The translations under genes and the position numbers were made by a program. DNA of 64,000 bases, taken from NCBI GenBank assembly GCA_000091205.1, contig AP006495.2; one strand, given 5' to 3'. The stretch is from Cyanidioschyzon merolae. Its lineage: Eukaryota. Positions 1 to 64,000 of the stretch are shown here, piece by piece. The notes below the pieces were generated by a model. That model worked only from the letters and a program-made list of their open reading frames with translations, was not told where the DNA came from and did no database searches. The first letter of the stretch is position 1, and every line of letters starts with the position of its first letter.

Positions 1-3
1 ACC

Positions 4-645
4 TCAAGCGTAAAAGACTGCCTCCACGACCTGATCATGTGCTGATACCGGCACCTCGGTGACCAGCTGGCATGAAAGCGCAAGACCAACTCTTCGAGGC
101 GGAGGAAGCTGCATCTCGAGATGCAAATGCTCACACGTCGCCAGAAAGGTGTCGTAGTAGCCCTTGCCGCGACCCAGTCGACGACCGAACGTGTCAAAGG
201 CGAGTCCGGGCACGACAATGAGGTCGAGAGGTTTTCGCTCTCGCTCAACCAGCGTGCGCATTTCTCTTCTGACTTGTCCGTTCCACGTAGAAGGCGGCTC
301 CCGAATACCCATGGCGTTCAGGGGCCAGCTCTCGACGTCCTGCAGACCGTGGGCCTCCAAAAACAACATCTTTCGCACTGATCCTTCATCCACACGGGGC
401 AGAAAAACGCGTTTCCCTTCAGCAAAACAGGCGGCAAGCAAATCAGTCGTCTCCACTTCGCTAGTCGGCATGTGGCAGAATGCCGCTACAGTTCGTGCAG
501 ACCGAAACACCTCCGAGTTGGTGAGCAGTCGGCAGGCTTCCGCGGAACGCTCTCGCAACTCGTTCCTTGAAACCTGCCGAAGCAGCTCCCGCATGCGCTT
601 TCGAAGTTCACGTTTCATCAAAAGCACATCCTGCGTGCTTCCCAT
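4..645 (-). CDS. MTHFS: 5-formyltetrahydrofolate cyclo-ligase (MTHFS family); may be truncated by the window edge
   Basis: 213-aa ORF contains the 5-FCL signature stretch LDLIVVPGLAFDTFGRRLGRGKGYYD. The ATG is at 645 on the minus strand. Confidence 0.7.
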   Translation of the reverse strand: MGSTQDVLLMKRELRKRMRELLRQVSRNELRERSAEACRLLTNSEVFRSARTVAAFCHMPTSEVETTDLLAACFAEGKRVFLPRVDEGSVRKMLFLEAHGLQDVESWPLNAMGIREPPSTWNGQVRREMRTLVERERKPLDLIVVPGLAFDTFGRRLGRGKGYYDTFLATCEHLHLEMQLPPPRRVGLALSCQLVTEVPVSAHDQVVEAVFYA

Positions 646-959
646 ACCCTAGGCGTGACAACTCGAGTGCTTCGAGGCGCTCACTGGTCGCCTCGAGGTC
701 AGCAGGCAGCAGACAAGCTGAGCTAGCGTTCGTCGAAGAGCGGCATACGCTTCATACGTATCCGAGTGAAGTGCACCACGGGATGCTGTGCTTTGTTCCT
801 ACATCTCGGAGTATTTTCCGAACGAAAGTTTAGATGTGCAAAGTCGGCTTTCGACGTGCAAAAAGTAAGAGCTTACGGACGCATACAAGTAGCCTCAGGA
901 TTCATGTCACGCTGTTCGACGTGGCTCTTTCGACGCTTTGCCGCTGGAATTCGGTACGT

Positions 960-1800
960 GGCCGGAATGAGGACGTTTCACGCCTCCTTCGAACTAGTTT
1001 TCGTGAAGCAAAGGATATCAATCGTCAGTCCATATGGATAAGCCTCCGGTCTTCTCCGTTCCTTATGTGCAGGATGTTCAAATCGCGCGTGCTTCAATTT
1101 TATGGATCTCTCGCTAAGGAACGTTATAGGCGATGTGGGATTGAAGGGGAATCCAAAAGCGGGGCGTCATTCCAGGATGCGTTCTTCGCCAGCTCAAGCC
1201 GAAAAGTCCCTGAGTTTCTCACCCAAATATTCGATTGCGTTCGAAAGACAAACCCTCCTGTGGCTGTGACCAGTGACACAACTGCATTCGACAGCACCGG
1301 CATGCTGCATTTCGGGTGACACGCTCCCAAACGCTTCCGTATCTTCTGTTTGCATCGAAAAGGCTCTTGTCTTCGGAATTGAGTCATCGCATCCACTGGG
1401 TCCAGCGGAGAGCGTCTTCATCGCTTTGCACAATGGGAACGGTGACGGGCAGACACTTGTGCTTATGATCTCCAGCCTGGATTTTGTTTTTGGTATTCGA
1501 TTTATGATGGAATTCATCACGTTCCATAAATCCTCGGTCAGCGGGAATAGCCTGCAACCGCCCGTGCACCAGACAGAATACTCCCGGAGGACATCACTCA
1601 GAAGAAGCCCCAGATCGTTGGATGCAGCACTGAGCGTTGAAAACGAGAACAGTATCCAATGGAGCCTTCTGGATCCGAAGGGGTATGAACAGAGCGACGC
1701 AGCGAGCCTGGACGCGCGACACAGCAGCGCTCGGAGCACGGGCAGGTCTGACACATGCATTCGGGAGGGCCTGACCACAACCAAGTGCCACAGCTAGAGA
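960..1800 (+). mobile_element. Degenerate Fanzor-family derivative copy (copy E): weak RuvC-III remnant near 980-1040, then the R1 region homologous to the methyltransferase-like ORF of copy B
   Basis: Nucleotide homology of 1140-1560 with 25440-25810 and 18040-18280, for example caaatattcgattgcgttcgaaagacaaaccctcctgtgg versus caaatactcgattccatttgaaagacaatgccttctcacttgg. Upstream, tatcaatcgtcag resembles ccatcaatatccgacg. Alignment was done by eye. Confidence 0.45.
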
Positions 1801-2425
1801 GTTTGCACAGAAGTTGTATACCAAGAGGCTCGAAATGGCAAGCGAACCGTAGATTGCATCTCCCGTCCGTGAACGCAATGCGTCGCAAACAACCAGAAGC
1901 GTCCGAATCGGGATGCTGACGCTACCGCCACCGTGCTTTCACTGCTGACATCGGAGCCGCAAAGAAATGAGAGACGGGCGTATCTAAAATCTGAGATAAG
2001 AGAGAGCAAACGGGCGCTGTTGCAGAAAATCCCCGCACACACAAGTGTTGGCGGCAGTGGAAACAGTCTCGAGCTTTAGAGAGCGCGTCCGAATTATGAG
2101 ACCTATTCCGTTTTAGGTGGATCCAGGTGTAGCGCTTTCGTCGTAAACGCAACGCACGAGTTCCAGTTCCATGCGATGCGCGAGACGCTGCCAGGCAGCG
2201 CGAGTGCTCGTTCTACCGCAGTCACCCGCTGGTACTGCCGATACCTTCGTGCTGTGCTCGCGTTTCGAAACGGGAACATGGCTCGTGTCGTCGCGCTGCT
2301 GCGCCCAAGTGTCAAGTTGTACGTCGCTCACGCTTTCGCTCAGCGTCAATAGATATCACTTGATCCTTTACAAAGCGCACGGCATCCATACTCCGTATCA
2401 TCGTACCGGATCGTTCGCTCGATGC

Positions 2426-4444
2426 TCAGCGATTGTCAGGAGCAATAGACGGTATGAGGGTGCTCGCCGCGATCGGCGGTGTTGCTAGCTTGGTTGCCGC
2501 TGCATCACTTGAACGTTCCTCTTTGCGCAACTGGGCTCGCCAGTGCGGCGTGTAGCGTTTGCCTCTGCCTTGCCAGCGTTCGCAGAGCGACAGATGTCGT
2601 AGATTGGCGGCCTCGCCGCCGTACAGCTCAGCGTGGTTACGGAGAGTCAGGTCCCATTCCCAGTCATGTTCGCGCAGATCCAACCCGGTTGCATCCGGAA
2701 GGAAGATGAACGTCGCCAGGAAACCGATGACGGCAGCAGCGGCAGTAAGGATGAATATCGTTCGAATGTCGACGTAGCCGAAGGTGAGCGTCGAGACCAG
2801 TGCGCCTAGTTTGCCGCAAAAGGCGCTGAGGCCGTGCGCACGAGCTCGCACTTCGCTGGGGTAGAGTTCGGCAGCACCGACGTAGGTCACCACGTTCGGT
2901 CCAACCTGCGAGAAGAAGGAAGCCAGAATGTAAAGTGCGATCAATGCATGACGGTTACTTGTTCGGAAGTGCTCATAGGTCCCAGCGAGTATCGCGAAGA
3001 ATACCGCGATCATCGCGAAGCCAAAGAGCTGCAGTCGGCGTCGTCCGCACCACGGCTGGTCGATGATCGCTGCCGCGAGGTAGTAACCAACCAGGGAGAC
3101 GCCATTGTTCAGCACGATCCACGCATTCTGGATAAGGAGATCAGCATTCTCGTTGATACCGTTGAATATGGGACCCGAGTAGAGACGGTTTCCGTACAGA
3201 ATAACATCATTGAGGAACCAGGTAAAACCGGTCCCGATTAAACGTGACCAGTAGTAGCTGAGTAGCTGGCGATATTCCGAGCGGCTGGAGCGGAGCGTCA
3301 ACACGCGACGGCGTCTCGCCTCCCGTCGTTTCGCCGCTCTCTTGAAGACCTCGTCCTCCTGAACAAAGTAAAACCGATGGATCAAAAGTCCGAACAACCA
3401 AAGCGCGCCGACACCGTACACAAAACGCCAAACAAAACTCAGGGCTCGTTGAGAGTACCCCATTTCGTTATTCGATTGGATGCGGCAATTCGGCGCAGTC
3501 TGCTTGGCAACCGCAATGGCAACTAGGGTTAGCAGCGACCCAAAGAGGATGCCAATGCCTTGCATGCTGAAGACCAGCGTGATGGCAGCGCCTCGCAAGC
3601 GTCTCTGGATCTGATGACGCTCATGAGCGGAGGTTTCCTCGATTTTCTGTTTGTGTTCAGCGGCACGAGAGGCGGATATCGGGTACTCGCCTCCAATACC
3701 GATGCCTAAAAGTCCGAAGAATGAGCTGAGGACAATAAAGATGGTACTGATATCCACAGAATATACAAATGTCATGACAAGGGCGCCTGTAACCATAACC
3801 GCTGCCGTGCAGATACTCCCGATACGACGGCCTAGGGCGTCTGCGACCCAGCCAAAGCCCAGCATCCCAAGCATGATACCACCGAAAACGACACAGGAGT
3901 TTGCAATAAGAATACTTCTGGTGCACGTGTCGCGAGAAGGGTACCCTCCGCCGGGGCCGGTGCAGAAGCCCGGAATATTGTCCTGGCAGGGGGCACTTGT
4001 GCACTGCGGAAAGAGACCCGGACAACGCACTTGGTTGGCGCAGTTGACGCTTCCATGCACTGCTCCGAGCCAGCAAGTTGGATAAGCCGCTTCCCAGACC
4101 GTTTTAAGTTGTCCAGTGGTGATGAGGAAGTACGCTGCAATGAACATACCCGCGCCCGCGCTCATAGAGCGTATCATCGACATCAACACGGTCCAGTAGC
4201 GCGCACGAGGCGCTTGCCGCACCTCCGGGACGTCAACGCCATTCGCAGGCGTTTCTACTTCGCTCTGTGTACGCGAGAGTTGAAGCGAGTTTTCGCTTGC
4301 CTCAAACTGGAGCCCAGCGTCCGCGTCGTCGACCGCAGTTGCACGCTCCTTCGGCGCTTTGGCACGAGGCAGCATCGAAACGAAGCGTCCAGATAGACTG
4401 CAATTGATGGCGTCACGCCTCGGACTGGAGGTCTCGGACAACAC
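2426..4444 (-). CDS. Inorganic phosphate:H+ symporter, PHO84/Pht1-type (MFS, PHS family)
   Basis: 672-aa ORF with about 12 predicted TM segments. It carries the PHS-family signature GIGIGGEYPISASRAAEH (GGDYPLSAT-type) and has a Cys-rich insertion between TM1 and TM2. Confidence 0.75.
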   Translation of the reverse strand: MLSETSSPRRDAINCSLSGRFVSMLPRAKAPKERATAVDDADAGLQFEASENSLQLSRTQSEVETPANGVDVPEVRQAPRARYWTVLMSMIRSMSAGAGMFIAAYFLITTGQLKTVWEAAYPTCWLGAVHGSVNCANQVRCPGLFPQCTSAPCQDNIPGFCTGPGGGYPSRDTCTRSILIANSCVVFGGIMLGMLGFGWVADALGRRIGSICTAAVMVTGALVMTFVYSVDISTIFIVLSSFFGLLGIGIGGEYPISASRAAEHKQKIEETSAHERHQIQRRLRGAAITLVFSMQGIGILFGSLLTLVAIAVAKQTAPNCRIQSNNEMGYSQRALSFVWRFVYGVGALWLFGLLIHRFYFVQEDEVFKRAAKRREARRRRVLTLRSSRSEYRQLLSYYWSRLIGTGFTWFLNDVILYGNRLYSGPIFNGINENADLLIQNAWIVLNNGVSLVGYYLAAAIIDQPWCGRRRLQLFGFAMIAVFFAILAGTYEHFRTSNRHALIALYILASFFSQVGPNVVTYVGAAELYPSEVRARAHGLSAFCGKLGALVSTLTFGYVDIRTIFILTAAAAVIGFLATFIFLPDATGLDLREHDWEWDLTLRNHAELYGGEAANLRHLSLCERWQGRGKRYTPHWRAQLRKEERSSDAAATKLATPPIAASTLIPSIAPDNR

Positions 4445-5479
4445 CGCAAAACGTGCCTAGTAGCGTCGTCTACGCGTACTGGACAGGCGCGCCTCTGTGA
4501 CGTGGAGCCATGGCGTGTCCGGCGTCACGTATCGGTCACTTTGCCGCAGCGGTGTCCGAAAGCGCCCGTTTCTTCTTCATGGTCTAACATCGATGAGCGT
4601 ATTCAGGTTATGAACCATCATCCTCGTCGATAAGCGACCATTGTATTGGAGAATTCTAAAGAGACCTCTATCCATTGAAATAAGCATTTGCGTGTTGTAT
4701 TCTGCAGGGCATGAGCTCCCAAAACTGAATAGAAGGTAGGTTGATCCGGTACCTCTGCTGTTATTAAAGCTCTACGTGGACTCAGGCGGGCACCTACGAC
4801 AATCACCAGGAGCCGGTACTCTCGATAGGGACATTGCGGAGCTGTCCTGAGGCCCTTGTCACAGGGCGTCAGGTTTATGGACGGATTCAGAATCCCCTGT
4901 ACACGAGGTTTTCCCATCGGCAACCTGAAAAGTGACTGACGCGCTGCCACAGGTCTCTTCGATACACGCTTTACCACAGACCAGTCGTACCGGAGGAAAT
5001 AGGAGTTCGATGGGTCCAGCGATGCCCAGGGATCCGAGACTGCCCCAGACACTTGCTGCGACGCTACACTCGTGCGACATTCAAACGAAACGCTGATCTG
5101 CTTCCGCTGTTCCTGCATTTCGATCTTTTCCGAAGTTTTTTCAAGCACAGCCCCGAAAATCGAAGTGCAACAATATGCGGTGACGAATTCATGCGTAGTT
5201 TTTGGATTCCCAGCCGTCGTGTCGGATTGGCACATTCCAGGTTGTGTCGCTGGAGGTCGATGCGTCACCGGAATCCAGAGGAGGATTCTCGACGTCGTCG
5301 TACACGGGGTTCGTAAACAAAGCAACATCATAATCCAGTGCGTCCGTGCAAGCCTCCGCTTTTCTCCCTTCCTTACGTTTGGCGAGCGCTAGTCATGATT
5401 CTTCAGGTTCACGATTTGTCTGTGTCAAGGCAACTCACTCGTGGATGCAGCAACTCAATGGCATCCCTCGATGAATATC

Positions 5480-5870
5480 TCATAAGCTAACGCCAAAAGT
5501 TTACTGAAATTGTCACGTTATGTAAGCGATCTCGCTCGAGCGGCAAAAGAATCCTCCTCTGTCTGTGGCCCTCGACAAAACGGCATTCGACACCAGCAGC
5601 ATGATACCTCGAACGAGATATGCTCCACGAGGCGCCCGTATCCTCTGTTTGCATGAACAAGGATCACGGGCTCGTACTAGAGTCATCGCAACGATCGCTT
5701 CCAGCAGAGATCCTCTTAGCGCTCTGCACGTAAGGGCGCAAAGTTTGAAATTTCACGACTTGTTTTCCTTCCGGCACTCGTTTCCTCGTGGACAACGACG
5801 CTTTCCAAAAATGTTCTACCGAGTCCAACAGGATGCGCTTGCACTCGCAGCGAACAGAATACTCGCCTAG
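5480..5870 (+). mobile_element. Solo R1 fragment (copy F) of the same repeat family
   Basis: 5560-5720 aligns to 1240-1400 and 25500-25650: ...gcattcgaca[cg]cagc..., ccgtatcctctgtttgcatgaacaagg versus ccgtatcttctgtttgcatcgaaaagg. No Fanzor-coding part was recognised. Confidence 0.4.
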
Positions 5871-7142
5871 CGGATCGCCCAGAACAAGCCCGCTTTCGCA
5901 GGAGCGGCACTAAGCGCGGCAGCGGAGGATCGGAACTAGGCGCGCTTCCTGTACCCGTTATGGGTTTGCATTGAGCGATAGAGCAAACGTTGATGCAACA
6001 CAGGGCTGCCCCCGGAGAGCGCTTTGGTGTCCATACGGGAGCACCCGCCAATTATCAAAAGTAATCGCTGCGACCAGTGCTCCATGACTGTTTACAAAAG
6101 ACGATGAAGGTTGCTGGCGATGCGTAGAGATTACAACTGCCGTCTGTGTATAAAGTTCGTCGAGAGATCAGCGTGAAGCGGCAAAATCGCGGCGTTAACG
6201 CTGTGATAACCATCTCTCAACTGCTGACCACGGAGCTGGCGAGACAGGAGCGACCGGCGTATTGAATACCACGGATAAGAGCGTATGAAAGGAAGCAGTC
6301 ACAGAAAAAGCCCGTCAAGACTAGTGCTGATAACAGTGGCAAGCGATACATATTTTAGTCAGTGCGCGCGAATTCGCAAAGCGGACCCCTTCTACTCTGT
6401 CCTGACTTGTATTTGTATAAAGAAGTAGTGAACACGTCGCCCGAGTCAATGGAGACGCGGGAGTCGCGAGCTGCTGTTTCCATAGCGAACGTTGCAAGCG
6501 ATGCGAAAGGCACCACTTCGCGCATAGATATCCAGGTTTGCACTTCGATTCTTCAGAAATGAGCGGTCTCATCCCGTCGTTGCGGAAGTAGTACACTGAT
6601 TCTAGCTTCCTCCAGTAGGCTCCAGGTACGAAGCAGCCTATGCTTTGGGAAAGGTGTTCGACCTTTGGACCCGCAGTCGCTTTTGAAACCTGCTAGCAAA
6701 GCCGCTCACCGCATACGAAGCCGCGTATTCTCTGCGAATAAAAAGTCCGACGTTCAGGCATGAAACCGTTTCGAAACTTTCCAGCGGAGCCTGCATTTCC
6801 AGTAGAACTCAACGAGACGCTAAGACCGGCTACATATATGGCTGGGTACTCGCCCGGTTAGCAGGTACGCTCGCTGAACCTGTGCCCGTTCACGACGCGT
6901 TTCAGTCCCTAGCGCTTGTCGACAGCGGTGCTCGTGAGCAGCAGCTCGTTACAGCGCACATTCAATGAGACATGTAGACTGCTGCAGTCCCGAGCAACGC
7001 CCTTGCCAAGTAACGGGTACCGAGATCCACCGTTTGTACTGCCGCAGCGCCTTGTCGCTGACGTCCAGCTCGCTGGAACCCAACACCGCTTTCAGGGCGA
7101 GCGCGGCGACGCCCTAGTTCGCGTTCCAGCGAGCCGGTCTCT

Positions 7143-10100
7143 ATGCTAGGTAGCTCCGGTGCAAGTATCCAGCGGACCAGGGAGGTTCAGTCCCCAAAAC
7201 GTCGTGGTGACGTTCGATCTTTTGGTCATGCAAAGGCGGCAGGTGTCAGGTCACCACAGGTGACGGGATTCGTCCCGGAACTATGTCCACGCTGGGGCGC
7301 ATGCCCTGCTAGGCAGACTCGTCGCAGACACACAGCAGCGCACTGTGTCGTGCGTCCAAGCAGCGTCTATCCGCGAGCAGTGTGCTCCTTCGTGAGCAGC
7401 AGCTGGAGGCTCGCACTGAAGCACATCGAGACAGCGTCAACTGGGAGCGTCCAGCGACGCTTGCTCGGCCTACAAGCGTCGTCAGACTCGAAGGACTCGA
7501 CTGGGGCACCAACGGCGCGTTTGGAGCCGGTTTTTCAGACCGCAGAACACGTTGCTGCGCACTATGCGGTGGAGATTGAAGCTGGACTCAGTACGAGCCG
7601 TGCTCGCGAACTCTTGCGCATTCATGGACCGAACGCGCTTCCCGAACCGGAACCACAGACGCTCGTTCAACGAGTGCTCAAACAGTTTGACGATCGTCTG
7701 GTGCAGATCCTTCTGGTCGCTGCCGGCATATCCTTTACGTTGGCAGCAACAGCAAAGGAGCGAACGGCTTCCGCGTTCCTAGAGCCTGTCATTATTCTAA
7801 CGATTCTGCTCTTGAACGCTGGTATCGGGGCGATCCTCGAGTCGCGAGCAGACGAGTCCATCAGGGCCATGCGAGCCTATATGAGCGAGGAGGCTGTGGT
7901 TGTCAGGGATCAGGGCGCTAGGTCGTGTATACCAGCGCGGGAGCTCGTGCCTGGTGACGTCATTGAACTACGAGCCGGTGACCTGGTGCCAGCGGATGCT
8001 CGTGTCGTGCGGTTACTCTCGAATACGCTCCAAGTCGACGAGTCGATTCTCACCGGTGAGTCCCTTGCAGTGGACAAATACGTTGAGGCAATGGAGCAGG
8101 CGAAAGATGCACGAGGCACCGGTCGACTTCCGTACCAAGAGCAGCGCAATATGTTGTTCACAGGCTCCGTGTTGACCAGGGGTCGCTGCCTCGCTATCGT
8201 GGTCGCAACTGGCGAAAATACTGCTGTCGGTACAATCCGTGGCCAACTCGTACGGAGAAGCAGCAGCAGCAGCAGCAGCAGCGCTAGTCGCAAGAATGGT
8301 GAAACGGAGTTAGCCACGGAAGCGACTACCGAAACCCCGCTGGTGGAGCAGATGAATCGCCTGGGAGACCTGCTCACCAACCTTGTGCTGGGTATTTGTG
8401 CAGCGGTATTCGCGCTCAATCTTGTACAGGAAATCCAACAAGTACCCCTTGCCATGATCATTTCACAACAACAGGTCGATTTAAGTCGTATTCTCGAGCA
8501 GGTCATCGAATCCTTCAAATTCTCGGTGGCTCTGGCTGTAGCTGCAGTTCCCGAGGGTCTGCCTGCTGTAATCACCACCTGCCTAGCCCTCGGAACGCAG
8601 CGCATGTCGAAGCGCAACGTACTTATCCGCTCCCTGCCCTGCATTGAGACACTCGGCTGCACATCTGTGATTTGTTCGGATAAGACCGGGACACTGACCC
8701 AGAATCGCATGCGCGTCGTGGAACTCGTACCGGTACATGATTCGCTCAAGGAGGCGCTCTCGCTGGTGCTTGCACTCTGTTCAGAGGCCACCCTGGATGG
8801 ACGAGGTGATCCGACGGAGCTCGCATTGCTGCGAGCCGGCGAAGAGCTGCGACCCTCCGACAGTAACCGAGCATTCTGGGAGTCGCATGCACGAATCCTG
8901 CAGGTCAATGAGTTCGATCGTGTTCGGAAACGCATGAGCGTCGTCGTTACCTGCAGCGTGCCGGTTTTGTCGACGGCGAATACGAACGATCACAAAAGCA
9001 CCTACACGTATTCACTAGTCAAGGGCGCACCAGAGACTGTTCTGGAACAGTGCTCCTTCGTTGAGCCAGACGCTGTAGCATACTGGTCAGAGCAGACGAG
9101 GGAACGCTCACGTAGCGGTCTTCGCTGTATTGCACTGGCTATCCGAGAATGCACCAGCGACGCTGCACAGGACAGTGCCGAGAAACAGCTCACGTTCCTG
9201 GGACTCGCTGCCCTGCAGGATCCTCCGCGTCCAGGAGTCCGTGAAGCGATCGCTCGCTGTCGACAAGCAGGTATTCGGGTAGTGATGATCACGGGGGATC
9301 ACGCCTTGACGGCATCTGCAATTGCCGCTCAAGTCGGTATCCTCGATACCTCCATGATCGCAGATGCCGCAGCGGAGAAGAGCGGTACCTTGACGCCTAC
9401 AGTGGTGCTCGGTGCGGACCTCGAGAGCAACCGTTACACCCCAGACCAAGTGGCAGCAGCGCGAGTGTTTGCACGCGTCGAACCGAAGCACAAGCTACAG
9501 ATCGTCGAGACGCTGCAGCGGACCCGCAGCGAAGTCGTCGCCATGACCGGGGACGGTGTCAACGATGCACCGGCGTTGGCTGCTGCGGACGTCGGCGTCG
9601 CCATGGGAACCGGAACCCAGGTTGCAAAGGCCGCTGCCGACATGGTCATTGTCGACGATAATTTCGCTACGATCGTCTCAGCTGTGGAAGAGGGCCGCTC
9701 CATCTACGCCAATATGCGGCAGTTCATCCGCTATCTCCTCAGCAGCAATATTGGTGAGGTGATTGCCGTCCTGGTGAGCTCGCTTTGGCTGCACGTTCCG
9801 GAGATTCTGTCACCGGCGCAGTTGCTCTGGGTGAACCTCATTACCGACGGTTTACCTGCCATCGCGTTGAGTTTCAACCCGACGGATCCGGAGGCCATGC
9901 AACGGCCGCCTCGTCGGCGCGATGAACCCTTCCTACGTACCCAGGGTGGACTCGGTGGTGACCTTGCCCGTTATCTGGCGATTGGTACATACGTTGGTCT
10001 CGCTTGCGTCTTCGGATACCGTGGATTCATAGACAACACCGTCCAAGCGCGCTCCGTGGCCATGTCAGTGCTTGTCACTGCCGAGATGGCCAATGCCTTG

Positions 10101-10370
10101 AATGCGGTATCGGAAACCGAGTCGATTATCCTGCAGCCACATTTGATGGTGTCGAATCGTTGGCTCCTGGGTGCCGTGCTTGCCTCAATGGCACTGCAGC
10201 TGATCGTGCTTGAGAGTCCTCTGTCGCAGACAGCTTTTGGAGTCGAGCGCCTTTCTCTTGGGGATTGGCTATTTGTGGTGGGCGCCTCCGTTCCCGTCAT
10301 TGCCGTTGATGAAGTGTTCAAATTCTTTCTGAGAAGAGCGCGGGCGAAACGGTCGAGTCAGGGTTCGTGA
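7143..10370 (+). CDS. SERCA-type (P2A) Ca2+-transporting P-type ATPase
   Basis: 1075-aa ORF with CSDKTGTLTQN, TGDGVNDAPAL and PEGLPAVITTCLALGTQRMSKRNVLIRSLPCIETLGCTSVICSDKTGTLT, close to SERCA. An N-terminal extension of about 130 aa precedes the conserved SERCA start, and a poly-Ser insertion is encoded by (AGC)8 at 8259-8283. Confidence 0.9.
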   Translation: MLGSSGASIQRTREVQSPKRRGDVRSFGHAKAAGVRSPQVTGFVPELCPRWGACPARQTRRRHTAAHCVVRPSSVYPRAVCSFVSSSWRLALKHIETASTGSVQRRLLGLQASSDSKDSTGAPTARLEPVFQTAEHVAAHYAVEIEAGLSTSRARELLRIHGPNALPEPEPQTLVQRVLKQFDDRLVQILLVAAGISFTLAATAKERTASAFLEPVIILTILLLNAGIGAILESRADESIRAMRAYMSEEAVVVRDQGARSCIPARELVPGDVIELRAGDLVPADARVVRLLSNTLQVDESILTGESLAVDKYVEAMEQAKDARGTGRLPYQEQRNMLFTGSVLTRGRCLAIVVATGENTAVGTIRGQLVRRSSSSSSSSASRKNGETELATEATTETPLVEQMNRLGDLLTNLVLGICAAVFALNLVQEIQQVPLAMIISQQQVDLSRILEQVIESFKFSVALAVAAVPEGLPAVITTCLALGTQRMSKRNVLIRSLPCIETLGCTSVICSDKTGTLTQNRMRVVELVPVHDSLKEALSLVLALCSEATLDGRGDPTELALLRAGEELRPSDSNRAFWESHARILQVNEFDRVRKRMSVVVTCSVPVLSTANTNDHKSTYTYSLVKGAPETVLEQCSFVEPDAVAYWSEQTRERSRSGLRCIALAIRECTSDAAQDSAEKQLTFLGLAALQDPPRPGVREAIARCRQAGIRVVMITGDHALTASAIAAQVGILDTSMIADAAAEKSGTLTPTVVLGADLESNRYTPDQVAAARVFARVEPKHKLQIVETLQRTRSEVVAMTGDGVNDAPALAAADVGVAMGTGTQVAKAAADMVIVDDNFATIVSAVEEGRSIYANMRQFIRYLLSSNIGEVIAVLVSSLWLHVPEILSPAQLLWVNLITDGLPAIALSFNPTDPEAMQRPPRRRDEPFLRTQGGLGGDLARYLAIGTYVGLACVFGYRGFIDNTVQARSVAMSVLVTAEMANALNAVSETESIILQPHLMVSNRWLLGAVLASMALQLIVLESPLSQTAFGVERLSLGDWLFVVGASVPVIAVDEVFKFFLRRARAKRSSQGS

Positions 10371-10886
10371 ATCGTGACTACCGGAAAAGGGAGCGCAGGC
10401 TTGGGCACTTGCGAAGAGCATTTTGCTAGAAACCGGCAAGTGCTGGCCTTGTCCTGGATGTATGTGCTGCATCACTGCATGACACCTGAAATGACGCGCT
10501 CGCCTCTGTCTAGCACGCCTGGAGACGAAGAATTCTATATCCTTTCTCTTTCTGCTGCTTGCGGATGAGGCATTGCTCATTGCAAATAAGTAGTTGCGCA
10601 TTGCTTGCTCCTTACATAAATGTTAAAGCGATCGATGGCTGTGTCCATGCCCGCTCTGACTGGGTTCATGTGAGGCGCTTTTACCTTTTGCCGAAGCGCG
10701 TTCCATGGTTATGCTCACCTCATGGAGAACATGTCCGACGTACATGTTGGTACCACAGTGCTCGAGCCTTTCGTAACGCTTCTTGAACGGCCACGATTGG
10801 GGTACTGCTATTCCAAGCTCGAGAGTGAATGTTTGTAATGCCTCGTCGTCAACGTCGTTTCGGCAAGTCCGTCGTGCACACACCGT

Positions 10887-10901
10887 CACACACACACACA
10901 C
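10887..10901. repeat. (CA)7 microsatellite
   Basis: cacacacacacaca lies in the convergent intergenic region between the ATPase and the GT49 gene. Confidence 0.8.
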
Positions 10902-11369
10902 TTGCACGTGCACTTTTCAGCGATGCTTCTTCTTGGAATATTCTCACCTCAGGTTCAGGGACCGTTCAGAATATGTCTCTCACATGATCGCTGGATCATC
11001 GATCGGTACTCGATGTCGAACTGGATCCCCCGGTCCGTATCTCGTCCAACGAAAAGCGTCAGCAGAGGCACGCCGCATCGCCCTCGGTTATATGCGCTTT
11101 CTGGTTGCGCATGCGAGAGCCTCTGGTTCCATTCGTCGGCCCAGTAGCATCCAAAAGATGTCCGGTAGTTATTCCAATGCGTCGTTTGAGCGCTGCGAAG
11201 GAGTGCGTCTCATCGGAGAGCCCTGACGACAAGCATCCGCCATCGCGCTGTGTGTCTGCGCGCCTCCGTATGCAGCTTCGCGCTCGACGAACAAGCGACG
11301 CTGCTTCGCTTCTGCATCATCATCGTCGGCCCCGGAATCATACACTGCTCACAACCACGCACGCCGTTA

Positions 11370-12887
11370 TCAGCTGGTGGAGCGCTCTTCAAAAGAAACG
11401 CTCTTACCGTACCGCGTTCGAAGCAGCTGTTCGTGGTACGCTCTAGCCGACTTCAAAGCTCGGAGATTCTCGTGTTTCTGCTGGTTTCTCCAGCTCGCGT
11501 ATTCGTGGTTCATGTGAATGATGAATCCGTCTCGGAGAACATACATTCGGTAGCCCGCATAATGGAGCTCCTTAATGAAGCTCTGCTTGTTCCAACCGTA
11601 ACCAACGAAGGAATCCTCGTATCGCGGTAGACCATGTCGATAGGCCACGATGTACGGTTCGTAGCCGTCGCGATAGCGCACGCGGTACGGCTTGTGCGGC
11701 TCGTGTTCGGATGTTTCGTTAGCGTCAGCAAGCCAGCGAATGTAATCCGTTGGACCGTGTCCCGGCCAGTACCAGGATACGTGGAAGGGCACAATACGAC
11801 CGGCGCGAGTCTCCGCAACAAGTTCCGCGCGTGTCGCCGGCAACGATGTCTGATGCTCTTCCCGAGCCTGAAGCTTCTCAAAGGCGGGTACAATCAGCAC
11901 GGCCCGACGTTGTTGCATCTCTTCGCGAAGCTCCGGGAATCGTCGAAGCGTCCTCTGAACGCTCTCCACGAGGTTCGGGCTCGGCACAAAATCGACATCC
12001 ACCAGGAACACCCAGTCAGTGCGGGCGTTATCGAGCGCTAGGTTTCGCGCAGCGTTGAACGGGTAGTACGTCGGACGTTCGTAGTCGTCGGCGAGCAGCA
12101 GATGAATATCTACGCGATCAGATCGTCCCTTGGGATACATGTCCAGAACCTGGTGAGATTGGCTGACGTCGGGGAGCACCAGAGCGCAAGATATCGGTGC
12201 TGGCCAGTGCTCAGTGAGCCGGCGCAACTCAGACAACTTGGAGAGGGATGCATGGGTCACAAGCGAAACGTTGATTTCAGTGAGTGCCCGATGTGATCGC
12301 TGGATCTTCTGCGGACCCAGCACATTTTCTAGCTTCAACGTATCCAGAGCCGGTGCACTTGCAGCGACAAAATAGGGAAGCGTGCGCAGCGCCAGCGCTG
12401 TTTGCGACGGCACCGTTCGAGAGGGCGCCTGTCGCGCCTCCGCACACCTCTCATAAAGCGCGTTTTCGAGCTCTTCACATGCGGGAAGTGTCAGCGGTGG
12501 ATCCGTGCCCGCAAGCTGATGCGGGTTATCAATTAAGCGACATAGGTACATGAGGCGAGCAAGCGAGCGCACGCACCGAAAGTATTCTCGTTGTGGACCT
12601 CGTGGCAAGGTATCGCTGTCTCCGAGCCAAACCGCCCGCAAAGCATCACCGTTTGTGGACACCTTTCTCCTAAAAAGAGCATAGTTAAAAGTAGGAACGA
12701 AGCGGACCAAAAAGAACGCGCAGCAGACAAGAGCGATAAGCGCAGCGAGCCCCAGCAGGCGGAGTCGTCGACGCCCCACAGTCCGTCTTGCGCGGCGCTG
12801 CTGATATTCTCTGTCAGGCCACGCTGGCAACCAGCCTTTATGGAGCGCTCTCTCGCTACCATAGTTTTGTACCGTACTGCGAATCAT
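11370..12887 (-). CDS. GT49-family glycosyltransferase (B4GAT1/LARGE-like), type II membrane topology
   Basis: 505-aa ORF with an N-terminal TM anchor (LLGLAALIALVCCAFFLV). It has the GT-A/DxD-like block YYPFNAARNLALDNARTDWVFLVDVDFVPSP and a C-terminal YGWNKQSF...HMNHE block typical of B4GAT1-like enzymes. Confidence 0.65.
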   Translation of the reverse strand: MIRSTVQNYGSERALHKGWLPAWPDREYQQRRARRTVGRRRLRLLGLAALIALVCCAFFLVRFVPTFNYALFRRKVSTNGDALRAVWLGDSDTLPRGPQREYFRCVRSLARLMYLCRLIDNPHQLAGTDPPLTLPACEELENALYERCAEARQAPSRTVPSQTALALRTLPYFVAASAPALDTLKLENVLGPQKIQRSHRALTEINVSLVTHASLSKLSELRRLTEHWPAPISCALVLPDVSQSHQVLDMYPKGRSDRVDIHLLLADDYERPTYYPFNAARNLALDNARTDWVFLVDVDFVPSPNLVESVQRTLRRFPELREEMQQRRAVLIVPAFEKLQAREEHQTSLPATRAELVAETRAGRIVPFHVSWYWPGHGPTDYIRWLADANETSEHEPHKPYRVRYRDGYEPYIVAYRHGLPRYEDSFVGYGWNKQSFIKELHYAGYRMYVLRDGFIIHMNHEYASWRNQQKHENLRALKSARAYHEQLLRTRYGKSVSFEERSTS

Positions 12888-13019
12888 GGTTTTTTATCCG
12901 CTGCATATTCGTGCTGCTAGCTTTGAAGCGAAATGAGGTCTAAATAGGCGGCTTTCGAAGAGAAAACAGCGACGACTACACGAATGCGGATACAGATACC
13001 CACTTGTACTAATTGTACC

Positions 13020-14000
13020 AATATTAAGGTCTATTAGATCCCATTTGTAGAGGATGTGATGGGTGCCGCACCCCGCACAGGTCCAGCGGCCGCGTTTTCG
13101 TTGGATACGCTCGCGTGCGCTCGGCCACCGGGGAAGCAACGAAAGCGCGCTCTATGTTCCTTCATGTCAATGGTACTCCATATCCTGGTGCGTCTCATCA
13201 TATGCTTTTTTGCGGTTTATAGAAGATTTGTTCGAAATGCATTCATTTGAAGAAACAGAGAGAATCCAAGGAAAATTATAGACTGAAATTCGGGGATCCA
13301 GAAGGGCCCTCATCACCGCGTTATACCAGCGAACGAAAAATCCCCTAGTCGCCGACCATCGAGCGAAGAGGAACAAGTGACGAAGAAGCGGAAGCAAAAG
13401 GGAGATAGTCGCCAAAACGGTGATCTCTCGACCGGACGATGACCAGACTCTAGAGGCACATAGGGAACGAGAACCAGGAATCCATGCAAAGGTGACTTCA
13501 ACAGGAGCGAAGAAACGCAAAGAGTTCGTGAGCCGCGACGGAAACGCTGCTATCAATAGCAGACGATTTGCGGCGCTGAACGCGAGAGCCGACGAGCTGA
13601 TGCGATCCAAAATTGCGAGGCAGCGTCTCAGGATCCATGTGTGCCTGGATAACACTGACCCCGATACCAGGATGCGGGTGGAAACACACTGGGAGGCGTC
13701 TGCGCGCGGGTACTCATTTTGCCTCCATTGTCATAGAACGTTTATCGTTTTCCTGACCATATATGGGCAATCACGAATGGGCAAACCGCTGTTCTCGAAG
13801 AAGCGACAGGTGAGCAAGACCGCTGCATTAGCCAGTACGGCTATTTGCACGGGTGATCGCCTACAAATCGCCAAACATACCGGAGCGCTTCGCATCGCAG
13901 GCAACGTAAAAGCAATGTGTGGCTTCTGTTTGCGACATTCTTCTATTCTGCTCTATGACGACGTCGATTTCCATCACGAATGAGCTGTCAAGGAGTACGT
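13020..14000 (+). mobile_element. Internally deleted Fanzor-family element (copy A): 5' segment, then Fanzor 3' end, then partial R1
   Basis: The 5' segment 13020-13420 aligns to 17260-17665 (copy B) and to the minus strand of 49200-49500 upstream of the full copy, for example tgcttttttgcggtttatagaagatttgttcgaaatgc versus gttttttcgcactttataagagaggcgttcaaagtgc. The R1 part is at about 13760-13990. Confidence 0.6.
13420..13760 (+). pseudogene. Fanzor/TnpB-like C-terminal fragment carrying the RuvC-III motif (VSRDGNAAINSRR); no in-frame stop
   Basis: Translation DDDQTLEAHRER...KEFVSRDGNAAINSRRFAALNARADEL aligns to copy B, copy C and the full copy. The 3' block gggtactcattttgcctccattgtcatagaacgtttatcgttttcctgaccatata is conserved. 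Confidence 0.6.
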
Positions 14001-15916
14001 GACAAAAACTGCTCTCGAGCTGCTCCTGGTGAGACCCTTTTTTTCCGATTCAAGCCAGTCGAAGGCGACATCTCTGTTGCCAAACACCGTTTTTGAAGCT
14101 CACGGATCCATCGACGAGTCGTCCGCATCCATGACACTGTCATCCGACGAATTGCTCTTCGGAAAGTCATTCTCTTCCTGAACCATTCCTGAGCTGGTGT
14201 CTCTCAGCTATGCTTGTTTGCGGGAGGGAGCGAAAATGCGCGCCTCGGTCCGTGAACATCGCCCTTGGGAGCCGCTAAAGAGATTGATGCTCAGGAATCG
14301 TGGAGATATATGTAGGAGAAACAGAGTTCTGGAACAAGTTCCACTCAGTGCGTCGAAGGAGATGCTTTAAACGCTCCAGACAGCACATGAGACTCTGTTC
14401 GATTCGCTTGCAGTTTCGGTTGTATGGAGGCAAGAGTCAGGCATTCGCCAACTTGTGCGATAACTTGCAAAAAAGCAAATGGTCGATATCTCGAGTTGTC
14501 ATGCTGTAGTCAATGGCACTGGACGTGCAGTAACGCGCGAGCGCTGCACTCCGATTCCTTTGACGACAGCGTACATGGAGTGCAGGAATCGGCGCTTTCA
14601 GATTTCCTTCCATGAGTTCAGGACGACACCATTGCATCACGGGCGCGGGTGCATGTTGAATCAGGTACAGATGGAGAGCGTGAAACGGATCCGAATGCAC
14701 GAGATGGTGCTCACTAAGCTGAGCGGACGCCAGCTGACGGGGCGATCCCAGGTCCAAGGCTTGCTGTGAGGTGACGCTACCAGCAAACCTGCACACAAGC
14801 ACGTTCTACACCGAGACCCAAAACGCCTCGACCATCATCCGGGGATATCTTTTGCGTCCGAAGCATCCAGCGGCCATATGTCGAGCAAGCCTTCGAGGGT
14901 ATCGTTTGGTGATCAGTGTGGGCATTTTGCTGAAACGCGGAAGGCATGCGATGAAGAAAATCAGTAACCAGGAGAGAGGGGAATGGATTCTTTCGGGAGC
15001 GAGGCACTGGTATTGGACGGTCAGCGATCGAGCACGATTGATCACTATATACATCCGCAACGATTTTCCTTGGCAACTAGTGAACATTAGCAATGTTCAA
15101 TTACTCGATATCACCGTGCATATGCTCGACGCGAACGGCCGTACGATCGCCCCAGACTGCACTGTTACCGTACGACGTTCGTGGTAGCGTCTCCCGCGCT
15201 TTCGCAAGCGATCAGATTTCGCGAGACACCTACCGGGAAGCCTGATCCAGCCTCTACATCATGCCTGGATTCTGGACTGGGGATGGAGGAACGAGGACGC
15301 ATCACCATGTGCGGGGCGCTCCATACTCAACAAACTGGAAGCTTTTGCGCATCCGTCGGAATCTGGTCCGATGCACTGATCCAGTACACACTAAAATAAA
15401 GCAGTGACGATGGAGGGCGGTGCCTTTGACACCGTAAAGCTCGCTTGACAGCGACCGCATGGACAAGAGGGTGAAGTGCGCGGTTCCGCGGCGCGCTCGC
15501 CACGGGAAATGGCGCCCCAAGTGAAAAAGCGGTCAGAACACGTGCTCATACAAGGTCGAATGCGTTGGTTGCTCCCTCGGTTACCGACCAAAACCGCTTA
15601 CCACGATGGCACTTTGCATATCGATGATGTTTATCCAACGTTAGTGACAATGACGCAGTGCAGCGAATCATCTAGAGAATATATCTCTGGTTCCAGTGCA
15701 GACACGCCATCATGAATGCATTCAGTGATGCCCGTCACAATGCGCTTCGCTGGGAACACGCTATCCCCATTCGATGAAGCGCGGTACGGCAGGCCACGTA
15801 GACCTTGAAAACCCTTGCATTTGCTTGGCGCTGCAACACGAATCCGTTCAGGCATCGGAAAAGTGAACCGCTGCAATTCGGCATAGCATGCAGACCTTGA
15901 ACGCTGTCACGAGACG

Positions 15917-17026
15917 TTAGTTCTCTTCACTTGGAACCCCTGAAGCATCGGCTTCGCGAATTTTCTGCTCCAGCGCAGTGACCGTCTCGTCGATCTCACG
16001 AATGACCCTTCCCGAGTGGATGAATACGGCGCTGCGAAGCGCCTCAGACGAAGCGGTCGTCCAGATGCTCTTAGAGGCGCGTCTCATGTGCCAGAGGCTA
16101 CCCACGTGGATGAAGCGACAGGAAACGCCGAATAGAGACATGGACTCCGGTGTTTGTAGCCTGCACGAGTGGATATACGAATCCCATGGAAACCCGCAAG
16201 ACTCCTCTAACGTGGGGATGCACCAAAAATGTTTGAAGCACTGTAAAAAGAAACGCTGTGCGTCGAATCCGACACGATACAAGGCTGGTGATCCGTTTCG
16301 CCAGCTGCCGCGGGATTTGTCTTCGGTCAGCGAGCAGCCGCTCTGAACAGCGAGCAGTTGCTCTCGGGCCAGGTTACGAGCTTCGATTTCAACCTCAGAG
16401 AGCCAGTTGTTTTGGATAGGCACTGCATCCAGCTCCATCAGAAAGATCGCATGGTAATTGTTCCAGATTTGGTTGTGACCGATACTGCAGACAAATGTCA
16501 ACAGCGGCCCGTTAAATCTGCTGGAAATCGTACCAGATTTGGTCATGTTGTACACATCGTGCTCTGGTTTGAGGCCGCAGTCAAGAAAGCGTATCGACCG
16601 GAAGCAGTTCCGACAATAAGCGTTTCTTTCAAATTCATTGACTATTCGTGTACGATCCGTAACGTTCAATGCCCGACTCGTGAGCACAACCAAGTCCGGT
16701 CGGTCTTCCAGGTTTGCTTTGCCGCTGCGTTCCGAGTCCTTTGAGAACAAGCAAGGCGCAGCACCACTCGCGCCTGTGTTCGGTCGCCAATAGCGAAAGT
16801 TGGCCCGCAACGTGACCAGGTCAGCGGAACTGCCCAACGGTACCACAACTGCAAAGAGGCGACTGACCGGCAACCGTTCAGGCGGCTCCTCAACAATGTC
16901 AGTTCCAAGCGGCCTTCTCAGCAGCCATAGCGCAGGGAGCGCTGCACACGTAAACGCAGCAACCAAATACACCGTAAGTAGCAGCTGAGGTTTAAAGCCT
17001 GAGTAGCTGCTGGTCTTGCTTCGCAT
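15917..17026 (-). CDS. Type II membrane protein, possible Golgi glycosyltransferase (family not recognised)
   Basis: An ORF of about 369 aa from the ATG at 17026, with an N-terminal TM anchor (LLLTVYLVAAFTCAALPALWLL) and a luminal domain with an ELDAVP (DxD-like) motif. No confident family match from memory. Confidence 0.35.
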   Translation of the reverse strand: MRSKTSSYSGFKPQLLLTVYLVAAFTCAALPALWLLRRPLGTDIVEEPPERLPVSRLFAVVVPLGSSADLVTLRANFRYWRPNTGASGAAPCLFSKDSERSGKANLEDRPDLVVLTSRALNVTDRTRIVNEFERNAYCRNCFRSIRFLDCGLKPEHDVYNMTKSGTISSRFNGPLLTFVCSIGHNQIWNNYHAIFLMELDAVPIQNNWLSEVEIEARNLAREQLLAVQSGCSLTEDKSRGSWRNGSPALYRVGFDAQRFFLQCFKHFWCIPTLEESCGFPWDSYIHSCRLQTPESMSLFGVSCRFIHVGSLWHMRRASKSIWTTASSEALRSAVFIHSGRVIREIDETVTALEQKIREADASGVPSEEN

Positions 17027-17589
17027 TGTACGTTTTCGCTTCAACTAGGCAAAGAAGCGCTTTTTCTTGTCCCCAGCGCCACCTGCTCTGCGCTCGGGAG
17101 CTTCTGGAGACTATGAATGAAAAGCACGCACAGCACGCTCCTCGGCTCGCAGCGGTTTACCTGAATATTTGGCGTAGCTGTAGTGTGAGCACGTTTTACA
17201 CGCAAAAAAACCTCAGGAAAAGCGAACGTGATAAGTTGTCACGTTACATGGAAATCCGTGTTTCCGTTGATAGACTGCTTTGGGTAGCTTTATGTCATGG
17301 GGATCTGTTTGTGATGCGGCGACGACGACGACGACGACGCGCGCGGCATCTCGTACGGATACACGCTTGCAGTATTTCATCTCAATTGGGTTCCATCATC
17401 ACGCACGTGTCGTCAAATGCTATTTCGCGGTTTATTGCAGAGACATTCAAAGCGCGTTCCGTGGAAGGAATAAAACATCCCAGGGGAATGCACGGACCAA
17501 GTCGGGGACCCCGAAGGATCGTCCTCGCCAGGTGCCAGAAAAAACGAAAAATATCCTCTTGTCATCGAGTTTAGAGCGAAGAAGAGCAA

Positions 17590-17982
17590 GTGACAAAGAA
17601 GAAAAAGATGATGATTCGTGTTGGTAGGCGATTCAACGTGTACGCACGACGGAACGATGACGAGACTATGGTGGCACAGAGGGAACGAGTGCTAGGAATC
17701 CTTACAAGGATGACTTCAAGCATCCTCAATGCACGCAGTGAGCTCGTGAACCGCGACTTGAACACTGCTATCAATACCAGACGATTTTCGGTGCTGAACA
17801 CGAAACCCCAAGAGCTGACGCGAGCCAACTTCGTGGAGCAGCCTCTGATACTCAAAATGTGTAAGGAGAAGCTGGAGCCGATAGCAGGCGGCCGGTCAAA
17901 AAATGGTTGGGTGACGTCTGCGGGTGGGTATTCATATACCCTACATGATCGTGCGAAAACTTTTGTTTCAGTGACCACATAG
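17590..17982 (+). CDS. In-frame internally deleted Fanzor/TnpB-like ORF (130 aa): about 35 N-terminal residues fused to the C-terminal RuvC-III segment
   Basis: MMIRVGRRFNV resembles MVAKAFVLRQF, the N-terminus of the 49166 ORF upstream of the full copy. ERVLGIL...VNRDLNTAINTRRFSVLNTKPQELTRANFVEQPL aligns to aa about 570-630 of the full copy. The stop TAG is at 17980-17982. Confidence 0.5.
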   Translation: MTKKKKMMIRVGRRFNVYARRNDDETMVAQRERVLGILTRMTSSILNARSELVNRDLNTAINTRRFSVLNTKPQELTRANFVEQPLILKMCKEKLEPIAGGRSKNGWVTSAGGYSYTLHDRAKTFVSVTT

Positions 17983-18028
17983 TGCATGTGAATAAATCTG
18001 TTCTGATGTATAGCTCTTCGGGATCCGC

Positions 18029-18952
18029 TTGTCGCGCTTGCTCGAGCGAGATTTCGCGCTTGCGAACGACACCAATGCTACCTGCCTGGCCGTGCTCGGT
18101 TTCATGAGCTCAACGAAAGACCAGAACAGCGTGGGTGAGTTAGAAGACTTGGCCTTATGGGCAGTGGAAGCTCTTACGGTGGCGCTTGTCCCTCCTGACG
18201 ACACGCTATGCTGTCTCGATTCGCGAGCGTTCGGGCTCCTCGGTACGCCTGGAGAAACTGGTTTTCAACACGCGAGCATCATCGAGCAGTTCCGAGACGA
18301 CCTCTCCCGAAATAATAGACCGCACTTGGTCACGAGTGATGCCGGCGTTGAAAACCTCGCTGAACGCAGAGTCGATGGCTGTGTCACTTTCGGCGCCTTA
18401 GACAGCGCTTTCGCCGACGAGGCCTCCTGCGAGTCCGTGCTACGAACAGTCGCCCGCCTGCTGTGCTCAGGTGGAAAGTTCTTTGGTCTCTGTGTGGACA
18501 GCGCAAGCCTATGGACACCACTGCGGAAAGCTTACGAGGCACGACAGACTGGGCGGGCTGCTCCTGCACCCAGCGTCGATATTCGGCTACCGTACCGGGC
18601 AAGCGACGCGAGCTTCTGTATCGCCATGGATCCGGATGCGAATGCACTCTTTCGCTCCGCATACGGACACGTGTTTACGCTGGGCGTGGGCACAAGAACA
18701 AAAGCCTCGTCTCGAAAGTGCTATCTTGTGAACTTTGGAGAACTGATTCGAGTCGCATCACGCGTAGGTCTCGAGTACCGCGAGGCCTTGAACTTGAAGG
18801 ATTTTTGGGAAGAATTTCATCGCCCATTACAGTATTGTGAGGAGATGCGTAGCTTTTACCGACGCTTCCAAGGTCAAAAATTTCGACCAAGTCCAGCGGC
18901 GCTCGAGGGCGCTGCGTATTTCTCCGTATTTGTCTTTGAAGCAGTGTCCTGA
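18029..18952 (+). CDS. Element-borne class I methyltransferase-like protein resembling the C-terminal two-thirds of mRNA cap guanine-N7 methyltransferase (RNMT/Pox_MCEL family); the SAM-binding motif I was not recognised
   Basis: 307-aa intact ORF. The block [39 protein letters not shown] resembles the RNMT block [71 protein letters not shown] resembles [32 protein letters not shown], and [11 protein letters not shown] resembles SIYLVFAFEK. Degenerate paralogous copies of this ORF follow every Fanzor 3' fragment (copies A, C and E). Confidence 0.45.
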   Translation: [307 protein letters not shown]

Positions 18953-20676
18953 GCACATGCATTCCAACCTTTTAACAAATATCGTTTCTGACTAAACGCC
19001 CAATACTGAAAGCTGTAAGCATAAAGGGCCTCTGCCGTCAGAAATCATTGCTCTACCGAATGCATTAGCAGTTCGCTGCCAAGAAGCAACGATGCAGCAA
19101 ACCGACTCTAGAGCGCATCGGCGAGATGGAATCGCGCGGGCAGCGGCATCCGTTGCTCTGACTCTCCCATGTCGCATGTAGTGTTCCTTCTGCTGCTCTC
19201 AGAGCGGCAACAAGTGCTCTTCCATAAACGTGCCCTCATGGTCCACAAGCATGCGTTGACTTGCATCCAGGGTGCATTCAAGGCTTCTCTGAGAGCAGCG
19301 TTCGCACGAGCGATCGCGCGTCCCAGATACCGCTCCAAGCATGTACGAATCTGACTGCAGCTCAGTACTTCAACGTTTCGACCCGGAACGCTAAGGCTTC
19401 GACAACGCATCCACGTCCATCATTAGAGCTCCAGCAACATACTCGATCCGTTATGTACCAGATATGTGCGTCAGTGTTCATCTGGTCTACTGGTATCGCG
19501 GCTCAAAATCAGAGTCGCAAAACACCGCACACTTGCACGCTGCACGCACGCTACTTGCTCAATCCAAGCTCTACTTTATTCGCTGAGCCAGGATTTATGA
19601 GAGCAGCGAAACAGAAAATCGGGTCTTTGAAGGCATTGTTTCTCCAGTGATCACAAGGTCCAACAGCTTGTTCAAAACAGGGGCGGCGCTGGGCTCCAGG
19701 CCCAACGACGGTGCGCCGTCAACGCAACGCGGCCGTTCTGTGAGACGTCGTCGGGACGCCTTTGCGAGCTGCTTTCGAGGTGCAACGAACATCGCGCAAC
19801 GCTTAATTGCTACGCAGACTAGAGCTCGTGCGCAGCTGTTCCAGGTGCGCCTGTGAGCGTCGTGTCAGTACCTGCCACGGCAGCTGGTGCTCTGCCCAGC
19901 GTCATGCGAACAGCGCCAACGCGGCAGCAGAGCACTTGAGTACCCCGAAGACGGGTGCCAGCTGGTCTAACTTGGCGCACTACGCAATTGACACTGCAAG
20001 TTATCGATAAATCTTCAAGTGCAGGAAAGGCACCTGAGCGCTGGAGTCCATAGGTACCGAGCTTCCGAGAAACGACAACCAGTTGACGATAAGAGTCAAG
20101 TCAAAGCATTCAGCGCTCTGTACGCGTCTTTCCTCGCAGGCAACTGCAGTTTACAAACAGCTTCGATCCCCGCGCGTACGTCTCTACCAAAGGTTGCGCT
20201 ATGGTCTCCCAAGTCACTACGACTGCCTCGCAGACGAACGCTTGCTCTCGGGGGACCTGGTGCGGCTCCTCGCGCACCGCTTCCTATCTCGCAGTGCCAC
20301 GGGTCCCAGCGCTTAGTGACGCACCCAGTTCATAAAAAGTCGAAGCAGAGAAAAATTCGTCTCTCCGATCGAAAAGACATCAGCCGGGCTATATTTGGAA
20401 CGTGCAGCGGCTCCCGGTTTGCCACCCAGGGAAGCACACTCCCAGTCTACAGCTCTGAGCATGGCAAGTCGAAGTCCGCGGCCGAGGCACGCAATAGGTC
20501 TCGCGCCGTCCATCAGTCCTTTTTGTGTAATAATAAAACTAAATAATCTATTTGATACCGTTTCCCTTGTGACAACGACCACGAGAGGCAAAACCTGGAC
20601 CTCCGCATCAGCCGAGACCATCCACCGTCACCACTGAAGGCCACCTATTGGTGTTCCCAAACGTCGGGAACACTTC

Positions 20677-22035
20677 ATGGAAGCCGAACAAGACTCGAGA
20701 CTGAAGGATGCGCTTGGCAACCTCCACAGAGCAGGGAAAATAGCTCACGTTGATCCCGAAGTCCTCAAGGTGCTCTCGAGTCCAAAGGAAAGCCTCATTA
20801 CCGCAGTGCCGGTGCGTATGGACTCGGGGAAGCTCGAAGTATTTCGCGGGTACCGCGTCCGTTGGAACGATGCACGAGGTCCGACTAAGGGAGGCATTCG
20901 TTTCCATCCGTCCGTTTGTCTCGATGAAGTGAGCGCGCTGGCCTTTTGGATGACCTTTAAGTGTGCGGTTGCAGATATCCCGTTTGGTGGTGCCAAAGGC
21001 GGCGTGGCCTGTAACCCCCGTCAGCTCTCTCCGAGCGAACTGGAGCGCCTCAGCCGCTCATATGGGCGTAGTATTAGTCTGGTAATTGGCCCCGATCGGG
21101 ATATCCCTGCACCGGATGTCTACACGAACACACGCATCATGGGATGGATCATGGAAGAGTACGAACATACGCATGGCGGAATCCGACAGCCAGCCGTGAT
21201 AACCGGCAAGGCGGTTGCCCAGGGTGGGTCTCCAGGACGCGACGATGCCACCGCTCGTGGTGCCTACTACCTCATCAAGGAGATGGAAACGAGCACACAT
21301 CGTGAGCTGCTCTCAGGCGCTAACGGGCCGATAACGGTAGCGATCCACGGTTTCGGGAACGCTGGCCAGCACATCGCTCGCTTGCTAGCCCACGATCGCA
21401 AGTACCGCGTGGTCGCAGTGTGCGATAGTCGGACGGGCGTCTTCTGTCGTGAGGGCGTCGACGTCGATCGTTGTGTTGAGGTGAAAGCCGAGACCGGTGC
21501 ACTGGACGCCGAGCGCGTTGGACACGGAGCCACTAGCCTGGAACCCACGGCATTGCTGCTGCTTTCTGTGGACCTCCTGGTACCGGCGGCAATAGAGAAC
21601 GTGATTCATTCAGAAAATGTTGGCCAGATTAAAGCGCGGTTGATCGTTGAACTTGCCAATGGTCCGGTGTCTCCGGAGGCGGACAGAGCTCTCGCCTCGC
21701 GGAACGTGGACGTGATCCCGGATATCCTTGCGAACTCGGGCGGTGTGATTGTTTCCTACTATGAGTGGGTCCAGAGCCGCACCGGCCAATGGTGGAGCGC
21801 TGAACAGGTCCACGAGCGTTTACAGGCCAAAATGGTCCATGCGTACCGGGCTTTGTTCGAACTGCTTCAAAGGATTCGCGCATCGCCGACGGGGACTGCA
21901 TCGGCGGAGACTGACGGGGCACTGGGCGCGCTCACGTTCCGCGATGCGGCCTACGTACTCAGTCTACAACGCATTGCGGCTGCGATTCAGGCAACAGGGG
22001 GTAGTGCCTTTTTCGAAAAACGCAGCCATATGTGA
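20677..22035 (+). CDS. Glutamate dehydrogenase (Glu/Leu/Phe/Val dehydrogenase family, GdhA-type)
   Basis: 452-aa ORF with ATG at 20677. Contains GPTKGGIRFHP, the active-site region IPFGGAKGGV, and a Rossmann motif GFGNAGQHIARLLA. Confidence 0.85.
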   Translation: MEAEQDSRLKDALGNLHRAGKIAHVDPEVLKVLSSPKESLITAVPVRMDSGKLEVFRGYRVRWNDARGPTKGGIRFHPSVCLDEVSALAFWMTFKCAVADIPFGGAKGGVACNPRQLSPSELERLSRSYGRSISLVIGPDRDIPAPDVYTNTRIMGWIMEEYEHTHGGIRQPAVITGKAVAQGGSPGRDDATARGAYYLIKEMETSTHRELLSGANGPITVAIHGFGNAGQHIARLLAHDRKYRVVAVCDSRTGVFCREGVDVDRCVEVKAETGALDAERVGHGATSLEPTALLLLSVDLLVPAAIENVIHSENVGQIKARLIVELANGPVSPEADRALASRNVDVIPDILANSGGVIVSYYEWVQSRTGQWWSAEQVHERLQAKMVHAYRALFELLQRIRASPTGTASAETDGALGALTFRDAAYVLSLQRIAAAIQATGGSAFFEKRSHM

Positions 22036-22876
22036 GCGTCGTTCAGAGGATCCGTTGGACAGGTTCCTACGGGACCTCTGCGAGTCGTAAATCCGTAGCT
22101 ATGGTATCGATTTGCAGCTTCGCAGATATCGAGATTTGGGTGCCCTGTCATCGGTTGCGCAGCAACGCTCCGCCCATGACGAGAGCGCCACCGACGAGGA
22201 CCAGTGTGGACGTTGGAAAGTCTCTGCGGACGATGGCGGCGCATGTCGTTGTCCAGCAGCGTACTCTGCGGCGATGCGCACCGCACACTCCGTAAACGAT
22301 CCGCTCGCGCAGATGAACACATCATCTCGCCTGGATGCAATTTGCGAATATCGAGGACTATCCGTGGACATCAAAACCCACCTCAGCTCACTGGCGTACA
22401 ACATCAAGGGTTTACGCAAGCCGTACCATGAATCAAATCCACGCAGAGGCGACGGCACCAGCGCGCGCCCCTGTTTCAACACGATGTCTGACGCAGCGTC
22501 GCCAATGAGTCGATGCAACAGCCTCCATCCAGCGTCAACAGCCAACAGGCATGGAAGATGATCCATGATGGACAGAGGATGCGAAGCAGGTGCAGTCGCC
22601 CGGTTCGTGCCGAGCAGTCTTTAGGGGTATTGCAGCGGTTGCGCCAGCATCGCTCACAAAAAACGAAAGTCAGGGTGCAGCTGATGGCGGCACAGGTTAC
22701 GGCTGGTTTGGCGGCGCGAACTTATTGTATCCCGCTGCATAGATCAGAAGCGCATCAAAGCTTGCTCCTCATCAGGCAAAGCGCGCGCCATCTCGTATTC
22801 GACCAAGTCGACTTGTGCAGAGAGCGAGTACAGCGGCGGGTCGCCGACTGGCCACCCGCCGCTCCTGTTCAGGCGC

Positions 22877-23146
22877 TCACTTGGCTCCCGCTTCTGAAGT
22901 TGTCGCTACTGCTTGCTCCGCTTGCCCCTCCTCCTCAGGTTGCACGCCGATTTGTTCCATTAGGTCAGTGATGCTCTTTTCCAGTTCATCAATGCGGCTC
23001 GACATGTCTTCGATTCGCGATAAGATCGTGGAACTCATGCTCTCAAACCGTGACTGCATCTGTTCCAAGAGCTTTTGGACGTACTCAGTGAGATCCTCAA
23101 CCGGCTCCTGCAACTCTGACGTATTTGTCTTGTTTTCTGTTGCCAT
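22877..23146 (-). CDS. HSBP1: Heat shock factor-binding protein 1 (HSBP1-like)
   Basis: 90 aa from the ATG at 23146. DLTEYVQKLLEQMQSRFESMSSTILSRIEDMSSRIDELEKSITDLMEQ closely matches the HSBP1 coiled coil ([46 protein letters not shown]). Confidence 0.75.
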   Translation of the reverse strand: MATENKTNTSELQEPVEDLTEYVQKLLEQMQSRFESMSSTILSRIEDMSSRIDELEKSITDLMEQIGVQPEEEGQAEQAVATTSEAGAK

Positions 23147-24849
23147 CGTGTCTGAAAGGTGCCTATAAAAAACGTTCTCGCGCGCGAGCAAGGCGACGAA
23201 CGCTCAGCGCAAGGTCGTCGTCGACAAGTGCGTGCAGGCGTACGCGCGCCGGCTCGCGCTTCGATCGCTGGCGGGTTCCAGAGGGCGCGTATACCGCTGG
23301 TGCCTGCCCGGCGCCTTGGCTGGCTGGATCGCCCCAGGTCGACTGCCTCCCAGCCGCTCTTGCTATCTTGTCATTGGTGCAGGGTCGATGACGCGTACGA
23401 GACCCGCCGGATTACGCTGGCGTAGCCGATGATGCGTACACGAACTGCGCCAAGAGCCGTTTGATGCTCGTGCGTACCACGACGCCTCGAGGGGTGTCGC
23501 TTTGAAAAAGGCACGCTCAATAGGTCAAGCGGGTGTCTGGATGCCGAACTAAACACGTCAAGCTCCGCGGTGGATCCGGTGGCACGCTCAGTGCAAGGCG
23601 CGGTTGCCACACGCAGGCCAGGATACCAAGCAACTGTGAACAGTTCGCGCGCTTCCCAGCTTGAGATATTTTTTGGAACACTTTCTTCGATGTGCAGTCT
23701 CGATATCCAAAGTGGAACAGTAGGGGCTAACGAATGCCTCAATTGTTTTAGGAGCCTCGACCGTCCTTTCGAAGTTGCCTTGCTGCTAGAGCTTGTTGCG
23801 TCACCGAAATGAAAATGATTCGCAATGCCTCCGAACAAGGATTCGTAAACGAACCGATAGCTTTCTTTCATTCATCCGGACACGCCTCCACTATTCTCCT
23901 TTTCTGACGTGTGAGATGGTAAAATCATGCATTGTTCAAATGTTCGATCTTTATTTTTCAACTCAACTCGATCCTATCCACACTGACTGCAGTCGCATGC
24001 TTTCTCGCACTGTATAGCAGCAGATCAAGATCAAGATGCCATGTACCATACAGACGGTAGAAGAATTGCCTATAGGATCCATTCTTTACTGGACAGTGCA
24101 AGGGGATTGCATTTCTATCTCAGGTCAGTCATGTAACAGTACTCAAATTGTTGAAAGACTCGGCAAGAAAGAATAAGATGCGGTCAACGCCAAAACCGAT
24201 ACGCTTACGGACCGCTCGCGGTCCATGGTAGGAAAACGACCCGTTGATTACCTTACGGAAAGCAAAAATCAACGATAGTGTACACCACCACTGGCGTCTC
24301 TGCTTCCCAATAGCTTGTTCGTGTGGTCCTGAGAACACCTGGAAACACTTGTAAAACAGTCCCAGGTCATGCACGGCCATTCGCCACAGAATTCGCAACT
24401 GCAGAAGAGTTCCCGGAGCTTTGCGATCGGTATGAAGCAAATGGACAACGCTTTATTCTTTCAGTCGGTTCGATCTGCTTCGGACGAACCAGTCGGAGCT
24501 TGTATGGGTATTCGCATCGAGGCAGATCGTTGTATGTACGATCGAACTGGAAGCGAACGATGGCGCCATCTGTTCTAGTTTTAATGGGTTCATTGAGCGA
24601 CCTCTGTCTTGCTCGTGGAGCAGAAACATCCAACAGCACCAACCGCCTTGTCGAATAATAGAAGACTCTTCGCTGACGTACGGCGACTTTATTGGTCAAC
24701 GTGGCATTTGACAATCCGCCTTGCGTTCGAGCTTTTGGGAATTCTATCGGAATAGAGCTGATTTTCATTCCTCCGTACGCTCTTTAATTCAACCGCAACG
24801 AAAGAGTGCTTTCTACTGTGAAACGTAATCATCGGTCCACCGGGCGAGT

Positions 24850-26300
24850 CGCCGAAGCATCCAGCACACTGTGACACACCCGGGCACATTTCGTGGTCCT
24901 TCCGCAGGTCCTTCACCTTTGGGGAAGGTCCTCACCTAAACGCATAAAATAGTGCATTCATTTTCAGGAAATAAAAAATCGATGGTATGAGTTTGGATGC
25001 ACACTTCAGAACAAAGAGATGGAGAAGAGCCAGCGGAGCGCTTCGGTGATAGAAAAGCACCGAGAGCTGACACAGAACCAAATGACACAGAGTGAACGAG
25101 TTCTAGGAATCCTTGCATTGGTGGGTTCACGCAGCGACGATAAACGCATGGAGTTCGTGATACGAGACCTCAACGCTGCCATCAATATCCGACGATATGC
25201 AGAGCTGAAGACGAAACCCGCAGAGCTGTAACGATCCAACTTTATGAGGCGACCTATTAGGATCGAAGTTTGCAACGAGAAACTGAAACCGACAACAAGC
25301 AGCTGATCGAAAACGACTGGGTGGCGTCTGCACGTGGATACGCATCTACCCTACATAATCGTGCGACAATTTTTGTTCCACTGACCACATACCATGTCTG
25401 AATAACTTTTTGGCGTCCTCCTGTGACGACTCGTCGGCAAGCTCACGCAGAAATTTCACTGAACTTGTCAAGTCAAATACTCGATTCCATTTGAAAGACA
25501 ATGCCTTCTCACTTGGTTGCTATCGATGGAACCACGGTCGACTTCAGTTCGACAAATCCCGGGAGATACGCACGCAGTGGCTGTCTTCTCTTGTATTTGC
25601 GTGGAAAAGGTCTGGGGCGCGGACTCTAGTCACAGCGGTGATCTCTTCGGGTGCAGCGTGCGTCACGACTTCGCATGGGCGGAGCGTAGACGAATCGAAT
25701 TTTCTCGACTTGATCTCCAGCATGGATTACCATACCGGCGCTCGTTTCATCATGGACAAGCTTGCGTTCCACAAATCCTCTTTCGAATGGGACAGCGTGT
25801 GCTTGGTCGTCCTACGGATATTGAGTTCGCCACGGGCATCGCCCTAAACAAGTCCATGATCGTTGGGTCCGGCAACTGGCTGGCGCGGAAACCTTCCAGG
25901 ACGTCGCGGGGAGCCTTCTGGATCCGTCACGGGCCTGTGCCGGGCGATGCAGCGAGCGGTCACGCACCGCAGGGCGCCAATCTGAGGACGACAAATGGAG
26001 AATACACTCGAATGCCTGACTACCGACGAGTGGCACTGCTACGAAAGGCGCATCCGGGCTCTATACAAACAAGCGAAAAACGGCTGGCGAGGCGTCGATC
26101 GCAGCATTCGCCTGTGCATGGAAAACATGAAAAACATTCGAAAACAGCGTGATCAGGAGTTTAGCGCTGCCACGAACATCTTGCGACTGCTGAAAAAAGA
26201 GCTGGAAGCACAGGAGAGACTGGGGCATTTAAAACCTGAAAAAAGATACCCTCAAAGGGAACAGTTGGAAAAAGTCTGCAAAGGCTGGCATTGATAAAAC
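24850..26300 (+). mobile_element. Internally deleted Fanzor-family element (copy C): 5' segment, then frameshifted Fanzor 3' fragment, then degenerate R1/methyltransferase-like region
   Basis: 24985-25391 aligns at nucleotide and protein level to aa about 536-650 of the full copy. 25393-25810 aligns to 1140-1560 and 18000-18300. Confidence 0.55.
24985..25391 (+). pseudogene. Fanzor/TnpB-like C-terminal fragment (RuvC-III: IRDLNAAINIRR), frameshifted
   Basis: GCTLQNKEMEKSQRSASVIEKHRELTQNQMTQSERVLGIL...MEFVIRDLNAAINIRRYAELKTKPAEL aligns to the full copy's [40 protein letters not shown]...[16 protein letters not shown]. The downstream frame is shifted (RSNFMRRPIRIEVCNEKLKP). Confidence 0.6.
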
Positions 26301-26779
26301 CGGGAACAGACTCAAACTTTCGTTCACGCGCCCGAGCTGGCGTGCCCGTTCCGCTGAGTTTTCACCTGGGTGCTTAGCTCATGCACGAACGCGCTAGGAC
26401 TCGTTCAGAAAACGGACCCCTCTACAGACGCACCTCATGGAAAACCCCATGCTCACCGGGGCGCCGTCTTACGTCTCAACCCAATGCTGCCTTTTGCTGC
26501 GTTTCGCTCTCCAATCAACCTACGCCTCAGGCGATACGCCCATGAGCGCAGGTAACAAACCTACAATCGAAGCGTCTAGGCAGCCGGCAGCGTTGCGGTC
26601 GAGAGGGTGTCCCCGTGTCGCTCGGCCAATATCGTCCATAAATATACAACATAGAACAACCCATGAGGCTCCAGCTCCGATGACCTGCCTGCGAGCGATC
26701 CATTCGGCGTGCTTCCTGCGCGAACGATACCCGTCGAACAGCAGTGAGGGTGTTTCAGGTAACCGCGTCCAAGGGCACT

Positions 26780-27343
26780 ATGGTAAGCTGTGTTTTCTTC
26801 GTGTCTACATTTCATCCATATTCTTTGAATTGGCAACCACGAAACGCACCGCTTCTGCGCAGAGAAACGCTAACCCGGCGACCGACACCTGTTGTGGTGC
26901 AACGACGCGCGAACGGAGCTGCGCTGCCGATTCGGACCGAATGGAGCGGCTGGACGCGTCCTGAAAGCGGCGTGCGGCGTATGCCTACGAACATGCCCCG
27001 TGGACGCTCCAGGAAACCGTCATTTAGCCCAACTGGAGGCGGCGCTACGACACTGGAACGGGAGGCTGTGCGGGAAAAGACAACGGCAACCAAGGGTGTG
27101 GACCCCGGCAAGAAGTACAAGCTACTGCTGTTTAATGACGAGAAGAACACGAGGGAACGTGTCGTTGAGGTGCTCCTCAAGTGCATTCCGGGTCTTTCCA
27201 AGCTGGATGCACAGTCCATTATGCAAAAAGCACACACGACGGGCATGGCACTCGTCGGTGTCTGGGTCTTCGAACTCGCGGAGGCGTACTGCGACCTGCT
27301 GCGCTCTGAAGGCCTTGTCTCAGATATAGAGCCAGCTGAGTAG
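26780..27343 (+). CDS. clpS: ATP-dependent Clp protease adaptor ClpS-like protein with an N-terminal (probably organellar targeting) extension
   Basis: C-terminal core KKYKLLLFNDEKNTRERVVEVLLKCIPGLSKLDAQSIMQKAHTTGMALVGVWVFELAEAYCDLLRSEGL is ClpS-like. The start is uncertain: the ORF opens at 26744 (GTG) and the first ATG is at 26780. Confidence 0.65.
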   Translation: MVSCVFFVSTFHPYSLNWQPRNAPLLRRETLTRRPTPVVVQRRANGAALPIRTEWSGWTRPESGVRRMPTNMPRGRSRKPSFSPTGGGATTLEREAVREKTTATKGVDPGKKYKLLLFNDEKNTRERVVEVLLKCIPGLSKLDAQSIMQKAHTTGMALVGVWVFELAEAYCDLLRSEGLVSDIEPAE

Positions 27344-27534
27344 CAAGCGATTTGTACAGTATTTGCGCTACGTTGTCCTTTATCCGGCATCGATCCGAGA
27401 ACGGGTAACGCAGGGCAGAGCGCTCACCGAGAGGTATTCGCGTGCGTGCGCACGTGTATTCCTGGTGTGTCGTCTCCGAGCCGCCACCATGAACCGCGCA
27501 CGCTTCAGCTTCCTTCGGATGCTCATTGCCGCAG

Positions 27535-28329
27535 CTATCGGGCACTTTGCTGAGATACCAAGGTGCTTAGACCACCGTCTACCGCCAAGACCTGCCCCGT
27601 GATGAACGGATTCTCTATGAGCAGGACAATGGCGCTCGCCACCTCTTCGGGACGTCCGATTCTACCTAGCGGATGAAGCACTTCGCTTGCTTTTCTCGAT
27701 GCTGGTCGCTCCGTGATAAACGATGCAAGTGGCGTCTCCGTCATACCCGGTGCTACACAGTTGACGCGGAGTCCACGCGGTGCGAACGACGCGGCTGCAC
27801 TACGGGCCATGCCTATCACCCCGGCCTTTGCTGCTGCGATCGCTTCATGGTTCGGTAGCCCGTGCATGCTCACAGCACTTGTACAGAGAGTAACACTCTT
27901 GTTCACCGGACCGTCTCCCGTGGACTGGCGGAGGCGCGGGAGTTGTTTACAGGCCGCTCGCAGGACGTAAAAGGCGGAAGCAGTATTCAGCTGTAGCGTT
28001 TCCTGCAACAGCTCGTCGGAGACTGAGGTTATGGGCTTCAAAACGATAGAACCTACGCAGTGCGTCACGTGGTCCAGCGTCCCGTGCTGATCCAGCGCCT
28101 TTTTAAACGCTTCCTCAACCGCTGCAGACTGCAAAATATCCGCAGCGTGAACAGTCGGCGCGCCTGTGTCGCTAGGGCGCGACCCACCGAGCTCGCCAGC
28201 GAGTTGGTCCAGTTTCTCCTTGTTTCTTGCGACTAGAACTAGCTGGTGGCCTCGCTTATGAAGTAAGCGAGCCGTAGCAGCCCCAATTCCACCTGTCGCT
28301 CCGAAAATAATCGAGACTGGACCGGCCAT
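27535..28329 (-). CDS. Short-chain dehydrogenase/reductase (3-oxoacyl-ACP reductase-like SDR)
   Basis: 265 aa from the ATG at 28329. Shows the TGGIGAATARLL cofactor motif, NCVAPGMTETPL and a C-terminal ITGQVLAVDGG. The upstream part of the 400-aa ORF is non-coding leader. Confidence 0.8.
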   Translation of the reverse strand: MAGPVSIIFGATGGIGAATARLLHKRGHQLVLVARNKEKLDQLAGELGGSRPSDTGAPTVHAADILQSAAVEEAFKKALDQHGTLDHVTHCVGSIVLKPITSVSDELLQETLQLNTASAFYVLRAACKQLPRLRQSTGDGPVNKSVTLCTSAVSMHGLPNHEAIAAAKAGVIGMARSAAASFAPRGLRVNCVAPGMTETPLASFITERPASRKASEVLHPLGRIGRPEEVASAIVLLIENPFITGQVLAVDGGLSTLVSQQSAR

Positions 28330-29709
28330 GGCAATGTGAAACAGGGAATAGTCTCTGAAAATGAACGTGATTGCTCTTGAGCTTGATCTCGGCACTGGCC
28401 GATGCGGCCGCGATGCAGCAGGTGCTTGCATTTGCTCGGTTTTCGAGAACTTCGGGTCTCGCCAGCTGCATTGATCAAGAACAGCGACACCAAAGCATGG
28501 CAAGCCAGGTACATATGCTGACCACGAAAGCGTTCGGACAGCCGGCAGCGAGGATCCCGAGTTCAAGAATTGTCGCTCTGGACCAAGGCGCTTGAGAGAG
28601 GTCCGCGCCTCGAGGCTGAACGTGTGCTGGACCTGCGTTGCGTCAAAATGGAACACTAAAATGCTCGCTCTCTTCCTGTCTTTCGAGTTTTCCCAAAATT
28701 TCTCACGTATTCTGCATCGATATTCGGAATGGAGCAACTGCGGCTCATGGAATCAAATAAAGCATTAGGATTCTCGGTAGTGGGTTCAGGATGGATTCTT
28801 CGACTTTTTGCCGCTTGAGTTCGTGATGTCATCGGGATCGAGATACTTCGCGAAGCGAACGAACGTGGTGTCGTAAAATAATCGATATCGTCATCCGATT
28901 CAGGAGTATACGTCTACGCACGTGTCCGCTCCGTACGAGTTGCGTACCCGAATCAAACAGTCTTGAAGTTTTCGCTTTTCTAGATGCAAAGCGAGTCGTG
29001 TGCACAGCGATTCGCGTCGCTGGATTGACGAGGAGGAAAGATGAGCGTCGTCCCCTGATGACTTGTTAACAAGAACATGTCGAAAGTTCGCAGAACTCGT
29101 CACGTCAAATAATTGATTCCAGTCGGAAGGCAAAGCTTCTTCACTCTGTGCGGTAATCGACGGAACGGCACGCTACAGCAGCGCGACACGTCTCCGGGGA
29201 TAAGCTCCCAGACGCTCTCATCAGCTCTGTTTGCATGGGATAGGTCTAGGACGCTGACTTGAGTCATAGAAGCAATCGCTTCTTTCGAAGTGTTCGTCAA
29301 CGCTTTGCACGAAGGAAGCCTTGACGAAATGATACTTCTCGAGTACAGCGCCAACATGGATAATCCGTTCAGTCGGTTAGCTCGTCATGAATAACATCGC
29401 GTTCGACAAATTCTCTATTGACTGGAACAGTGCGCCTGCAGCCGACGTAGTACTCGCCGAGGGAAACGCTCAGACAAAGTCCGTGATCGTCGGCTGCGGC
29501 ACCGGATGCGGAATGCGAAAAGGACATCGCAGGGAGACTTGCATATCCACCAGGGGTAAGTATGGAGCGATGAAGGAAGCGGTGACGCGCCATCAGGCGG
29601 CATTCGGAGAATGAGGTGTGATGCACATATGAGAATCCACGACCAAAGCCAAGTGCCATCGTTGCGAGAAGCGAACCAGGGAAATATACAAAGAAGATGA
29701 AAATGGCAA

Positions 29710-29960
29710 GCGAAGCGGAAATCGCAACCGTGGGCTTTACATGTCACGCGTTGACAATAGCAGGAATCAGCGTAATCGGGAGTTTAAAGCCGCCATCAAC
29801 ATCCTTCGATAACTGTCAACGGATTCAGAGGCACAGGAGGGACGGATCCAGTGAACTCGATAACTACTACAGAGGAACAGGAAGCAGTGGCAAACGCAAC
29901 CCGCGTAGTCTAATGTTGATAATATTGGGTAGAGAGTCAAAGTGTCATGTATATACGCTA
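29710..29960 (+). mobile_element. Short decayed Fanzor/TnpB-like remnant (copy G) with a RuvC-III trace
   Basis: One frame reads NRGLYMSRVDNSRNQRNREFKAAINILR*, resembling [33 protein letters not shown] of the full copy. Downstream, ggaagcagtggcaaacgc resembles ggaagcagtagtaggcggcc. Confidence 0.4.
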
Positions 29961-30294
29961 TGGGTAGCGGAACAATTCGATACGAATCTTCCGTGGTTGC
30001 AGTGAGCTGGGAGCGTGCCCAGTCGATAGCCTTCGCTGACCGGTTGCCTGAAATCCGAGTCCCTCCGCGGTCCGGCGCTCGCCTTATCCAACGAACATGC
30101 ACCGCGATACGCGTTTTCGCTCTTCCAAGTGACGTCATACCTCCGAACAAGGGTTATCGACCCTGTGATGCAGTCGCCAGAGAACAGTTCTTTGCGGGAA
30201 CGTGCGAATATCCCCAGCGTCGCAAAGGCGAGTCGACCTGACCGGTCCCGCTTCTGCGGCATGATGCGGACTAGTTCCGCATTTTCCAAGCGCC

Positions 30295-30441
30295 GCGCAT
30301 GGTTCAGAAACCTTGAATGACAGTGTTTCAAGGACAGGTCTGAGGTATGGTACACACTTTTTACATGTATCCTGAACGTCGTGCATGGTTCAGATACGTT
30401 AAATCACAGTGCACAAAGGCCAGGTCTGGGGTAGAGTTGCG
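30295..30441. repeat. Tandem duplication, 2 x about 86 bp
   Basis: gcgcatggttcagaaaccttgaatgacagtgtttcaaggacaggtctgaggtatgg at 30295 repeats as gtgcatggttcagatacgttaaatcacagtgcacaaaggccaggtctggggtag at 30381. Confidence 0.7.
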
Positions 30442-33418
30442 TGTTCAGGGGACCGCTGCCGGCGTCTTAGGGAACCAGCCAGAAGCAAGTGGCAACTCCT
30501 GCTACTGCCGTTAACGAGAACATTCCTGTAGTATCCACGAGGTGCATCGTTTCCCAGTTGAGCGATAGTGGCAACTCTCGTTCTCCCCGAGTTGGCGGCT
30601 GGCCTCCATGTGGCCCGCATCGAGCGCACTGCTCGGACACGGAACCAAAACTGTCTGAAGATCGTGTTGCTGATGCTCGGCGAGCCGCAGACGGCACCGC
30701 ATCAGCACCGGCGCCGTGTTCGGTGGTACCGATTCTGGCTCCGAAAACGTCTGGTGTAGTTTCTCTTCTCAATGCAGCACGGCGAGCTAGACTCCTAAGC
30801 GTTCTGGGTCGATAATCCTCAACGATACGTTATGGGTTGCGGATTTGGGTCTGGGTCGCGCCACCTGTTTTGGTGACGCCGGATGGGCCAACCGTTGCTT
30901 CTGAACGAGGCAGTTATGCTCGTTAACTGCAGAGGACGAAGCACGGTCGTGATCGCTCAACTGGAGGCACTTTGGCTATCTGCACGCAAGAGACAGTATA
31001 GACCACGTCTTTTGGGGCATCTCTACACCCCTCGGGGCTCGAACGAAGGGAACTTGATCGATCTGGAGGTATGCATCCGCATTTGGCTGCAGAGAAGATT
31101 CACTGATAGCAGCGCTGGATGCCGCACCTGGTATTTGGCGCCCGCGAGCCCGCTTCAACGAAGGTGATGAAGTCGTATCGTACGGATCCATGGATATCTG
31201 GGGCAACGAGGAGAACGGGAGCCATTCAAGAGGACGGATAGCCCGGGTGGAATCGTTGATGGCAGAGGCGTCGCAGGCATCTTCCGCTGGTGGCAATGGT
31301 GATCCGGCATGGGAAGTCTGAAAACGCTGTATTGGAGGACGCTGCAGCATTGCAAGGCCTGCTGGCCTCGTTTCAAGGACAACGATAAATACGACATACA
31401 CGTGAAGCAGCAGTCTAGTTAGCGTGCTCGATCTATGAACCATCCGCGAGCGAGAGCACGTTGGTAAGACGTGCGCAGCCCATGTCTTGAGACACAGACG
31501 CCTGCTCCAATGCAGCCTCGCTAAAAAAAAGGTGCGACGACACTACGCCAGGAAACAACTGTCGTGAAACGACACTCAGGGGCCGCGAGCCCACAAGGGT
31601 CCTACTCCTGGCTACGAAGCTGCAGATAGTCACCTGCGAGCCGGTTCTGAGCCCCCCTTGAGGAGAATGAAAACCGGCTGACGTTGGCGGTCTATGTCAA
31701 AGCGGGTGCCCTGTGGCACCGACGCGGACGACGACACTCAGAGCTTTCGCTTCTGAGCCATCTGTTTCACACCTATCGCGTCTGTAGGTGTGGAACCAGA
31801 GGCACCGAAACGTCTTCCGCAAGCGCGCCTAACGGCCTTGTACTCCAAGAACTACGGCACGGAGTGCGCTCGTGAGTAGGTTCGCTTCTGACTCGTTTTC
31901 ATCCAGCAAGCTCGGCGGAGCAGAACTCGCCCAAACCGCAACGAGTAACGGTTTGCGTGTACATAGCTCCCCAAAGGTCCAGCAAGTAAACCGAACGCCT
32001 CCGGAGAGCGAATCAAGTGACGCGCAAGGGAAATGGGGGGAAACCCACTCTGTCCGCGGGAGTAGACACTCAGCGGTACCGTTGCACCGTACTGTGTGAT
32101 CTTCCAGCGGACGCCCACAGAGACGTCACAAGTGTCGGCTCCGTGTGCGTCGCTGGCCCAAGACAGAGTGTTCAAAAGCAGAAGCGTCTCGACGACCTGA
32201 ACTCGTCGACAGCCTCCTAGCGTGGTGTCCAGCGCACCAAGAACACCTAAGCGTTTACCGCCAGTTGGCGCCAAATGGAAGGCGCCAGCCGCGTGACGCC
32301 CGCTCTCCGAGCGCGTGGTCGACGTGACGCGTCCAGCGCCTTGAGCTGGTACTTTTGGTTAGACGGAACCCACGAAATCGTTCACTTCACTCCGTATCAT
32401 TTTAGGGAACCTGGTATTCGAGCACACGAAAAGTGCGAGAGCATCGATAGGGGTTAGCAGAGGGAATACGCCCGCGGCAGGTGGTTCTGCTCAAACCAAG
32501 ATATCGATGCATGCCCCTGGGTCGACATTTCACGATGAGCATCTACCCTGATAGCCGGAGCACCGACGTGGCATTCGAGTATCGTCCGGTCGATGCACGG
32601 TGTCACCAGGAGTGCTGGTATATCACCAAAATCCGGACAAGCGATGCATGCAAGCTGGGAGCCTCGTCTGGGTTTCTTTCTTGTGGAAACTCAATGCTTC
32701 TCGCCGAAATTCTCTGGATGCGTGATAGCTGGAGGTAACCAGGCAAGGTGCTGCCTTTCGCCTCCAACTCTTGCATGCTCGACCGGTTCAAGACCGGCGT
32801 TCGCCCAGCAATTCAGGGTACGTGGTTAAGCGGGAATCGTTTGCGGGATCATTTACACTTCAGTTTCATGCACAGAGAGGCACTGCGGGGCGGCCTGGGC
32901 CTTGTCTGGCGACCGCGGCGACGCATCGTGCATCGCTGCTGCAGAACTCTCGTTCGACGGTGAACATGTTTCTGAGTCCATGGAGCCGCAATCCCTCCTA
33001 GAAGAATGGAGGACTCATCCTCGTTGAAAAGCAGCGCTCGCGCACCCCCGCGGCCTCCAAGCACGATTTCCAGCTCCGATTCCAGGCAAGCGTCCAGTAT
33101 TGCAGCAGGGATCCTCTACAGGCTGGGCATGAGGCGTGCCTACGAGTTCCCGATTCATTCTCTTGTTGGAGACGTTCTTGAAAGGGATCGAGCGACGGGC
33201 ACCTGCAGAGGAACTGCGTTCTATCCCGTGATTATCCCGAGCACTCGTCCGTTCAAACGAGTCGGGTAGGATGCATCGATCTCCATCGATAGAAAACATC
33301 GCTTCGGTTGCGAAGCGATCGACGAGCGCGTCGCTTGCGGACCTCGACTGCCATCTTGACTCCTGAGCAGCAACTCTATCCGAGACGACTTCGACGACGA
33401 GCGCTCGTTCGAGTTTTT

Positions 33419-34132
33419 ATGACAGGAAAGGCAGCTTGGCCAGTTTTGCTTTACGTGCCGAACTTGATTGGGTATGCGCGCATAGGGCTAGCTTTGGTCG
33501 CCTTCTGGAACGTACCGCACCCGGCAACGTTCCTGACGTTCTATACCACCGGGTTTCTGCTTGACGCTGCTGACGGCTACGCAGCACGCCTGCTCGGGCA
33601 GTCGTCGGCGTTTGGTGCTGTGCTTGACATGCTGACGGATCGATTCTCTACCGCTGGGTTGCTTCTTCTGATTGCTCTACAGGATCTAGCGAACGCTGGT
33701 TTGACATGCAACACGGTGACGTGCGCTCTGACAACGTGTTTTCGGGTTACTGTATGCGTTGCCCTGCTTATTTTGGATGCAGTGAGCCACTTTTGGCAAG
33801 TGTGTGCCGCAACCCTAGCCCGTGCGACCAGTCACAAAGCCGCAGGTCCCGGACGCCTGGTGAAGCTATATTATCGCCGAAGTGTGTTGACAACGGTATG
33901 CCTTTTTAGTGAGGTGTTTTTGTTGCTGCATTTCACGCGTGTTGCTGGTTGGTCCGCCAGGGTCGAAACTGCCAGTCATATGGAGCTGCTATGGATTGCC
34001 GCATACTACGGTTGCGCTATAGTATATGTGCTCAAACAGTTTATATCTTTGGCCCAGATCTGGAACGCCGCGGCGCTTCTCGAGCTCTCATGTTCTGGAT
34101 GCGGACACGTATCCGACGCAAAACGCCCTTAG
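33419..34132 (+). CDS. CDP-diacylglycerol--inositol 3-phosphatidyltransferase (PI synthase; CDP-alcohol phosphatidyltransferase family)
   Basis: 238 aa from the ATG at 33419. N-terminus LLYVPNLIGYARIGLALVAF and the CDP-OH-P motif DGYAARLLGQSSAFGAVLDMLTDR are typical of PIS. Confidence 0.75.
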   Translation: MTGKAAWPVLLYVPNLIGYARIGLALVAFWNVPHPATFLTFYTTGFLLDAADGYAARLLGQSSAFGAVLDMLTDRFSTAGLLLLIALQDLANAGLTCNTVTCALTTCFRVTVCVALLILDAVSHFWQVCAATLARATSHKAAGPGRLVKLYYRRSVLTTVCLFSEVFLLLHFTRVAGWSARVETASHMELLWIAAYYGCAIVYVLKQFISLAQIWNAAALLELSCSGCGHVSDAKRP

Positions 34133-34243
34133 CCATGAACTGCTCATCTGCGTACGAGTTTTGCTGACCGCGCAGTGCTGCTAGCGCGGGGCAGTGTATC
34201 CGGAGAACGTCACCGCTGAGCACTGAAACGACGACCTGGATAT

Positions 34244-34263
34244 TGTGTGTGTGTGTGTGTGTG
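34244..34263. repeat. (TG)10 microsatellite
   Basis: tgtgtgtgtgtgtgtgtgtg. Confidence 0.85.
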
Positions 34264-35645
34264 GATCCAATGCTCTGTGGACGGGCGTTCAACGAACATG
34301 CGAGTGCATCTCGTTGCGTGGAACGACGACCCTGGACCCAGAGAGGGATGGCAAGAATCACCTCTGCCGACTCGTGCATCCATTGAGACGTTATCCGGGG
34401 CCATGCGGTTTGCGTGAACGATTTGCTGGCGCCTTGCGATGTTCCGTAGTTTTTCATATAGAATAGGATCGTCTTTCCACAAGCATGCGCTTGCCGACCC
34501 CACTGCGTGACTCCAGATCATGCTGCTTGGATGAGCGCTTTACTTGCGCCTTTGCAACATTCCACAGTCCTTCGTACAGAACAGTATAACCCTGCCACAT
34601 GTATACATTGCGTATCCCAATACCCGCTCTGTTGCCTAACGTCGCTGGTGCGCCTACATGACGCGTCGTGTATGTATGTGTGTGTATGATTCCATGGCGA
34701 AATGCCTAGCGCGGACGCTCGGTGCCATTCGCATCGCTGCATTGGGAACTGGTTTACCGCGAAACACATTCTGTTTCAGACACAGGTTACCAGAGCGCGT
34801 GCCATAGCGCAGCCTCGAACAGTTCATAAATTTCGCTCTCTGAGGTCCCTCTTGCATACGATTCTACCCCGAACATCCAAGAGGTGTTTCATGCACGCAC
34901 AGGCCGAGTGAAGCCGCTGTGCGATGCTTGCCACATGCAGCGACCATCGAATATGGAAAGAAAGGTATCATCCGCTGTGTAAGGTAGATTGTCCAGTAGA
35001 ATCCGGTCGATGCGATGATGTTTGCGATGGATCCAAAGGCAATAAGGTCGAGAAGAGGCCGACACCGCTCAACTACTCTCCACAATGAAAGCGATGCTAT
35101 GCAGAGTGGCATCATCGCCTAGATGATCCACGATGCGCTTTTCAGAGCACCTGGCACTCCCGTATCCGCGTCATCGAAAGCGGAGCATTGCGCACAGGAC
35201 GCAAGGTGTCTGTCTCGGTACGTCATGATATTCACACATACCCAGGGGAATACGATTGGACTCCTCTGTCTTTGGTCACTGAAAATTTTACGCAGCGACT
35301 CCGTCCAGGGGCCCTCGTTCCATGCGCAAACGAGGCCTCATCGAGCACATCATCTGTGACCGAGTCGCGAAATAACAGCGAGTCCGATGCTCGCAACGCG
35401 GTACACAGGCGACGAGCCGTCCAGGGCTGAGCGCTCCCCTGCTCGGAGACCTCGGCGCTGGACCCCGACTGTCGCCACTGACTCTCTTCGTCCGCGTCTT
35501 TGTGACTTTCGTGCAGCCCGCGAAGCCCCTGACTGTGGTGCAGCAACGCGCTCACGTCGCCAGCAGTGATTGCATCACACGGATGCACATTGTCCACAGG
35601 GAATCACTGGAGCTTCAAGGAACTGCGCAATGAAAACATTAGGCT

Positions 35646-36515
35646 TTAGTCTTTTGCTTTTGATACCGGCCAGTAGGTTCGGCGATAGAAGCGCAGGAAA
35701 AGCAGCAGGTACGATGCATTGCAGAACGTGCTGATCGCCAAGGCAGGCATACCCATGCAACGTTGCGGATTTCTCCAGTACAAGTAGAGATATGGGATCG
35801 TCAACGCGAAACTAGTGATGAATTGCACGATTTGCAGAAGCGTTATCCATCGCTTCCATGGAAACCGCCATTGCATGGACGCATACGCAAAGTACATGTA
35901 CATGATTGTATGGATGGCGGTATTAAACAGCATTCCATAGATTGAAAAATTGAGGCCGTAACGCAACCAGCTCCAAGTTTCGAATACCACCGATGCATGA
36001 TGCCAAACATGTAGCACCGTCAACGGTTTCCCGCGTGCCGCAAGCAGAAACGTATCGAAAAACTCCACCGGTTTCGACAAGTAAAACATGTACAGCCAGT
36101 AGTAGATGTTTCTGGGAAAATTATCGAACGACGAAGAACAGAAGGTGCGCTCTATGCTACCGTCGCTGCGCGTAACCGCAACGACGGCGCTGGCGGCGCC
36201 GAGGAACATCACCCCCGACCAGGCCGAGAGCACCAGGTTGTGCAGAAACGCCAGCAGCCTCAGAGCCTGGTCTAGTGGACGCGACACATGAATGCGCCAA
36301 GCTAACCACAGTATAAACGTGGAAAGAAAATAGAAAAACCAGAAAATCAGCAGCCAGATCGGCGCAGAAAACGCGTGGCTCGTTGCGCTTGGTGATAGTG
36401 TCGACCAGTGCGTCCAGTGTATAGGTACCTTCATACTCCCCGGTCCAGTACGAAGCGTTTCCACTGCAAACTTAAACTGCTGGATAGAAGCCTCCAGGAT
36501 CATATTCAGGTTCAT
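35646..36515 (-). CDS. Fatty acid elongase, ELO family (3-ketoacyl-CoA synthase, GNS1/SUR4 type)
   Basis: 290 aa from the ATG at 36515. ELO histidine box LHVWHHASV and multiple TM segments. A (GCGA)6 simple repeat lies at 36529-36553 just upstream of the start. Confidence 0.8.
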   Translation of the reverse strand: MNLNMILEASIQQFKFAVETLRTGPGSMKVPIHWTHWSTLSPSATSHAFSAPIWLLIFWFFYFLSTFILWLAWRIHVSRPLDQALRLLAFLHNLVLSAWSGVMFLGAASAVVAVTRSDGSIERTFCSSSFDNFPRNIYYWLYMFYLSKPVEFFDTFLLAARGKPLTVLHVWHHASVVFETWSWLRYGLNFSIYGMLFNTAIHTIMYMYFAYASMQWRFPWKRWITLLQIVQFITSFALTIPYLYLYWRNPQRCMGMPALAISTFCNASYLLLFLRFYRRTYWPVSKAKD

Positions 36516-36698
36516 GATTGACAGTCTAACGAGCGAGCGAGCGAGCGAGCGAGGAAGCCACACCTGCGCACATAGCCGCCGCCTGCTCCTGAACTGCAAC
36601 GAGGCGCCTGCGCTTTCGAACGAGCGAACGATGCGCTTGTCACTGGCAAACCGGTACGTTTCTGTCATTCTGCAAGCGCTGCACCTGCGACTTGGCCT

Positions 36699-38855
36699 AT
36701 GAAACCAGATCCTCAAAAAGCCTCCATAAAGCCAGATATACACGCTGGGCGTTATATAGGTGAAGAAGACTTGAGCGATGACGACGACTTTGAGCCAGTG
36801 CTCGAGTCCGGGAGCAGGACGCAGGACGGGACGCCTTACCGAGAGTATACCCTGCGCGTGCTGCCCTGGGTAGACTGGGATAAGCTGTTCACGGATACGC
36901 AGTCTGAACCCAGCGACAGTCTAGAGCTCTCGGACTCTTCACAATCTGGAGATGAAGACGAGCTCGGCAACGATAGCGGCGAAACGGCCGCTAGGAATAC
37001 AAAGGAAGCAGCGGAAGCAGAGTTTGTACGTCGTGAGTATATTCTCGCGCGCTTTCCAAACACGGACGGTTGCACAACCGACAAGCGCGAACAAACAACC
37101 GGTCTTCGCTTTGACCCGAGCACAAAGCTCCCAGTACCGAAACGCGGAGCAGTGCCGCGCTATCAGCCCGGTGGCTTTGCGCGACTTTGCCGCGAGGGCG
37201 AGGAGACCTTGCGTGAACGACTAGAGGCGTTGGAAGAGGCTCAGCGCGTGGATGCACAGCTCAAGGTTGGCAAAGCGCCCTGGTACAAACAACGGCGGGA
37301 TCTGGAGGGTATCGCTCGAATTCCGGAGCGTTATCGGAAACGACTCATCTTGGAGGTCGAGGAAACCTCTGAGCCTGCTCAGGGTGCCTCCGCGTCGGAG
37401 CCGAGCGCTGCCCACATGAGTGACGCGAAGAACGCTGGACGCCCCGAGGCGACTCGTACAGTTCGCGATGATCCCAAGGCGCCCAGTACAAAAAGACGGA
37501 AGGTCTTCTATGGTACCATGGATAGTGCGCTTGGGTCTGATTACTGTCTGATGATTGTTCGAGATGATCGTACCATCGATCTGGTGCCTGTTGGACGCTA
37601 CGCTTGGCATAATTTCAAGTTTGCGCCTAAGTTATCCGATATGGCGAATGAGCGCATGCATCGACGTGACGCTCGGCAGGCAGTGGACGCAACACGTCCA
37701 TCAGAGATGACCGTGGATCGCAGGGGATCGTCGCCTGTAATTGCGGATACGGGGGAGCAGGCAATCACCGTGAGTACTGAGGATGATCCGCTCGTCCACG
37801 TGGAACAGAAACTGAGAGCGCGCGCAGCCTTGGCGGATACCATTCTGGAACGCCGTCGGCATCTCGTGAATAGTTCGTCGCACGCGGCTAGTCTCTGGTC
37901 TGGCACCCAGTGGCAGCGCCCGTTCGTGCGTCGGACCGATGAGGGTGTGCATCCTCCACATGATTCGGAACCCGCTGTCAGTCAAGGGCAGTTAGACCCA
38001 TCTCTGCTGCTGTCGCGAAGAGAGATTGATTCGAGTGATGAATCAAACGCTGAGGATCGTTCTGGAGAAGATGACGTTGATGTCGTACGCGAAAACGGTC
38101 GACACACACCTGAGCGCTATCCAAATGCATCCGCTGATGATGCGTCGGTACTCGCGGCAGCGTTTCGGTATCGGGGGGGCCAGACGCCGTCGTGCTCGCA
38201 CTCGAATGCATCCGGTAGTGGCACCGAGTCGCAAAGTTCGCTTGAGCGTCTCGAGCGCTATCAGGCTGAGGATCCTCTGCGGCAGGGCAGCTTCTCTGAC
38301 GCTGGCGACGATACGGACATGCAGTGGAGGCATCGCTCGGGTCTGTCTGAAAACGGCCGGATGCTGAAACGCCTGCTCGAGAGGGAGAAAACTGCGCAGC
38401 CGCCAGCTGGAGTCGGATTCCGCTCAGAGATACCGCTAACGCGACCGTCTTCGCAGGCACCGTCAGATGCCGGAGCTACGGGCACCAGCGGATACGATTC
38501 TGCGCCCCGCTTCCAGGAACACGAGTCTATCGCGGGATCGGCTGGAGCCAAGTATCCCGGGAAGCCAGTCTCTGCAGGTGAACAGCACGCTGTGCCTTCG
38601 CATTTACTGCCGGCGCCGGATGGAGTTATCGAAGAAATGCATATCAAAGCCGTGTTGCGGTATCTCGCGAGGCAAGGTTCCTACGTTACTGTGAAGGAGC
38701 TCCTTTCTTATTTTCAACCATGGTTTCCAGCGCAAAAGGAGCGTGTTGCTGCTCTGGTTCGAAAAATGTGCACCGCACGCGAGATCCCACCTGGATCAGG
38801 TCGCATCTGTGTGTTGCTCAAGGAGCAGGTGCTGCAGCATGCCCCGGCGTCATGA
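36699..38855 (+). CDS. Transcription initiation factor IIF alpha subunit (RAP74/Tfg1-like)
   Basis: DYCLMIVRDDRTIDLVPVGRYAWHNFKFAP resembles the RAP74 N-domain SYYIFTQCPDGAFEAFPVHNWYNFTP. There is an acidic, low-complexity middle region. The C-terminal HIKAVLRYLARQGSYVTVKELLSYFQPW resembles the RAP74 winged helix. Confidence 0.55.
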   Translation: MKPDPQKASIKPDIHAGRYIGEEDLSDDDDFEPVLESGSRTQDGTPYREYTLRVLPWVDWDKLFTDTQSEPSDSLELSDSSQSGDEDELGNDSGETAARNTKEAAEAEFVRREYILARFPNTDGCTTDKREQTTGLRFDPSTKLPVPKRGAVPRYQPGGFARLCREGEETLRERLEALEEAQRVDAQLKVGKAPWYKQRRDLEGIARIPERYRKRLILEVEETSEPAQGASASEPSAAHMSDAKNAGRPEATRTVRDDPKAPSTKRRKVFYGTMDSALGSDYCLMIVRDDRTIDLVPVGRYAWHNFKFAPKLSDMANERMHRRDARQAVDATRPSEMTVDRRGSSPVIADTGEQAITVSTEDDPLVHVEQKLRARAALADTILERRRHLVNSSSHAASLWSGTQWQRPFVRRTDEGVHPPHDSEPAVSQGQLDPSLLLSRREIDSSDESNAEDRSGEDDVDVVRENGRHTPERYPNASADDASVLAAAFRYRGGQTPSCSHSNASGSGTESQSSLERLERYQAEDPLRQGSFSDAGDDTDMQWRHRSGLSENGRMLKRLLEREKTAQPPAGVGFRSEIPLTRPSSQAPSDAGATGTSGYDSAPRFQEHESIAGSAGAKYPGKPVSAGEQHAVPSHLLPAPDGVIEEMHIKAVLRYLARQGSYVTVKELLSYFQPWFPAQKERVAALVRKMCTAREIPPGSGRICVLLKEQVLQHAPAS

Positions 38856-41131
38856 GCGCATAAGCGGTAGGTCGATGCCGGGCACATCCGGCACGCTGCA
38901 TCGCGGGTTGCATGCCCTTCGCATACCGCTCCAGGCTTGATCAGGGGCGATAACAGACGCTCCAGCGATGTATCCTTTGCGTGCTGCCTGATACGGAAAA
39001 CGACATCTTCAAGCAGCGCATGACGCTCAGACATGTTCTTGATTGAAGCTTTGACGAGAAGCGAAAACCTTTGGAACGATCCGCTTTCAATCCAAGGCCG
39101 TAAGGATATCCGATCTCGTACGATCCATACAGGCAAGGATCTGAATGGAGCGCATTTTCCGTTCGTTTATTTTCAACGGATCGCTCGAGGCGCTCCCGGG
39201 TCACGCAATGCGATGGTGTGTGCTGGCGCTGCTGCTGGGCGTTCGGCGTTGCTGTGCGTTTACGAGTTATCTGCGCCCCCACGGTGTGCATGTGATGAAC
39301 GCCCGAGACGAATGAGGCCGCCCACGCTGCTGCCGGGCTGCGTCAGCAAGCATCCCCAGTTTGGTACGATCAAGTGCCGGGACATCCATGCAGTCCTGCA
39401 TGTTACGCGTGCGGCCGTCTTATCGCCTGAGCTGGCGCACGTAAGCGCACTCGCAACGCAAGTAGCTCTGGGTAGCGTTCTGAGGCCTAGACGCAGCGTG
39501 CTCGAGATGTTGCACATCCGAATGCCGTTCGGGAGATGCGATACCGGCGCTGTGGACGGAACCCCGGTCCGCTATGGAGCATGCGGCAGCGACGGACATC
39601 GATACCTGCACTGGATAAAATATCCAGTATGTTCTCTGCATGCTTACCTGACGTGCATTGACTTCATCTCAGATACTTGTCTGCGCTGTGCATTGTCTGC
39701 TGTAAGCTACGACCTGGGTTTGTTCAACGCAGCGCAGGCATGCACGAACATACATGATGGTATTTGCATGTCGATTTTGCAAGGTTGCTTGACCTGCCAG
39801 CTCTGAACTCAACCGTAGCGCACTCCACGCTGCGAGATGCGTTTATGACCGCACCCTGTCCTTTGATCTGCCAAACGTTCCCAGACACGAAAAGCAACCC
39901 AGGCATGCTTCATCTCTCATGACTGTACGTCGATAGATGATGCACATACAATACTCGTATACACGGTGTCCGCTCAGGTGGAAGACGCTGCGGGTCTCTG
40001 CTCGTGGCGTTGCCGCAGCGGTCGGAGAGTGTCGATCGCGCGTTCCTGCATCCCCGCCGGCGCTACTTGATACACGATGTACACTGACAGAATGCGCTGA
40101 TATCAAGAGCGCAATCGGGGGTGCCTGTTCAGTGTGTAAAGGTTGTATAAAAAACGCGATGTGCGCTGTCGACTGGAGAGAACGTTGCGTGCGATTGTAA
40201 CTACAGCGCAGCATTCTCGACATTCACTACGTTCAAAAAAAGACAGAAAAAAAGCACTTGCTTTTTGCAACGGTCCCGAAAGAACACAAACGAACCAGCA
40301 ACCAGCGACTCGATACCAATTTCGTTCCAGCTTCACGGTGAACATTGAACGGGGGCAAACGTCTCCGTATTTTCGAACGTTGATCCGCATGATGGAAGGT
40401 CGCACGACCCCGACGTGTCCGGCGGGCTCGTGCCTCACGCCTCCCTCAGTTACCGGGTGATGTGGCGACACCCGAGCGACTCATCTGCAACGATGTTTTT
40501 GTTTTTAGATGAGAAAGCGGTAGGCTGCATGCTAGGCGTTGCCCTGGTTGCAGTACGCTCCTGGCAGATCGCTTCGCGCTACCGCAAGCAGTGCGTCTCT
40601 CTCCGCAGCTTGCTGGCTCCCAGTATCATAAAGAGTCCCGATTCCGTATTGAATAAAAGACACTTCGAGCCAACGTCCTCAGTCGTATGCCAATCCCGTT
40701 CTATGCTCGTGCTGCACCCGCACCAGCTGTATAGGGGTTATTCAGGGGACAGCAAGGCAGGTACTCGCTGCGCGATAGAACGCACGAAACGACCAGTACA
40801 ACCTATATCACATATAGGTTATGGAACTTGAGCGTATGGCACAGCATGATGGACAATTCCATGAACCCTACTATCCATCCCGTGTCTGGGTTCCGTGGTC
40901 AATGGAAACATTTCGTCAAACATGAGAGAAAAAGCCGGTAGGCCTCAGCGTGCCACCAAGTCCCGTTTTTGAAATCCCTCATCGGGCGATCGCGCCAAAT
41001 CGATCGTACGTTGCGCGTTGGTGCGCTCTTGCGCTGTGCTGCGGCACGCTGCAGTACGCACGCTCTGGTGAACTGCTCTGTCGTGCTCGATATCGCAACG
41101 ATTGTGTTGACGGCACAACAAAGGTCTCTGA

Positions 41132-42139
41132 ATGGTGCATACAGGAGTATGCGCTTCAGGTGAACATATTCTGCAGAAGCAGGTAGCTTGTTTGGAAGCT
41201 ACCTGTGAGACGCTACGAGAGCATAGTCAACGGGAGTATGCAGCGCTCGAGAAGAGCGTGGCACAGGCGTTCACGGCGCTACAACGCGAGAATGCTGAGC
41301 TGGAGCTGATAGCGTCCCAATGGCGACGATGTTGTGCGGAGCAGCAGTGGGCTGGTATTGTTGCCCACCAGGAGTTGGTGAAAGAGCGTGCGCGGGTGCG
41401 CGAACTGGAGGAAAAAATTGAGTTGATGGACTTGCTGTACGCGGAGGAACAGCGTCGCTGGCAGCAGGCGCTTGCATCCATGGAGGCGGAACTGGTGCTT
41501 TTACGCAGTGTCAGCGTCCCCGGGCCGCTGGACACGAATCCGGACTTGCAACCGGCGCTGATGGAAGTACCCGCGATGAAGAGCATGACGTGTCCGCAAA
41601 TCGTGGAACCGAGCGTGGTGCCAGCCACCGAGAATGACGCAGACGATGCAATAGAGTCGCGTGAAAATACGGCCGAAGTACCGGAACGGCGAAGCAGTGC
41701 AAAATCCAACAAGTCTCGTACGGCGAAACGAAATCAAAGCCGAGGCAAGCGTTTGGTGCCATCACATCGTACCGAGCCTCGTCGCAAATCCGAAACTGCA
41801 CCCAAGCCGAGCAAACGGGAATCAGAACAGAGGGACGCGCAAACCCCAGTCGTGTGCTCGACGACTGCAAAGCGCCGCCGCCGCGTCTCTTTTTCAAGCC
41901 CAGCTGACCCCGTCTCTGTGCTGGAGGGTTCCAGCCTCTATGAAGGCCCCGGTCGAGATTGCGTTCATCCGCAGGAACCTGGACCAGCCGAACGCATCGT
42001 ACCTGATCGGCGTCAAAAAGCAGTGGACCTCCATTTCCAGAAAGCCCAACAAGGCAGGCGCAAGCTCTTCAGTTTTATCACGCAGCAGCGCCTTGTCATC
42101 GCCAAGCCGCGACCTGTACCAACGCTCACCCAGCTCTGA
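41132..42139 (+). CDS. Coiled-coil protein with a basic S/R/K-rich C-terminus; function unknown
   Basis: 335-aa ORF. The N-terminal 120 aa have heptad character (EATCETLREHSQREYAALEKSVAQAFTALQRENAELE...). No family recognised. Confidence 0.3.
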   Translation: MVHTGVCASGEHILQKQVACLEATCETLREHSQREYAALEKSVAQAFTALQRENAELELIASQWRRCCAEQQWAGIVAHQELVKERARVRELEEKIELMDLLYAEEQRRWQQALASMEAELVLLRSVSVPGPLDTNPDLQPALMEVPAMKSMTCPQIVEPSVVPATENDADDAIESRENTAEVPERRSSAKSNKSRTAKRNQSRGKRLVPSHRTEPRRKSETAPKPSKRESEQRDAQTPVVCSTTAKRRRRVSFSSPADPVSVLEGSSLYEGPGRDCVHPQEPGPAERIVPDRRQKAVDLHFQKAQQGRRKLFSFITQQRLVIAKPRPVPTLTQL

Positions 42140-42559
42140 GCGTGGTCGGGTGCCAGAGGCAGCAGCCTACGTGCGCTATCCGCACGAGATGCGAACGCTC
42201 GACTCAAGGCCCTTTTACAATGTCTCAGCATCAATACCCGCTGTACCTGGTGGCGCAGCGTCGCTGGTAGCCGCCCATCAACGCGTAAAGCATAGAACGG
42301 TGAACGAGCCTGCCGTGCCGCGCTCCATTCAACCCGATAACATATCCAATAATGACTACCGCGAAGCTTCCGCAAGCATGCACGATCCCTGTTTTGCATA
42401 GATGCTAGCGCGTTGGTCCAATTGCGAGGAACTGTGACGTGCAGCTGCCTTGCAGACGCACATGCCCGAACACCCCACTCCGGTAGCATCCATTTCGCTT
42501 CCATGTACCGCTCGCAGGGTGATTCGTCTGCGCGAAAGCATGCCATGCCGTTCGAGCGC

Positions 42560-44065
42560 TTATGCATCCTCCTCGTCACTGGTCACTAGCATTCGACGTC
42601 TGCTGCTCGACGCAGTCGCAGATACTCCGGATGCGGCGGGTGCTTGCGGTTCAGCGGATACGGCGGTCTCTGAGGACGGGCTCGCTGCCACATTGTCACC
42701 GGCACCAGCACGACTGCGCTGCTGGAGGTGGACTGCTGCGCCCGGGGCAGCGGCATCCAGCGGCGATGTGCCGGGGTGCTCGGAGGTCGACTCTGGCGTC
42801 TCGTGCTCGACCAGTGCCTCATCGGATGCGCTCTCCGCGGAGTTCATACTGTGGTCATCCTCGTGGTCATCGTCCAACATAGCCTCCAGCCGCTCCAGCT
42901 CAGCGTCTTCGTCACGAATCGTGCGTTGGCGAACCCCGAATCGACGATCATCCAACAACTCCATGGCAGAGTCGGCATCGGAAGCCTCTTCTCCGGAGTC
43001 ATCGTCCCGGGCGAGAGTCCCTGTCGAGCCCGTATGCCCTGCGTCGCGACGCTGTTCGCCAGCGAGCGGGTCCACGCCTAACTGTTGCGGTGCGAGCAAC
43101 TCATTCTGAGCGAGTCTCTGTCCTCGCCGACGACGTCGCGCTTCGATTCGTTGCTCGGCTTTTCGACGCTGATTCTCGAAATCAAGCAGCGTCTTCTCTT
43201 CGCTTTCTGGGGCCCGGTCGAGCGCTGCCACCTGCACGCGGCGGCTACGCCCCGTCTCTGCGAAAGATCTCGAGGCAAGGTCGCCCGCTCGAAGCTCCTT
43301 TTCGAGACCCGCTCCTAACTTTGCGGTCGACGGCACCCGAGCGCCTGCTAGTAGTTGTTGTACCACCGCCGGGTCAACGTTGGTTTTGAAATGGCCTTTG
43401 ATTTCGCCATTGTAGTTGACCATACGCTGCGGATCGCCGCAGATAACATGCTCGCGGCCTGGTATCCCCTGTTCTACAATCAGCTCGAGAGCTACCCGGT
43501 CGCCTATGTGCAGCGTACGGGACCCGTCGCTCCATTCGATGATGCGAGCGTTCGATTCCCACTCACCGGTAGTGGGATTCCGTCGCCAGCGGATCAAGGC
43601 GGGTTTCTTGGACCGGTTTCGCCACGGGCCAGCGGGTGCATCAGTACGAGAGTCTGTACGAGCATGGCTCTGGCTTTCCCTATTCTCCAGCGCTTCGATT
43701 CCAATAAACTTAAAAGGCAGCCGCAGCAGGTAATAGTCGGGGGTGTGGCGCCGGAGTCCACCTGCACCTGCCCCGCCTTGAACGGGAGCAGCTCCGCCGG
43801 GGCTCCCGGCCACGCAATGTTCAGCCCTGCTTTCAGCGGCCTCGTAGTCGGCGTCTTTAATCAAGTGAGCTTTTGGTTCAAGCGGTGTCCTGTTCGGAGC
43901 TCCGAAACCTCGCCCCGGTTCCCGGGCAGCCGTCTCGACCGCGAAGCGCGACTGGGCGCCCACGTCAACCGCATCCTCTACGGACTCGTCGCTGCTTGAG
44001 TCCCCGAAAATCTCCTGAAGATCACGGGACCACTTGGACTCGGTCATCGGTACACGAGTTCCCAA
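42560..44065 (-). CDS. LEO1: RNA polymerase II-associated Paf1-complex subunit Leo1
   Basis: Leo1 core PDYYLLRLPFKFIGIEALENR ... ESNARIIEWSDGSRTLHIGDRVALEL (compare [23 protein letters not shown]), with acidic/Ser-rich tails. The antisense ORF 42450-43109 is a mirror artefact. Confidence 0.75.
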   Translation of the reverse strand: MGTRVPMTESKWSRDLQEIFGDSSSDESVEDAVDVGAQSRFAVETAAREPGRGFGAPNRTPLEPKAHLIKDADYEAAESRAEHCVAGSPGGAAPVQGGAGAGGLRRHTPDYYLLRLPFKFIGIEALENRESQSHARTDSRTDAPAGPWRNRSKKPALIRWRRNPTTGEWESNARIIEWSDGSRTLHIGDRVALELIVEQGIPGREHVICGDPQRMVNYNGEIKGHFKTNVDPAVVQQLLAGARVPSTAKLGAGLEKELRAGDLASRSFAETGRSRRVQVAALDRAPESEEKTLLDFENQRRKAEQRIEARRRRRGQRLAQNELLAPQQLGVDPLAGEQRRDAGHTGSTGTLARDDDSGEEASDADSAMELLDDRRFGVRQRTIRDEDAELERLEAMLDDDHEDDHSMNSAESASDEALVEHETPESTSEHPGTSPLDAAAPGAAVHLQQRSRAGAGDNVAASPSSETAVSAEPQAPAASGVSATASSSRRRMLVTSDEEDA

Positions 44066-44664
44066 GTGACCAGGGTTGCCTTGTGAAGAAGGATAGCCGC
44101 TCGTAGAGCGCTCTCCGAACAGCGTTCGTTTACCAGCGTCTGTTCAATAGGGCTACAGCGGCGGCAGCGCGACAAGCTTCGCGCTCGACGGGCGTGAGCG
44201 GCAACACGCCTGTTCGCTCGCTCGATCACACCAGTGAGTTGTACTCTGCCGAAGCCTATATTCCAAGTCAGAGTCTTTATGATCTTCGTTTCTGGTTAAC
44301 GCGGACGACGCTCTGATTGCTCGTGTGTCTCCCGGGCGGTGCGTCCGGGTACGGCAGACACACCGCACCCCCGGTTCATACACTGAACCGAGAACGGGGC
44401 TGCTTCCCTGTGAAACGTCCTACTCCACCGTTTTCGATACGGAAACTCCGTATGGAACTAGAATGAGAATGTGCAGACGTCACGAAAAAAAATAGCGTCG
44501 AAAGGATTGCCCCTGAGGGTGCATCTCGGCAGCGAGGGTTCTGGTTGCAGCGCGTTTACGCGGAGCACGTCACGCATGTGTTGCTGAATACGCGCTACGA
44601 CCTGCTGCACAGCAGGTCGCTATACCAAGACTTTTCACTGGCGAATATGCTATAACCGCACGGG

Positions 44665-44665
<1 letters not shown>

Positions 44666-44710
<45 letters not shown>
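44666..44710. repeat. (AGC)15 microsatellite
   Basis: agcagcagc... x15, intergenic and downstream of PCCB. Confidence 0.9.
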
Positions 44711-44711
<1 letters not shown>

Positions 44712-45049
44712 GGCAATGCACATCACCGTTTCCGATGCTGTCAGACAAGCATCGGCTGCTCAGGAGCCTGTGTACGCACAGACGTGGAACTCTAGATGCA
44801 AAGCAACAATGCAACACCTGAGACGAACCGACAAGTCGCTTTGACACGAAAGGTCCAAGGAGAGCACCCAGACGCAAAGTTTCAGCTGCATCTGTGCTTC
44901 GCCGCGTGAGGCGAATGGGCGCCTCCCGCTCAGCAACCGATTCAATGATACTGATTGTACTCGTTTCGCGGAAGCAGTCCAGAAATGCAACAAGTAAGAA
45001 GTTGCATGCATTATGGCTGTACACGCGGCGTGCAAAGTGCACGATTCCT

Positions 45050-46864
45050 TTACAGGGGAATATTTCCATGTTTTTTCGGGGGCCATGGCTCCCGTAACGC
45101 CGCTGTCTCTTTGCTCGCTAGGAGGCTTAGCCCGTGTATGAGCCATCGACGCGTCAGTCTTGGTCGCACGACAGCATCGACGTAGCCACGCTGGAGTGCA
45201 ACCGAAACCGAGGATTCCTCGCTCGCTTCAGTGTCACCCGAAGTTTCGAGCGCATCCGTCGACGCAACTCGCCTGCGAAGGATCTGACTCGCTGCAGCCC
45301 TACCCATGACAGCGATATGGGCACAGGGCCAAGTTGCGTTCAGGTCGCCACGCAGGTGCTTGCTTGCCATGACACAGTACGCGCCACCGTATGCCTTACG
45401 CAAAATAATGGTCAGTTTCGGCACGGTTGCCTCCGTGTACGCATACAGCAACTTGGAGCCGTGTCGGATGATGCCGCCATGCTCTTGCTGCGTTCCGGGA
45501 AGGAAGCCTGGTACGTCAACCAGCGTCACGATCGGTATGCCGAATGCATCTGCAAAGCGCACAAACCGTGCTGCTTTGACGGCAGCGTCGGAATCGATTG
45601 CACCTGCTATGCACAGCGGTTGGTTGGCAATCAATGCCACACTGCGACCGTTCAGTCGAGCAAATGCAGTTAGCATGTTTGGAGCGAAATCGGTTTGAAT
45701 TTCTAGAAATTCTTCATCATCGACGAGGCGCATCAGAACATCCCGCATGTCGTATGGCGTATGCGCATCCGAGGGTACCAGTCGATCGAGCACGGGTTCT
45801 TCGCGGTCGCTGGGATCCTCGGTGACAACAACTTGGGGAGCGGGAACACGCGCATTCTGCGGCAGGTACGACAGCAGCTCACGGGCGAGTTGTATCACGG
45901 CAATATCGTCGTCGGCGTCTAAATGGGCAACGCCCGAGATACGACAGTGAACTGCGGCACCGCCAAGCGCCTCATCAGTTGTTTGTTCGCCTAGGGCAGC
46001 GTTCGTTACGCTGGGCCCCGTCACGAACATTCGTGCATGTCGTCTGCTCATGAGCACAAAGTCCGTGAGTGCTGGTGAGTACACTGCACCACCTGCACAC
46101 GGCCCGAGAATCAGGGAAAGCTGCGGGATGTATCCCGAAGCCAACACATTGCGTTTGAAGACCTCTGCGTAGCCTGCGAGCGAGCGCACCCCTTCCTGGA
46201 TGCGCGCTCCTCCGGAATCACAGAGAGCAACAACTGGCGCGCCGACCTCGATGGCCTTGTCGATGACCTTGCAGATCTTTGCGGCGTTGGCTTCGGAAAG
46301 AGAGCCACCAGCAACGGTGAAGTCCTGGCTGTAAACGAACACAGGTCGACCGTGAATCCGTCCAAAGCCCGACACAACGCCGTCGCCAGGAGTGCGATGT
46401 TTTCCAAGCGGATCCGAAGACGATGCATGGAGGGACTCTCTTGAACTGACCAGTCGATCAAGCTCTTGAAAAGAGCCACGATCCAGTAAAAGGTACAACC
46501 GCTCCCGAGCGGTTAGCTTTCCCTGGGCGTGCTGGCGGCGCACTCGAGCCCGGCCGCCTCCGCAAAGAGCGAACACTTCTTCCTGGTACGTCCGCTCGCC
46601 AACACCCAAGACAGACGCAAGTCCGCTCGCTACTATCTGGTCCGTGGCACCGGCTTCCGTCGAGGCAGAGTCCAGGTCCCTGTTCGTGGTTACGGAGCCG
46701 TTTACTGAACCACCCGTTCCAACGTCGTGCGGGTGTTCAGCGAAAGCGCCCCCGCCACCTGTACTGGACCTGGAGCACGCAGTGGACAGCCAAACGCGGA
46801 ACCGCTGTCGTACGGTTCTCCATGTGACGCTCTGCAGTCGCTGTGGCCAGGAGGTGTCTCGCAT
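45050..46864 (-). CDS. PCCB: Propionyl-CoA carboxylase beta chain / carboxyltransferase (PCCB-type) with an Arg-rich N-terminal presequence
   Basis: ALCGGGRARVRRQHAQGKLTARERLYLLLDRGSFQELD matches the PCCB N-region, and carboxyltransferase domains follow to the stop at 45050. The proposed start is M at 46864 (MRDTSWPQRLQSVTWRTVRQRFRVW). The listed ORF continues upstream in frame into the Fanzor sequence. Confidence 0.8.
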   Translation of the reverse strand: MRDTSWPQRLQSVTWRTVRQRFRVWLSTACSRSSTGGGGAFAEHPHDVGTGGSVNGSVTTNRDLDSASTEAGATDQIVASGLASVLGVGERTYQEEVFALCGGGRARVRRQHAQGKLTARERLYLLLDRGSFQELDRLVSSRESLHASSSDPLGKHRTPGDGVVSGFGRIHGRPVFVYSQDFTVAGGSLSEANAAKICKVIDKAIEVGAPVVALCDSGGARIQEGVRSLAGYAEVFKRNVLASGYIPQLSLILGPCAGGAVYSPALTDFVLMSRRHARMFVTGPSVTNAALGEQTTDEALGGAAVHCRISGVAHLDADDDIAVIQLARELLSYLPQNARVPAPQVVVTEDPSDREEPVLDRLVPSDAHTPYDMRDVLMRLVDDEEFLEIQTDFAPNMLTAFARLNGRSVALIANQPLCIAGAIDSDAAVKAARFVRFADAFGIPIVTLVDVPGFLPGTQQEHGGIIRHGSKLLYAYTEATVPKLTIILRKAYGGAYCVMASKHLRGDLNATWPCAHIAVMGRAAASQILRRRVASTDALETSGDTEASEESSVSVALQRGYVDAVVRPRLTRRWLIHGLSLLASKETAALREPWPPKKHGNIPL

Positions 46865-46962
46865 GGCGCACACCGCTGAACGCCGTTCTAAAGTAGAACG
46901 TCGTCGGCGGTGTACAGTAGTAGCGACCGGTGCGCCTTGGACAACAAGTCGCCTACTGACGT

Positions 46963-48913
46963 GCAGACGCTTCCTAGGCTTTTTCGACCGGCCGCCTACT
47001 ACTGCTTCCAATTGTGTCTCATATAGTAAAACCTTAAGAGGTTGTCCAACAAAATTCTCTCGTGTCATCTCTGGAGGTCTGTTCTCCAACACCGCACATC
47101 TCCTTATATTGATGGCGGTAATAAAATCTCGGTTCACAAAATCCATCCGTTTCGTGCCGTTGGGAGTTGTACTTACTAATGCAAGCAGTCCACGAACTTT
47201 CGCTCTCCTTTCCATTTGCTCTTCCGTCAGCTGTCTATACTTTGCTATATCCTCAGGGCTCCTCTGGCACTTTTCCATCTCGACTCTCTGAAGTGTTAAC
47301 CCCTGTTCATGGTGTGTATACGATGTTCGAAACTCATCTACAGGTATCGTAACGAAACGCCTTGCACACTCCTTGTACATTCTTGTCGTTGGAGCTGGTG
47401 TAGTGCCTTTCTTGGGCACCCATCGTCCTGCTCCGTCCGCTACGACGAGCCTCTGACTTTCCTCCTCCTTCAGGGCGCTCAACTCATTCAAAAAATTCGC
47501 GAACGCCCGCTGCCTCCCACCGTATAGATTCATTCGCAGACGAGCCCACCGGGGCTTGGTATACTCCTCCCATAGCGCATCCCAGTGCGCCATGCGAACT
47601 TCCATGAATTTCCGGACAGCTTCAAAGTCCGCTCCTCGGCTCGTCACCTTACTCAAAGCTTCCAGGTGCTCTTTCATTCCTGGATTCCAAGTCTCGATTT
47701 TCTTCCTCGCATTCATGATTCCCGATTCTCGATAGTATATTGCTCTCGAGAACTTCAAAAGACGCATGTCTTTCTGACGCATGCCGCCGTCAGTGCCATC
47801 TTCCAAACGCTTGGGTACTGCGATGGTGATGATATTTGTGTTTCCGAGGTCCGCGCCAACGACAAAGTCGTTATCATGCACTTTCTGCGCGGCAGGATCC
47901 CCCTCCTTCTCATCTTTATGCATCGCCGCGCCAACGACAAAGTCGTTAGCTTGCACCTCCTGCACCACAGGATCCGCTTCCTTCCCATCTTCATCCTTCA
48001 TCACGTCAACGACAAGGTCGTTATCCTGCACCTCCTGCATCACAGCATCCGCCTCCTTCTTTTCTTCATGCTTCGTCACGGGCGCAGCCGAGGGCGGAAC
48101 TGGACGATCTTTCTTCAACCGCCGACAGAGTACACACGTGGCTACTCCATCGGTTTCGATCAACCCAGTGAATACCTTCTTCGTGCTCACTTTGAGACGT
48201 TTGAAATCGAAGCTGCTCATCCAGTACGTCTCCCGGTTTCCGCCGGTGAAGTCCTCCCTGCTTACATCGAACTCCGGACAGATATCCCTCATGATGCCGT
48301 AAAGGACGCCGGAGTCGATAGTCACAAAATGTGACTTGATCTTGCACATTGGAACCACGTTGAATCGCTTCCGCATTAGGACAGCCTTCCGTCTCTCCCA
48401 CTCTTCCTTTGTCTCTTCACTCAGCTTCATCTCCGCTTTGCGTTCGAGCTCTCGGTCCAGAAACACAAAATAGCGCAGGACGAGGCGATCGTATCTTTCC
48501 CTATCTTTTTTCAGCTCTGATATCTTGTCTGTTGGATTCGCCAGGCCCAGTATCGCACGATGCTCTTTAATAACCGCACGGATTACGGAATCCTCATTCA
48601 TGCTCTCGTTTGAAACCTTCTTCTCGACAAATTTGATCTCATCTTCATGCTTGCGATCTTTCATGATGCCATTGATAATCGCCCATTTTCCATTACGAGA
48701 GATGCCCGGGTATAGCGCAAACACTGCGCATATCATGAAACGTTCCAGGTTCATTGTAAAATGGTTCTTCACATTCGTGAGGTACTTCTTCGCCCCGAAG
48801 GTGTAAATATCCCAGTCAACCTTGTTTAGAGTACCCTCGAATCTGTAAAAGGGATGTTTTTCGTGGAGGGCGTGCACTCGCTCATCACTCGTCGAACATT
48901 TTTCCTGTGCCAT
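46963..48913 (-). CDS. Fanzor1-like (eukaryotic TnpB/OMEGA-type) RuvC nuclease, main ORF (aa about 1-650 of the 1287-aa read-through ORF)
   Basis: Has RuvC-I ([19 protein letters not shown], compare GIDLG) and a TnpB-like segment [16 protein letters not shown] (compare VDPAYTSQTCSVCG, Cys ligands lost). RuvC-III is [18 protein letters not shown] (compare DRDVNAAINI). At the canonical RuvC-II position the sequence reads LVVADG (E replaced by A). Confidence 0.7.
47857..48055 (-). repeat. Three in-frame tandem repeats of about 69 bp inside the Fanzor ORF, immediately N-terminal to RuvC-I
   Basis: [53 protein letters not shown] and [18 protein letters not shown]. Also visible as repeats on the plus strand at 47781-48302. 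Confidence 0.7.
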
Positions 48914-49166
48914 GCATGAAGTGGCGGTTGAATGTCTTGTTGAAAAATTCTCCCGGAACCTCGACTGTTTTGATGCCCATCACGTTGTCGTACATCTCCC
49001 ACGCCAAATGCATTATTCCTGAAGAAGCCTTTGTTATACTCATGGAGTAGCACGCGCCACGTTTTCTGATGGCCTCCCATGACTTTTGCTTGGAGGGATC
49101 CTTGAATTGGCGTAGAACAAATGCTTTCGCCACCATTTCTTCGTACTGTTGTCTTTCAAGTTGCAT
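48885..49166 (-). CDS. Probable N-terminal segment (about 90 aa) of the Fanzor protein, separated from the main ORF by a 1-nt frame shift in an A5 run
   Basis: The ORF MQLERQQYEEMVAKAFVLRQF... ends [11 protein letters not shown] overlapping the main ATG (ggaaaaatg). Removing one A gives a continuous ...[14 protein letters not shown]... Its N-terminus is conserved in the mini-ORF of copy B. Confidence 0.45.
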   Translation of the reverse strand: MQLERQQYEEMVAKAFVLRQFKDPSKQKSWEAIRKRGACYSMSITKASSGIMHLAWEMYDNVMGIKTVEVPGEFFNKTFNRHFMHGTGKMFDE

Positions 49167-50149
49167 TTAGCGTCTGATTTCCAGTCTAAGGTCCCCCGTC
49201 TTTTCATGATTCTCTTGGCTTGGCGCTGTTTTTCTGGAAGCCGGCGACACTGGGCCTCCAGCATCGTCGACTTGCTTTGACATAACTTTTTTATTTTGTT
49301 CTGAAAAAGAACGCACTTTGAACGCCTCTCTTATAAAGTGCGAAAAAACACTCGAATACACTCACTTGAGCGTTGAAACCCCATTGAAATGAAAGACTGT
49401 CATATTGTGCGACTTCAGCACAGATCCAACCAGCACGTGAGACCCACACGTCAACGTATGGTCAGCATAGCGTTTCCATTCAACGCCGTGATACGCATTG
49501 TGTCGTGCATGCCAGATACGGAGCTGCGCGTATCGACCGCGCCATATAGAACAAACAACAGAAACTCACGACTACATACCAGTAAGATAACGATTTTTAC
49601 CCCCCCTCTGCAATGGACGTTAAAAGGGGGAGATGTTTCTATCATGTCGAATGTTTACCTCCTCGGCGGAAGGCCCCGCGAGCCCGACGAGTTTACCAGG
49701 CTCGTGCTTCATGCTCCCCCAGTGGCAGTTGCTATAATGAGACCCGAGCAACTCGTCCGCAATGTAATTTGTTCTTGGACTTGGATCGAGTAGCCTGCGT
49801 CTGGGCGTCGCGTTTGTCGTACTGGATTCCTCATATATCGCTTCACGCTTTTTGCAGGCAATTCCTTTGTCTCCACAAATTGCAGTCTCCCAGCATGATA
49901 ATGAATCCCGAACTCATGTCATTCGTAGCGTTCCTCGATCCGTCGCCCCCCCGTCGTATGGGAAATCCGTTCTTTCTCCATGATGCATCTGCACCAACGG
50001 TATAGCTGTTATTGCTGGTGCTCACGGCAGATAGTCGGCACACGATACAACGCACGAAACGACCAGTATATCCGAGAGGATATATAAGTAATGGAACTTG
50101 AAAGTAGGTTGCAGCAGCATTATGGACGCTTTCCCGAAAACTAATCCCC

Positions 50150-50278
50150 ATCCATCCATGCATCTATCTATCTACCTATCTATCTGTCTATCCATGCATG
50201 CATCTACCTATCTATCTGTCTATCCATGCATGCATCTATCTATCTATCTATCTATCTATCTGTCTATCTGTCCATCTG
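50150..50278. repeat. Compound (TCTA)n-based microsatellite with about 3 higher-order units of 32-36 bp (ccatgcatgcatctacctatctatctgtctat)
   Basis: Read directly at 50150-50278. A GC-only run (gccgccgccaccgccgcctccgccgccggcg) follows at about 50400-50440. Confidence 0.85.
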
Positions 50279-50539
50279 GAATCCATGGTCAATGTAAACG
50301 TCTTGGAATTGAAAAAAACAACACCAGCGGCGTCGTCGCTGCACGAATTCGCTGCCGTGACGCCGTCCAGCTGGCGACCTTTGTTTGCCGATCTTCTGCG
50401 GCCGCCGCCACCGCCGCCTCCGCCGCCGGCGACGACGAAGTGACGCGCCGCGGACCCGCAGCCGCCCGCGAGCCTCGTCGCCCGCACATTGCCGTGTCGT
50501 TTCGGCAAGTAGTGCGATATTCTTATTGTGCAGTAACGG

Positions 50540-51991
50540 ATGCCGCCGCGTGAAACGAACGATCATCAAGCAGCACTGGAGTCAGCGAACGCTCATTATC
50601 CTGTCCAAGCGCATTGCGTCCAAGATATGGAAGAAGAAGAACACGATCCTAGTTTGACTTACAAAGAGGGCGTTCCGGGCCCGACCTTGTCGTTTATCTG
50701 GGGCTTGAAAGTACCGCCGGGGCGCGCTGTCGAGCACAGAGTCGAGGACGGCGAGTACGTCGTGATCTCGTCGGCCTCGCTCGGTATCAAGAAACCCAAG
50801 GGGAAACGATCTGTTTTAGTGATGGAAGACCTAGACGTGCCGAAGCGCGGTTTTTCGGACGATGAGGACTCTAGCGCGGATAGCGACGAAGTGGCTTCGG
50901 AATCTGAATCAAGTAGCGGATCGGATTCTGGATCTGGTAGTTCTGAAGCAGATGAAGCCATGGTGAACGGTATCGATGAAGACGCATCAGATTCAGAGGA
51001 TGATGAGGGCGATTCGCAGGAGTCTAGCCCCGAGAGCTCGGCCACTGGTACCGGTTCCGAAGAGTCTGCCGACGAAGCGCTCGTCTCCTCCGAGGACGAG
51101 AGCGCCTCGGAAGTATCCGATGATGAAGATGATTCTTTTCCCGACACACCAGTGATACGTAGCATCCCGGTGTGCGTGCTCCTTCCAGGAAAAGTGGAGA
51201 GCCAGTCGCTCAACCTAGAGATTGTTGGACCACGTGTACTTCATTTTCGCACGTATGGCAAGGATACCATCTACATCTCTGGACACACCGAAATCGAGAT
51301 AGACGAATATGACTCGGAAACCGATGCTGAATACGATGACGATGTGGAAATGAGCTACGAAGGTTCCGAGAGCGATGACGGGATTGCAGAGTATTCGGCA
51401 TCCGGGTCGAGCTCGGCATCGGACGATGAGCCTCTGCCGTCACCGCCGCTCTCTGGGCACAGGAGAAGCGTCCGAATTACTGAAATTATGGAGAGTGAGC
51501 AAGCTGATCGAGTGAAACATGCGGACGCGGATCGCACAGCACATCGTACCAGAGCACGATCAGGAGCGACTGCCGCAGCAACTGATGCTGGGGCGTTGAC
51601 AAGCGGTGGCGCTCAAACGTCAACACGCAAAGCCGAACAGAAGAATCGCAAAGAAGGCGCATCATCGGCTGGCGACGCGAAAACAGGGCTGTCTTCGTCT
51701 GCAGCGGACGGGACGAGCAAACGGGGCACAACTCCTCGCAGCGAATCCTCTACAGACCAGAGCCATGCAGGCACCAAGCACGTGCGTTTTCCAGAAACTT
51801 TGGAGCCAGAGGAGCGCGGGAAGAAGCGGAGCGCATCGGAGCGGAGTAGCAACCCAGCAGCAGCTGCGGCTGCTTCGAGCGTTGCCGCTGCAAATGCCCT
51901 GTCTGGTAGCGTCTCCTGTTCCACGTGCGGCAAATCGTTCAAAATGGCAAGTGCTCTTGAGCAACATATGAAAGCGAAACATGCTGCGTAG
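50540..51991 (+). CDS. Acidic nucleoplasmin-like / histone-chaperone-like protein with a C-terminal C2H2 zinc finger
   Basis: N-terminal block LSFIWGLKVPPGRAVEHRVEDGEYVVISSASLG resembles the nucleoplasmin/FKBP-N fold. Long D/E/S-rich tracts follow, and the C-terminus has CSTCGKSFKMASALEQHMKAKH. The start may be M30 (50627). Confidence 0.45.
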   Translation: MPPRETNDHQAALESANAHYPVQAHCVQDMEEEEHDPSLTYKEGVPGPTLSFIWGLKVPPGRAVEHRVEDGEYVVISSASLGIKKPKGKRSVLVMEDLDVPKRGFSDDEDSSADSDEVASESESSSGSDSGSGSSEADEAMVNGIDEDASDSEDDEGDSQESSPESSATGTGSEESADEALVSSEDESASEVSDDEDDSFPDTPVIRSIPVCVLLPGKVESQSLNLEIVGPRVLHFRTYGKDTIYISGHTEIEIDEYDSETDAEYDDDVEMSYEGSESDDGIAEYSASGSSSASDDEPLPSPPLSGHRRSVRITEIMESEQADRVKHADADRTAHRTRARSGATAAATDAGALTSGGAQTSTRKAEQKNRKEGASSAGDAKTGLSSSAADGTSKRGTTPRSESSTDQSHAGTKHVRFPETLEPEERGKKRSASERSSNPAAAAAASSVAAANALSGSVSCSTCGKSFKMASALEQHMKAKHAA

Positions 51992-54576
51992 AGCACCGGG
52001 TGGCCCAATGAGTACGTTTCGTTTTCTTCTCGCTGGTGTGAGCACGAACTCGGGTATGGAAGGTCACAGACGCAACCACGATCAGCGGAATCAGAAGTAG
52101 ATGTCGATTCTGTTGTACTGAATTCACAAAAGGTCTTTCGGGATCTCTGGTAAAGCATATTGTGTTCTATATCCCTTTTTAAAGCTTGAATTCCTGGTTG
52201 ACATGCACGCCCCGCTGGTGAGTGAGTCTAGAACGCACCCATTCGGAGCCAAGAACCGTTCGTGCGCGTACGCGCACCCTTAACGTCCATGTCAGCATAA
52301 AACGGGACGGGTTCTCTGAATACAACGCACACCAGAGGTTCGGGTCCGTTTCCAATGCGATCGACGCTAGCGTTTACCGGCTTTCTCGGCGGCTGCTTCC
52401 TCTGATGCGCTGTTATCTCCGACTTTACCCATGCCGGTCTCAGCTTTTGCTCCAGCTCCGATATAACCAGTCGATGGATCATGAGACCAGCGTTCAAGTT
52501 CTGGTTTCGCAGTTTCCGGGTGTTGTCGACGCATTGCACGCACAGGAGGTCGTTTCGATCTGCGCTTCACTTGCCTTGTTCATCTTCTTGATATACACAA
52601 CACCGCTGCCGCCGTTGGCAGCGTTCACACTTGGTCGGAGTCACGTGTTCTCGTATGTCTAAAACACATTCTCTTCCGAACGCTGCGCTACGACGCGTGA
52701 GGACCTCTTTCATCGCTCGGTACACAGCCATGGCGGTGGCGGAAAGCTCCCAACCGTGGCCTCCGCGGTTTCCGTGGCCAGTGCCCTATCATATGATCAG
52801 GGGCTTCTCAAGAGCGATCTGCTCTGTGGGTACTGTACCAGCGGCATACACAAAGGCACGCTGTTCCATTCGATAGAGGATTTGTGGAACACGACGTTGT
52901 TCATGATGAAACAAGTAGCGGAAGAAAATCTACGCTGGCGATACACCCAAAAAAACTTCCATTAGTCTATGCTCCCGTAACGTAAACCGCTTCCGCACGC
53001 TCCACTGATTGTGGTTGCTGTGATGACTCCATTCCGAGTCCAAGCGCTTTTTCCTTAATAAACAGGATAGGCAGGAGCGTCCTGGAGAATCTCCCGTGAG
53101 AGGCATCTTGCTGCTTTGGAATCCATCATCGTCAGTGGCAAGAAACGCCGTGATCTTTTGACATCCGAACAGAGTCGATTACTGGATTTCACAATTTCAT
53201 TCGATTTTTCGGGGCGAACTTGTGAGCAAGTCGCCAAAAGACGTCGTGGAGCGTTGTTCCCCGTCCATCCAGCGAAGCGAGTCGGTACGCCGCGAGTCGC
53301 GTTGAAACGCACAGATCGATGACTTGAAGCACATGTGATTCGCGCATGCTGTACGGAAGGAAAAGCGATGAACGGAAGCGTGCACATATGCACTGGATAA
53401 TGACATCAGTTATGTTACGAACCCATCTTCGATCATGTCGCAAATCGTCTTGAATCCGATGACACAACGAACTCCGGTAGCAAAACGTCAGATAAACCAA
53501 TCCGAAACGACGACGACCGAGAATCCTAGATCTACGGATGAAACCGTACGCCCAGATTGCCGCACGTGGAATATTGAGCCTGTGTATCGATAAACGTTCG
53601 ATAAGAAAACCTCGAAGCGGTAACAGAACGAACATTTCAATGTTCTATTCCAATCTGACAAGCGTGCAGCCGCGCCAGAGTCTCCGACCCCTGGACTCAA
53701 CACGCACAGACGCGTGTCTCCGCGGTACAACGGTCGCAGTTGCGTTCGGGCCCGCGCATACCACCCGCAAAGCTGCGCAATCATGAGCAACACCGCTGTC
53801 CCTGTGCGAGCGTCGCTGCAGAACCCAGAGCACGCCTGCTGAACGCACCGATGCGTGTCTGTCGGCGTGCTGCAGACCCCGCGATCCAGCGCATGCCGTA
53901 CGCACCCAGCTGATCCCAGCATACATGGATTCGAGACGCTACGGCTGCAAGCGTTCGCGCTTCTATACGTCGGCAACGCGCCCGCGCCTGGTACGCACTG
54001 CATCGTCGGAGATGCGTACTGGGCAACCCTACATCCGGCTTCCATGCTCGATGCCGCTGCCACCGCCGCCGCCACCATCGCGCTCCTGCACGTACCTGGA
54101 TGAGGGCGTCGCGTGGCGGGGCGCATTGCGAGCCTCGTAGGCACCAGCACGGGCGCTGATGCGGCGCTCCGTGCGTGCTCGTATGGGCGTGCGCGGCACG
54201 CATGCCATGCCATGCGTGCAACGGGACACGTGTCCGCTTCTACTGCGTTCCATGTGCGCTACACGCATCCCTTGCGTGTAGACGCCACCGACTCGCTGAA
54301 ACTTTCGCGGATACGCTTCATCGAGTCGTATTTTGAGGCAATTTCTTTCGCAGGAACTAGAGTTGTTTGACAGGTACGAGACTAGTTCAAGCGCAGACAC
54401 GCACAGCGCTCATGCCGTTTCTGACGCCTTGCTGAACACGGCTGCTATCCAGTGCCTGGTCTGCTGCTAAACGCGACGTCGAGTCGAGCACGTTCAGCGA
54501 GCGCGCACCAAACAGACACGCAACGCCTCAGCAAGAAGCGACGGAAAGCGCATCTATTTGGGTCAAGCAGCAGCCT

Positions 54577-56334
54577 TTAAACACGCGGCAATCGCGCTCG
54601 CTTCTCGCTGCGCCTGCCTTGCAAGTCGTTGCGCTGTCGCTCTAGGTCGGGAGCAGAGGCTGCGCGCTGCCCCAAGGCCTCGGCGTGCACACACTGCACG
54701 TGATGCGTTCGCTTCTGCGGAGGCACCGATGCTCCGCACACGATACAGGAACAACGACGCCGATCATCCTCGCGATAGAACAGCAGCGCGGGCGGCAGTT
54801 GGATGCGTTCGCTTTGCACCCACTCGGATGCAAGCAAACGAACAACGTACGCCCGGTAAGCGACCACATTGAACTCAAGCCAACCGGCACGCGGTATCGA
54901 CAAGAAATACCAGACATTCGGTACGACCAGTGGCGGTTGAGACGTGCCGCGCGGGGCTAGCGGAAATCCCAACCGTATCGAAACCGCCGCTGCTGTGCAA
55001 AACGGGGGCTCTGCACAGCTTCGCTGACCAAAGCCGGCCACAGTCAACGATAGATGACCGCTGGCATCCAGTTCCAGCGCCTCCAGCGCCGGTACTTGAT
55101 TCGCGTCAGCTATCATTCGACCATGCAACGGAATCCAATAGAGCGGCGTATCCGCGCAGCTGCTGTTGTGCTTGCTGGGCTCGCGCTTGCACGCACCATG
55201 CAAGGTGTGATCGAGCGTCAATCCAGGCGCATTGCCGTTTCCGTTCCAAACACAGACATCCACGCTCGGGCGCGACTGCCTCGGGCGCTGCCGCCACCGC
55301 ACGCCAAGCGTCAGCTGCGGCCGCCAGAGGCGCACCCGCGCGTCCCCTGGCGGTAGCAATGCGAGCTCATCCAGTAGGAGCAGCATCACCATATCGGTTG
55401 GGGCGCGAATGACCAAATGCGCCGCATCATCCCGCGCCGTCCACGACGCGTTGACAATGACAAGCCGCGCGCCATCCTTCCGCAGACAGAGCGCTGGCAG
55501 CGTCGCCGCCGGTACCATCTGCAGACTCGAGCCCATGACCAGACACAAGCGCGCGTTTCGCGAGTCCTCGGTCGCGCCCATGAGATCCGCTTGCGGCAGC
55601 GGATCCTCCCAGTCGAGCAGCATATCGCGCGTCGATGCTCGCTGACCCCGCCATGCACAGTACACGCACTGGTGACCGGTTCGGCGACCGCCAACCGTGG
55701 GCACAACCACATCATTCAGGAAAATTTGACCACAGCGTTCACACTGTTCTGCGAAAATGTTCCCGTGCAGCTCAGAGAGACGATGACGAGCGAGTCCACT
55801 GCGCAGGTGCAAGCCGTCGATGTTTTGCGTGACAATGCGTCGCACCAAGCCGCGACGCACGAGTTCGGTGAGCGCCCAGTGGCTCCAGGTCGGCGCTGCA
55901 AGCTCTAGGCTGCAGTCTGGCGGCGGCGGCTGCGTCCGCGGGTCGATGACGTCCGCGCAACGCGCCCCGTCTCGAGTCAGAGGCTCGTGCTGCTGGGCCG
56001 CACCCGGAGCAACCCCAGGTCTCGAGCGTCCGTTTTTCGAGCGCGTCGCTTCGGACCAGACGCCGTGTGGTCCACGAAAGTCGCGCACCCCAGCTGCCGT
56101 GGATACACCCGCGCCCGTGTGGACAACAACGTCGCCGCACGCTGCGCGCAACCACTGGGCCAGCACTTGTACCTTTCGTTGCACGTCGAGCAGGCGATCC
56201 CAGTCGGGCGCGAGCCCGAGGCGTCCCTTGTTTTCATACGGGCGCAAACGTCCGGCGTAGTCGTGGGCCATGAAAACGCCGCCGCCTGTTTCAAGTACCA
56301 GGTTCTGGCCCCAGCTGAAACGATCCAGACGCAC
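54577..56334 (-). CDS. Class IV sirtuin (SIRT6/SIRT7-like NAD-dependent deacylase) with a C-terminal extension of about 300 aa
   Basis: VVHTGAGVSTAAGVRDFRGPHGVW, SELHGNIF, CERCG...CVYC zinc ribbon, LCLVMGSSLQMVPAATLP. The likely start is MAHDYAG (56271). Confidence 0.75.
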   Translation of the reverse strand: MRLDRFSWGQNLVLETGGGVFMAHDYAGRLRPYENKGRLGLAPDWDRLLDVQRKVQVLAQWLRAACGDVVVHTGAGVSTAAGVRDFRGPHGVWSEATRSKNGRSRPGVAPGAAQQHEPLTRDGARCADVIDPRTQPPPPDCSLELAAPTWSHWALTELVRRGLVRRIVTQNIDGLHLRSGLARHRLSELHGNIFAEQCERCGQIFLNDVVVPTVGGRRTGHQCVYCAWRGQRASTRDMLLDWEDPLPQADLMGATEDSRNARLCLVMGSSLQMVPAATLPALCLRKDGARLVIVNASWTARDDAAHLVIRAPTDMVMLLLLDELALLPPGDARVRLWRPQLTLGVRWRQRPRQSRPSVDVCVWNGNGNAPGLTLDHTLHGACKREPSKHNSSCADTPLYWIPLHGRMIADANQVPALEALELDASGHLSLTVAGFGQRSCAEPPFCTAAAVSIRLGFPLAPRGTSQPPLVVPNVWYFLSIPRAGWLEFNVVAYRAYVVRLLASEWVQSERIQLPPALLFYREDDRRRCSCIVCGASVPPQKRTHHVQCVHAEALGQRAASAPDLERQRNDLQGRRSEKRARLPRV

Positions 56335-56358
56335 GCAAGCACGACTTGCACCGGGGTT

Positions 56359-59300
56359 TTACTCTATCACGCGAACGTCCGACGAGAGGACTAGGGTCAG
56401 GGGGTTGCTTGCCCTGTCCAGCTCCGTGTCGCGCGCCCTATTCCAGCCTTGTCGAAAGTGAGCGAGCAACCCACAGAGAAACCGCTCGGCATCTCCTGGT
56501 GTAACAGGTTGTAACGCGTTCCCGCTCGTCAAGAGCGCATCCGGTGTGCCGGCCGCAGACGCAACCCGACTAGGAAACGTGCCAACGAGAAACAAGCGGT
56601 CCAGCGACGCGAGGCAAGGCACCAGCCGGTAGAGATCGCGGTCGCCAATGGCGGTGAAGTTCAGGACCAGGCACTGCAGCTGCGGCAACGGTAGGTGTCG
56701 ACGCGCACACGCTCGACCTTGCTGGAGGAGCTGCCGCGTGTCTTCCGGGAAGAGGCTCAAAAACGGCCGTCGAACTGCTGTAGATGAAAGGTCCAAGCTG
56801 TGCAGGCCGTGCAGGTGGTGAGCGATCACGTCTGCTGCGCGATCAGTGAGCTCCCACGCCATCATGAGGTTCAGTTCCCGCAGGCGACCGGGGACCGGCA
56901 GTGCTTGACAGAGCTGGGTAACGCTGCGATCCGTGAGCATAGGCCAGTGCGCGAGACGCAAGGTCTCTAAGGACGGTGCCCGTCGGGCAAGATGAAGTAC
57001 CAGGGCGACGCTTGGAGGGTTCTGCTCGGGCAGCCCAGATGCAGGTGCTGTATCGCGGGGCACGGACTCGTCGAGAAACGACACGAATGACCAGTCCAAG
57101 TGGCGCAGTCGGAGCGTTGGCAGGCGCTCCACCAGGGGGCCGTCCAGCGCCAGCGAACAACCGTGCGCAACAAAGACCTCGAGCCCCGGAAAACCGACAC
57201 CGTGCGAGTTGCACGCTTCTTGCAACACCGTCGTCGAGATGCGCAAACCGGGGTGCTCGGCAACGTTCAAAACTCGCAGAGGCAACCGCAGCAGATGTGC
57301 GAAGATTTCGGGGTGATGGAGACAACCGCTTCCGGGTGTCGCGCGAATATCGAGCTCTTCTAGCATCGGCGGGAGCGCACTGAGCATCAACTCGTTTGTC
57401 AGTGCCTGTGGGTTGAGTTCCGCGAGTCGCAGGACTCGCAAATGTGAGAGTGCCGGCGAGTGCAACGCATTCCCCAAGCCCGCAGCGGTAAGGCGCCAGC
57501 AGCCGCTGAGATCCAAGATGCGAACGGGGCTTCGTTGCAAATGCAGGCGACAGATGAGCTGCTCCACACGTTGCACCAGGTTCAGGAGGACGTCGTCGCT
57601 TATCAGGTCGCAGCTGCCGCTAAGATCCAGCACTCGCCAAAGTGCTGGGGTGTCCTCAACGACCGCACGCCAGGTGCGGCTCACTTGACGGAGGCGGAGC
57701 AGCTCGGGAAACGACAAGTACGTGAACAAGTGCCGCAGGATATCGCGAGCGCTCGCCGCATCACCGAGCGCGTTGACCGGGTGCACACGAGCGCCCGGAC
57801 GAGCGCGCGGTACAACGAAGCTTGCCTCGTTGGACGACACCCCGTCGGTATGGGACGCTTTCCCAAGCAATTCCGGGAATGCCGAGGATGTTGTCTCGAG
57901 CGACATGCGGAAAGCAACCGGTTTGGCAACGTCCGCGCCAGCGATTCGCTGACGTTTGGGCGTTGGAGAGCAGGAGTCATCAGGGATCTTGTTCCATCTT
58001 TCGGCGGGTGTTAGCGGCGAAAGAGACGTCCGATGCTGTGCCGCCTCGGTCCAGGATAGCGCACGAGCTTGAAGATTCATAACAATCGAACTCAGCTCCT
58101 CGATGCATTCGTGAAAAGTCACCTCCGGATAGGCCGGCTGAATGAGTTCCCTCAAAAGTGGTTGATTCTCTGCCCAGTAGAGCGCCTGCAGAATCTGGGC
58201 AATGTGTTTGGCGTCCGATGCGGAAAGCACGCTGGCTTGGCAAAGCGATTGGGCAAGGACAGCGCCGAGCGAGAGACTGTCTCCGACGTGTGCCGCTGTG
58301 GGCGAACCGCATTCCTGGACTGTGCGATAGAGATTACAGAGTTCCAGCAGATACGCTCCGGTGCGCTGGATGTGAGCGTGATCGTGCGAACTCGTTTGGT
58401 GCTGGGCAGCGCGCCAGGCGAGCAAGAAGCCGTCCCATTCGGTTGGCCATGCGAACGAAAATCCCAGCACGTCGGCACACCAGAGTTCCACGTAGAAGAG
58501 GTCTCGCCACTCAAACTGTAGCGCAAAGAAGCGAGCGAGCTCCTCAGTGCCGGGGTTTGTCACCTCATTGTACTTAATGGCGAGCATGGTAGCACCTACA
58601 GCAAGCCAGTCGGTGCGTTGCAAGCGGTGTCGTCGAGATGTGGGGAAGCGAACAAAAGGTTCCCGCTGACTGGAGCAGATGATGTCGAAATAGCTCCACG
58701 CGAGGTGCAGCGTCCGGGGCGAGAGCGCATGTTCGTGGATGAATGCAGCCATGAGACATTTGCAACGCAGCAGGTCTGGCACACACGGCGCTGAGCTGAG
58801 ACGCGAATGCCCGCGAGGCACATGTCCATAAAAGGGCTGCACGGCGGTTTTGATGGAAGCAGAGAGCGCCGCAGCGTTCGGACGCTCCGACTGAGGCAAA
58901 CTCAGATGTTTCAGAAGGTTGAACGCGCGCTCCCAATGCTGCCAGGGTATCTTAGGATGACGCGTTACACCATCGCTCTTGGATGGCGTTGTCATTGCAG
59001 AGAGATTTTCTTTGGATTCGGCTGCGTACTCACATAGACGCTGAATCCGCTGCTGTTGTATGCGAAGGTGCGCCAGCGCTTCGCCACGACAGCATCCTGC
59101 ACTGAGACGATCACCAACAACTGCAAGATAGGGATGCTCCAGCGCCTCCATGGCGCTCAGACGCTTGGTCGGATTTGGATGCAGGAGGCGCCGCATCAAG
59201 TCGAGCCCATCAGAGCCGAAACACTTTTCAAAACGAGCCCGCAACGGACTGTTGGTGCTCAGGGCGGCTTCGATGCGCGGGACCTGCAGTCCATTGCCGA

Positions 59301-60735
59301 AATGCGGCAGCCTGCTGGCTTCTGGCTGGCTATGCCAGCCGTCATCTAGCGGGCCACCAACGGCCTCCGCGATAAGACGCAGCTGGTCCACTTCGCTTTG
59401 CCCACGAAATAGGGCCCGCTCATCCTCGTTGGCATCGTGCACATTGGCAACTTCCGCAATGACGCAGGCCGCAGCCCATAGATCAGCAGCCGCGCTGTAT
59501 CGACGGGATCCCAGGAGCAGTTCGGGTGCACGGTACCACAAAGTGGCTACGACCGGCGTTAGGGCTTCAAATGTGCTTCTGCTGCTGTTTCGATGAAGCG
59601 AATCGCCATCGCTGGCGTCTCCTGTCGGCTCATATACTTGAAGGGGCGCCTCGCGGCCGAGAGAGAAGTTGATGAGCGCAAATGTCTCGTGCACCGCGCA
59701 CGAGCAGGACTCGTGTTTCCCTGTCTGCATCGCGACAATATTCTGTGGGCGCACATCACGATGTACAAATCCCTGCGTATGACAAAACGCGAAAGCCAAT
59801 ACGAGATCAAAAGCGAAGAACCGTGTTCGCTCAAGGTCAAAGGACTGCTTGTACCAATCATAGCGAGCGTTAGCGTAGAAAAGCGTGAGCTTCACGCTTC
59901 CATTGGCTCGATCGAGTGATCGATGCTGCCTCGGCTCAAGAAGGAGGTATCCGCTTTTCTGTTGCAGGTGATAAGAAGGCACATCGAGTCGTACTTCGAT
60001 CAATGGGCACACAAAATGGTGAAACAGCGGAGTCTGAGCAGCCAACCAGAGCGCGATACCGGCTTCGCGAACTTGCTTGTAGCTTAGTCCGTACTCGTCA
60101 TCGTACGCGACCTGATACACATCATCGGTGCTCTCACCATCTGTGTTGTTCGGTGAAGGAGGCAGCGGAATATACACTTGACGAGTCATGAGTGTCGCAT
60201 CGGTTCGCGAACCCGAGGCGTATACATTTTGGACGTAAACCGGAAACGAGAAGCACCGTTGACGTTGTGAGACGCGCAAGAGCTCACCAAACCACACCCG
60301 TTGGATCATGTCCGCGTCTGAAGTCTGCGGTGCAGAGCGCGACGGGGAGCTGGGCGCTCGCTCACCTGGACCCCGTCGCCCAGTGAGCAGCCTTGCCCTT
60401 GTTCTCTCTTCTTCGTCGAAGGGGATTCCCGTTTCATGTTGTCCGTGGCTCAGGAGTGCATGGAAATTGGACGCACCGCTTTCCGCTGAGCTGTTCAAGC
60501 ACTCGAGCTCAGCGACTGTGCAGCACATTTCGCCGCGGCACTTGGGCACCATCCCGACGAACAACGAAAGCCCATGACACGACTGGTGACAGCGAGAATG
60601 CTCTTCGAAGCCGAGTTCAGAGAGAGCACGACACTGCGAGCTGCGACGCATCACTTGCAACAGACCAGGCGCCGCAACAGCACCACAGAGAAAGTGCGCT
60701 TCCGTAAGCGTCAAAAAAAAACAGAAGAACCGCAA
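56359..60735 (-). CDS. 1458-aa multidomain protein: CDK-like kinase domain (DFG replaced by NFS), then a cyclin-box-like domain, then F-box and leucine-rich repeats
   Basis: HRDVRPQNIV, TLWYRAPELLLGSRRYSAAADLWAAACVIAE, DQLRLIAEAVGGPLDDGW (kinase). LAWSYFDIICSSQREPFVRFPTSRRHRLQRTDWLAVGATMLAIKYNEV (cyclin-like). LFTYLSFPELLRLRQVSRTWRAVVEDTPALWRVLDLSG (F-box), followed by LRRs. It is a single uninterrupted ORF. Confidence 0.6.
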   Translation of the reverse strand: MRFFCFFLTLTEAHFLCGAVAAPGLLQVMRRSSQCRALSELGFEEHSRCHQSCHGLSLFVGMVPKCRGEMCCTVAELECLNSSAESGASNFHALLSHGQHETGIPFDEEERTRARLLTGRRGPGERAPSSPSRSAPQTSDADMIQRVWFGELLRVSQRQRCFSFPVYVQNVYASGSRTDATLMTRQVYIPLPPSPNNTDGESTDDVYQVAYDDEYGLSYKQVREAGIALWLAAQTPLFHHFVCPLIEVRLDVPSYHLQQKSGYLLLEPRQHRSLDRANGSVKLTLFYANARYDWYKQSFDLERTRFFAFDLVLAFAFCHTQGFVHRDVRPQNIVAMQTGKHESCSCAVHETFALINFSLGREAPLQVYEPTGDASDGDSLHRNSSRSTFEALTPVVATLWYRAPELLLGSRRYSAAADLWAAACVIAEVANVHDANEDERALFRGQSEVDQLRLIAEAVGGPLDDGWHSQPEASRLPHFGNGLQVPRIEAALSTNSPLRARFEKCFGSDGLDLMRRLLHPNPTKRLSAMEALEHPYLAVVGDRLSAGCCRGEALAHLRIQQQRIQRLCEYAAESKENLSAMTTPSKSDGVTRHPKIPWQHWERAFNLLKHLSLPQSERPNAAALSASIKTAVQPFYGHVPRGHSRLSSAPCVPDLLRCKCLMAAFIHEHALSPRTLHLAWSYFDIICSSQREPFVRFPTSRRHRLQRTDWLAVGATMLAIKYNEVTNPGTEELARFFALQFEWRDLFYVELWCADVLGFSFAWPTEWDGFLLAWRAAQHQTSSHDHAHIQRTGAYLLELCNLYRTVQECGSPTAAHVGDSLSLGAVLAQSLCQASVLSASDAKHIAQILQALYWAENQPLLRELIQPAYPEVTFHECIEELSSIVMNLQARALSWTEAAQHRTSLSPLTPAERWNKIPDDSCSPTPKRQRIAGADVAKPVAFRMSLETTSSAFPELLGKASHTDGVSSNEASFVVPRARPGARVHPVNALGDAASARDILRHLFTYLSFPELLRLRQVSRTWRAVVEDTPALWRVLDLSGSCDLISDDVLLNLVQRVEQLICRLHLQRSPVRILDLSGCWRLTAAGLGNALHSPALSHLRVLRLAELNPQALTNELMLSALPPMLEELDIRATPGSGCLHHPEIFAHLLRLPLRVLNVAEHPGLRISTTVLQEACNSHGVGFPGLEVFVAHGCSLALDGPLVERLPTLRLRHLDWSFVSFLDESVPRDTAPASGLPEQNPPSVALVLHLARRAPSLETLRLAHWPMLTDRSVTQLCQALPVPGRLRELNLMMAWELTDRAADVIAHHLHGLHSLDLSSTAVRRPFLSLFPEDTRQLLQQGRACARRHLPLPQLQCLVLNFTAIGDRDLYRLVPCLASLDRLFLVGTFPSRVASAAGTPDALLTSGNALQPVTPGDAERFLCGLLAHFRQGWNRARDTELDRASNPLTLVLSSDVRVIE

Positions 60736-61705
60736 ACCAAACCGGTACTAGCGACTCTAAGCGTTGCAGCGGGTCGCAGGCCGGGTGCCGTCGTTCACTC
60801 AAAAAACGAAACAACCCGAGTTGCCTCGCCTGCAGAAAGCGTCCAACGCAGTCCGTGGCGAGTTTCTGCTCCCCGTTAGCGCGAGAAGACTGCGCGGAGC
60901 ACGCCCTGCGGCATACAGCGCCTCGTGGCGTCGTCGATGCCGCGCCAAACACACACGCATGCGCCGGCGCGTCTGTGATGATCCTGCAGCGCCAGTTTCG
61001 ATTCTCGTGTGCTGGCATCCGATTCTTGCTGTTTTTCTGGAATGAAACAGCGTCGACGTTGCGCATGGATGCCAGATGGCTGAATGCGTATTGAAATAAA
61101 TGAAACCGCTCATTATTATTCACGTTACTTCCGAGTTCCATGACCAGTTCTCGGATGTAACTGTCGTTATATACTTTTTATCGTGTGCCGAGTTCGTGCT
61201 TGGAACACCTGCCGTAGCGCCTAAACCGCTGGTGCCGATGCATCATAACGTGTGACCTGTTTTGGCACGCAAATGAGAGCGTCAGCTCGAGATGTCCTTC
61301 ATCCGACACATGGGAACAGCGACAGCATGCTGGGGAACGAAGCAGCGAGCTCATTGGGGTATTGTGAGATCGATGGATCGAGTCCGAGAGCTGCGCACGT
61401 CTCGCTGCTGCTGTTGGTAACCGTGAGAGAGGTCACGAGTGCGCTGGTGCGGGAACCCTGGGTGTGTATGTTTCGCTCTTTACACGGATACCTCTGTGCA
61501 TGAAACCGGAACAAGGCCCAAGGGTGCGTTAGAGCTATCGATCATCACTGGGAAGTTCGCTACAATGCGCTCTCGATGCACATATCGGAATGAAATGGAA
61601 CTGGTTGACCAAACTAGGTCAGGTATGCACACGAAGGTCTGGGCGTGTGCCCGTGATGATCAAGACCAGGTTTAGCGTGCTTTTCGGCTCTCTTGACTCC
61701 GGATT

Positions 61706-62005
61706 TCAATATACTGGTCTCTGTCTTCTCTCCAGCTCCGTTGGCTGTAGTCGAAGGATGTTGATTGCAGCGTCAAGATCCCTAGGTCGCAGTATTCTGC
61801 AGCTGTCGAAGAATTCCATAGACAGACGGTCGGCGCGATCGACGCTTCGCTGCACTTTTTTCATCTTCTTTGTACGTCCCTGAGGGGTGCATCCACCGCA
61901 GCCGTGACAATTGACCATCGCCAGGTGTTTCCGTAAGCCTGCGAAACCGAACGCGCTGGGCGCTGCCCTGTGTCGCGTCGAGATTTGCTTCATCGCTCCA
62001 TCCAT
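61706..62005 (-). pseudogene. TnpB/Fanzor-like C-terminal fragment (zinc-finger remnant plus RuvC-III)
   Basis: VNCHGCGGCTP...FFDSCRILRPRDLDAAINILRLQPTELERRQRPVY*. The RDLDAAINILRL and CxxC spacing are characteristic of TnpB. Adjacent minus-strand ORFs (61782-62363, 62140-62829) may be frameshifted upstream parts. Confidence 0.5.
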
Positions 62006-63251
62006 GCCCTTGGCGGATCCGGAAGGCTCGCCTCAATACCCTCCTTTGCTTCCGCTTCCGATGCCGTAACCTTAAACCACGGGCTTTATCTGGGCGATCC
62101 CTCGGAGAAGAAGCCGTGCTCGGCGCATGCAAGCGAGCGCTATCCCACTCGGTGGTGACTCCATGGCGCGCAACGCCATCCATGATGGAATGAGCATCTG
62201 CAGGAATATCCAGGCTGGAAAAGCCGCCGGCAAGTCTCAGGTCGCCTACACTCCTTTGCGGCAAACCGGTGACGGTCGCTCCGCTGAAAGCGAGCCGGCG
62301 TGATGGCTGAGGCCCAAGCCGCTTCCCCGCAGAAGCAGACGATGCACGAGCCTCTGGAAGCATACCCCGTGTGCGGGATCATGCTGATGCCCATGCGGAT
62401 TCGTCGATGGCCCGAAAGCGAGGAGGAATTGTGTTTCGGGCAGAATCGTTTATTTGACGTCAGCTGCTCAGTGGATATGCGGGATGAGCTCGCGATCCAT
62501 TCGTCAAGAGACGACGTGGCGTTATTGGCTCGTAAATCCGGACGCGCCCACGAGTTTGCTTGCAACTGGATGATCGAAGCATCGGAGCGTGCTCCATTGG
62601 AGGAAAACGAGGGGATTGGAGGCTTCTCCATATGTACTGATGAATTAGCATCGGTTACGCTACGAGCCGTTGTTCGAGGCCGTCGCGAATGCTCTCCATT
62701 CCGCAAACGTAGCGAATTCTCGCGGCAAAGCGTCGCCCGAGCTACCCCCAGACGCACAACTGAGCACCCGAAAAGGACGGATGAAATCAAAAGTGCACAT
62801 TGCTGCACTTCGAATCTCGATGCTGGCATCTAAAAATCGCTCCGAAAAATCGAAAAGCAGGAATAGAGCAGGTACTGCAACGTTGCATTTTCATCTGGTA
62901 CTCGTGTAGAAACGGCAAATTTCCACTATGCACGCTTGGAACACTGCGCGCTGAAGTCATACGTACGTACGCGCGCCGCCCTATACGTCGGCTTTGGCAT
63001 ACAACTCGCGCTGACTACCTAGGCAGCCAGGTGGACGGTCTCGTGTGTGAAAGAGACCTCGCACCGGTTCCCAACGGCGTGCTTTTTTGTGCCCTCTGCA
63101 CGAGTGCAACAGCGTTGTCCGCTTCAACTCCCTGTGGGTACTTTGTCGCTCCCGACATAACGCTTGCAGGTACGAGCCACCGCAAGGGACCTGGAACGTG
63201 GACCGAGGTTCAGGCCCTACATTCAACAATCAACGAGGAAACCAATCAAAA

Positions 63252-64000
63252 ATGAATAGTTACTGGAAGGACAACGCTTACAGCACGCTCGCTACGAGTC
63301 TAGACGGGCAGCGAACGCATTCGCCCCGAGACTCACCACTGGTAACCACCAGGGCGCCAATGGAGGCAGGCCAAGAACACGAGGACGACTTGGCTCAAAT
63401 AGCGATCGTGTCTTCACCAGGCTTACCGAAAATGATGGGCTCCTTGCACCCAGCAGGTTCCCTGTATGAAAAACCAGTTAACTTGCGGCTGGCTGTCGAA
63501 CAGCACCACGCGTTGCGAAGACTGCTCTCATCGCATGGTATCAAGGTCTACGACGTGCACGATATTCTGCTCAAGGACACGGAGCGCTCTGTCTCTGCTC
63601 GCGTTGCTCTGGAAAAGCTTGCTGCGCGCTGCCTCACGTACCAGTTTAGTACTGACGTTGATCGCGCACGCCTCGACGACTCGGAACGCAGCTTCATCGC
63701 CGACTCGTACAAGGAGAAGGTTCTGGAGGTCATGGCACCTGAACAGCTTGCCGATATTGTCAAGACCAATCCGGTAGTCACCATAGAGCCGAGCGGGCGC
63801 GATACCGGCTTCACCGCAAGTTATGCTTTCAAGCCGCTCACCAACTTGATGTTTACGCGCGACCAGCAGGTGACCACACGTCGCGGTATTGTCATGGCTC
63901 GACTCCGTTCCGAACAACGCCGCCGGGAAGTCGATGTCATGCAGTTCTGTTTTGAAAAACTGAAACTCAAAATCATCGGCCGCATACCGGAAAATGCGTT
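63252..64000 (+). CDS. Amidinotransferase-superfamily protein (DDAH / arginine deiminase-like), 5' partial; continues beyond the window
   Basis: Open frame from the ATG at 63252 to the window end, not in the ORF track because no stop falls within the window. PLTNLMFTRDQQVTTRRGIVMARLRSEQRRREVDVMQFCFEKLKLKII matches the ADI/DDAH block (NLyFTRD ... [20 protein letters not shown]). Confidence 0.5.
   Translation, partial: MNSYWKDNAYSTLATSLDGQRTHSPRDSPLVTTRAPMEAGQEHEDDLAQIAIVSSPGLPKMMGSLHPAGSLYEKPVNLRLAVEQHHALRRLLSSHGIKVYDVHDILLKDTERSVSARVALEKLAARCLTYQFSTDVDRARLDDSERSFIADSYKEKVLEVMAPEQLADIVKTNPVVTIEPSGRDTGFTASYAFKPLTNLMFTRDQQVTTRRGIVMARLRSEQRRREVDVMQFCFEKLKLKIIGRIPENA

Follow-up and report, generated by a model that had tools for sequence, protein, structure and literature searches.

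Internally deleted Fanzor derivatives and copies of the separate repeat R1 between host genes in a 64-kb stretch of the Cyanidioschyzon merolae genome

The window analysed here, a stretch of 64,000 nucleotides, contains five plus-strand repeat copies (E, F, A, B and C, in order of position) that a sequence-only reading had taken for five derivatives of one Fanzor element. All five are real repeats, with E-values of 1e-10 to 1e-250 in self-BLASTN and profile searches, but the derivation from Fanzor stands for A, B and C only. A and B are true internal-deletion derivatives of a Fanzor element, while E and F are plain copies of R1, a separate non-coding family of 1.36 kb. We consider it probable that the whole set is correctly read as follows: A and B belong to one family generated by one deletion, C is a sister derivative sitting inside a copy of R1, E and F are R1 and nothing else, and the copies are relics; for the retention of a Fanzor 3' part we infer a reason that is discussed below.

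The host genome is that of Cyanidioschyzon merolae 10D, as the glutamate dehydrogenase (GDH) encoded in the window is identical to XP_005537023.1 of this strain at 452/452 residues (100%). A Fanzor element family has already been described in the C. merolae genome, in 2007 and in 2013: a 3.2-kb repeat with 253 copies and an ORF resembling WSV486 was reported first (Nozaki 2007, PMC1955436), and later CMe-1A, of about 3 kb and about 150 copies, whose 5' 635 bp correspond to TE-N2_CMe (Bao & Jurka 2013, Mob DNA 4:12, PMC3627910). The full copy in our window (46879-50176, minus strand) belongs to this CMe-1A/TE-N2_CMe Fanzor1 family, the one that Nozaki 2007 had reported as a 3.2-kb interspersed repeat. 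Besides the organism, the window has in common with CMe-1A an element of about 3.3 kb that encodes Fanzor1 and a 5' module of about 600 bp that also stands alone, once at 40279-40882 (minus; TE-N2-like, profile positions 18-622, E=1e-68) and once at 61075-61335. The family is old, neither terminal inverted repeats nor target-site duplications are clear in it, and open reading frames persist in some of its copies. The window element agrees with CMe-1A in layout. Its full copy is damaged, however, and the 2007 and 2013 papers mention neither the mini family that combines 5' and 3' parts (A and B) nor the long mini that is represented by C.

The full copy is nearly full-length (profile positions 2-3304), with a TE-N2-like 5' module at about 49553-50176 and a Fanzor1 reading frame with RuvC motifs at 46937-48913, both on the minus strand. 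It is 78% identical to the copies at loci L001-L004 across 2.7-3.3 kb. The exact 3' end of the C. merolae Fanzor element, which can now be given as …AGAACGGCGTT, is defined by a 98%-identical copy with a different flank (L006). The N-terminal 105 residues or so are frameshifted and contain one stop, and the consensus stop codon has been changed to CAA; it is only because this stop codon was lost that the Fanzor1 frame runs on, in frame, into the adjoining carboxyltransferase gene, for which an exact-sequence look-up of the product read from the ATG at 46864 returned no record; the exact sequence of the GDH of the window gave none either. We also considered, and rejected, the idea that about 175 nt following a TAA are non-coding: most copies have CAA at that place, and from the consensus stop to the end of the element there are 58 nt.

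The translation of the full copy, aligned with 12 homologues, contains the RuvC motifs with the catalytic D, E and D, and the residues adjacent to these motifs are not those of the consensus of the family, P being changed to L and NA to IT. The Fanzor protein of the window had no match in Pfam, its homologue P0001 had there only a weak one (E=0.23, to Cas12f1-like_TNB), and neither phmmer nor a profile search of the PDB sequences found a Fanzor for the full-copy protein. Therefore a comparison of folds was needed to recognize the nuclease. The best seven Foldseek matches in the PDB are all Fanzor1 structures (SpuFz, GtFz and PpFz; entries 9cez, 9cey, 9ceu, 8gkh, 9cer, 9cf1 and 9cf0), with E-values from 5e-8 to 3e-4 and probability 1.00, the query being a structure model of low confidence (pLDDT 55, TM about 0.28). 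In the family alignment the mean column identity is 0.86, 0.89 and 0.74 at codon positions 1, 2 and 3, a pattern suggesting that the Fanzor protein has been under selection.

Copy A (13153-13765, plus) is an ORF-less mini-Fanzor of about 610 bp, which matches positions 3-608 of the mini profile (E=4e-160), and copy B (17368-17995, plus; positions 2-606, E=5.5e-167) has the same architecture and the same junction. When the full-element profile was used (nhmmer), A aligned to positions 771-1015 and 2990-3228 and B to positions 771-1057 and 3033-3227. The layout of A is a 5' leader with the first ~30 codons, joined to the last ~85-95 Fanzor codons and the tail; the mini family retains about 290 bp of the former part (leader and first codons) and about 330 bp of the latter (the last 85-95 codons and the tail). 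Two further elements of the sequence-only reading are confirmed here. The 5' segment of A and B is homologous to the region upstream of the full copy (49225-49400, minus), and both strings that had been quoted as examples exist, at 13203-13226 (plus) and 49326-49349 (minus), with 0 chance matches each. In addition, A and B do keep the Fanzor 3' end including RuvC-III, whose motif reads VSRDGNAAINSRR in A and VNRDLNTAINTRR in B, and tblastn aligns B with Fanzor residues 564-644 at 45% identity. Copy A is 78% identical to the mini consensus, and stops occur in the former frame in 12 of the 17 rows of the mini family.

Copy C (23953-25411, plus; profile positions 2873-3228, E=4e-42) is a "long mini" of about 1.45 kb. 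It contains, at 24872-24997 (plus), a small portion of the 5' segment of the minis, and Fanzor residues 535-656 (24986-25348, plus) with two stop codons, followed by the tail common to A and B, so that in the mini profile it matches positions 3-125 and 296-606; it also carries an extra 5' module of 0.9 kb. The junction of C differs from that of A and B, and the claim that the three copies share the same architecture is not confirmed. Collinearity with both ends of the parent, with the middle missing, is seen in all three.

R1 sequence is present on both sides of C because C was inserted into a copy of R1. The 5' part of this copy lies at 23630-23970 (plus; R1 profile positions 2-350, E=5e-82) and the 3' part at 25407-26377 (plus; positions 391-1364, E=2e-252), the profile being broken between positions 350 and 391. 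An R1 region had been proposed as a third segment downstream of A, B and C; it is found downstream only of C, where it also lies upstream (23630-23970), and the search of the window with the R1 profile found none adjoining A or B. Of the three segments, therefore, the 5' piece and the Fanzor C-terminus stand, whereas the third is the target into which C inserted, and it is "downstream" of C only because of the nesting. No target-site duplication was seen at this insertion, and since the R1 segment there is prone to indels the junction between C and R1 is placed only to ~40 bp. We regard C as a sister derivative that is longer and was joined at another point; its nesting in R1 is clear.

Could A, B and C instead be chance pieces of full copies that decayed independently, and never have moved as short elements? 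The three copies are old and degenerate, C has a junction of its own, and a separate, unrelated Fanzor fragment is present at 14324-14766. However, the A/B junction (profile ~1000-1058 to ~2965-2990) recurs together with both ends at seven other non-redundant loci (L022, L031, L037, L043, L057, L059 and L067; at least seven such loci of related metagenome contigs beyond A and B), the flanks of which are unrelated and do not align to one another, and the C-type 0.9-kb 5' module stands upstream of minis at five loci (L043, L057, L059, L069 and L077, with 66-69% identity). We therefore hold independent fragmentation to be very improbable. The recurrence of the same junction in at least seven non-redundant loci indicates a single deletion, the product of which then spread. 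As to the fragment at 14324-14766 (plus), it is an older, separate remnant of the Fanzor frame covering residues ~435-577 (tblastn 34-41% identity, E about 1e-13), and it is enclosed by an old repeat family (13747-14900) that recurs at L028, L033, L034, L038, L045/L055, L063 and L066/L068.

The minis start at an internal position (~774) of the full consensus and end ~40 nt short of its 3' end, so that they have no terminal hairpin; their consensus aligns to positions 774-955 and 2945-3228 of the full one. The parent element's own termini were looked for in the minis and were absent at both ends. Since the termini differ, the parent was not the full family as sampled. In addition, minis and full family are 70-73% identical, a greater divergence than each of them shows from its own consensus. 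For this reason, and because the exact termini are not shared, the probable ancestor of the derivatives is an older sister lineage rather than the full copy of the window. A 5' terminal motif is common to minis and long minis. The description of these copies as non-autonomous internal deletions that keep the nuclease C-terminus is valid for A, B and C and is strengthened by the recurrence of the A/B junction at other loci; it does not apply to E and F, and the exact parental termini are not retained.

Copies E (773-2134, plus; R1 profile positions 2-1364) and F (5087-6412, plus; positions 2-1358) are both full-length R1, and the window contains further R1 copies at 28649-30004 (plus, full-length), 52279-53646 (minus) and 61572-62887 (minus). 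A coding function of the R1 family was considered and rejected, as there is no long common ORF and no 3-base periodicity of conservation. It is hardly credible, in our opinion, that all five copies represent one Fanzor element in which a 5' segment and the 3' end of Fanzor are followed by R1, and which obeys a rule of orientation and spacing. Such an element would fit the common plus orientation, the succession of C and R1, and a short motif of putative relevance, TTTTA..CTGAC, common to the 3' ends of R1 and of the minis. However, E and F have no match to the full-element Fanzor profile at E<=1, even with filters off, and 38 of 55 R1 matches cover the whole R1 profile, of which 21 run from end to end; moreover R1 flanks C on both sides and is missing beside A and B.

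The same reading is also contradicted by the behavior of other loci. We checked whether the orientation bias suspected from the window extends to them, using adjacent elements in about 1-1.1 Mb of related contigs, and found 48 of 89 non-redundant adjacent pairs to be concordant (p=0.53), or 39/77 when the window is left out. The run of five plus-strand copies is real within the window, and there is no orientation bias at the other loci; a bias linked to replication or strand, as for IS200/IS605, is not supported by these pairs. Every interval between the flagged copies does contain a conserved host gene, as had been noticed (MFS transporter, P-type ATPase, GT49 and GDH), and the spacing of the repeat copies follows gene size. 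The alternation of 4.5 and 7.5 kb is not a regular spacing, as these figures mix two unrelated families. Chance is the best explanation for the common orientation and for the spacing.

Concerning the origin of the derivatives, the ~610-bp family would go back to one deletion that removed ~1.9 kb from the interior of a related Fanzor element, probably an older one, and may then have multiplied with functions supplied in trans. The retained 3' part may have had a role as guide RNA. In TnpB/Fanzor elements the sequence for the guide RNA occupies the 3' end of the ORF together with the right end (PMC10530073; PMC10432273). A derivative that is to move, or to be kept by RNA-guided homing with the nuclease coming from elsewhere, would have to retain the 3' stretch, because the cis-acting right end and the guide-RNA scaffold lie in the 3' end of the gene and in the sequence directly behind it. 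In the full copy a structured 3' module (46879-47006, minus) is a candidate guide-RNA (omegaRNA/fRNA) scaffold with a terminal hairpin; its folding energy is -59.2 kcal/mol, with z=-5.05 in sense versus z=-1.6 in antisense. Across 48 copies, 79.9% of cells are paired versus 37-62% in slid controls, and covariation is modest, with 16 pairs changed on both sides versus 9.9+-2.1 in shuffles, all these pair counts being biased by a structure projected from the MFE fold of one copy. RNAalifold found only 3 pairs in the 3' alignment. The terminal hairpin is present in 85% of copies, with compensating stem variants. A de novo scan for helices by column covariation gave mostly chance helices and was discarded.

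The stretch retained by the minis coincides with this strongly folding region of the full copies. The 3' part of A and B, for their part, fold no better than shuffles (z=-0.47 and z=-0.79, respectively), and family-specific pairing of the closing helix gave no signal in the minis; these retain the candidate guide-RNA region at the sequence level, with no conserved fold in the window copies or across minis. An alternative account, which we judge possible although we lean against it, is that the 3' part was retained merely as the right end for a transposase, with the breakpoint due to chance and the guide RNA irrelevant in the derivatives. Another ORF-less family has only the last ~95 bp in common with the element, so little 3' sequence would be needed to spread, and conservation in the 58-nt tail that follows the consensus stop does not exceed that at third codon positions (0.73 vs 0.74); the missing fold of the minis points in the same direction. 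On the other hand, the minis do not have the terminal ~40 nt of the full family, so that this right end was not retained; what they did keep is the strongly folding region, and from other Fanzor hosts there are published ghost loci whose guide RNAs work.

The window copies look inactive, because they are ~78% identical to the consensus (~22% diverged) and no longer fold, and they are best read as inert relics between host genes. One may imagine that in their active era the minis were hitch-hikers contributing only a guide RNA, with the guide of the scaffold RNA reading their own flank and the Fanzor protein of full copies cutting the vacated sites and so restoring the mini. We think this unlikely; if it were true, C. 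merolae, with its tiny genome and gene-targeting tools, would be a natural in vivo system for the role of Fanzor in transposons.

Parallels come from other Fanzor hosts. Saito et al. (2023, Nature 620:660) describe 134 ghost Spu-1 elements in Spizellomyces punctatus, which are ~550 nt long, guide RNAs from such ORF-less "ghost" loci work (PMC10432273), and Chlamydomonas has 20 solo fRNA copies (Jiang et al. 2023, Sci Adv). Like these, the minis are short (~0.6 kb), ORF-less, Fanzor-related and multi-copy, they presumably depended on a nuclease in trans, and they retain the region that encodes the parent's guide RNA, here a candidate one. However, ghost loci carry inverted repeats of 30 nt, and their guide RNAs are well conserved and functional. 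Inverted repeats are missing from the C. merolae minis, in which the beginning and the end of the former coding sequence can still be recognized and the terminal hairpin of the parent family is lacking; those of the window are too decayed to fold.

A second comparison concerns classical internal-deletion derivatives, such as Ds from Ac and deleted P elements, and the prokaryotic ORF-less derivatives of IS200/IS605, known as PATEs, all of which retain both exact termini of the parent. As in these, one deletion would have taken the coding middle and the product would have been amplified in trans; unlike them, the C. merolae minis do not have the exact parental termini. To the known Fanzor element of C. 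merolae the window adds an ORF-less family of deletion derivatives, in two architectures, parallel to the ghost loci of other hosts. Its overall importance is modest. The window copies are dead and therefore not directly usable, and better-preserved copies elsewhere in the genome could serve for tests of the use of Fanzor in trans. Rfam and tRNA scans of the whole window gave no matches. The "simple" genome of C. merolae harbors here several old and nested repeat families between its genes.

Sensitive self-comparison and profile searches divided the five plus-strand copies (A, B, C, E and F), all of which the sequence-only reading had taken for internally deleted Fanzor derivatives, into two unrelated families. 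A, B and C do match the profile of the full Fanzor element, whereas E (773-2134, +) and F (5087-6412, +) left the Fanzor-element profile unmatched even at E<=1 with filters off and each represent a different repeat, R1, over its full length. In sum, three of the five are ORF-less, decayed derivatives of an already known Fanzor family, the other two belong to an unrelated repeat, and there is a single case of one element nested in another; the earlier observation and its interpretation were each right in part. A (13153-13765, +) and B (17368-17995, +), here called minis, cover positions ~771-1057 and then ~2990-3228 of the full-element profile: the leader and first ~30 codons are fused to the final 85-95 codons, which contain RuvC-III, and to a tail. 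C (23953-25411, +), a long mini, matches positions 2873-3228 and holds Fanzor residues 535-656 with two stops, preceded by a 0.9-kb module and part of the 5' segment found in minis. R1 had been proposed as a third segment of all three copies, but it adjoins C only, and lies downstream of it because C is nested in an R1 copy (23630-23970 and 25407-26377, +), whose profile is broken between positions 350 and 391; the R1 profile search found no neighbouring R1 at A or B.

R1 is a non-coding dispersed repeat of 1.36 kb with discrete ends, and copies of the family have neither a shared ORF nor codon periodicity. Further copies lie at 28649-30004 (+), 52279-53646 (-) and 61572-61887..62887 (-), giving six in the window, about 12% of its length; 55 matches were counted in ~1.1 Mb of related contigs. 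Most matches are full length, and individual copies share 70-74% identity with the consensus. The R1 ends, ...GTGTCAGAT and ...CCATTTTAT.CTGACATGG, may contain a 7-8-bp inverted repeat, and the 3' end shows a candidate resemblance to the mini 3' end (CGTTTTACTGAC).

The full copy of the Fanzor1 element extends over ~3.3 kb (46879-50176, -), as judged by comparison with five of its more than 340 relatives in JGI metagenome contigs. It is organised as described for CMe-1A and TE-N2_CMe (Bao & Jurka 2013, PMC3627910), and it is the 3.2-kb interspersed repeat of 253 copies with an ORF resembling WSV486 (Nozaki 2007, PMC1955436); the family is already published. The 1287-codon ORF at 45050-48913 (-), with a Fanzor part (first ~656 residues) and a carboxyltransferase domain (residues 793-1270), is a chance fusion: of 37 non-redundant copies, 24 keep the consensus stop (TAG/TAA/TGA), which is mutated here to CAA (46939-46937), so that the Fanzor frame continues into the carboxyltransferase gene. 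The copy is also damaged at the other end, where the frame of ~105 N-terminal residues is shifted and holds a stop. Neither Pfam nor PDB sequence searches recognised the Fanzor part, which contains two TnpB/Fanzor RuvC motifs. The seven best PDB matches of its AlphaFold model, itself of low confidence (pLDDT 55), are Fanzor1 structures (SpuFz, GtFz, PpFz; E 5e-8 to 3e-4). Mean column identity over the 37 non-redundant copies is 0.86, 0.89 and 0.74 by codon position, and the protein was therefore under selection during diversification of the family. A 75-bp tandem repeat within the ORF (47851-48080, -), coding for units similar to a 23-residue sequence, varies in copy number among family copies.

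The 3' end of the element is fixed at 46879 by a 98% identical copy in a metagenome contig (L006 1-3108 against window 49979-46879), whose similarity stops exactly after …AGAACGGCGTT and whose sequence beyond is unrelated to that of the window. Either this copy inserted recently at another site or strains are polymorphic for its insertion, and part of the full-element family may thus have been recently active. At the 5' side, the first ~600 bp (TE-N2-like module) also occur as solo copies (40279-40882 and 61075-61335) by self-comparison and profile match. A GATA/GATG-type microsatellite (50148-50275) stands in place of the outermost 5' part of the module in the full copy, and the same replacement is seen in a related locus, L075. 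The core element 5' boundary (profile ~630) adjoins the 5' terminus of an inverted module in L021, L010, L079, L083, L046, L044 and L053/L070, while the window and L002/L003 have a directly oriented module; the two orientations suggest repeated insertion next to or into the module and not a single fixed composite.

The short copies constitute true families. The A/B junction, together with its 5' start and 3' stop, is found again in seven loci with unrelated flanks (L022, L031, L037, L043, L057, L059, L067), and the 0.9-kb module of C followed by a mini in five (L043, L057, L059, L069, L077); minis and long minis have in common the 5' terminal motif TTTCAWCT.ARTT..GTTCCA. Since junctions and modules recur across loci, deletion occurred once per type and its products then spread. 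ORF-less relatives of Fanzor are an already known kind; the C. merolae deletion families appear to be undescribed in the published accounts consulted. The termini of the short copies differ from those of the full family: their start lies internally, at ~774 of the full consensus, and their 3' stop falls ~40 nt short of its end, so that the terminal hairpin is missing. Minis show 70-73% identity with the full consensus against 78% with their own, and probably arose from an older sister lineage. An old repeat family (13747-14900), ~60% identical to copies in eight other loci, holds a Fanzor ORF remnant (residues 435-577; 14324-14766), unrelated and older, which indicates that older Fanzor lineages existed in this genome. 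Another ORF-less family (L039 369-463, L073 4945-5039, L020 922-1018, L048 4283-4367) has in common with the element no more than its last ~95 bp, from CGTCTGCACGTC to the terminal hairpin, and carries unrelated sequence upstream, indicating that little 3' sequence is required for spread.

Concerning the nuclease C-terminus kept by the derivatives, Fanzor and TnpB guide RNAs are transcribed from the gene 3' end and right end (PMC10530073; PMC10432273), and both 'ghost' loci of Spizellomyces, which lack an ORF but have working guide RNAs (PMC10432273), and solo fRNA copies in Chlamydomonas (PMC10530073) have been reported; the kept part would reflect such a guide-RNA region at the 3' end of the gene. 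The last 128 nt of the full copy have a strong, strand-specific fold (dG -59.2, z=-5.05 versus z=-1.6 on the opposite strand). With a structure derived from one family member projected on 48 copies, 79.9% of cells are paired versus 37-62% when slid; 16 pairs have both sides changed versus 9.9+-2.1 in shuffles, only 2 of 500 of which reach 16. The terminal hairpin is retained in 85% of copies, with differing stems. Against a guide RNA, however, count the derivation of the projected structure from a single member, the 58-nt tail after the stop, no more conserved than third codon positions, and the window minis, which fold no better than shuffles (z -0.2 to -0.8); family-specific pairing was looked for in the minis as a family and not seen. 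The alternative, that the 3' part was kept as the right end plus a chance breakpoint, is in our judgement about as probable as a guide RNA.

Repeats are all on the plus strand in the first 30 kb and mostly on the minus strand in the last 24 kb, but a general orientation bias does not follow: of 89 non-redundant pairs of adjacent elements in window and contigs, 48 have the same orientation (p=0.53), as do 39 of 77 without the window, and chance is the best explanation of the local run. The reported alternation of 4.5 and 7.5 kb mixes two families and tracks gene lengths. The G+C content of the window is 55%, and its genes are long and free of introns; they include an MFS transporter, a P-type ATPase, a GT49 glycosyltransferase, a short-chain dehydrogenase and a glutamate dehydrogenase (20677-22035) that matches glutamate dehydrogenase 2 of C. 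merolae 10D (XP_005537023.1) at 452/452 residues. This match identifies the window as chromosomal sequence of C. merolae 10D. The carboxyltransferase gene (propionyl-/methylcrotonyl-CoA carboxylase beta-like) has its first in-frame ATG 14 nt past the end of the full element (46879/46864), in the same orientation, and the upstream region of this host gene is therefore transposon.

Follow-up and report, generated by a model that had tools for sequence, protein, structure and literature searches.

A short non-autonomous derivative of the CMe-1 Fanzor1 transposon in Cyanidioschyzon merolae and its probably relict open reading frame

A 130-codon open reading frame (ORF) is present at positions 17590-17982 (plus strand) of a 64,000-nucleotide stretch of Cyanidioschyzon merolae 10D DNA (the window; GenBank assembly GCA_000091205.1, contig AP006495.2). 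The transposon copy in which it lies, copy B, is very probably a decaying member of a ~611-bp non-autonomous family derived from a CMe-1 Fanzor1 element, and its ORF a neutrally drifting relic that is fortuitously open. As judged by alignment, copy B is the leader and about the first three codons of the Fanzor gene joined in frame to about the last 100 codons of that gene. The open frame of copy B is not more than chance, and its predicted product, which contains the RuvC-III motif only, cannot be a nuclease. An earlier note on this DNA had described the 130-codon ORF as an in-frame fusion ending in the RuvC-III segment of the nuclease. This description held, and the C-terminal part of the ORF matched the RuvC-III segment of the minus-strand Fanzor at ~47224-46982 (tblastn, 45% identity, E 1.6e-16). 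The features are listed below with the evidence that places them.

17376..17981 (+): copy B, a ~611-bp non-autonomous deletion derivative of the CMe-1 Fanzor1 transposon; end-to-end homology to copy A and nine further loci
17376..17673 (+): 5' module of copy B, Fanzor leader and first ~3 codons, with the vestigial start ACT at 17665-17667; matches to the parent and L005
17590..17982 (+): reported ORF with GTG start; ATG versions from 17608 (124 aa) and 17668 (104 aa)
17674..17981 (+): 3' module of copy B, RuvC-III coding remnant and transposon right end; matches to the parent and L004
17746..17775 (+): RuvC-III motif VNRDLNTAIN; alignment to the parent family and profile to SpuFz1
17898..17905 (+): +1 indel at an A-run, after which the final ~26 codons leave the ancestral Fanzor frame; copy alignments and frame comparison
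17926..17969 (+): two subterminal stem-loops, with the ancestral stop TGA at 17972-17974; per-copy folds, TGA from L050
13154..13763 (+): copy A, same family, ends and junction as copy B; alignments and HMM
14324..14766 (+): decayed Fanzor fragment of the RuvC-II region, homologous to residues 587-706 of P0001; tblastn
24007..25391 (+): copy C, ~1.4-kb non-autonomous family; ~1-kb 5' module and Fanzor 3' part at 24987-25391
46890..50160 (-): near-full-length CMe-1A-type Fanzor1 element (the parent), ~3.27 kb; HMM and sequence alignments

Two proteins encoded in the window, glutamate dehydrogenase (BAM80987) and Ca-ATPase (BAM80984), match C. merolae 10D proteins exactly. CMe-1A is the one Fanzor1 family described in the C. 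merolae genome (Bao & Jurka 2013, PMC3627910). It comprises about 150 copies, each of which shares ~80% identity with a consensus of ~3 kb; terminal inverted repeats (TIRs) are absent, and target-site duplications (TSDs) were left undetermined. A 635-bp element, TE-N2_CMe, corresponds to the 5' end of CMe-1A (PMC3627910). The 5' ~600 bp of the full-length element also stand alone, at 40280-40880 (-) and 61077-61343 (+), in keeping with TE-N2_CMe (PMC3627910).

The parent has 53 relatives with 52-90% identity, nearly all of them from JGI hot-spring metagenomes. A profile of 12 family members matches SpuFz1 (8gkh) with an E value of 1.4e-8, and RuvC-I, II and III appear in order in the profile/SpuFz1 alignment (IDP..., DE(F/Y)(R/K)TS and NRD). 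This match to a solved Fanzor1 with all three RuvC motifs identifies the parent family as Fanzor1. A phmmer search of the PDB with the parent alone gave no matches, and no significant Fanzor match was obtained for the parent in Pfam. The interval between RuvC-II and RuvC-III contains one Cys in the parent and two Cys and an HH in P0001, and the canonical CxxC...CxxC (the C4 zinc finger motif of Bao & Jurka 2013) is absent from this interval in both. Three tandem 75-nt (25-aa) repeats are located at 47851-48075, within the Fanzor coding region and upstream of RuvC-I; the number of 25-aa repeats varies among family members and is higher in P0001. A degenerate (ATCT/ATCC/ATGC)n simple repeat at 50142-50285 marks the left edge of the full-length element. 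The parent adjoins the 5' side of a carboxyl-transferase (propionyl-CoA carboxylase beta-like) gene.

Copy B was mapped with nhmmer on a nucleotide HMM made from three full-length copies. It occupies positions 824-1147 (E 2e-22) and 3035-3277 (E 1e-23), and the family consensus occupies positions 822-1108 (E 9e-41) and 3026-3277 (E 2e-42). In direct alignments, 17370-17543 of copy B corresponds to parent 49399-49229, upstream of the Fanzor ATG, and 17733-17930 corresponds to parent 47150-46954. The segment 17375-17674 is contiguous with the 5' region of the full-length copy L005 (9143-9421); this alignment includes VYARRNDDETMVA against LYETRDYDGTVV, which covers the start of the Fanzor frame with its N-terminal extension. 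The 3' module matches 12063-12346 of L004. The right boundary, ...CTGACCACATA, which ends at 17981 in copy B, is common to 20 or more copies. A (GAC)n microsatellite is located just upstream of copy B, at 17320-17345, and is length-polymorphic (6-nt indels) among environmental haplotypes.

These alignments bear on the claim that about 35 aa of the Fanzor N-terminus had been fused to the RuvC-III segment. About three true Fanzor codons are retained, and the remaining residues of that stretch are leader-derived. The resemblance of MVAKAFVLRQF to MMIRVGRRFNV, on which the claim had drawn, is spurious, the leader-derived residues corresponding to sequence upstream of the Fanzor ATG.

The junction lies at 17673|17674 in copy B and at about 13455|13456 in copy A, ~10-15 nt from the positions 17665 and 13440 that had been proposed. 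The consensus sequence at the junction is ...GAC GAG ACT GTA GTG | GCA CAG AGG GCA.... The 5' parent reads ATG GTT GTG AAA at this point and the 3' parent, as seen in C-type copies, reads CAA ATG GCA CAG; the crossover therefore shows a 2-nt TG microhomology. Splicing was considered as the origin of the junction and rejected on inspection of the deleted segment, which has no GT...AG boundaries.

Copies A, B and C were found within the window by repeat search, blastn and tblastn. Copies A and B are 67% identical over 614 nt, end to end, and copy A occupies positions 823-1066 and 3039-3278 of the full-length HMM. JGI metagenome contigs were scanned with the C-terminal segment, and the best 80 loci, ranked by tblastn, of at least 491 confirmed matches were analysed. 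HMM mapping and clustering revealed at least 11 distinct loci, including A and B, that have the ~611-bp architecture with the same ends and junction: HMM ~820-1108 joined to ~3026-3278, followed by a ~55-nt terminal stretch. The flanks of these 11 loci are unrelated. The left end of the family (HMM ~820) is well defined across nine copies; it is internal to full-length CMe-1A, which starts near HMM ~60, and this was counted against the preferred explanation. No TIRs or TSDs were definable in the alignments of the element ends, the copies being too diverged for base-exact ends.

Two further architectures share part of this structure. In the X+mini type (L072, L043 and L083), the 611-bp junction is present and module X, ~1 kb long, stands in place of the leader's first ~85 nt. 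In the C type, with at least five members besides copy C, module X is joined to HMM position 2923 and the element continues through the right end; compared with the start at 3026 in the A/B type, ~100 nt more of the gene are kept. The idea of an in-frame internal-deletion derivative kept in several copies was thus borne out by copy A, by at least nine more loci and by the X+mini variant. The junction had also been assigned to copy C, where it is absent: copy C joins an unrelated ~1-kb 5' module at HMM 2923, and of A and C, only copy A has the junction of copy B. The 611-bp, X+mini and C-type families and the long copies L050 and L065 have one common 3' terminus, which is unlike that of the three full-length copies in the HMM. 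Module X (24007-24986 in copy C; also in L036, L049, L064, L075, L082 and L072) makes up the 5' portion of C-type and X+mini elements and has no homology to the CMe-1A 5' region except for a ~30-nt motif (GTGCGTTCATTT..AAATAAAA). The decayed fragment at 14324-14766 is located 560 bp downstream of copy A; together with A, B and C it makes four Fanzor pieces in 12 kb, all in the same orientation.

The first codon of the 17590-17982 ORF is GTG and its earliest ATG is at 17608. Since the host is a eukaryote, the 124-aa form from 17608 has the first usable start; a second ATG-initiated version, of 104 aa, begins at 17668. The ATGs at 17608, 17611 and 17668 all arose by substitutions specific to the B lineage. 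ACT is found at 17665-17667, where the canonical Fanzor ATG stood, and the family consensus also has ACT there. Copy A has no in-frame ATG upstream of the RuvC-III motif.

The end of the ORF is equally particular to copy B. In the A-run at 17898-17905, copy B has one base more than all other copies, which places its last ~26 residues (GWVTSAGGYSYTLHDRAKTFVSVTT) outside the ancestral frame. Because the right end of the element is at 17981, the stop codon TAG (17980-17982) straddles the boundary between element and flank and takes its G from flanking DNA. The ancestral frame of L050, a long copy with the same type of 3' end, ends at a TGA within the terminal motif ACTGA; this TGA corresponds to 17972-17974 of copy B, 8 nt upstream of the TAG and in a different frame. 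The statement that copy B shares its stop with the parent gene does not hold. A frameshift near 48900 interrupts the parent Fanzor frame, which has no stop at its Fanzor end; it reads on into the carboxyl-transferase gene (Pfam PF01039, E 4e-165), giving an ORF of 1287 codons at 45050-48913 (-), and in relatives with the 3' end type of copy B the TGA lies upstream in the other frame. Copy A carries an independent +1 indel ~30 nt upstream of that in copy B, and copy C contains two stop codons in the ancestral frame.

The motif VNRDLNTAIN is the sole catalytic motif in the mini-ORF product. It aligns with FVNRDF(N/I)(A/T)AIN of the parent and its homologues, and the family profile places it on NRDMLSTCNM of SpuFz1 (PDB 8gkh). 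The catalytic Asp of RuvC-I (the D in ...DPGNTN...) and the catalytic Glu of RuvC-II (in the DEFRTS motif) are both absent from the product, their segments having been deleted; the 3' module begins ~45 codons downstream of DEFRTS. Pfam searches with the mini-ORF, copies A and C and the parent Fanzor gave no meaningful matches. The 130-aa and 124-aa forms had no exact match in a protein collection that holds the C. merolae 10D proteins, so the ORF is evidently not annotated. The mini-ORF is called as a gene in ~20 metagenome variants; these calls are automatic and belong to one orthologous locus with ~98% identity. A search with the mini-ORF among 5.8 billion proteins returned this orthologous cluster only, and no paralogous mini-protein was found.

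Selection on the mini-ORF was measured among paralogous copies and within a population. The earlier note had named dN/dS across the copies as a check, and the Nei-Gojobori ratios for A, B and C (2.19 for A-B, 1.17 for B-C and 1.23 for A-C) gave no sign of purifying selection. The corresponding segment in full-length copies has dN/dS of 0.15-0.26. In an ungapped 195-nt block, pN/pS was 0.8-1.35 in all six frames and the differences were spread evenly across codon positions. For the 11 mini copies against their consensus, a sample chosen by protein similarity and hence biased towards conservation, pooled pN/pS was 0.84 (0.99 for copy B), and differences at the three codon positions numbered 141/154/166 of 854. 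Stop-to-stop window, in-frame ATGs and stops all vary among the 11 copies; the NRD motif is kept in seven of them, and the RD dipeptide is lost in four.

The population sample consisted of 31 haplotypes of the orthologous B locus from environmental Cyanidioschyzon. Five nonsynonymous and no synonymous polymorphisms were found in the mini-ORF, compared with none and six, respectively, in the adjacent upstream 375-aa gene (Fisher p ~0.002). Amino-acid replacements (F->S, R->H and Y->C) and a loss of the stop codon also occur within the mini-ORF protein cluster. Polymorphisms are slightly sparser in the ORF (5 in 375 nt) than in non-coding DNA nearby, a point against the relic reading; the difference is not significant and might stem from constraint on the nucleotide sequence or the RNA. 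A 307-codon ORF downstream of copy B (18029-18952, plus strand), which some gene callers begin 25 codons later (282 aa), has five nonsynonymous and two synonymous polymorphisms and appears relaxed relative to the upstream gene.

The openness of the frame was compared with neutral expectation. In neutral simulations at 10-15% divergence, 104 codons stay open in ~22-35% of runs, and in ~25% at the divergence of copy B. In this region of 55% GC, non-genic frames often contain ORFs of 120-190 codons, and a 138-codon antisense ORF covers copy B itself. One count speaks against the relic reading: seven of the 11 metagenome-derived copies are stop-free over 78 codons of the ancestral frame, versus ~0.3 expected. 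We would attribute this excess to the ranking of loci by tblastn score; the stop-free fraction was rejected as a test for selection, the 80 tblastn-ranked loci being a biased sample. Antisense ORFs are found over the Fanzor 3' segment at 17571-17987 (-), 13167-13655 (-), 25006-25275 (-) and 46644-47291 (+). With pN/pS of ~1.1 in that frame, selection was likewise rejected for the antisense ORF, which spans 138 codons in B and is open in A and C as well. The antisense ORFs in A, B, C and the parent look like a legacy of codon composition rather than genes.

In the preferred explanation, a single ancestral deletion would have removed nearly all of the nuclease gene, from the fourth codon onwards but sparing roughly the last 100 codons, with its 3' limit at about residue 690 of a protein of ~750-790 aa. 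The breakpoint would have fallen in frame by coincidence, leaving a leader of ~290 bp joined to the last ~310 bp. The derivative would then have been copied to many unrelated sites, presumably through the transposition functions of other elements. We know of no transposase for CMe-1. The 3' module, with the right end, the two stem-loops and, by analogy, a probable guide-RNA scaffold, would be the part needed in cis, and the reading frame across the junction would be a by-product that drifts neutrally. The ORF of copy B looks intact because ATGs specific to B have arisen, no stop has yet appeared and a +1 frameshift leads onto a stop made by the flank.

The three non-autonomous families have the 3' 300-400 bp in common, with two terminal stem-loops. 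In copy B, stem-loop 1 (GGGTAT/ATACCC) is located at 17926-17941 and stem-loop 2 (GAAAAC/GTTTC) at 17955-17969. The last ~70 nt can form both, and most copies fold there. Over 22 distinct ends, 77% of the cells are paired, versus 43-52% when the partners are slid. Covariation in the stem-loops is weak and does not exceed that of shuffled controls, of which 46 in 500 score at least as high. RNAalifold gave no consensus structure for the terminal 80 nt or the whole 3' half, and no match was found in Rfam. The guide RNAs of TnpB and Fanzor are encoded where the nuclease gene ends and the transposon terminates, overlapping both (PMC10530073). By analogy with them, the retained 3' module is probably a cis-acting transposon end and guide-RNA scaffold. 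The suggestion that the copies are what is left of a 3' region required for the guide RNA or transposon end fits the data best, its guide-RNA part being argued by analogy.

The elements could be guide-RNA-only satellites, in which the leader or promoter drives the 3' scaffold and the Fanzor of full-length copies protects or re-homes the mini-element. We consider this unlikely. The following points favour it: at least three non-autonomous families (611-bp, X+mini and 1.4-kb C) share only the 3' 300-400 bp module; the native ORF crosses the two terminal stem-loops and ends within 8 nt of the right end, a layout that matches that of TnpB/Fanzor guide RNAs at the 3' end of the gene and transposon (PMC10530073); and the deletion leaves the leader adjacent to the 3' module. 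However, conserved RNA structure was not detected over the 3' half, stem-loop covariation does not exceed that of shuffles and Rfam has no match. The copies are decayed, with ~30% pairwise divergence and no sign of nucleotide-level constraint, and no mapped guide RNA is known for this Fanzor. A requirement of the transposase would explain the retention of the terminal module equally well. If true, the satellite families would be a eukaryotic counterpart of the ends-only derivatives of IS200/IS605.

A functional small protein under selection, acting as a trans-dependent partner, a dominant-negative regulator of Fanzor or a guide-RNA-binding fragment, is highly improbable. The frame is open in B and over the homologous stretch of A, the in-frame junction is common to many copies, the NRD motif survives in most of the 11 (7/11), and the ~20 metagenome variants are called as genes. 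Those calls, however, are automatic and come from a single orthologous locus at ~98% identity. The proposal of an intact or retained mini-Fanzor protein also fails on purifying selection, which is seen neither among paralogues (dN/dS ~1 or above, substitutions even over codon positions) nor in polymorphism (5 nonsynonymous to 0 synonymous, with stop-loss variants). Neither starts nor stops are conserved, the Fanzor ATG was absent from the founder, the tail of copy B is frameshifted and ends on flanking DNA, and the catalytic residues of RuvC-I and RuvC-II are missing. A reading in which A, B and C were not transposed but arose by local segmental duplication, or by separate random truncation of full-length insertions, can be given almost no probability. 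The three lie within 12 kb in the same orientation, with a fourth Fanzor fragment between them, but A and B are homologous exactly up to the element ends and no further, and their flanks are unrelated. The same ends and junction recur at nine or more other loci with unrelated flanks, and copy C belongs to a separate family with at least five other members of the 1.4-kb structure.

The preferred reading, a decaying deletion derivative, can be placed beside known systems. With CMe-1A and TE-N2_CMe (PMC3627910) it shares the genome; the window contains both a ~3.27-kb CMe-1A-type copy and its 5' ~600 bp alone. The mini-element is homologous to the leader and 3' end of the CMe-1A family, its copies are ~65-80% identical, and TIRs or TSDs are not evident in either. 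The ~611-bp derivative and the 1.4-kb C-type family have no mention in PMC3627910, however, and the 3' terminus of the mini and C-type elements (two stem-loops, ...CTGACCACATA) differs from that of the three aligned full-length copies.

The 611-bp family resembles MITE-like elements and the PATEs of IS200/IS605 in being short and effectively non-coding, in having many copies with identical ends and one internal breakpoint, and in being presumably mobilised in trans. Unlike them, it has no definable TIRs or TSDs, and its left end lies inside the longest full-length copies. As in the omega RNA and fRNA guide modules of TnpB and Fanzor (PMC10530073), the ORF end, right end and stem-loops are retained in the position of the guide RNA, whereas neither structure conservation nor covariation is significant here. 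In Chlamydomonas, CRe-1, CRe-2 and CRe-3 are Helitron2-associated Fanzor1 elements that are 5'-truncated and 3'-over-represented (PMC3627910). In the C. merolae derivatives, too, 3' ends outnumber the other parts of the element, and subterminal hairpins are present. They differ in that no Helitron termini or insertion-site signature was identified and in that an internal deletion or an exchange of modules defines them, where the CRe elements are simply truncated at the 5' end.

For annotation, the mini-ORF and its metagenome orthologues ('hypothetical protein') would be transposon debris and not a gene. C. merolae contains several amplified non-autonomous families that share only the Fanzor gene 3' end and the right end, and this shared ~300-400 bp would mark out the cis-acting module of a Fanzor1 element. 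As naturally occurring deletion variants, the families could help to locate the guide RNA and the transposon end in a Fanzor1 family.

Two other dispersed repeats were observed in the window. An unrelated family with ~60% identity has copies at 23606-23969, 5063-5436, 28652-28979, 53293-53676 and 62603-62916, one of which adjoins the left side of the C-type element. Another repeat, with 61-67% identity, is found at 25413-25600, 29045-29234, 1163-1353 and 62397-62516, and begins directly after the right end of copy C.

What the first reader, a model, noticed from the sequence alone, without database searches (positions are those of the whole stretch)
17900..18030. Nucleotide-level conserved block at the Fanzor ORF 3' end, a candidate omega-RNA scaffold
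The last roughly 45 nt of the nuclease ORF plus the stop are conserved in A (13700-13756), B (17935-17982) and C (25340-25391). The B version is ccctacatgatcgtgcgaaaacttttgtttcagtgaccacatag, and C differs as ...taatcgtgcgacaatttttgttccactgaccacata(cc). Conservation continues about 25 nt downstream (catgtgaataaatctg versus ccatgtctgaataactt).

In TnpB and Fanzor systems the guide (omega) RNA is encoded overlapping the 3' end of the nuclease gene and the element end. Conservation beyond codon constraints in decayed copies is what such an RNA would leave.
Basis: inference. Interest (0 to 1): 0.6.

Follow-up and report, generated by a model that had tools for sequence, protein, structure and literature searches.

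The report
Fossil right end of Fanzor transposon
The conserved block is the decayed right-hand end of dead copies of a known red-algal Fanzor (TnpB-like) transposon; it may be a fossil guide-RNA scaffold, but only a younger copy 29 kb away gives good evidence for one.

Summary
The block is real, but it is mainly common descent. A, B and C are three dead copies, full of stops and frameshifts, of an old subfamily of the Cyanidioschyzon Fanzor1 transposon. That family (CMe-1A) was described by Bao & Jurka in 2013.

- **Conservation.** B and C are 85% identical in 17935-17982, against 72% upstream (p about 0.03, window chosen after the fact). Copy A is less conserved there than upstream (56-60% against about 71%).
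- **Coding.** The block is coding in the ancestral frame (...RLHVDTHLPYIIVRQFLFH*). The ancestral stop is TGA at 17972-17974.
- **Structure in the old subfamily.** Two short hairpins recur in seven old copies. RNAalifold finds no consensus structure, covariation is weak, and there is no strand bias.
- **Structure in the young subfamily.** The window also holds a near full-length CMe-1A copy (50311-46870, minus strand). Its 3' 115 nt, aligned with seven paralogs, fold into three stems that span the stop codon. The fold is sense-strand specific, shows compensatory changes, and ends where homology between copies ends. This matches known Fanzor1 omega RNAs.

The omega-RNA reading is therefore plausible for the family and unproven for this block, which would in any case be a fossil. 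This is a new member of a known kind, of modest interest.

The parts
17376..17995 (+). Copy B: decayed C-terminal third of an old-type Fanzor1 gene plus its right end
   Evidence: tblastn and blastn to copies A, C and D and to metagenomic homologs. It contains stops and frameshifts.
17913..17921 (+). Anchor GACGTCTGC (consensus GGCGTCTGCAC). This is the last stretch shared with the CMe-1A 3' end; it forms the 5' arm of SL1 in CMe-1A
   Evidence: The CMe-1A consensus 3' end aligns to C and A only through this anchor, in the homologous stretches 25307-25335 and 13674-13706. Alignments.
17926..17941 (+). Hairpin HP1 in B: GGGTAT-tcat-ATACCC
   Evidence: Centroid fold. A hairpin recurs at this place in the old copies: Stouffer z -2.6 / -2.7. 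In C the register differs (25334-25349).
17953..17972 (+). Hairpin HP2 in B: GC..AAAC-tttt-GTTT..GU
   Evidence: It recurs in A (13735-13751), C (25361-25381), L010, L014 and L017 with different sequences: Stouffer z -3.0 / -3.4. This is the strongest of 46 windows scanned.
17972..17974 (+). Ancestral stop codon TGA of copy B. The TAG at 17980-17982 is the stop of the frameshifted reading
   Evidence: Frame analysis. The TGA is kept in 5 of 7 old copies.
17985..17995 (+). catgtgaataa: last stretch shared by B and C only, AATAAA-like. Similarity between copies ends at 17995
   Evidence: Other old copies diverge right after CACATA.
24983..25405 (+). Copy C: old-type relic. One frame with two in-frame stops up to TGA 25382-25384. 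HP1 at 25334-25349, HP2 at 25361-25381
13161..13770 (+). Copy A: old-type relic and the most decayed. HP2 at 13735-13751, TGA at 13754-13756
14405..14766 (+). Fragment E: piece of the RuvC region of a further decayed copy
   Evidence: tblastn to D and to P0001.
46870..50311 (-). Copy D: near full-length CMe-1A-type Fanzor1 element. The long ORF 48913-46954 carries the GADLG, VDEFRTS and [10 protein letters not shown] motifs
   Evidence: 78-79% identical to the published CMe-1A consensus at both ends. 72-90% amino-acid identity to 62 homologs. Foldseek top 7 hits are Fanzor1 structures. The right boundary comes from the identity profile.
46867..46981 (-). 3' module of copy D, a candidate omega-RNA scaffold. 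SL1 at 46980-46939 ends at the position of the family's stop codon (46939-46937, CAA in D). SL2 at 46936-46922. Conserved linker ACTACTGTAC at 46921-46912. Terminal hairpin SL3 at 46911-46872
   Evidence: RNAalifold and pair counts on 8 paralogs. z -3.2 for D and down to -4.7 for paralogs. Consensus energy -23.3 sense against -8.3 kcal/mol antisense. 38 G-U against 11 A-C cells.

Best explanation
**What the block is (shown).** It is the right-hand end of three dead copies (A, B, C) of an old subfamily of the Fanzor1 transposon of a Cyanidioschyzon-like red alga, related to CMe-1A. It comprises the last ~20 codons of the nuclease in the ancestral frame, the ancestral TGA stop, and about 20 nt of 3' sequence. 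The copies resemble each other because they descend from related master elements.

**How it probably worked (inferred).** In the active ancestors this end most likely also encoded the scaffold of the omega (guide) RNA. The scaffold would be transcribed in sense through the 3' end of the gene, fold into short stem-loops bound by the nuclease, and run on into flanking DNA that served as the guide.

The inference rests mainly on the younger CMe-1A lineage. There, in copy D of this window and in its paralogs, the equivalent 115 nt form a conserved, sense-specific three-stem module. The module spans the stop codon and ends exactly at the element boundary.

In A, B and C the nuclease genes are dead, so the block is at most a fossil with no present function.
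For: **Fanzor1 identity.**
- D matches the CMe-1 protein and the CMe-1A consensus of Bao & Jurka 2013 (PMC3627910).
- The RuvC motifs are present.
- The Foldseek top 7 hits are SpuFz, PpFz and GtFz (E 3e-8 to 6e-4).
- A, B and C are 41-52% identical at protein level to this family over the RuvC-III region.

**Position.** Homology among old-type copies ends within about 10-25 nt of the stop.

**Old-type hairpins.** In a scan of 46 windows over 300 nt, only the HP1 and HP2 windows stand out on the sense strand (Stouffer -2.7 and -3.4). At HP2 six copies form hairpins from different sequences. Pairing is 71% against 34-52% when partners are slid.

**CMe-1A module.**
- 34 pairs, 86.7% of cells paired against 82.5% shuffled (0/500) and 40-51% slid.
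- 9 pairs changed on both sides (reached by 7/500 shuffles), 4 of them in the 6-pair core helix of the non-coding terminal hairpin SL3.
- z-scores of -3.2 to -4.7 in four copies.
- Consensus energy -23.3 sense against -8.3 kcal/mol antisense.
- The first 30 nt after the stop (to 46908) are as conserved as coding sequence (0.75-0.81). Identity is 0.56 in the covarying terminal hairpin and 0.27 beyond 46870.

**Literature.** Fz1 omega RNAs are 75-150 nt, consist of SL1 plus one or more stem-loops followed by the guide, and may overlap the stop codon (PMC11423790; PMC10432273).
Against: **For the block itself.**
- RNAalifold finds no consensus structure.
- The measures that count compensatory pairs are not above shuffles (139/500 and 193/500).
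- There is no strand bias (11 G-U against 9 A-C).
- Folding energies of the 90-nt region are ordinary.
- Hairpin registers differ between copies.
- A is less conserved in the block than upstream.
- The block is coding, and the B-C differences are mostly conservative amino-acid changes. Protein constraint plus descent could explain it.
- The CMe-1A covariance model does not recognise the old-type tails. Homology of the two 3' ends beyond the anchor is therefore unproven.
- B and C share about 13-16 nt immediately after the stop, which does not fit a variable guide starting there.

**For the CMe-1A module.**
- Only 8 related sequences were available.
- The structure was derived from the same alignment it was tested on.
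- SL1 overlaps coding sequence.
- Compensatory changes would equally fit a single-stranded-DNA hairpin used in transposition.

No expression data were available.
Confidence: 0.5

Rival explanations
1. Nothing but descent and coding. The block is the C-terminal tail of the nuclease (...HLPYIIVRQFLFH*) and its stop codon. The similarity of B and C reflects a more recent common master or protein-level constraint. The small hairpins are by-products of an A-rich stretch followed by a T-rich stretch of codons (K/Q/R, then F/L).
For: - The block is open and colinear with the upstream frame in C.
- B-C differences are conservative at protein level (L/I, I/M, Q/K, F/L, H/Q; reading).
- A is not specially conserved.
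- There is no alifold consensus and no strand bias.
- Energy z-scores are ordinary.
Against: - Two hairpin windows stand out from 46 scanned in seven copies, and nothing comparable occurs in the upstream 250 nt of coding sequence.
- The peptide is not conserved across the wider set of old copies, while hairpins at HP2 persist with different sequences.
- The sister lineage has a clearly structured non-coding module at the same end.
Confidence: 0.27
2. DNA-level transposon end. The conserved, hairpin-forming end is the cis-acting right end recognised, perhaps as single-stranded DNA, by the unknown transposase that moves CMe-1 elements. This would resemble the subterminal hairpins of IS200/IS605 or Helitron ends, and would not be an RNA.
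For: - CMe-1A has no terminal inverted repeats and no defined target-site duplications (PMC3627910).
- It ends in a long imperfect hairpin with compensatory changes.
- The short non-autonomous relative (the 5' ~630 bp, TE-N2_CMe) has its own subterminal hairpin near its 3' end, with apparent compensatory change.
Against: - The CMe-1A structure is strongly sense-specific and rich in G-U pairs (38 against 11; -23.3 against -8.3 kcal/mol). That favours RNA, although one DNA strand could behave similarly.
- TE-N2-type elements spread (about 70 copies) without the CMe-1A 3' end, so that end is not a shared transposition signal.
- The two roles are not exclusive. In TnpB systems the omega RNA overlaps the right end.
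Confidence: 0.15
3. The ~20 nt after the stop that B and C share (catgt(ct)gaataa) are the remains of the gene's 3' UTR with a polyadenylation-type signal (AATAAA or TGTAA-like), not part of a guide-RNA scaffold. This covers only the downstream part and is compatible with the other explanations.
For: B has AATAAA at 17991-17996, C has AATAAC, and L014 has TGTAAA at a similar distance from the stop.
Against: The motif is not kept in A, L010, L017 or L018. I did not test which poly(A) signals this alga uses.
Confidence: 0.2
4. The block is a short spliceosomal intron. In B it reads g|GTGGGT...ttttgtttCAG|tgaccacaTAG, and splicing would keep the frame.
For: Only the GT...AG appearance and the pyrimidine run in copy B.
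Against: - The boundaries are not kept. C has ...ttccAC and A has ...tttcCT at the acceptor site.
- In C the unspliced ancestral frame runs straight through to the TGA.
- The published CMe-1 protein is listed as single-exon (734 (1)).
- The genome is intron-poor, with long uninterrupted ORFs.
Confidence: 0.02

Closest known systems
CMe-1A, the Fanzor1 element of Cyanidioschyzon merolae (Bao & Jurka 2013, Mob DNA 4:12)
   Same: - Copy D matches the published 3169-bp consensus at 78-79% at both ends, and matches the CMe-1 protein.
- It has the same size (about 3.3 kb), no terminal inverted repeats, and a 5' ~630 bp that also occurs as a separate short element.
- A, B and C share the RuvC-III region and the GGCGTCTGCAC anchor with it.
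   Different: - A, B and C are only 41-52% identical to it at protein level.
- Their 3' ends diverge from the consensus right after the anchor. They have a longer C-terminal tail, no SL2 or SL3, and end about 10-25 nt after the stop.
- They represent an older subfamily that the paper does not describe.
- The paper predates omega RNAs and says nothing about RNA at the 3' end.
- My alignment puts the right boundary about 10 nt beyond the published consensus end.
Omega RNAs of characterised Fanzor1 nucleases (SpuFz1, PpFz1, GtFz1; Saito et al. 2023; Xu et al. 2024)
   Same: - They are encoded at the 3' end of the nuclease gene up to the transposon right end.
- They are 75-150 nt, with SL1 plus one to three further stem-loops, then a guide taken from the flank. 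Some overlap the stop codon.
- The CMe-1A 3' module (115 nt, three stems, spanning the stop, followed by variable flanks) fits this plan.
   Different: - There is no sequence similarity and no Rfam family.
- No RNA or protein-binding data exist for the red-algal family.
- The protein profile finds no solved Fanzor by sequence; similarity appears only at fold level, from a low-confidence model.
- For the old-type block the structure is not established.
TnpB omega RNA / right end of IS200/IS605 elements
   Same: A nuclease of the same superfamily. The guide RNA overlaps the 3' end of the gene and the right end of the element, which carries a subterminal hairpin.
   Different: This is a eukaryotic element with no TnpA-type transposase in it, a much larger protein with a long N-terminal region, and no Pfam TnpB domain hit.

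Membership tests
Fanzor1 (eukaryotic TnpB-like RuvC nuclease) | Ordered RuvC motifs D ... E-x-[TS][TS] ... RD (Bao & Jurka motif) | tested here: met
   Copy D has [15 protein letters not shown] and [10 protein letters not shown]. A, B and C keep only the last part: RDGNAAIN, RDLNTAIN, RDLNAAIN, plus EFR remnants.
Fanzor1 (eukaryotic TnpB-like RuvC nuclease) | C4 zinc finger between the E and RD motifs | tested here: inconclusive
   The family has HHELGC...EKC, not a CxxC...CxxC pattern. D has L in place of the first C. Pfam Cas12f1-like_TNB gives only E 0.23 in P0001.
Fanzor1 (eukaryotic TnpB-like RuvC nuclease) | Fold similar to solved Fanzor1 structures | tested here: met
   The Foldseek pdb top 7 hits are all Fanzor1 (SpuFz 9cez/8gkh E 3e-8 / 1.5e-7; PpFz; GtFz), followed by Cas12m2. 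However, the model is low-confidence (pLDDT 53.5) and TM scores are about 0.3.
Fanzor1 (eukaryotic TnpB-like RuvC nuclease) | Sequence match to a described Fanzor1 family | tested here: met
   The CMe-1 protein and CMe-1A consensus from the supplement of PMC3627910 match D and the 67 homologs. A profile search of PDB sequences found nothing.
Omega (guide) RNA of a TnpB/Fanzor element | Encoded at the 3' end of the nuclease gene and reaching the right end of the element | tested here: met
   The block lies in the last ~90 nt of the old-type copies. The CMe-1A module ends where identity between copies falls to background.
Omega (guide) RNA of a TnpB/Fanzor element | Conserved secondary structure supported by covariation | tested here: inconclusive
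   Block: alifold 0.0 kcal/mol. 71% of cells paired against 66% shuffled (13/500). Double changes not above shuffles. Two recurrent hairpins, Stouffer -2.7 and -3.4. CMe-1A module: supported, but with only 8 sequences.
Omega (guide) RNA of a TnpB/Fanzor element | Variable guide segment immediately 3' of the scaffold | tested here: inconclusive
   Flanks are unrelated beyond 17995 / 25405, and beyond CACATA in other old copies. But B and C share 13-16 nt after the stop. For CMe-1A the flanks beyond 46870 are unrelated.
Omega (guide) RNA of a TnpB/Fanzor element | Stable transcript that binds the nuclease and directs cleavage next to a TAM | not testable with these tools
   No expression or biochemical data. 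The left end is fuzzy and I could not define a TAM.
Known RNA families (Rfam 15) | Match to a curated covariance model | tested here: not met
   No hit at gathering score in the window, and none at E <= 1 in 17600-18100.
Spliceosomal intron | Conserved GT...AG boundaries, with the reading frame restored by splicing | tested here: not met
   The AG is present only in B. C has AC and A has CT. The unspliced frame is continuous in C.

The most novel reading that the evidence does not exclude
The block is the remains of a compact omega-RNA scaffold (about 70-90 nt, two short stem-loops). It would lie almost wholly inside the nuclease reading frame and belong to an undescribed older Fanzor1 subfamily of Cyanidioschyzon. 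Its architecture would differ from the 115-nt three-stem module of CMe-1A. If so, one genome would record a remodelling of the guide-RNA scaffold by gain and loss of hairpins around a shared 5' anchor.
Probability: 0.3. Interest if true: 0.45.

Novelty: new member of a known kind. Interest (0 to 1): 0.3.

Why it matters
Fanzors are the eukaryotic RNA-guided nucleases, and their natural role is still unclear. Cyanidioschyzon has a tiny, intron-poor genome with about 150 copies of one Fanzor1 family (PMC3627910), and from my own knowledge it is genetically tractable. A defined omega RNA for that family would make it a convenient organism for asking what Fanzors do in vivo.

The useful lead from this window is not the block in the dead copies. 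It is the well-structured 115-nt 3' module of the near-intact CMe-1A copy at 46867-46981. The block adds only that an older subfamily had a differently built right end.

Tried and rejected
- **Pfam scans of the ORF pieces of A, B, C and of D.** No hit. The precomputed DUF8286 label is uninformative.
- **Metagenome scan with the block as pattern.** Seven hits, all the same loci as B and C in near-identical strains (99% including flanks).
- **Viral-contig scans.** No relatives. One 16-mer hit was a chance match.
- **PDB profile search by sequence.** Nothing.
- **CMe-1A covariance model R1 against old-type tails.** No hit. nhmmer with the old-type tail profile found no further copies in 320 kb of fetched loci.
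- **Intron reading of the block.** Rejected because the boundaries are not conserved.
- **A long inverted repeat in B (17929-17951 / 17973-17995).** It folds better on the minus strand (z -2.5) but is not kept in C, so I dropped it.
- **My first hand-drawn terminal hairpin (CGCCG/CGGCG against CTGCC/GGCAG).** It was in the wrong register. The computed structure uses CGTCGTTC/GAACGGCG plus an outer stem.
- **Defining the left end and a TAM.** The copies blur over about 50 nt, so I abandoned this.
- **Homology between the old-type tail and the CMe-1A tail beyond the anchor.** My hand alignments suggest hairpins inserted and deleted, but no tool supports this.
Full report
**1. The observation**

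They are part of longer homologies. B 17672-17995 matches C 25083-25405 at 74% (E 3e-50), and B 17406-17946 matches A 13191-13728 at 68%. The similarity is therefore common descent, not chance.

In a three-way alignment, B and C match at 41/48 positions (85%) in 17935-17982. Upstream they match at 188/262 (72%). The one-sided Fisher test gives p = 0.03, on a window chosen after the fact. Copy A behaves the other way: 56-60% identity in the block, with seven gap columns, against about 71% upstream.

After the stop, B and C share catgt(ct)gaataa. Similarity ends at 17995 / 25405, and the flanks beyond are unrelated.

**2. What the copies are**

The window is eukaryotic and intron-poor, with GC about 55%. 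It carries a P-type ATPase, a glutamate dehydrogenase, a carboxyltransferase and an F-box kinase as long uninterrupted ORFs.

Copy D lies on the minus strand and has a ~650-codon open frame (48913-46954) with the motifs [15 protein letters not shown] and [10 protein letters not shown]. A further fragment, E, lies at 14405-14766.

D has 67 homologs in metagenomes, 62 of them at 52-90% identity. Bao & Jurka (2013, PMC3627910) described about 150 copies of a ~3-kb Fanzor1 element, CMe-1A, in Cyanidioschyzon merolae. It has no terminal inverted repeats, and its 5' 635 bp also exist as a separate short element. Their supplementary consensus and CMe-1 protein match D: 78-79% nucleotide identity at both ends, with the same protein motifs.

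A low-confidence AlphaFold model of D (pLDDT 53.5) still retrieves only solved Fanzor1 structures as its seven significant Foldseek hits. These are SpuFz at E 3e-8, then PpFz and GtFz, with Cas12m2 next. A sequence profile finds no PDB entry and Pfam gives nothing.

The 'Fanzor' label is therefore right. The organism is probably Cyanidioschyzon or a close relative. That is an inference from the element and from the genome style.

A, B and C are only 41-52% identical to this family over the RuvC-III region. They are riddled with stops and frameshifts. They belong to an older subfamily. A second protein search found further dead members elsewhere, at loci L010, L014, L017, L018, L020 and L022.

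**3. Reading frame of the block**

In C, one frame runs from RDLNAAINI to a TGA at 25382-25384, interrupted only by two point-mutation stops. It reads ...GWRLHVDTHLPYIIVRQFLFH*.

B carries an extra base near 17905. Its equivalent reading (RLRVGIHIPYMIVRKLLFQ*) ends at TGA 17972-17974. The TGA is kept in five of seven old copies.

The block is thus the C-terminal coding tail plus the stop. The younger family ends earlier (...GRRLHVSWRRFV*).

**4. More copies**

A metagenome scan with the block as pattern returned seven loci. All are the B and C loci themselves in 99%-identical strains, flanks included. They add no independent evidence.

The independent old-type tails show that similarity between copies ends around TGACCACATA. 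Only B and C share the next 13-16 nt.

**5. Structure of the block**

Folding the ~90-nt region of each copy gives ordinary energies: z = +1.6 for B, 0.05 for C and 0.18 for A.

Two local hairpins do recur:
- HP1 (B 17926-17941, GGGTAT-tcat-ATACCC).
- HP2 (B 17953-17972; A AGAACG/CGTTTT; C GUGcGACAA/UUGUUcCAC; L010, L014 and L017 with other sequences).

In a scan of 46 windows of 28 nt over 300 aligned nt of seven copies, only these two windows stand out on the sense strand. Their Stouffer z values are -2.7 and -3.4, and no other window falls below -1.4.

The registers shift between copies. RNAalifold finds no consensus structure at all (0.0 kcal/mol). On the plain MAFFT alignment, 71% of cells pair, against 66% in shuffles (13/500) and 34-52% when partners are slid. 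The measures that count compensatory pairs are not above shuffles (139/500 and 193/500). G-U and A-C cells are balanced (11 against 9), so there is no strand signal.

This amounts to weak evidence for two small hairpins. It is not evidence for an RNA.

**6. The younger lineage**

I aligned the last ~115 nt of D (46981-46867) with seven paralogs: L001, L002, L017, L024, L025, L026 and L027.

RNAalifold gives three modules:
- SL1, which ends at the stop codon.
- SL2 (GGCG...CGCC).
- A conserved single-stranded ACTACTGTAC linker.
- A long terminal hairpin, SL3.

The pair counts are as follows:
- 86.7% of 270 cells pair, against 82.5% in shuffles (0/500) and 40-51% when slid.
- Nine pairs change on both sides (reached by 7/500 shuffles). 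Four of them lie in the 6-pair core helix of the non-coding terminal hairpin SL3.

Other measures agree:
- Individual copies fold well beyond shuffles: z = -3.2 for D, -4.7 for L026, -3.8 for L024 and -3.8 for L001.
- The consensus energy is -23.3 kcal/mol on the sense strand and -8.3 on the antisense strand.
- There are 38 G-U cells against 11 A-C cells.
- Mean pairwise identity is 0.78-0.83 in coding sequence and 0.75-0.81 in the first 30 nt after the stop. It is 0.56 in the covarying terminal hairpin and 0.27 beyond 46870.

Caveats apply. There are only eight related sequences, the structure was derived from the same alignment, and SL1 overlaps codons.

The plan matches characterised Fz1 omega RNAs. 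Those are 75-150 nt, have SL1 plus one to three stem-loops followed by the guide, and sometimes overlap the stop codon (PMC11423790; PMC10432273).

**7. Link between the two kinds of end**

Both start from the shared GGCGTCTGCAC anchor. Beyond it neither blastn nor the covariance model R1 connects them. My hand alignments suggest hairpins inserted and deleted around a common frame, but that is only an impression.

**8. Rival explanations**

- **Coding plus descent alone.** This explains most of the block and cannot be excluded.
- **A DNA-level transposon end.** This is possible. The element lacks inverted repeats, ends in a hairpin, and its short relative has its own subterminal hairpin. Against it, the CMe-1A structure is sense-specific, and the short relative spreads without this end.
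- **A poly(A)-type signal.** The AATAAA-like motif after the stop in B and C may be the remains of one.
- **An intron.** This is rejected: only B has the AG.
- **A known RNA family.** Rfam has no match.

**9. Verdict**

The block is the fossil right end of dead Fanzor1 copies. That it once overlapped an omega-RNA scaffold is plausible by position and by analogy with the better-supported CMe-1A module in the same window. The block itself does not show it, and it has no present function because the nucleases are dead.

The family has been known since 2013. A candidate omega RNA for it would be a new member of a known kind. Interest is modest.

Noticed in passing
The family's stop codon is mutated (TAG to CAA at 46939-46937). 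The ORF therefore runs in frame into the neighbouring propionyl-CoA-carboxylase-beta-like gene (ATG about 46866), giving a mechanical 1287-codon ORF. The N-terminal ~100 codons are in another frame (49217-48906).
   Followed up: yes
window 50162-50277: An (ATCT)n microsatellite with a 32-nt higher-order unit sits inside the 5' end of that element. Consensus positions 7-38 lie beyond it, at 50305-50274.
   Followed up: partly
window 47854-48080: Three tandem 75-nt repeats inside the Fanzor ORF encode acidic 25-residue repeats (KHE.KKEADP..QEVQDND). The copy number varies among homologs (P0001, P0008).
   Followed up: no
window 40290-40918 (minus) and 61042-61309 (plus): Solo copies of the 5' ~630 bp of CMe-1A, matching the TE-N2_CMe element of Bao & Jurka. 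Their 3' end carries its own subterminal hairpin (consensus TTTCCCCC...GGGGGAAA; CCTCTT...AAGAGG in L025).
   Followed up: partly
window 14405-14766: A further decayed fragment of the Fanzor RuvC region lies between copies A and B. That makes five Fanzor-derived pieces in 64 kb.
   Followed up: partly
L020 6335-6532 and L022 614-873: In two metagenomic old-type copies the tail is cut just after HP1 by an inverted TE-N2-like sequence. This suggests nested insertion at or near the right end.
   Followed up: no
window 17929-17951 with 17973-17995: Copy B alone has a long imperfect inverted repeat that folds better on the minus strand (z -2.5). It is not kept in copy C.
   Followed up: partly
L003-L009 against window 9166-30250: Metagenome contigs from several JGI samples are about 99% identical to this window over tens of kb. 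The same species is therefore abundant in those samples, and its population variation could be mined.
   Followed up: no

What the first reader, a model, noticed from the sequence alone, without database searches (positions are those of the whole stretch)
18029..18952. mRNA-cap-(guanine-N7)-methyltransferase-like ORF carried downstream of every derivative Fanzor copy
Copy B has an intact 307-aa ORF starting 46 nt after the Fanzor stop. Its C-terminal two-thirds resemble RNMT/Pox_MCEL: the VDGCVTFG...[10 protein letters not shown] block matches [12 protein letters not shown]...[36 protein letters not shown] matches [27 protein letters not shown], and [11 protein letters not shown] matches SIYLVFAFEK. 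Degenerate homologues of this ORF (the R1 region) follow the Fanzor 3' end in copies A, C and E and occur alone in F. The full copy D is instead followed by PCCB.

A cap-methyltransferase-like passenger travelling with a TnpB-family nuclease is not an association I know of. The canonical SAM motif I was not seen, so it may be a non-catalytic scaffold, or its N-terminal half may be encoded elsewhere in the autonomous element.
Basis: partly seen in the sequence, partly recalled or inferred. Interest (0 to 1): 0.7.

Follow-up and report, generated by a model that had tools for sequence, protein, structure and literature searches.

The report
Degenerate cap-methyltransferase-like host gene, not transposon cargo
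The ORF is a real, conserved, single-copy red-algal gene with the fold of an mRNA-cap methyltransferase but without its cofactor-binding motifs, and it merely sits next to one dead Fanzor transposon relic rather than travelling with Fanzor elements.

Summary
The ORF at 18029-18952 exists. Its real start is probably the ATG at 18104, giving 282 aa. The window is Cyanidioschyzon merolae 10D.

The cap-(guanine-N7)-methyltransferase resemblance is real:
- Pfam PF03291 matches below threshold.
- A family profile finds PF03291 proteins, including plant "cap guanine-N7 methyltransferase 2-like".
- The top 39 Foldseek PDB matches of an AlphaFold model are all cap N7 methyltransferases.

The whole domain is present. 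The AdoMet motifs I and II, the N-terminal Lys and the cap-binding His-Tyr are replaced in all four orthologues, so it is probably a pseudo-methyltransferase.

The Fanzor-passenger claim fails:
- No second copy exists in the window by blastn, nhmmer, tblastn or a family HMM on six frames.
- "R1" is a different repeat, a DDE_3 transposase fragment fused to a TnpB/Fanzor C-terminus.
- Similarity between Fanzor relics ends at 17995, before the gene.
- Orthologues in Cyanidiococcus and Cyanidium lie in the same block (Ca-ATPase, GT49, 375-aa gene, ORF, GDH) with no Fanzor relics.
- Population variants are about ten times rarer in the ORF than in the relic.

The verdict is an ordinary host gene, apparently unannotated in 10D. 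Interest is low.

The parts
18104..18952 (+). Coding sequence (282 aa plus stop) of a degenerate RNMT-fold, MCES2-like protein. It is a conserved single-copy host gene with no NCBI or EukProt protein record for C. merolae 10D in the collections searched.
   Evidence: ORF. Orthologues start at this ATG. PF03291 matches below threshold. Profile hits are PF03291 members. Fold matches are cap N7 methyltransferases. Synteny. Low polymorphism. No NCBI accession.
18029..18103 (+). In-frame upstream extension from a TTG. This is an artefact of bacterial-code ORF calling and is probably 5' UTR or promoter, not protein.
   Evidence: The metagenome gene callers give both 307-aa and 282-aa versions.
17406..17995 (+). 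Copy B, the 3' relic of a CMe-1A-type Fanzor1 element. It is broken into several frames. Similarity to the other relics ends at 17995, which is 109 nt before the ATG.
   Evidence: Self-blastn. tblastn with D. Fanzor-family HMM hits 17575-17979 at E 1.7e-12. The 3'-end alignment is. Variant density is 11.9 per kb.
13191..13980 (+). Copy A, a Fanzor1 3' relic. It is not followed by R1 or by any homologue of the ORF.
   Evidence: HMM positions 620-673, E 9e-10.
14288..14766 (+). A further Fanzor1 relic piece covering the middle and C-terminal part (HMM positions 502-621).
24953..25405 (+). Copy C, a Fanzor1 3' relic. R1 copy c follows 8 nt later.
46900..49166 (-). Copy D, a near-full Fanzor1-like coding region. 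The N-terminal piece is in another frame. The main frame runs on without a stop into the carboxyltransferase (PCCB-like) gene.
25413..26335 (+). R1 copy c. The other copies are at 1163-2092(+), 5484-6371(+), 29045-29946(+), 52338-53246(-) and 61680-62516(-). R1 is a dispersed 0.9-kb repeat encoding a DDE_3 fragment plus a TnpB/Fanzor TNB-domain C-terminus, and it is unrelated to the ORF.
15917..17044 (-). Conserved 375-aa host gene that serves as a synteny anchor. It is inverted here relative to Cyanidiococcus, L002 and Cyanidium.
20677..22035 (+). Glutamate dehydrogenase 2 (XP_005537023.1). It is the downstream synteny anchor and identifies the organism.

Best explanation
Positions 18104-18952 encode a 282-aa single-copy nuclear host gene of Cyanidioschyzon merolae. 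It is ancestral to the Cyanidiaceae and is not part of any Fanzor element.

The protein has the complete fold of an mRNA cap (guanine-N7) methyltransferase. It belongs to, or derives from, the widespread eukaryotic RNMT-like side branch that plant databases call "mRNA cap guanine-N7 methyltransferase 2" (the At3g52210 type).

In all four cyanidialean orthologues the following are replaced:
- the glycine-rich AdoMet loop (motif I);
- the motif II acidic residue;
- the N-terminal Lys;
- the cap-guanine His-Tyr and Glu.

The C-terminal third (LVNF..EL...REALNL...[16 protein letters not shown]...FRPS...YFS.FV.EAV) is almost invariant.

Inference: the protein most likely no longer methylates caps. 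It probably works as a non-catalytic binding or scaffold protein through that conserved C-terminal surface.

The adjacent Fanzor sequence (17406-17995) is a dead 3' relic of a CMe-1A-type element. It landed in the upstream intergenic region in the C. merolae lineage, so the adjacency is coincidental.
For: Host gene, not cargo:
- The gene order Ca-ATPase, GT49, 375-aa gene family, this ORF, GDH is the same in Cyanidiococcus yangmingshanensis (L001), a metagenomic relative (L002) and Cyanidium caldarium (L007).
- Those loci contain no Fanzor-like sequence.
- There is no second copy in the window by four methods.
- The 5.8-billion-protein search finds only 3 clusters for this ORF, against at least 59 for the Fanzor protein.
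- Two full-length Fanzor loci elsewhere are followed by unrelated genes and contain no homologue of the ORF.
- Similarity among the relics ends at 17995.
- The published CMe-1A element is described as encoding only Fanzor1 (PMC3627910).

Selection:
- pN is far below pS, and dN/dS is about 0.12 for the Cyanidiococcus/L002 pair.
- There are 1.2 variants per kb in the ORF, against 11.9 in relic B and 9-36 in intergenic DNA.

Fold and family:
- PF03291 matches at E 2.6e-4.
- The exhaustive profile search gives 74 hits. The nine non-cyanidialean hits scanned are all PF03291 members above threshold, and one member is named "mRNA cap guanine-N7 methyltransferase 2-like".
- The AlphaFold model has pLDDT 76 and pTM 0.81.
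- The Foldseek PDB top 39 are all cap N7 methyltransferases (Abd1, RNMT, Ecm1, vaccinia D1, ASFV, MPXV), with E from 1e-13 to 5e-9.
- The family profile aligns to Abd1 residues 4-284 at E 5e-31.

Degeneracy:
- Of 45 distant relatives with the motif I region aligned, 23 keep GxG, 30 keep the Lys and 41 keep the motif II acid. None of the 4 cyanidialean proteins keeps all three. The one partial exception is a Glu at the motif II column in C. merolae alone.
- PMC9839713 makes the same argument for At3g52210.
Against: - The Pfam match of the protein alone is below the gathering score.
- The structure model was built with an alignment of only 14 sequences that already included RNMT-like relatives, so the fold result is not independent of the sequence homology.
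- Loss of activity is inferred from motifs only, and some methyltransferases bind AdoMet without a canonical GxGxG.
- No expression evidence was obtained. The short Logan and JGI contigs carrying the gene are genomic population variants, not transcripts.
- A canonical RNMT elsewhere in the C. merolae genome was not verified here.
- No tree was built to test placement in the MCES2-like branch.
Confidence: 0.8

Rival explanations
1. One reading: the ORF is a cap-methyltransferase-like passenger gene of a Fanzor (TnpB-family) transposon, carried downstream of the derivative copies, with R1 as its decayed homologue.
For: The ORF starts 46 nt (from the TTG) or 121 nt (from the ATG) after the stop of Fanzor relic B. 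An R1 repeat of similar length, about 0.9 kb, starts 8 nt after Fanzor relic C.
Against: - No detectable similarity between the ORF and R1 or any other part of the window.
- The R1 consensus encodes DDE_3 and TnpB TNB domains.
- Relic similarity ends before the ORF.
- The gene is at the same syntenic place in three other cyanidialean loci that lack Fanzor relics.
- It is single-copy in the databases whereas the Fanzor family is multi-copy.
- Full-length Fanzor loci lack it.
Confidence: 0.02
2. The protein is still an active AdoMet-dependent methyltransferase with a non-canonical cofactor pocket. It would act on a substrate other than the mRNA cap guanine, or on the cap in an unusual way.
For: - The complete Rossmann-type core is predicted with high confidence (pLDDT above 90 over the blocks covering residues 91-130 and 211-240).
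- The motif IV Asp (D91) and the motif V/VI segment LL.(S/P)GG.FFG..DS..W are kept.
- Strong purifying selection.
- About half of the wider family keeps GxG and may be active.
Against: All four orthologues lack every glycine of motif I and the Lys, and the residue at the motif II acid column is not conserved (E, R, A, Q). The helix after strand 2 is deleted. The literature regards the similarly degenerate At3g52210 as unlikely to be active.
Confidence: 0.17
3. The ORF is a chance open frame or a decaying pseudogene, which would explain why it has no protein record for strain 10D.
For: No NCBI or EukProt protein for it in C. merolae 10D. No transcript evidence was obtained.
Against: Intact orthologous ORFs of 281-284 aa exist in three other lineages at 38-51% identity, with a near-invariant C-terminal third. 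pN is far below pS. It has the lowest polymorphism of any feature in 9 kb. It gives a confident fold.
Confidence: 0.01

Closest known systems
Plant "mRNA cap guanine-N7 methyltransferase 2" (Arabidopsis At3g52210 / MCES2) and its eukaryote-wide RNMT-like relatives
   Same: - These are the best non-orthologous hits of the family profile, at E 1e-13 to 1e-9 over 1.84 billion proteins.
- They share family-specific motifs: W at the N-terminal helix, LL.PGG.FFG..DSS..W, LVHF..L.R.A and FxTFVF.
- Like At3g52210, the protein lacks the AdoMet motif VLxLxxGxGxDL.
   Different: - The cyanidialean proteins are shorter (about 282 aa).
- They lack the helix after strand 2.
- They have lost the Lys, and the motif II acid is not conserved, although most relatives keep both.
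- They carry their own invariant C-terminal motif, [16 protein letters not shown].
- Orthology versus independent divergence was not tested by phylogeny.
Canonical mRNA cap (guanine-N7) methyltransferases: RNMT, Abd1, Ecm1, vaccinia D1, ASFV pNP868R (PF03291, EC 2.1.1.56)
   Same: Same overall fold, with TM about 0.6-0.67; all of the top 39 structural matches are from this group. Colinear alignment over the whole domain.
   Different: - Only 10-20% identity.
- Below the Pfam threshold as a single sequence.
- Abd1 residues replaced: GCGKGGD to DSRA-FG, Lys of NNAIK to Val, motif II Asp to E/R/A/Q, Gln-Phe and His-Tyr of TQFCLHY to F-G and D-S, Glu of PEY to C/G/G/A.
CMe-1A Fanzor1 element of C. 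merolae (Bao and Jurka 2013, PMC3627910)
   Same: The neighbouring relics and copy D fit its description. They are an old multi-copy family. Copy D is about 70-77% identical (52-90% overall) to many metagenomic copies. It shows RuvC-like motifs: [15 protein letters not shown] and [12 protein letters not shown] (GADPGNTN and NRDFNAAINIRR in the family consensus).
   Different: CMe-1A is described as encoding only Fanzor1, and the methyltransferase-like ORF is not part of it. Formal TnpB membership of copy D could not be shown with Pfam, NCBIfam, PHROGs or PDB sequence searches; relatives carry only DUF8286.

Membership tests
mRNA cap (guanine-N7) methyltransferase, PF03291 / EC 2.1.1.56 | Sequence match to the family model at the curated threshold | tested here: not met
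   20.6 bits against a gathering score of 26.6, E 2.6e-4, residues 112-262 only. Homology is nevertheless supported by profile searches.
mRNA cap (guanine-N7) methyltransferase, PF03291 / EC 2.1.1.56 | Class I methyltransferase fold with the cap-methyltransferase-specific architecture | tested here: met
   AlphaFold model with pLDDT 76 and pTM 0.81. The Foldseek PDB ranks 1-39 are all cap N7 methyltransferases, with E from 9.5e-14 to 4.5e-9 and TM up to 0.67.
mRNA cap (guanine-N7) methyltransferase, PF03291 / EC 2.1.1.56 | AdoMet-binding motif I (VLD/ELGCGKGGD) and an acidic residue at the end of strand 2 (motif II) | tested here: not met
   Aligned segments are [39 protein letters not shown] and LRSLLPDTLGDNG. 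The motif II column holds E, R, A and Q.
mRNA cap (guanine-N7) methyltransferase, PF03291 / EC 2.1.1.56 | Cap-guanine and triphosphate contact residues (Lys of NNxxK, Gln-Phe and His-Tyr of motif IV, Glu of PEY) | tested here: not met
   Lys becomes V/L/L/S. QF becomes FG/FC/IH/LT. HY becomes DS/DS/DS/DQ. Glu becomes C/G/G/A. Only the C-terminal aromatic residue (YF) is kept. Which residues contact the cap is taken from established knowledge of the Ecm1, Abd1 and RNMT structures.
mRNA cap (guanine-N7) methyltransferase, PF03291 / EC 2.1.1.56 | Catalysis of N7 methylation of GpppN-RNA | not testable with these tools
   Requires a biochemical assay.
MCES2 / At3g52210-like RNMT paralogue branch | Closest relatives outside the orthologue group are members of this branch and share its signature motifs | tested here: met
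   One named member is "mRNA cap guanine-N7 methyltransferase 2-like protein" from Drosera capensis.
MCES2 / At3g52210-like RNMT paralogue branch | Monophyly with the branch in a phylogeny that includes canonical RNMTs | not tested
   No tree was built and canonical RNMT sequences were not collected. Support comes from score ranking only: about 60 bits to the branch in the library search against about 20 bits to Abd1 in the PDB search, both with the same three-sequence profile.
Transposon passenger (cargo) gene of a Fanzor/TnpB element | Lies inside the element, between its termini | tested here: not met
   Similarity among relics A, B, C and D ends at or before 17995. The ATG is at 18104.
Transposon passenger (cargo) gene of a Fanzor/TnpB element | Copy number and distribution follow the element | tested here: not met
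   There is one copy in the window against five Fanzor pieces. There are 3 database clusters plus Cyanidium, against at least 59 Fanzor clusters. It is absent from L018 and L019.
Transposon passenger (cargo) gene of a Fanzor/TnpB element | Absent from orthologous sites that lack the element | tested here: not met
   It is present at the syntenic site in L001, L002 and L007, which have no Fanzor relics.
Fanzor1 / TnpB (for the neighbouring relic and copy D) | RuvC-like D/E/D motifs and a match to TnpB-family models | tested here: inconclusive
   Motifs are visible by eye in copy D, and the literature reports the CMe-1A Fanzor1 family in this species. There is no significant Pfam, NCBIfam, PHROGs or PDB sequence match. 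The unrelated R1 consensus does reach PF07282.

The most novel reading that the evidence does not exclude
The Cyanidiaceae have kept a catalytically dead RNMT-fold protein under strong purifying selection for a very long time. It would act as a non-enzymatic cap-, RNA- or partner-binding factor, for example a regulator of the true cap methyltransferase, through its invariant C-terminal surface. It would also be a missing gene in the C. merolae 10D reference annotation. A weaker add-on is that in C. merolae its promoter or 5' UTR now lies in or against a Fanzor relic.
Probability: 0.45. Interest if true: 0.3.

Novelty: new member of a known kind. Interest (0 to 1): 0.12.

Why it matters
The proposed link between a TnpB-family nuclease and a capping-type methyltransferase would have been a new kind of transposon cargo, but it is not there.

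What remains is modest. The C. merolae 10D reference protein set appears to lack a conserved gene. That gene adds a red-algal branch to the little-studied "RNMT2/MCES2" group of cap-methyltransferase-like proteins, whose plant member is already thought to be inactive.

It could serve as a small, compact example for asking what RNMT-fold pseudoenzymes do.

The side observation that R1 joins a DDE_3 transposase fragment to a second Fanzor-type C-terminus is of some use for transposon annotation in this genome.

Tried and rejected
- **Searches for a second copy of the ORF in the window.** tblastn, blastn with word size 7 and nhmmer, the R1 nhmmer profile and a family HMM on six frames were all negative.
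- **First structure prediction.** The three-sequence alignment gave a poor model (pLDDT 51) and was not used. The 14-sequence alignment was used instead.
- **Formal proof that copy D is TnpB/Fanzor.** Pfam, NCBIfam, PHROGs, and PDB phmmer and profile searches gave no significant TnpB hit. Relatives carry only DUF8286. Fanzor identity therefore rests on motifs and on PMC3627910.
- **Expression evidence.** The short Logan and JGI contigs carrying the gene are 99.2-99.8% identical genomic population variants without poly(A).
- **Literature on a C. merolae cap methyltransferase.** The search found nothing useful.
- **RNA genes.** Rfam and tRNA scans of the window gave no hits.
- **dN/dS against C. 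merolae.** dS is saturated, so only the Cyanidiococcus/L002 pair gives a rough value.
- **R1 as the 5' end of the Fanzor element.** This was considered and rejected, because the R1 profile does not hit the DNA upstream of copy D.
Full report
**The observation.** The window has an uninterrupted frame at 18029-18952(+) of 307 codons counted from a TTG. It begins 46 nt after the stop of a 130-aa frame (17590-17982) that resembles the C-terminus of the large Fanzor-like protein of copy D. The TTG start is an artefact of bacterial-code ORF calling. The three closest orthologues are 284, 281 and 284 aa long and start at the position of the ATG at 18104. The real product is therefore most likely 282 aa (18104-18952).

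**The organism.** The glutamate dehydrogenase (20677-22035) and the Ca-ATPase (7143-10370) are exact matches to XP_005537023.1 and XP_005537020.1 of Cyanidioschyzon merolae strain 10D. The 282-aa protein has no NCBI or EukProt record. It occurs only in JGI, Logan and ENA metagenome gene calls. It therefore appears to be unannotated in the reference genome.

**Is it cap-methyltransferase-like? Yes.**
- Alone, the protein matches Pfam PF03291 (mRNA guanine-N7 methyltransferase) at E 2.6e-4 and 20.6 bits, below the gathering score of 26.6, over residues 112-262.
- A profile of three orthologues hits only cap N7 methyltransferases in the PDB, best E 0.004.
- An exhaustive HMMER search of 1.84 billion representatives found the Cyanidium caldarium orthologue (KAK4536173.1, E 1.6e-49) and 72 more distant proteins.
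- The nine non-cyanidialean hits I scanned are all PF03291 members above threshold. One cluster member is named "mRNA cap guanine-N7 methyltransferase 2-like protein".
- An AlphaFold model built on a 14-sequence alignment has pLDDT 76 and pTM 0.81.
- Its 39 best Foldseek matches in the PDB are all cap N7 methyltransferases: Abd1, human RNMT, Ecm1, vaccinia D1, ASFV pNP868R and MPXV. E values run from 9.5e-14 to 4.5e-9 and TM reaches 0.67.
- The 14-sequence profile aligns to Abd1 residues 4-284 at E 5e-31.

**Is the N-terminal half missing? No.** The whole domain is present, but its catalytic signature is gone. Mapping onto Abd1 gives these replacements:
- The Lys of NNAIK becomes V/L/L/S.
- GCGKGGD of motif I becomes DSRA-FG, with equally glycine-poor segments in the other three orthologues.
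- The motif II Asp becomes E/R/A/Q.
- Gln-Phe and His-Tyr of TQFCLHY become F-G and D-S.
- The Glu of PEY becomes C/G/G/A.
- The helix after strand 2 is deleted.

Among 45 distant relatives with this region aligned, 23 keep GxG, 30 keep the Lys and 41 keep the motif II acid. None of the four cyanidialean proteins keeps all three, and only C. merolae has an acidic residue (Glu) at the motif II column. A published analysis makes the same argument for Arabidopsis At3g52210. It lacks the AdoMet motif VLxI/LxxGxGxDL and is judged unlikely to have RNMT activity (PMC9839713).

By contrast, the C-terminal third is almost invariant among the orthologues. I infer a pseudo-methyltransferase that works by binding rather than by catalysis. 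This step is inferred, not shown.

**Is it a working gene?** The evidence points to yes.
- Orthologues at 38-51% identity keep intact frames of the same length.
- Non-synonymous differences are far fewer than synonymous ones. pN is 0.22-0.34 and pS is 0.71-0.82, and dN/dS is about 0.12 for the least saturated pair.
- Against four 99.3%-identical population contigs, the ORF has 1.2 variable sites per kb. GDH has 3.7, the 375-aa gene 5.3, Fanzor relic B 11.9, and intergenic DNA 9-36.

**Is it carried by Fanzor elements? No.**
1. The window contains no other sequence related to 17996-19100 or to the protein. tblastn gives next-best E values of 4.8 and 5.4. blastn with word size 7 and nhmmer find only self. 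A four-orthologue HMM on 2078 six-frame segments gives self at E 2.5e-150 and the next hit at E 0.56.
2. The R1 repeat is real. Six copies of about 0.9 kb at about 60% identity lie at 1163-2092, 5484-6371, 25413-26335, 29045-29946, 52338-53246(-) and 61680-62516(-). Its nhmmer profile hits neither the ORF nor the DNA after copy A.
3. R1 has a different identity. Its consensus encodes a DDE_3 (IS630/Tc1-mariner type) transposase fragment, PF13358, at E 2.1e-6. This is followed by a TnpB/Fanzor C-terminus with CxxC...CxxC and NRDFNAAINILRL, matching PF07282 at E 5.6e-6 and 26.9 bits against a gathering score of 26.3.
4. A Fanzor-family HMM finds five pieces in the window: 13381-13980, 14288-14766, 17575-17979, 24953-25228 and copy D at 45053-49166(-). 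Only relic B is followed by the ORF. Relic C is followed by R1, copy D by the carboxyltransferase gene, and relic A by another Fanzor piece.
5. The relics align with one another only up to about 17981-17995 in B. That is 109 nt before the ATG.
6. The gene order Ca-ATPase, GT49, 375-aa gene (family), this gene, GDH is the same in three other loci. These are Cyanidiococcus yangmingshanensis (CCYA09G2585, L001), a metagenomic relative (L002) and Cyanidium caldarium (L007). None of those loci has Fanzor-like sequence.
7. The ORF family forms 3 clusters, plus Cyanidium, in 5.8 billion proteins. The Fanzor protein has at least 59 clusters.
8. Two full-length Fanzor loci elsewhere are followed by a GRAM/VASt gene and a DEAD_2 helicase gene. 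They contain no homologue of the ORF.
9. The published CMe-1A element of C. merolae has about 150 copies of about 3 kb and is described as encoding only Fanzor1 (PMC3627910).

**The Fanzor neighbour.** Copy D shows [15 protein letters not shown] and [12 protein letters not shown], and its family consensus reads GADPGNTN and NRDFNAAINIRR. These are the RuvC-like pattern expected of TnpB/Fanzor (my reading, from established knowledge of the family). However, Pfam, NCBIfam, PHROGs and PDB sequence searches gave no significant TnpB match, and its relatives carry only DUF8286. Its Fanzor identity therefore rests on these motifs and on the literature.

**Comparison with what is known.** The protein works like, and is related to, the cap guanine-N7 methyltransferase family, but it fails the defining catalytic features. 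It should therefore not be filed as an EC 2.1.1.56 enzyme. Its nearest known relatives are the RNMT-like "cap methyltransferase 2" proteins, of the At3g52210 type. With them it shares branch-specific motifs and, for the plant member, the loss of the AdoMet motif. Orthology to that branch was judged from score ranking only, not from a tree.

**Verdict.** The ORF and its methyltransferase likeness are real. The claimed association with Fanzor is not. It is a conserved, probably non-catalytic host gene beside a dead transposon relic. Interest is low (0.12). It is a new, degenerate member of a known kind.

Noticed in passing
window 1163-2092(+), 5484-6371(+), 25413-26335(+), 29045-29946(+), 52338-53246(-), 61680-62516(-); also L018 11895-12259: The R1 repeat (about 0.9 kb, about 60% identity between copies) has a consensus that joins a DDE_3 (IS630/Tc1-mariner type) transposase fragment to a TnpB/Fanzor zinc-ribbon and RuvC-III C-terminus (PF13358 at E 2e-6, PF07282 at E 6e-6). 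The six copies are colinear over about 900 bp, which suggests amplification of one internally deleted mariner-type element. It would carry a second Fanzor family, distinct from CMe-1A.
   Followed up: partly
window 18104-18952: The 282-aa gene has no NCBI or EukProt protein record for C. merolae 10D, although its orthologues in Cyanidiococcus (CCYA09G2585) and Cyanidium (CDCA07G2198) are annotated as hypothetical proteins. This is probably a gap in the reference annotation.
   Followed up: partly
window 13191-17995: The conserved 375-aa gene (15917-17044) is on the minus strand here, but its orthologues are on the same strand as the methyltransferase-like gene in Cyanidiococcus, L002 and Cyanidium, where it is a four-copy tandem family. 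The inverted segment is flanked by Fanzor relic pieces (14288-14766 and 17575-17979, both on the plus strand), so the rearrangement may be linked to the transposon insertions.
   Followed up: no
window 45050-48913(-), up to 49166: The near-full Fanzor copy D runs in frame, without a stop, into the propionyl-CoA-carboxylase-beta-like carboxyltransferase gene, giving one 1287-codon ORF. Fanzor homology ends near residue 660 and a plausible PCCB start (MRDTSW...) follows. The Fanzor N-terminal about 90 residues lie in another frame (48888-49166).
   Followed up: partly
window 17970-17995, 25380-25405, 13760-13775: The 3' ends of relics A, B and C share a terminal ...CTGACCACAT motif, and B and C also share a following TGAATAA, after which similarity stops. 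This may mark the right end of the CMe-1A element, whose termini the literature could not define.
   Followed up: no
window 40394-40880 vs 49668-50153; 49980-50077 vs 61246-61149; 47851-48080; 50148-50276: Further unexplained repeats. There is a 490-bp pair at 67% identity and a short related piece. There are also short tandem repeats inside copy D's coding region (a 75-nt period matching the repeated KDE.KEADP..QEV..ND.VVG peptide) and near 50150-50276.
   Followed up: no

Follow-up and report, generated by a model that had tools for sequence, protein, structure and literature searches.

CMe-1A, a family of Fanzor1 transposons in Cyanidioschyzon merolae, was described by Bao and Jurka (2013, Mobile DNA 4:12; PMC3627910), whose account of the family gives it about 150 copies and a 5′ part of 635 bp that matches TE-N2_CMe. 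In the case of the SpuFz elements, the omega-RNAs run 14–15 nt past the conserved end into the variable flank (Saito et al. 2023; PMC10432273).

We have analysed one CMe-1A copy within a window of 64,000 nucleotides from C. merolae 10D (contig AP006495.2, assembly GCA_000091205.1). It lies in a chimeric open reading frame of 1287 codons (45050..48913, minus strand), which consists of a Fanzor part and then a complete gene for the beta subunit of propionyl-CoA carboxylase (PCCB). An initial reading of the sequence without database searches (the sequence-only reading) had reported 1287 aa with no stop between the parts, and the translation of the frame confirms this, there being 0 stop codons between them. 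We consider it highly probable (about 0.85) that a decayed CMe-1A copy sits between a nucleoplasmin-like (NPL-like) gene and PCCB with its right end 14 nt from the ATG, that the read-through is accidental, and that PCCB is a separate gene.

PCCB and its neighbours

PCCB is an independent host gene of 604 codons plus stop (45050..46864, minus strand), the ATG of which, at 46864, corresponds to Met-684 (M684) of the long frame. Residues 684–1287 are identical at 604/604 positions to XP_005537031.1 (BAM80995.1) of C. merolae 10D, annotated as [quoted passage not shown] with M684 as its start, and residues 793–1270 match the carboxyltransferase domain PF01039 (Carboxyl_trans) over positions 1–483 of 493 (E=2.8e-164). 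The complete PCCB starting at M684 that the sequence-only reading had proposed is thereby borne out. Identity to the PCCB proteins of algae, fungi and bacteria is 57–74%, and comparable N-terminal extensions are present in the orthologues from Cyanidiococcus (74%) and Cyanidium (64%). A mitochondrial presequence must be N-terminal; the putative one of PCCB is, by eye, rich in Arg and poor in acidic residues, and past M684 there is no further in-frame Met until homology with other carboxyltransferase beta subunits sets in. Compared with an environmental relative, PCCB differs at 4/1815 nt and the adjoining element at 29/982. Judging from the intact reading frame and the few differences relative to the element, PCCB is still under constraint.

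The NPL-like gene (50540..51991, plus strand) is divergently transcribed, its ATG being located 221 nt from the left end of the element, and a Leo1-like gene (42560..44065, minus strand) downstream of PCCB serves as a synteny anchor. In the sister genus Cyanidiococcus (locus L083) the order NPL-like, PCCB, Leo1 is kept and the element is absent; the NPL-like gene of the window shares 44% identity with the NPL-domain gene upstream of PCCB at that locus, and the Leo1-like gene 47% with the Leo1 gene downstream. The insertion of a Fanzor transposon into the 5′ region of PCCB had been put forward together with a comparison to related species that lack it, and Cyanidiococcus, with the synteny preserved and no element, supports insertion. 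With 221 nt on the left and 14 nt on the right, the intergenic region before insertion would have measured about 235 bp.

Extent of the element

The element copy extends over 46879..50318 (minus strand), or about 3440 bp including a microsatellite, its boundaries being taken from comparison with other copies. Dozens of independent copies are homologous up to 46879, where, after ...GAACGGCGTT, the similarity breaks off abruptly. This right end, the core of which closes at ...GTTCTACTTTAGAACGGCGTT, was defined against 37 independent insertion sites, and a 98.5% identical copy at another site (L003) diverges at exactly the same position, 14 nt upstream of the PCCB ATG. An end near ggcggccggtcgaaaaa (46980), about 100 bp from the start codon, had been proposed earlier from the divergence of derivative copies within the window; these copies (17733-17921 and 24987-25335) do diverge in their last ~100 nt, because they belong to a different subfamily, and the divergence therefore does not mark the end of the element. 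Truncation of the element at PCCB, also suggested, can be set aside, as the right end is complete and in the same register as in other copies. The position of insertion can be fixed only to within 14 nt, as the G/T-rich 10–14 nt after the core could be part of either the element or the target.

The left end, set by the same kind of comparison, opens with the T-run TTTTTTTCAAT..CAAGACGTTTACATTGACCATGG. The 5′ module (49617..50318, minus strand) is also found alone and corresponds to the non-autonomous TE-N2_CMe; solo copies occur in the window (40279-40917), in L016 and L064, and in others. A (GATA/GATG)n microsatellite (50160..50275, unstranded) has expanded inside the left-end region, so that the left end is masked in simple alignments; in L035, a metagenome contig orthologous to this locus, it is about 310 bp longer still. 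Only four to five copies have an exactly placed left-end boundary, and no conserved motif is readable in the five exactly placed left-end flanks. No inverted repeat joining the two ends was found in the window copy.

The Fanzor gene

The main Fanzor1 reading frame (46940..48913, minus strand) makes up residues 1–658 of the long frame and has 54 homologues at about 70% identity. Single-sequence searches of Pfam and PDB with the Fanzor part gave no match. A family profile of 12 members matched SpuFz1 (8GKH) with E=1.4e-8 at profile positions 278–614, the RuvC region, and the top six Foldseek matches were all Fanzor1 structures (SpuFz, PpFz and GtFz; E=2e-9 to 8e-7, the next having E=0.3). Three RuvC-like motifs are found on the minus strand: GADLGNTNI (47831-47857), VDEFRTS (47321-47341) and a stretch of 11 residues containing NRDF (47105-47137). 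In the profile alignment GADLG, VDEFRTS and NRDF of the window copy are aligned to IDP, DEYKTS and NRD of SpuFz1, and the split RuvC catalytic residues Asp, Glu and Asp thus appear to be present. Upstream of the first motif, within the frame, are three tandem 75-nt (25-aa) repeats (47851..48075, minus strand), the copy number of which varies among elements; the full-length relative P0001 has one unit more. The profile and fold matches to SpuFz1 substantiate the N-terminal Fanzor identity given in the sequence-only reading, the natural C-terminus being residue 658 instead of the 650 given there.

The N-terminal 93 Fanzor codons (48885..49166, minus strand) are in a different frame from the main one, with a frameshift at an A-run near 48915. 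A tblastn search with P0001 found its residues 8–107 in one frame and 104–752 in another, which places the frameshift between P0001 residues 104 and 107; the same region is defective in L003, L035 and L047. Conserved Fanzor positions are substituted as well (AYGAG to ADGAG, ELGCT to EQGLT and FNAAINI to FITAINI). Across the family, stop codons are most frequent 61 nt short of the right end, at a TAG in the conserved GTCTAGGGCG; of the 34 copies that stop within range, 11 do so here. The window copy, L003, L004 and L048 have GTCCAAGGCG in its place, and the position of the TAG is occupied in the window by the CAA codon of Q659 (46937..46939, minus strand). With a frameshift, a lost stop and conserved residues substituted, the window copy is, as far as its sequence indicates, without an intact translatable gene.

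The junction with PCCB

The change of the family TAG to CAA in this subfamily is what allows the Fanzor frame to run on into that of PCCB. Residues 659–678 are translated from the 61-nt non-coding tail of the element and residues 679–683 from the 14-nt spacer; tail and spacer together form 75 nt that are free of stops and in phase with PCCB. The linker accordingly has 25 residues (659–683), as opposed to the roughly 100 estimated at first. Once the stop codon is lost, a stop-free run of 25 codons in phase is expected by chance at about 0.1, and the read-through is for this reason unremarkable. The 1287-codon frame is an accident of transposon decay and no fusion gene.

Position of the family at host genes

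The metagenome contigs, which are assumed from identical host proteins to derive from C. merolae-like genomes, contain 263 related stretches, with 37 unique right-end flanks and a sharp common boundary. Of 35 independent copies, 19 have their right end ≤200 nt from the start codon of a co-oriented host gene, compared with 13.5% of random intergenic points (p=1.4e-8), and the neighbour at this end is co-oriented in 24 cases versus opposite in 9. Ten of the co-oriented reading frames at right ends carry unrelated Pfam domains, and in all those looked up (8/8) translation from the first ATG yields a protein of the length annotated in C. merolae. On the left-end side there is mostly the start of a divergent gene. 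In all four copies with both ends exact the right end is nearer to its gene than is the left end (14 vs 221, 185 vs 657, 93 vs 227 and 81 vs 181 nt), and at other genes the distance from right end to ATG is 3, 15 or 64–112 nt. The host genes with this arrangement include those for FtsZ2-1, GGPP synthase (GGPPS), phosphoglucomutase (PGM), phosphoserine phosphatase, an anion transporter and an ATP synthase subunit. The arrangement at PCCB is typical of CMe-1A, the copies of which preferentially occupy divergent promoter regions with the right end near a co-oriented start codon.

The structured 3′ end and the spacer

The conserved, strongly structured 3′ end (46879..47095, minus strand) is a candidate omega-RNA scaffold on the indirect grounds of conservation, folding energy and helix pairing. 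Mean column identity is 81% over 35 independent copies and continues beyond the stop codon, while the folding energy (MFE) is −81.9 kcal/mol (z=−4.56). A terminal hairpin, GTTCTA-CTT-TAGAAC, is separated from the element boundary by 7 nt, and we propose a long-range helix in which CAGTAGTAGG pairs with CTACTACTG. The proposed helices are 89% paired (33–58% in slid controls), with both partners changed in 7 pairs, covariation being sparse because conservation of the 3′ end is high; RNAalifold alone predicted only 3 pairs in this region, and a search of Rfam gave no match. This is the presumed omega-RNA region, though the hairpins might serve as signals in the DNA that act in transposition instead. 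An extra ATG is present in the last 140 nt of 14/35 copies, hence the 3′ end is not a uniformly clean 5′ leader.

A 14-nt spacer, CAGCGGTGTGCGCC (46865..46878, minus strand), separates the right-end core from the PCCB ATG and bears a G/T-rich, A-poor motif found after many copies. Flank positions 1–9 are depleted in A, GGTG occurs in 16/37 flanks against a background of 8%, and a common 8-mer is found within the first 16 nt in 18 pairs of independent flanks, compared with 0–2 pairs in later windows. The spacer is the place where an omega-RNA guide would lie, and by analogy with SpuFz1 such a guide would be 14–16 nt in length and span the PCCB leader and start codon.

Origin of the arrangement

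In our proposed explanation a CMe-1A copy would have entered the short divergent promoter region between the NPL-like gene and PCCB, co-oriented with the latter, and the copy shows two kinds of decay, the 93 codons of the N-terminus lying out of frame and the family TAG being replaced by CAA. The 61-nt tail and the 14-nt spacer (75 nt, no stop) would bridge the transposon frame into PCCB by accident, PCCB would still be translated separately from M684, and its original promoter would now be about 3.4 kb away from the gene. With 14 nt to the element and a sole usable start codon, the PCCB mRNA must start in, or cross, the 3′ end of the element; we infer that it either begins within this structured end or reads through it. 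A broader reading, offered tentatively and with the odds against it, is that CMe-1A copies do more than ride along in promoter regions: docked in one polarity a few to ~100 nt ahead of host start codons, they would supply, through their omega-RNA-like 3′ ends, the promoter and/or 5′ leader of dozens of housekeeping genes. The guides would then read host leaders and start codons, and host expression and transposon RNA would be physically coupled; the G/T-rich 10–14 nt would be either a target motif or a guide-like segment passed on by inheritance.

A fusion transcript was among the suggestions made from the sequence at the outset, and one rival explanation is that the alga makes a true Fanzor-PCCB fusion, as protein or as obligate transcript, with nuclease and carboxylase in a single long polypeptide. 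The 1287-codon frame is indeed open and the same read-through is found in several environmental assemblies, but the open frame stems from the subfamily-wide loss of the TAG, and L003, the 98.5% identical paralogue with the same loss at another site, reads 38 nt into its own unrelated flank and then stops. The Fanzor N-terminus is out of frame, the compared PCCB orthologues (Cyanidiococcus, Cyanidium and others; 513–626 aa) have no such extension, the reference annotation begins at M684, and the N-terminal presequence would be buried. An in-phase run of this length is also within reach of chance, and a fusion product is very improbable. Scarcely credible is a sequencing or assembly artefact, whether a stop or spacer lost by error or a misjoin driven by repeats. 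The element is a ~150-copy repeat and its part of the metagenome contigs looks mosaic, with 3% divergence versus 0.2% in PCCB; however, the junction, …GAACGGCGTT followed by CAGCGGTGTGCGCCATG, is base-identical in the window, L048, L004 and the noisy L084, the same CAA codon is present in the window, L048, L004, the paralogue L003 and eight gene calls from different samples, and junction and read-through are seen again in at least eight independent metagenome gene calls and contigs. This recurrence argues that the junction is not an assembly error.

The displacement of the promoter by 3.4 kb could have silenced PCCB and set it on the way to becoming a pseudogene. This we judge improbable, because the 604-codon frame is full length with a complete domain, the insertion is common to 10D and to diverged environmental populations in which PCCB nonetheless differs at only 4/1815 nt, and clearly essential genes (FtsZ2-1, the ATP synthase subunit and PGM) share the arrangement. 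The insertion might also be neutral, PCCB having kept an independent core promoter inside the 14-nt spacer or downstream of it; proximity to start codons would then reflect no more than integration into open promoter chromatin, as with many DNA transposons. Seen from either end, most copies lie in divergent promoter regions, which fits such a preference, and the PCCB frame is intact and conserved. On the other hand, 14 nt (3, 15 or 64–112 nt elsewhere) would by ordinary expectation be too short for a promoter and leader, and the right end is always nearer to the gene than the left in the four fully placed copies; we therefore regard neutrality as unlikely, although with an appreciable chance of being correct.

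Under the preferred reading, that of a decayed element beside a separately translated PCCB, the locus carries a caution, namely that in eukaryotes with few introns a mechanical list of open reading frames can run a host gene and a decayed transposon gene together. It is a clear example of a Fanzor family in a very compact genome, with the presumed RNA-encoding right end set against host start codons, and right ends in such positions would imply that host genes are now expressed with the help of element sequence. Should this be true, C. merolae, which is genetically tractable and rich in RNA-seq data, would be a natural system for the in vivo roles of Fanzor omega-RNAs and their guides, as well as for the manner in which a ~150-copy transposon persists in a 16-Mb genome without disabling essential genes.

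Comparison with known systems

The window copy, 78–83% identical to other copies in its 3′ part, is a decayed member of the already described CMe-1A family, and nothing sets this copy apart. It agrees with that family, as characterized in the sections of the 2013 paper that treat it, in organism, in a size of about 3 kb, in occurring in multiple copies at about 80% identity, in encoding Fanzor1 as its sole protein, in having neither terminal inverted repeats nor a clear target-site duplication, and in sharing its 5′ ~635 bp with TE-N2_CMe. Those sections leave the ends of the element undefined and do not mention a position near co-oriented start codons; new here are the placement of the right-end core, the G/T-rich tail and the common position upstream of co-oriented host start codons.

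SpuFz1 of Spizellomyces punctatus (PDB 8GKH, 9CEU) is the best profile and fold match, with the RuvC D/E/D residues aligned, and the 14–15 nt by which its RNA extends into the flank matches the 14-nt spacer at PCCB. The two proteins are only ~15% identical, however, and the internal 25-aa tandem repeats belong to the CMe-1A protein. The SpuFz1 element has terminal inverted repeats (PMC10432273), whereas CMe-1A has none, and the candidate scaffold of CMe-1A measures ~200 nt and overlaps the 3′ end of the reading frame. With the bacterial IS200/IS605-type TnpB (OMEGA) elements CMe-1A has in common a TnpB-like RuvC nuclease, the lack of inverted repeats and target duplications, a subterminal hairpin near the right end and a guide RNA expected across the right-end boundary. 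Unlike them, it is eukaryotic and far larger, possesses ~1 kb of 5′ non-coding sequence and has no TnpA transposase that could be seen in the element.

Among DNA transposons the P element, Mutator and mPing are promoter-proximal and enriched at the 5′ ends of genes, and outward-reading insertion sequences supply promoters to neighbouring genes. CMe-1A resembles these in the enrichment of its copies at gene 5′ ends and in that a gene is cut off from the promoter it had, its expression presumably relying on sequence of the element. It differs from them in lying 3–112 nt from the ATG at many housekeeping genes with a consistent polarity, which is unusual, the promoter activity of its right end being putative.

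The listed open reading frame

The 1287 codons of the listed ORF (45050..48913, minus strand) were confirmed, and its C-terminal part contains a complete carboxyltransferase domain (residues 793-1270; Pfam PF01039, E=2.8e-164). Between M684 (first base 46864) and the stop codon, the translation is identical at 604/604 residues to XP_005537031.1 / BAM80995.1, the [quoted passage not shown] of C. merolae 10D, which places the window in that nearly intron-free red alga. The sequence-only reading of one real ORF with PCCB starting at M684 thus stands, this methionine being the annotated start codon. The nearest named orthologues, from Cyanidiococcus yangmingshanensis (74%, 590 aa) and Cyanidium caldarium (64%, 577 aa), have N-terminal extensions of comparable length, without transposon-like sequence. 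Residues 1-658 of the ORF are Fanzor, 659-678 are the translated non-coding tail of the element, 679-683 the translated 14-nt spacer, and 684-1287 PCCB. The open frame is real and its origin is ordinary: a decayed transposon of a published family and an annotated gene have come to share a frame because a stop codon was lost. The element and the two genes had all been described before.

The Fanzor element

In single-sequence Pfam and PDB searches the first 683 residues alone matched no Pfam family and no solved structure; the Fanzor identity was recovered only by family profile and fold search. Hot-spring metagenomes supplied 54 relatives of these residues (~70% identity), and a profile of twelve of them matched the S. 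punctatus Fanzor1 structure 8GKH (E=1.4e-8), with the RuvC motifs IDP, DEYKTS and NRD aligned. A fold search with the AlphaFold model of a full-length relative, which is poor (pLDDT 58.5, pTM 0.34) and served for ranking matches, not for geometry, gave as its sole significant PDB matches the Fanzor1 structures SpuFz, PpFz and GtFz (E=2e-9 to 8e-7); the best non-Fanzor match had E=0.3.

The family, CMe-1A, was described by Bao and Jurka in 2013 (PMC3627910). They counted ~150 copies in C. merolae, at ~80% identity to a consensus of ~3 kb, without terminal inverted repeats and with target duplications undetermined, and noted that the 5' 635 bp also occur in the non-autonomous element TE-N2_CMe. 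In the window the TE-N2_CMe-like 5' module is also found without the Fanzor gene, as solo copies or fragments at 40279-40917 and 61064-61245; TE-N2_CMe numbers ~70 copies in the 10D genome. Just 5' of the first RuvC motif, the Fanzor ORF carries three tandem 75-nt units (47851-48075) encoding a 25-aa acidic repeat; the unit number varies among relatives, the full-length relative P0001 having one unit more than the window.

Boundaries of the window copy

A metagenome scan returned 80 loci with relatives of the element. Alignments of the window 3' region to them stack at a single coordinate, 46879, after the conserved ...CACTACTGTACAC...CGTCGTTCGACTTTCGAACGGCGTT; past this point the flanks are unrelated, and clustering yielded 37 unique right-end flanks. 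A 98.5% identical copy at another site (L003) parts from the window exactly at 46879. The environmental contigs L048 and L004 are colinear with the window on into PCCB and therefore represent the same locus. Between the right-end core and the PCCB ATG there are accordingly 14 nt (CAGCGGTGTGCGCC). The sequence-only reading had put the element end after ggcggccggtcgaaaaa (46980), on the strength of fragments (17733-17921 and 24987-25335) that diverge at that point; this was not borne out, since homology among the copies stops at 46879 instead. The two fragments remain alike past their divergence point and were left out of the end definition as members of a separate subfamily whose tail is different. 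Degenerate plus-strand fragments of this second Fanzor subfamily, whose last ~100 nt differ from those of the window copy, occur at 14336-14766, 17662-17921 and 24986-25348, and co-oriented ORFs begin within ~100-200 nt after two of them (18029-18952, methyltransferase-like by eye, and 25517-26152).

The left end lies at ~50318 (TTTTTTTCAAT..CAAGACGTTTACATTGACCATGG), behind a (GATA/GATG)n microsatellite expanded inside the element, giving a copy length of ~3440 bp (46879..50318, minus strand). This microsatellite (50160-50275) grew from a GGATGGATGG motif in the left-end region of the element and is ~310 bp longer in an environmental orthologue (L035, 2330-2640). Neither a target-site duplication nor a conserved motif beside the left end was found among five exactly placed left ends.

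Loss of the stop codon and decay

Family members most often stop at a TAG that precedes the right end by 61 nt, inside the conserved GTCTAGGGCG; among the 34 copies with an in-range stop, 11 have it at this position, which gives a protein C-terminus like ...RRLHVSWRRFV. The window, L003, L004 and L048 carry GTCCAAGGCG, in which TAG has become CAA (Q659, 46939-46937). The last 61 nt of the element are stop-free in that frame, both in the window copy and in the alignment consensus, so that the L003 translation runs 38 nt into unrelated flank before it stops. In the window, 61 + 14 = 75 nt bring the PCCB ATG into phase with the Fanzor frame; once the stop is lost, 25 in-phase stop-free codons have a chance of ~0.1. 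In the RNA methyltransferase and RCC1 clusters, some metagenome gene calls exceed the annotated protein by exactly 61 aa (687 vs 626 and 593 vs 532); open frames thus lead from the element 3' end into host genes at other loci too.

The alternative, a functional Fanzor-PCCB fusion, would draw on the same uninterrupted frame and is very unlikely, given a frameshift and substitutions in the Fanzor half; the presequence would be buried too. Compared with P0001, the first ~100 Fanzor codons (49166..48885) are out of frame with the main ORF, the shift lying at an A-run near 48915. It is common to the orthologous contigs L035 and L047, and the frame of the paralogue L003 also shifts there, with an A-run of another length. 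Conserved residues are also replaced in the window copy (AYGAG to ADGAG, ELGCT to EQGLT, and FNAAINI to FITAINI).

Insertion history

The sequence-only reading proposed comparing the PCCB upstream region in related species, and this was fruitful: Cyanidiococcus (locus L083) keeps the gene order without the element. There an NPL-domain gene is divergent from PCCB and is followed by Leo1, the three genes being syntenic with the window, and nothing in the ~990-bp NPL-PCCB intergenic region resembles the element at the nucleotide or protein level. The element at PCCB is an insertion and not the ancestral state. The Cyanidiococcus region contains a tandem duplication of ~115 bp (...CTGATCGATAAAGGATTTCCTTTTGAGATCATCCATCCCCTGTCGAATCC..., L083 about 7140-7330).

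In the window, 221 nt separate the ATG of the NPL-like gene (50540) from the left end, and the pre-insertion intergenic region was therefore only ~235 bp. The insertion is present, and no empty allele was found, in all sampled C. merolae-like sequences; P0184 on contig L084, whose N-terminus differs, was considered as an empty-site allele and rejected, as its junction is identical and lies at a noisy end of the contig. PCCB differs between the window (45050-46864) and L048 (997-2811) at 4/1815 nt (0.22%; two synonymous, two not), which indicates that the gene has stayed intact since the insertion. Over the adjoining element (46879-47860 vs L048 1-982) 29/982 nt differ (3.0%), a disparity suggesting either that repeats led to mosaic assembly or that element copies underwent gene conversion; the element part of the metagenome contigs may be mosaic.

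Docking at host start codons

Thirty-five unique right-end flanks were long enough to analyse; 24 of them have a co-oriented ORF as the nearest long one, and 9 an ORF in the opposite direction. Distances from the right end to the co-oriented ATGs are +3, 14, 15, 64, 65, 67, 68, 81, 90, 93, 103, 107, 112 ... nt. Such an ATG falls within 200 nt in 19/35 copies vs 13.5% of random intergenic points (p=1.4e-8), and within 100 nt in ten of the 35 vs 7.7% (p=2e-4), the background being 8402 points from the same contigs. Unrelated Pfam domains were found on ten adjoining ORFs: rRNA methyltransferase, bicarbonate/anion transporter, WD40, RCC1, FtsZ, ATP synthase alpha/beta, HAD phosphatase, signal peptide peptidase, polyprenyl synthase and phosphoglucomutase. 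For all eight proteins found by exact look-up, the first ATG gives precisely the annotated C. merolae 10D length (for example FtsZ2-1, 503 aa; GGPP synthase, 388; phosphoserine phosphatase, 437; phosphoglucomutase, 724). The right end stands 3-200 nt from a co-oriented annotated start codon at these four genes, the anion transporter and others (docking flanks in metagenome loci L041, L045, L057, L052, L073, L054, L018, L043, L066 and L011).

The left end mostly points towards the start of a divergent host gene a few hundred nt off (roughly ten cases vs one, in the flanks of about 14 loci). With gene starts on both sides, most of the elements occupy short divergent promoter regions. Both ends could be placed exactly in four copies, and each of these has its right end closer to a gene than its left end (14 vs 221, 185 vs 657, 93 vs 227 and 81 vs 181 nt). 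The ORFs 5' of left ends were considered as a second transposon gene and rejected, since, with the exception of an inverted Fanzor copy and duplicated loci, they are unrelated host genes. As far as the available text of the published family accounts shows, systematic docking of the CMe-1A right end at co-oriented start codons is undescribed.

The first ~9-16 nt after the right-end core GGCGTT are A-poor and G/T-rich in the 37 unique flanks (e.g., window 46865-46878; L052 5858-5870; also L056, L082, L054, L057, L002, L072, L011 and others). GGTG occurs in 16/37 vs 8% in the background, and a common 8-mer is present within the first 16 nt in eighteen pairs of independent flanks, vs 0-2 pairs in windows farther out. 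The motifs GTTGGTGTG, CGGTGTGCGC and CGGATCGAC are common to independent insertion sites; CGGTGTGCGC, that of the window, recurs after a copy upstream of an RCC1 gene. Three origins are conceivable for this stretch: the element may have a degenerate tail, insertion may favour such targets, or a guide-like segment may have been inherited. Should the stretch belong to the element, almost nothing separates the transposon from the PCCB ATG.

PCCB expression and the 3' end of the element

The next in-frame methionine after M684 does not occur before the region homologous to other carboxyltransferase beta subunits. With no usable later start and only 14 nt before M684, we infer that the PCCB mRNA would have to begin within the element's 3' end or run across it. 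The suggestion of the sequence-only reading that PCCB is transcribed from within the element is hence plausible, and is more interesting because the geometry recurs at many housekeeping genes. A literature search found no usable report of C. merolae PCCB expression. The last 143 nt of the window copy and the spacer lack an ATG, so that a transcript begun there would meet the PCCB AUG first. As a family trait, an ATG-free last 140 nt is uninformative, extra ATGs occurring in 14/35 copies and the rest being explained by shared ancestry.

The 3' end is unusually conserved, also past the stop codon (81% mean column identity in 35 independent copies), and folds strongly (217 nt, -81.9 kcal/mol, z=-4.56). 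A long-range stem CAGTAGTAGG / CTACTACTG recurs in per-sequence folds, as does a terminal hairpin GTTCGA-CTT-TCGAAC 7 nt from the end (GTTCTA-CTT-TAGAAC in the window). The recurrent helices are 89% paired vs 33-58% in slid controls, with both sides changed in seven pairs, counts that are biased towards structure since the helices were chosen for their recurrence. Support for a structured 3' RNA is only moderate, because RNAalifold returned just three pairs on the 257-column alignment and Rfam had no match to the 3' end. The structured end of CMe-1A occupies the same position as Fanzor and TnpB omega-RNAs. The S. punctatus Fanzor omega-RNA runs 14-15 nt past the conserved end as guide (PMC10432273); by analogy, the guide of the window copy would be the PCCB leader up to the start codon.
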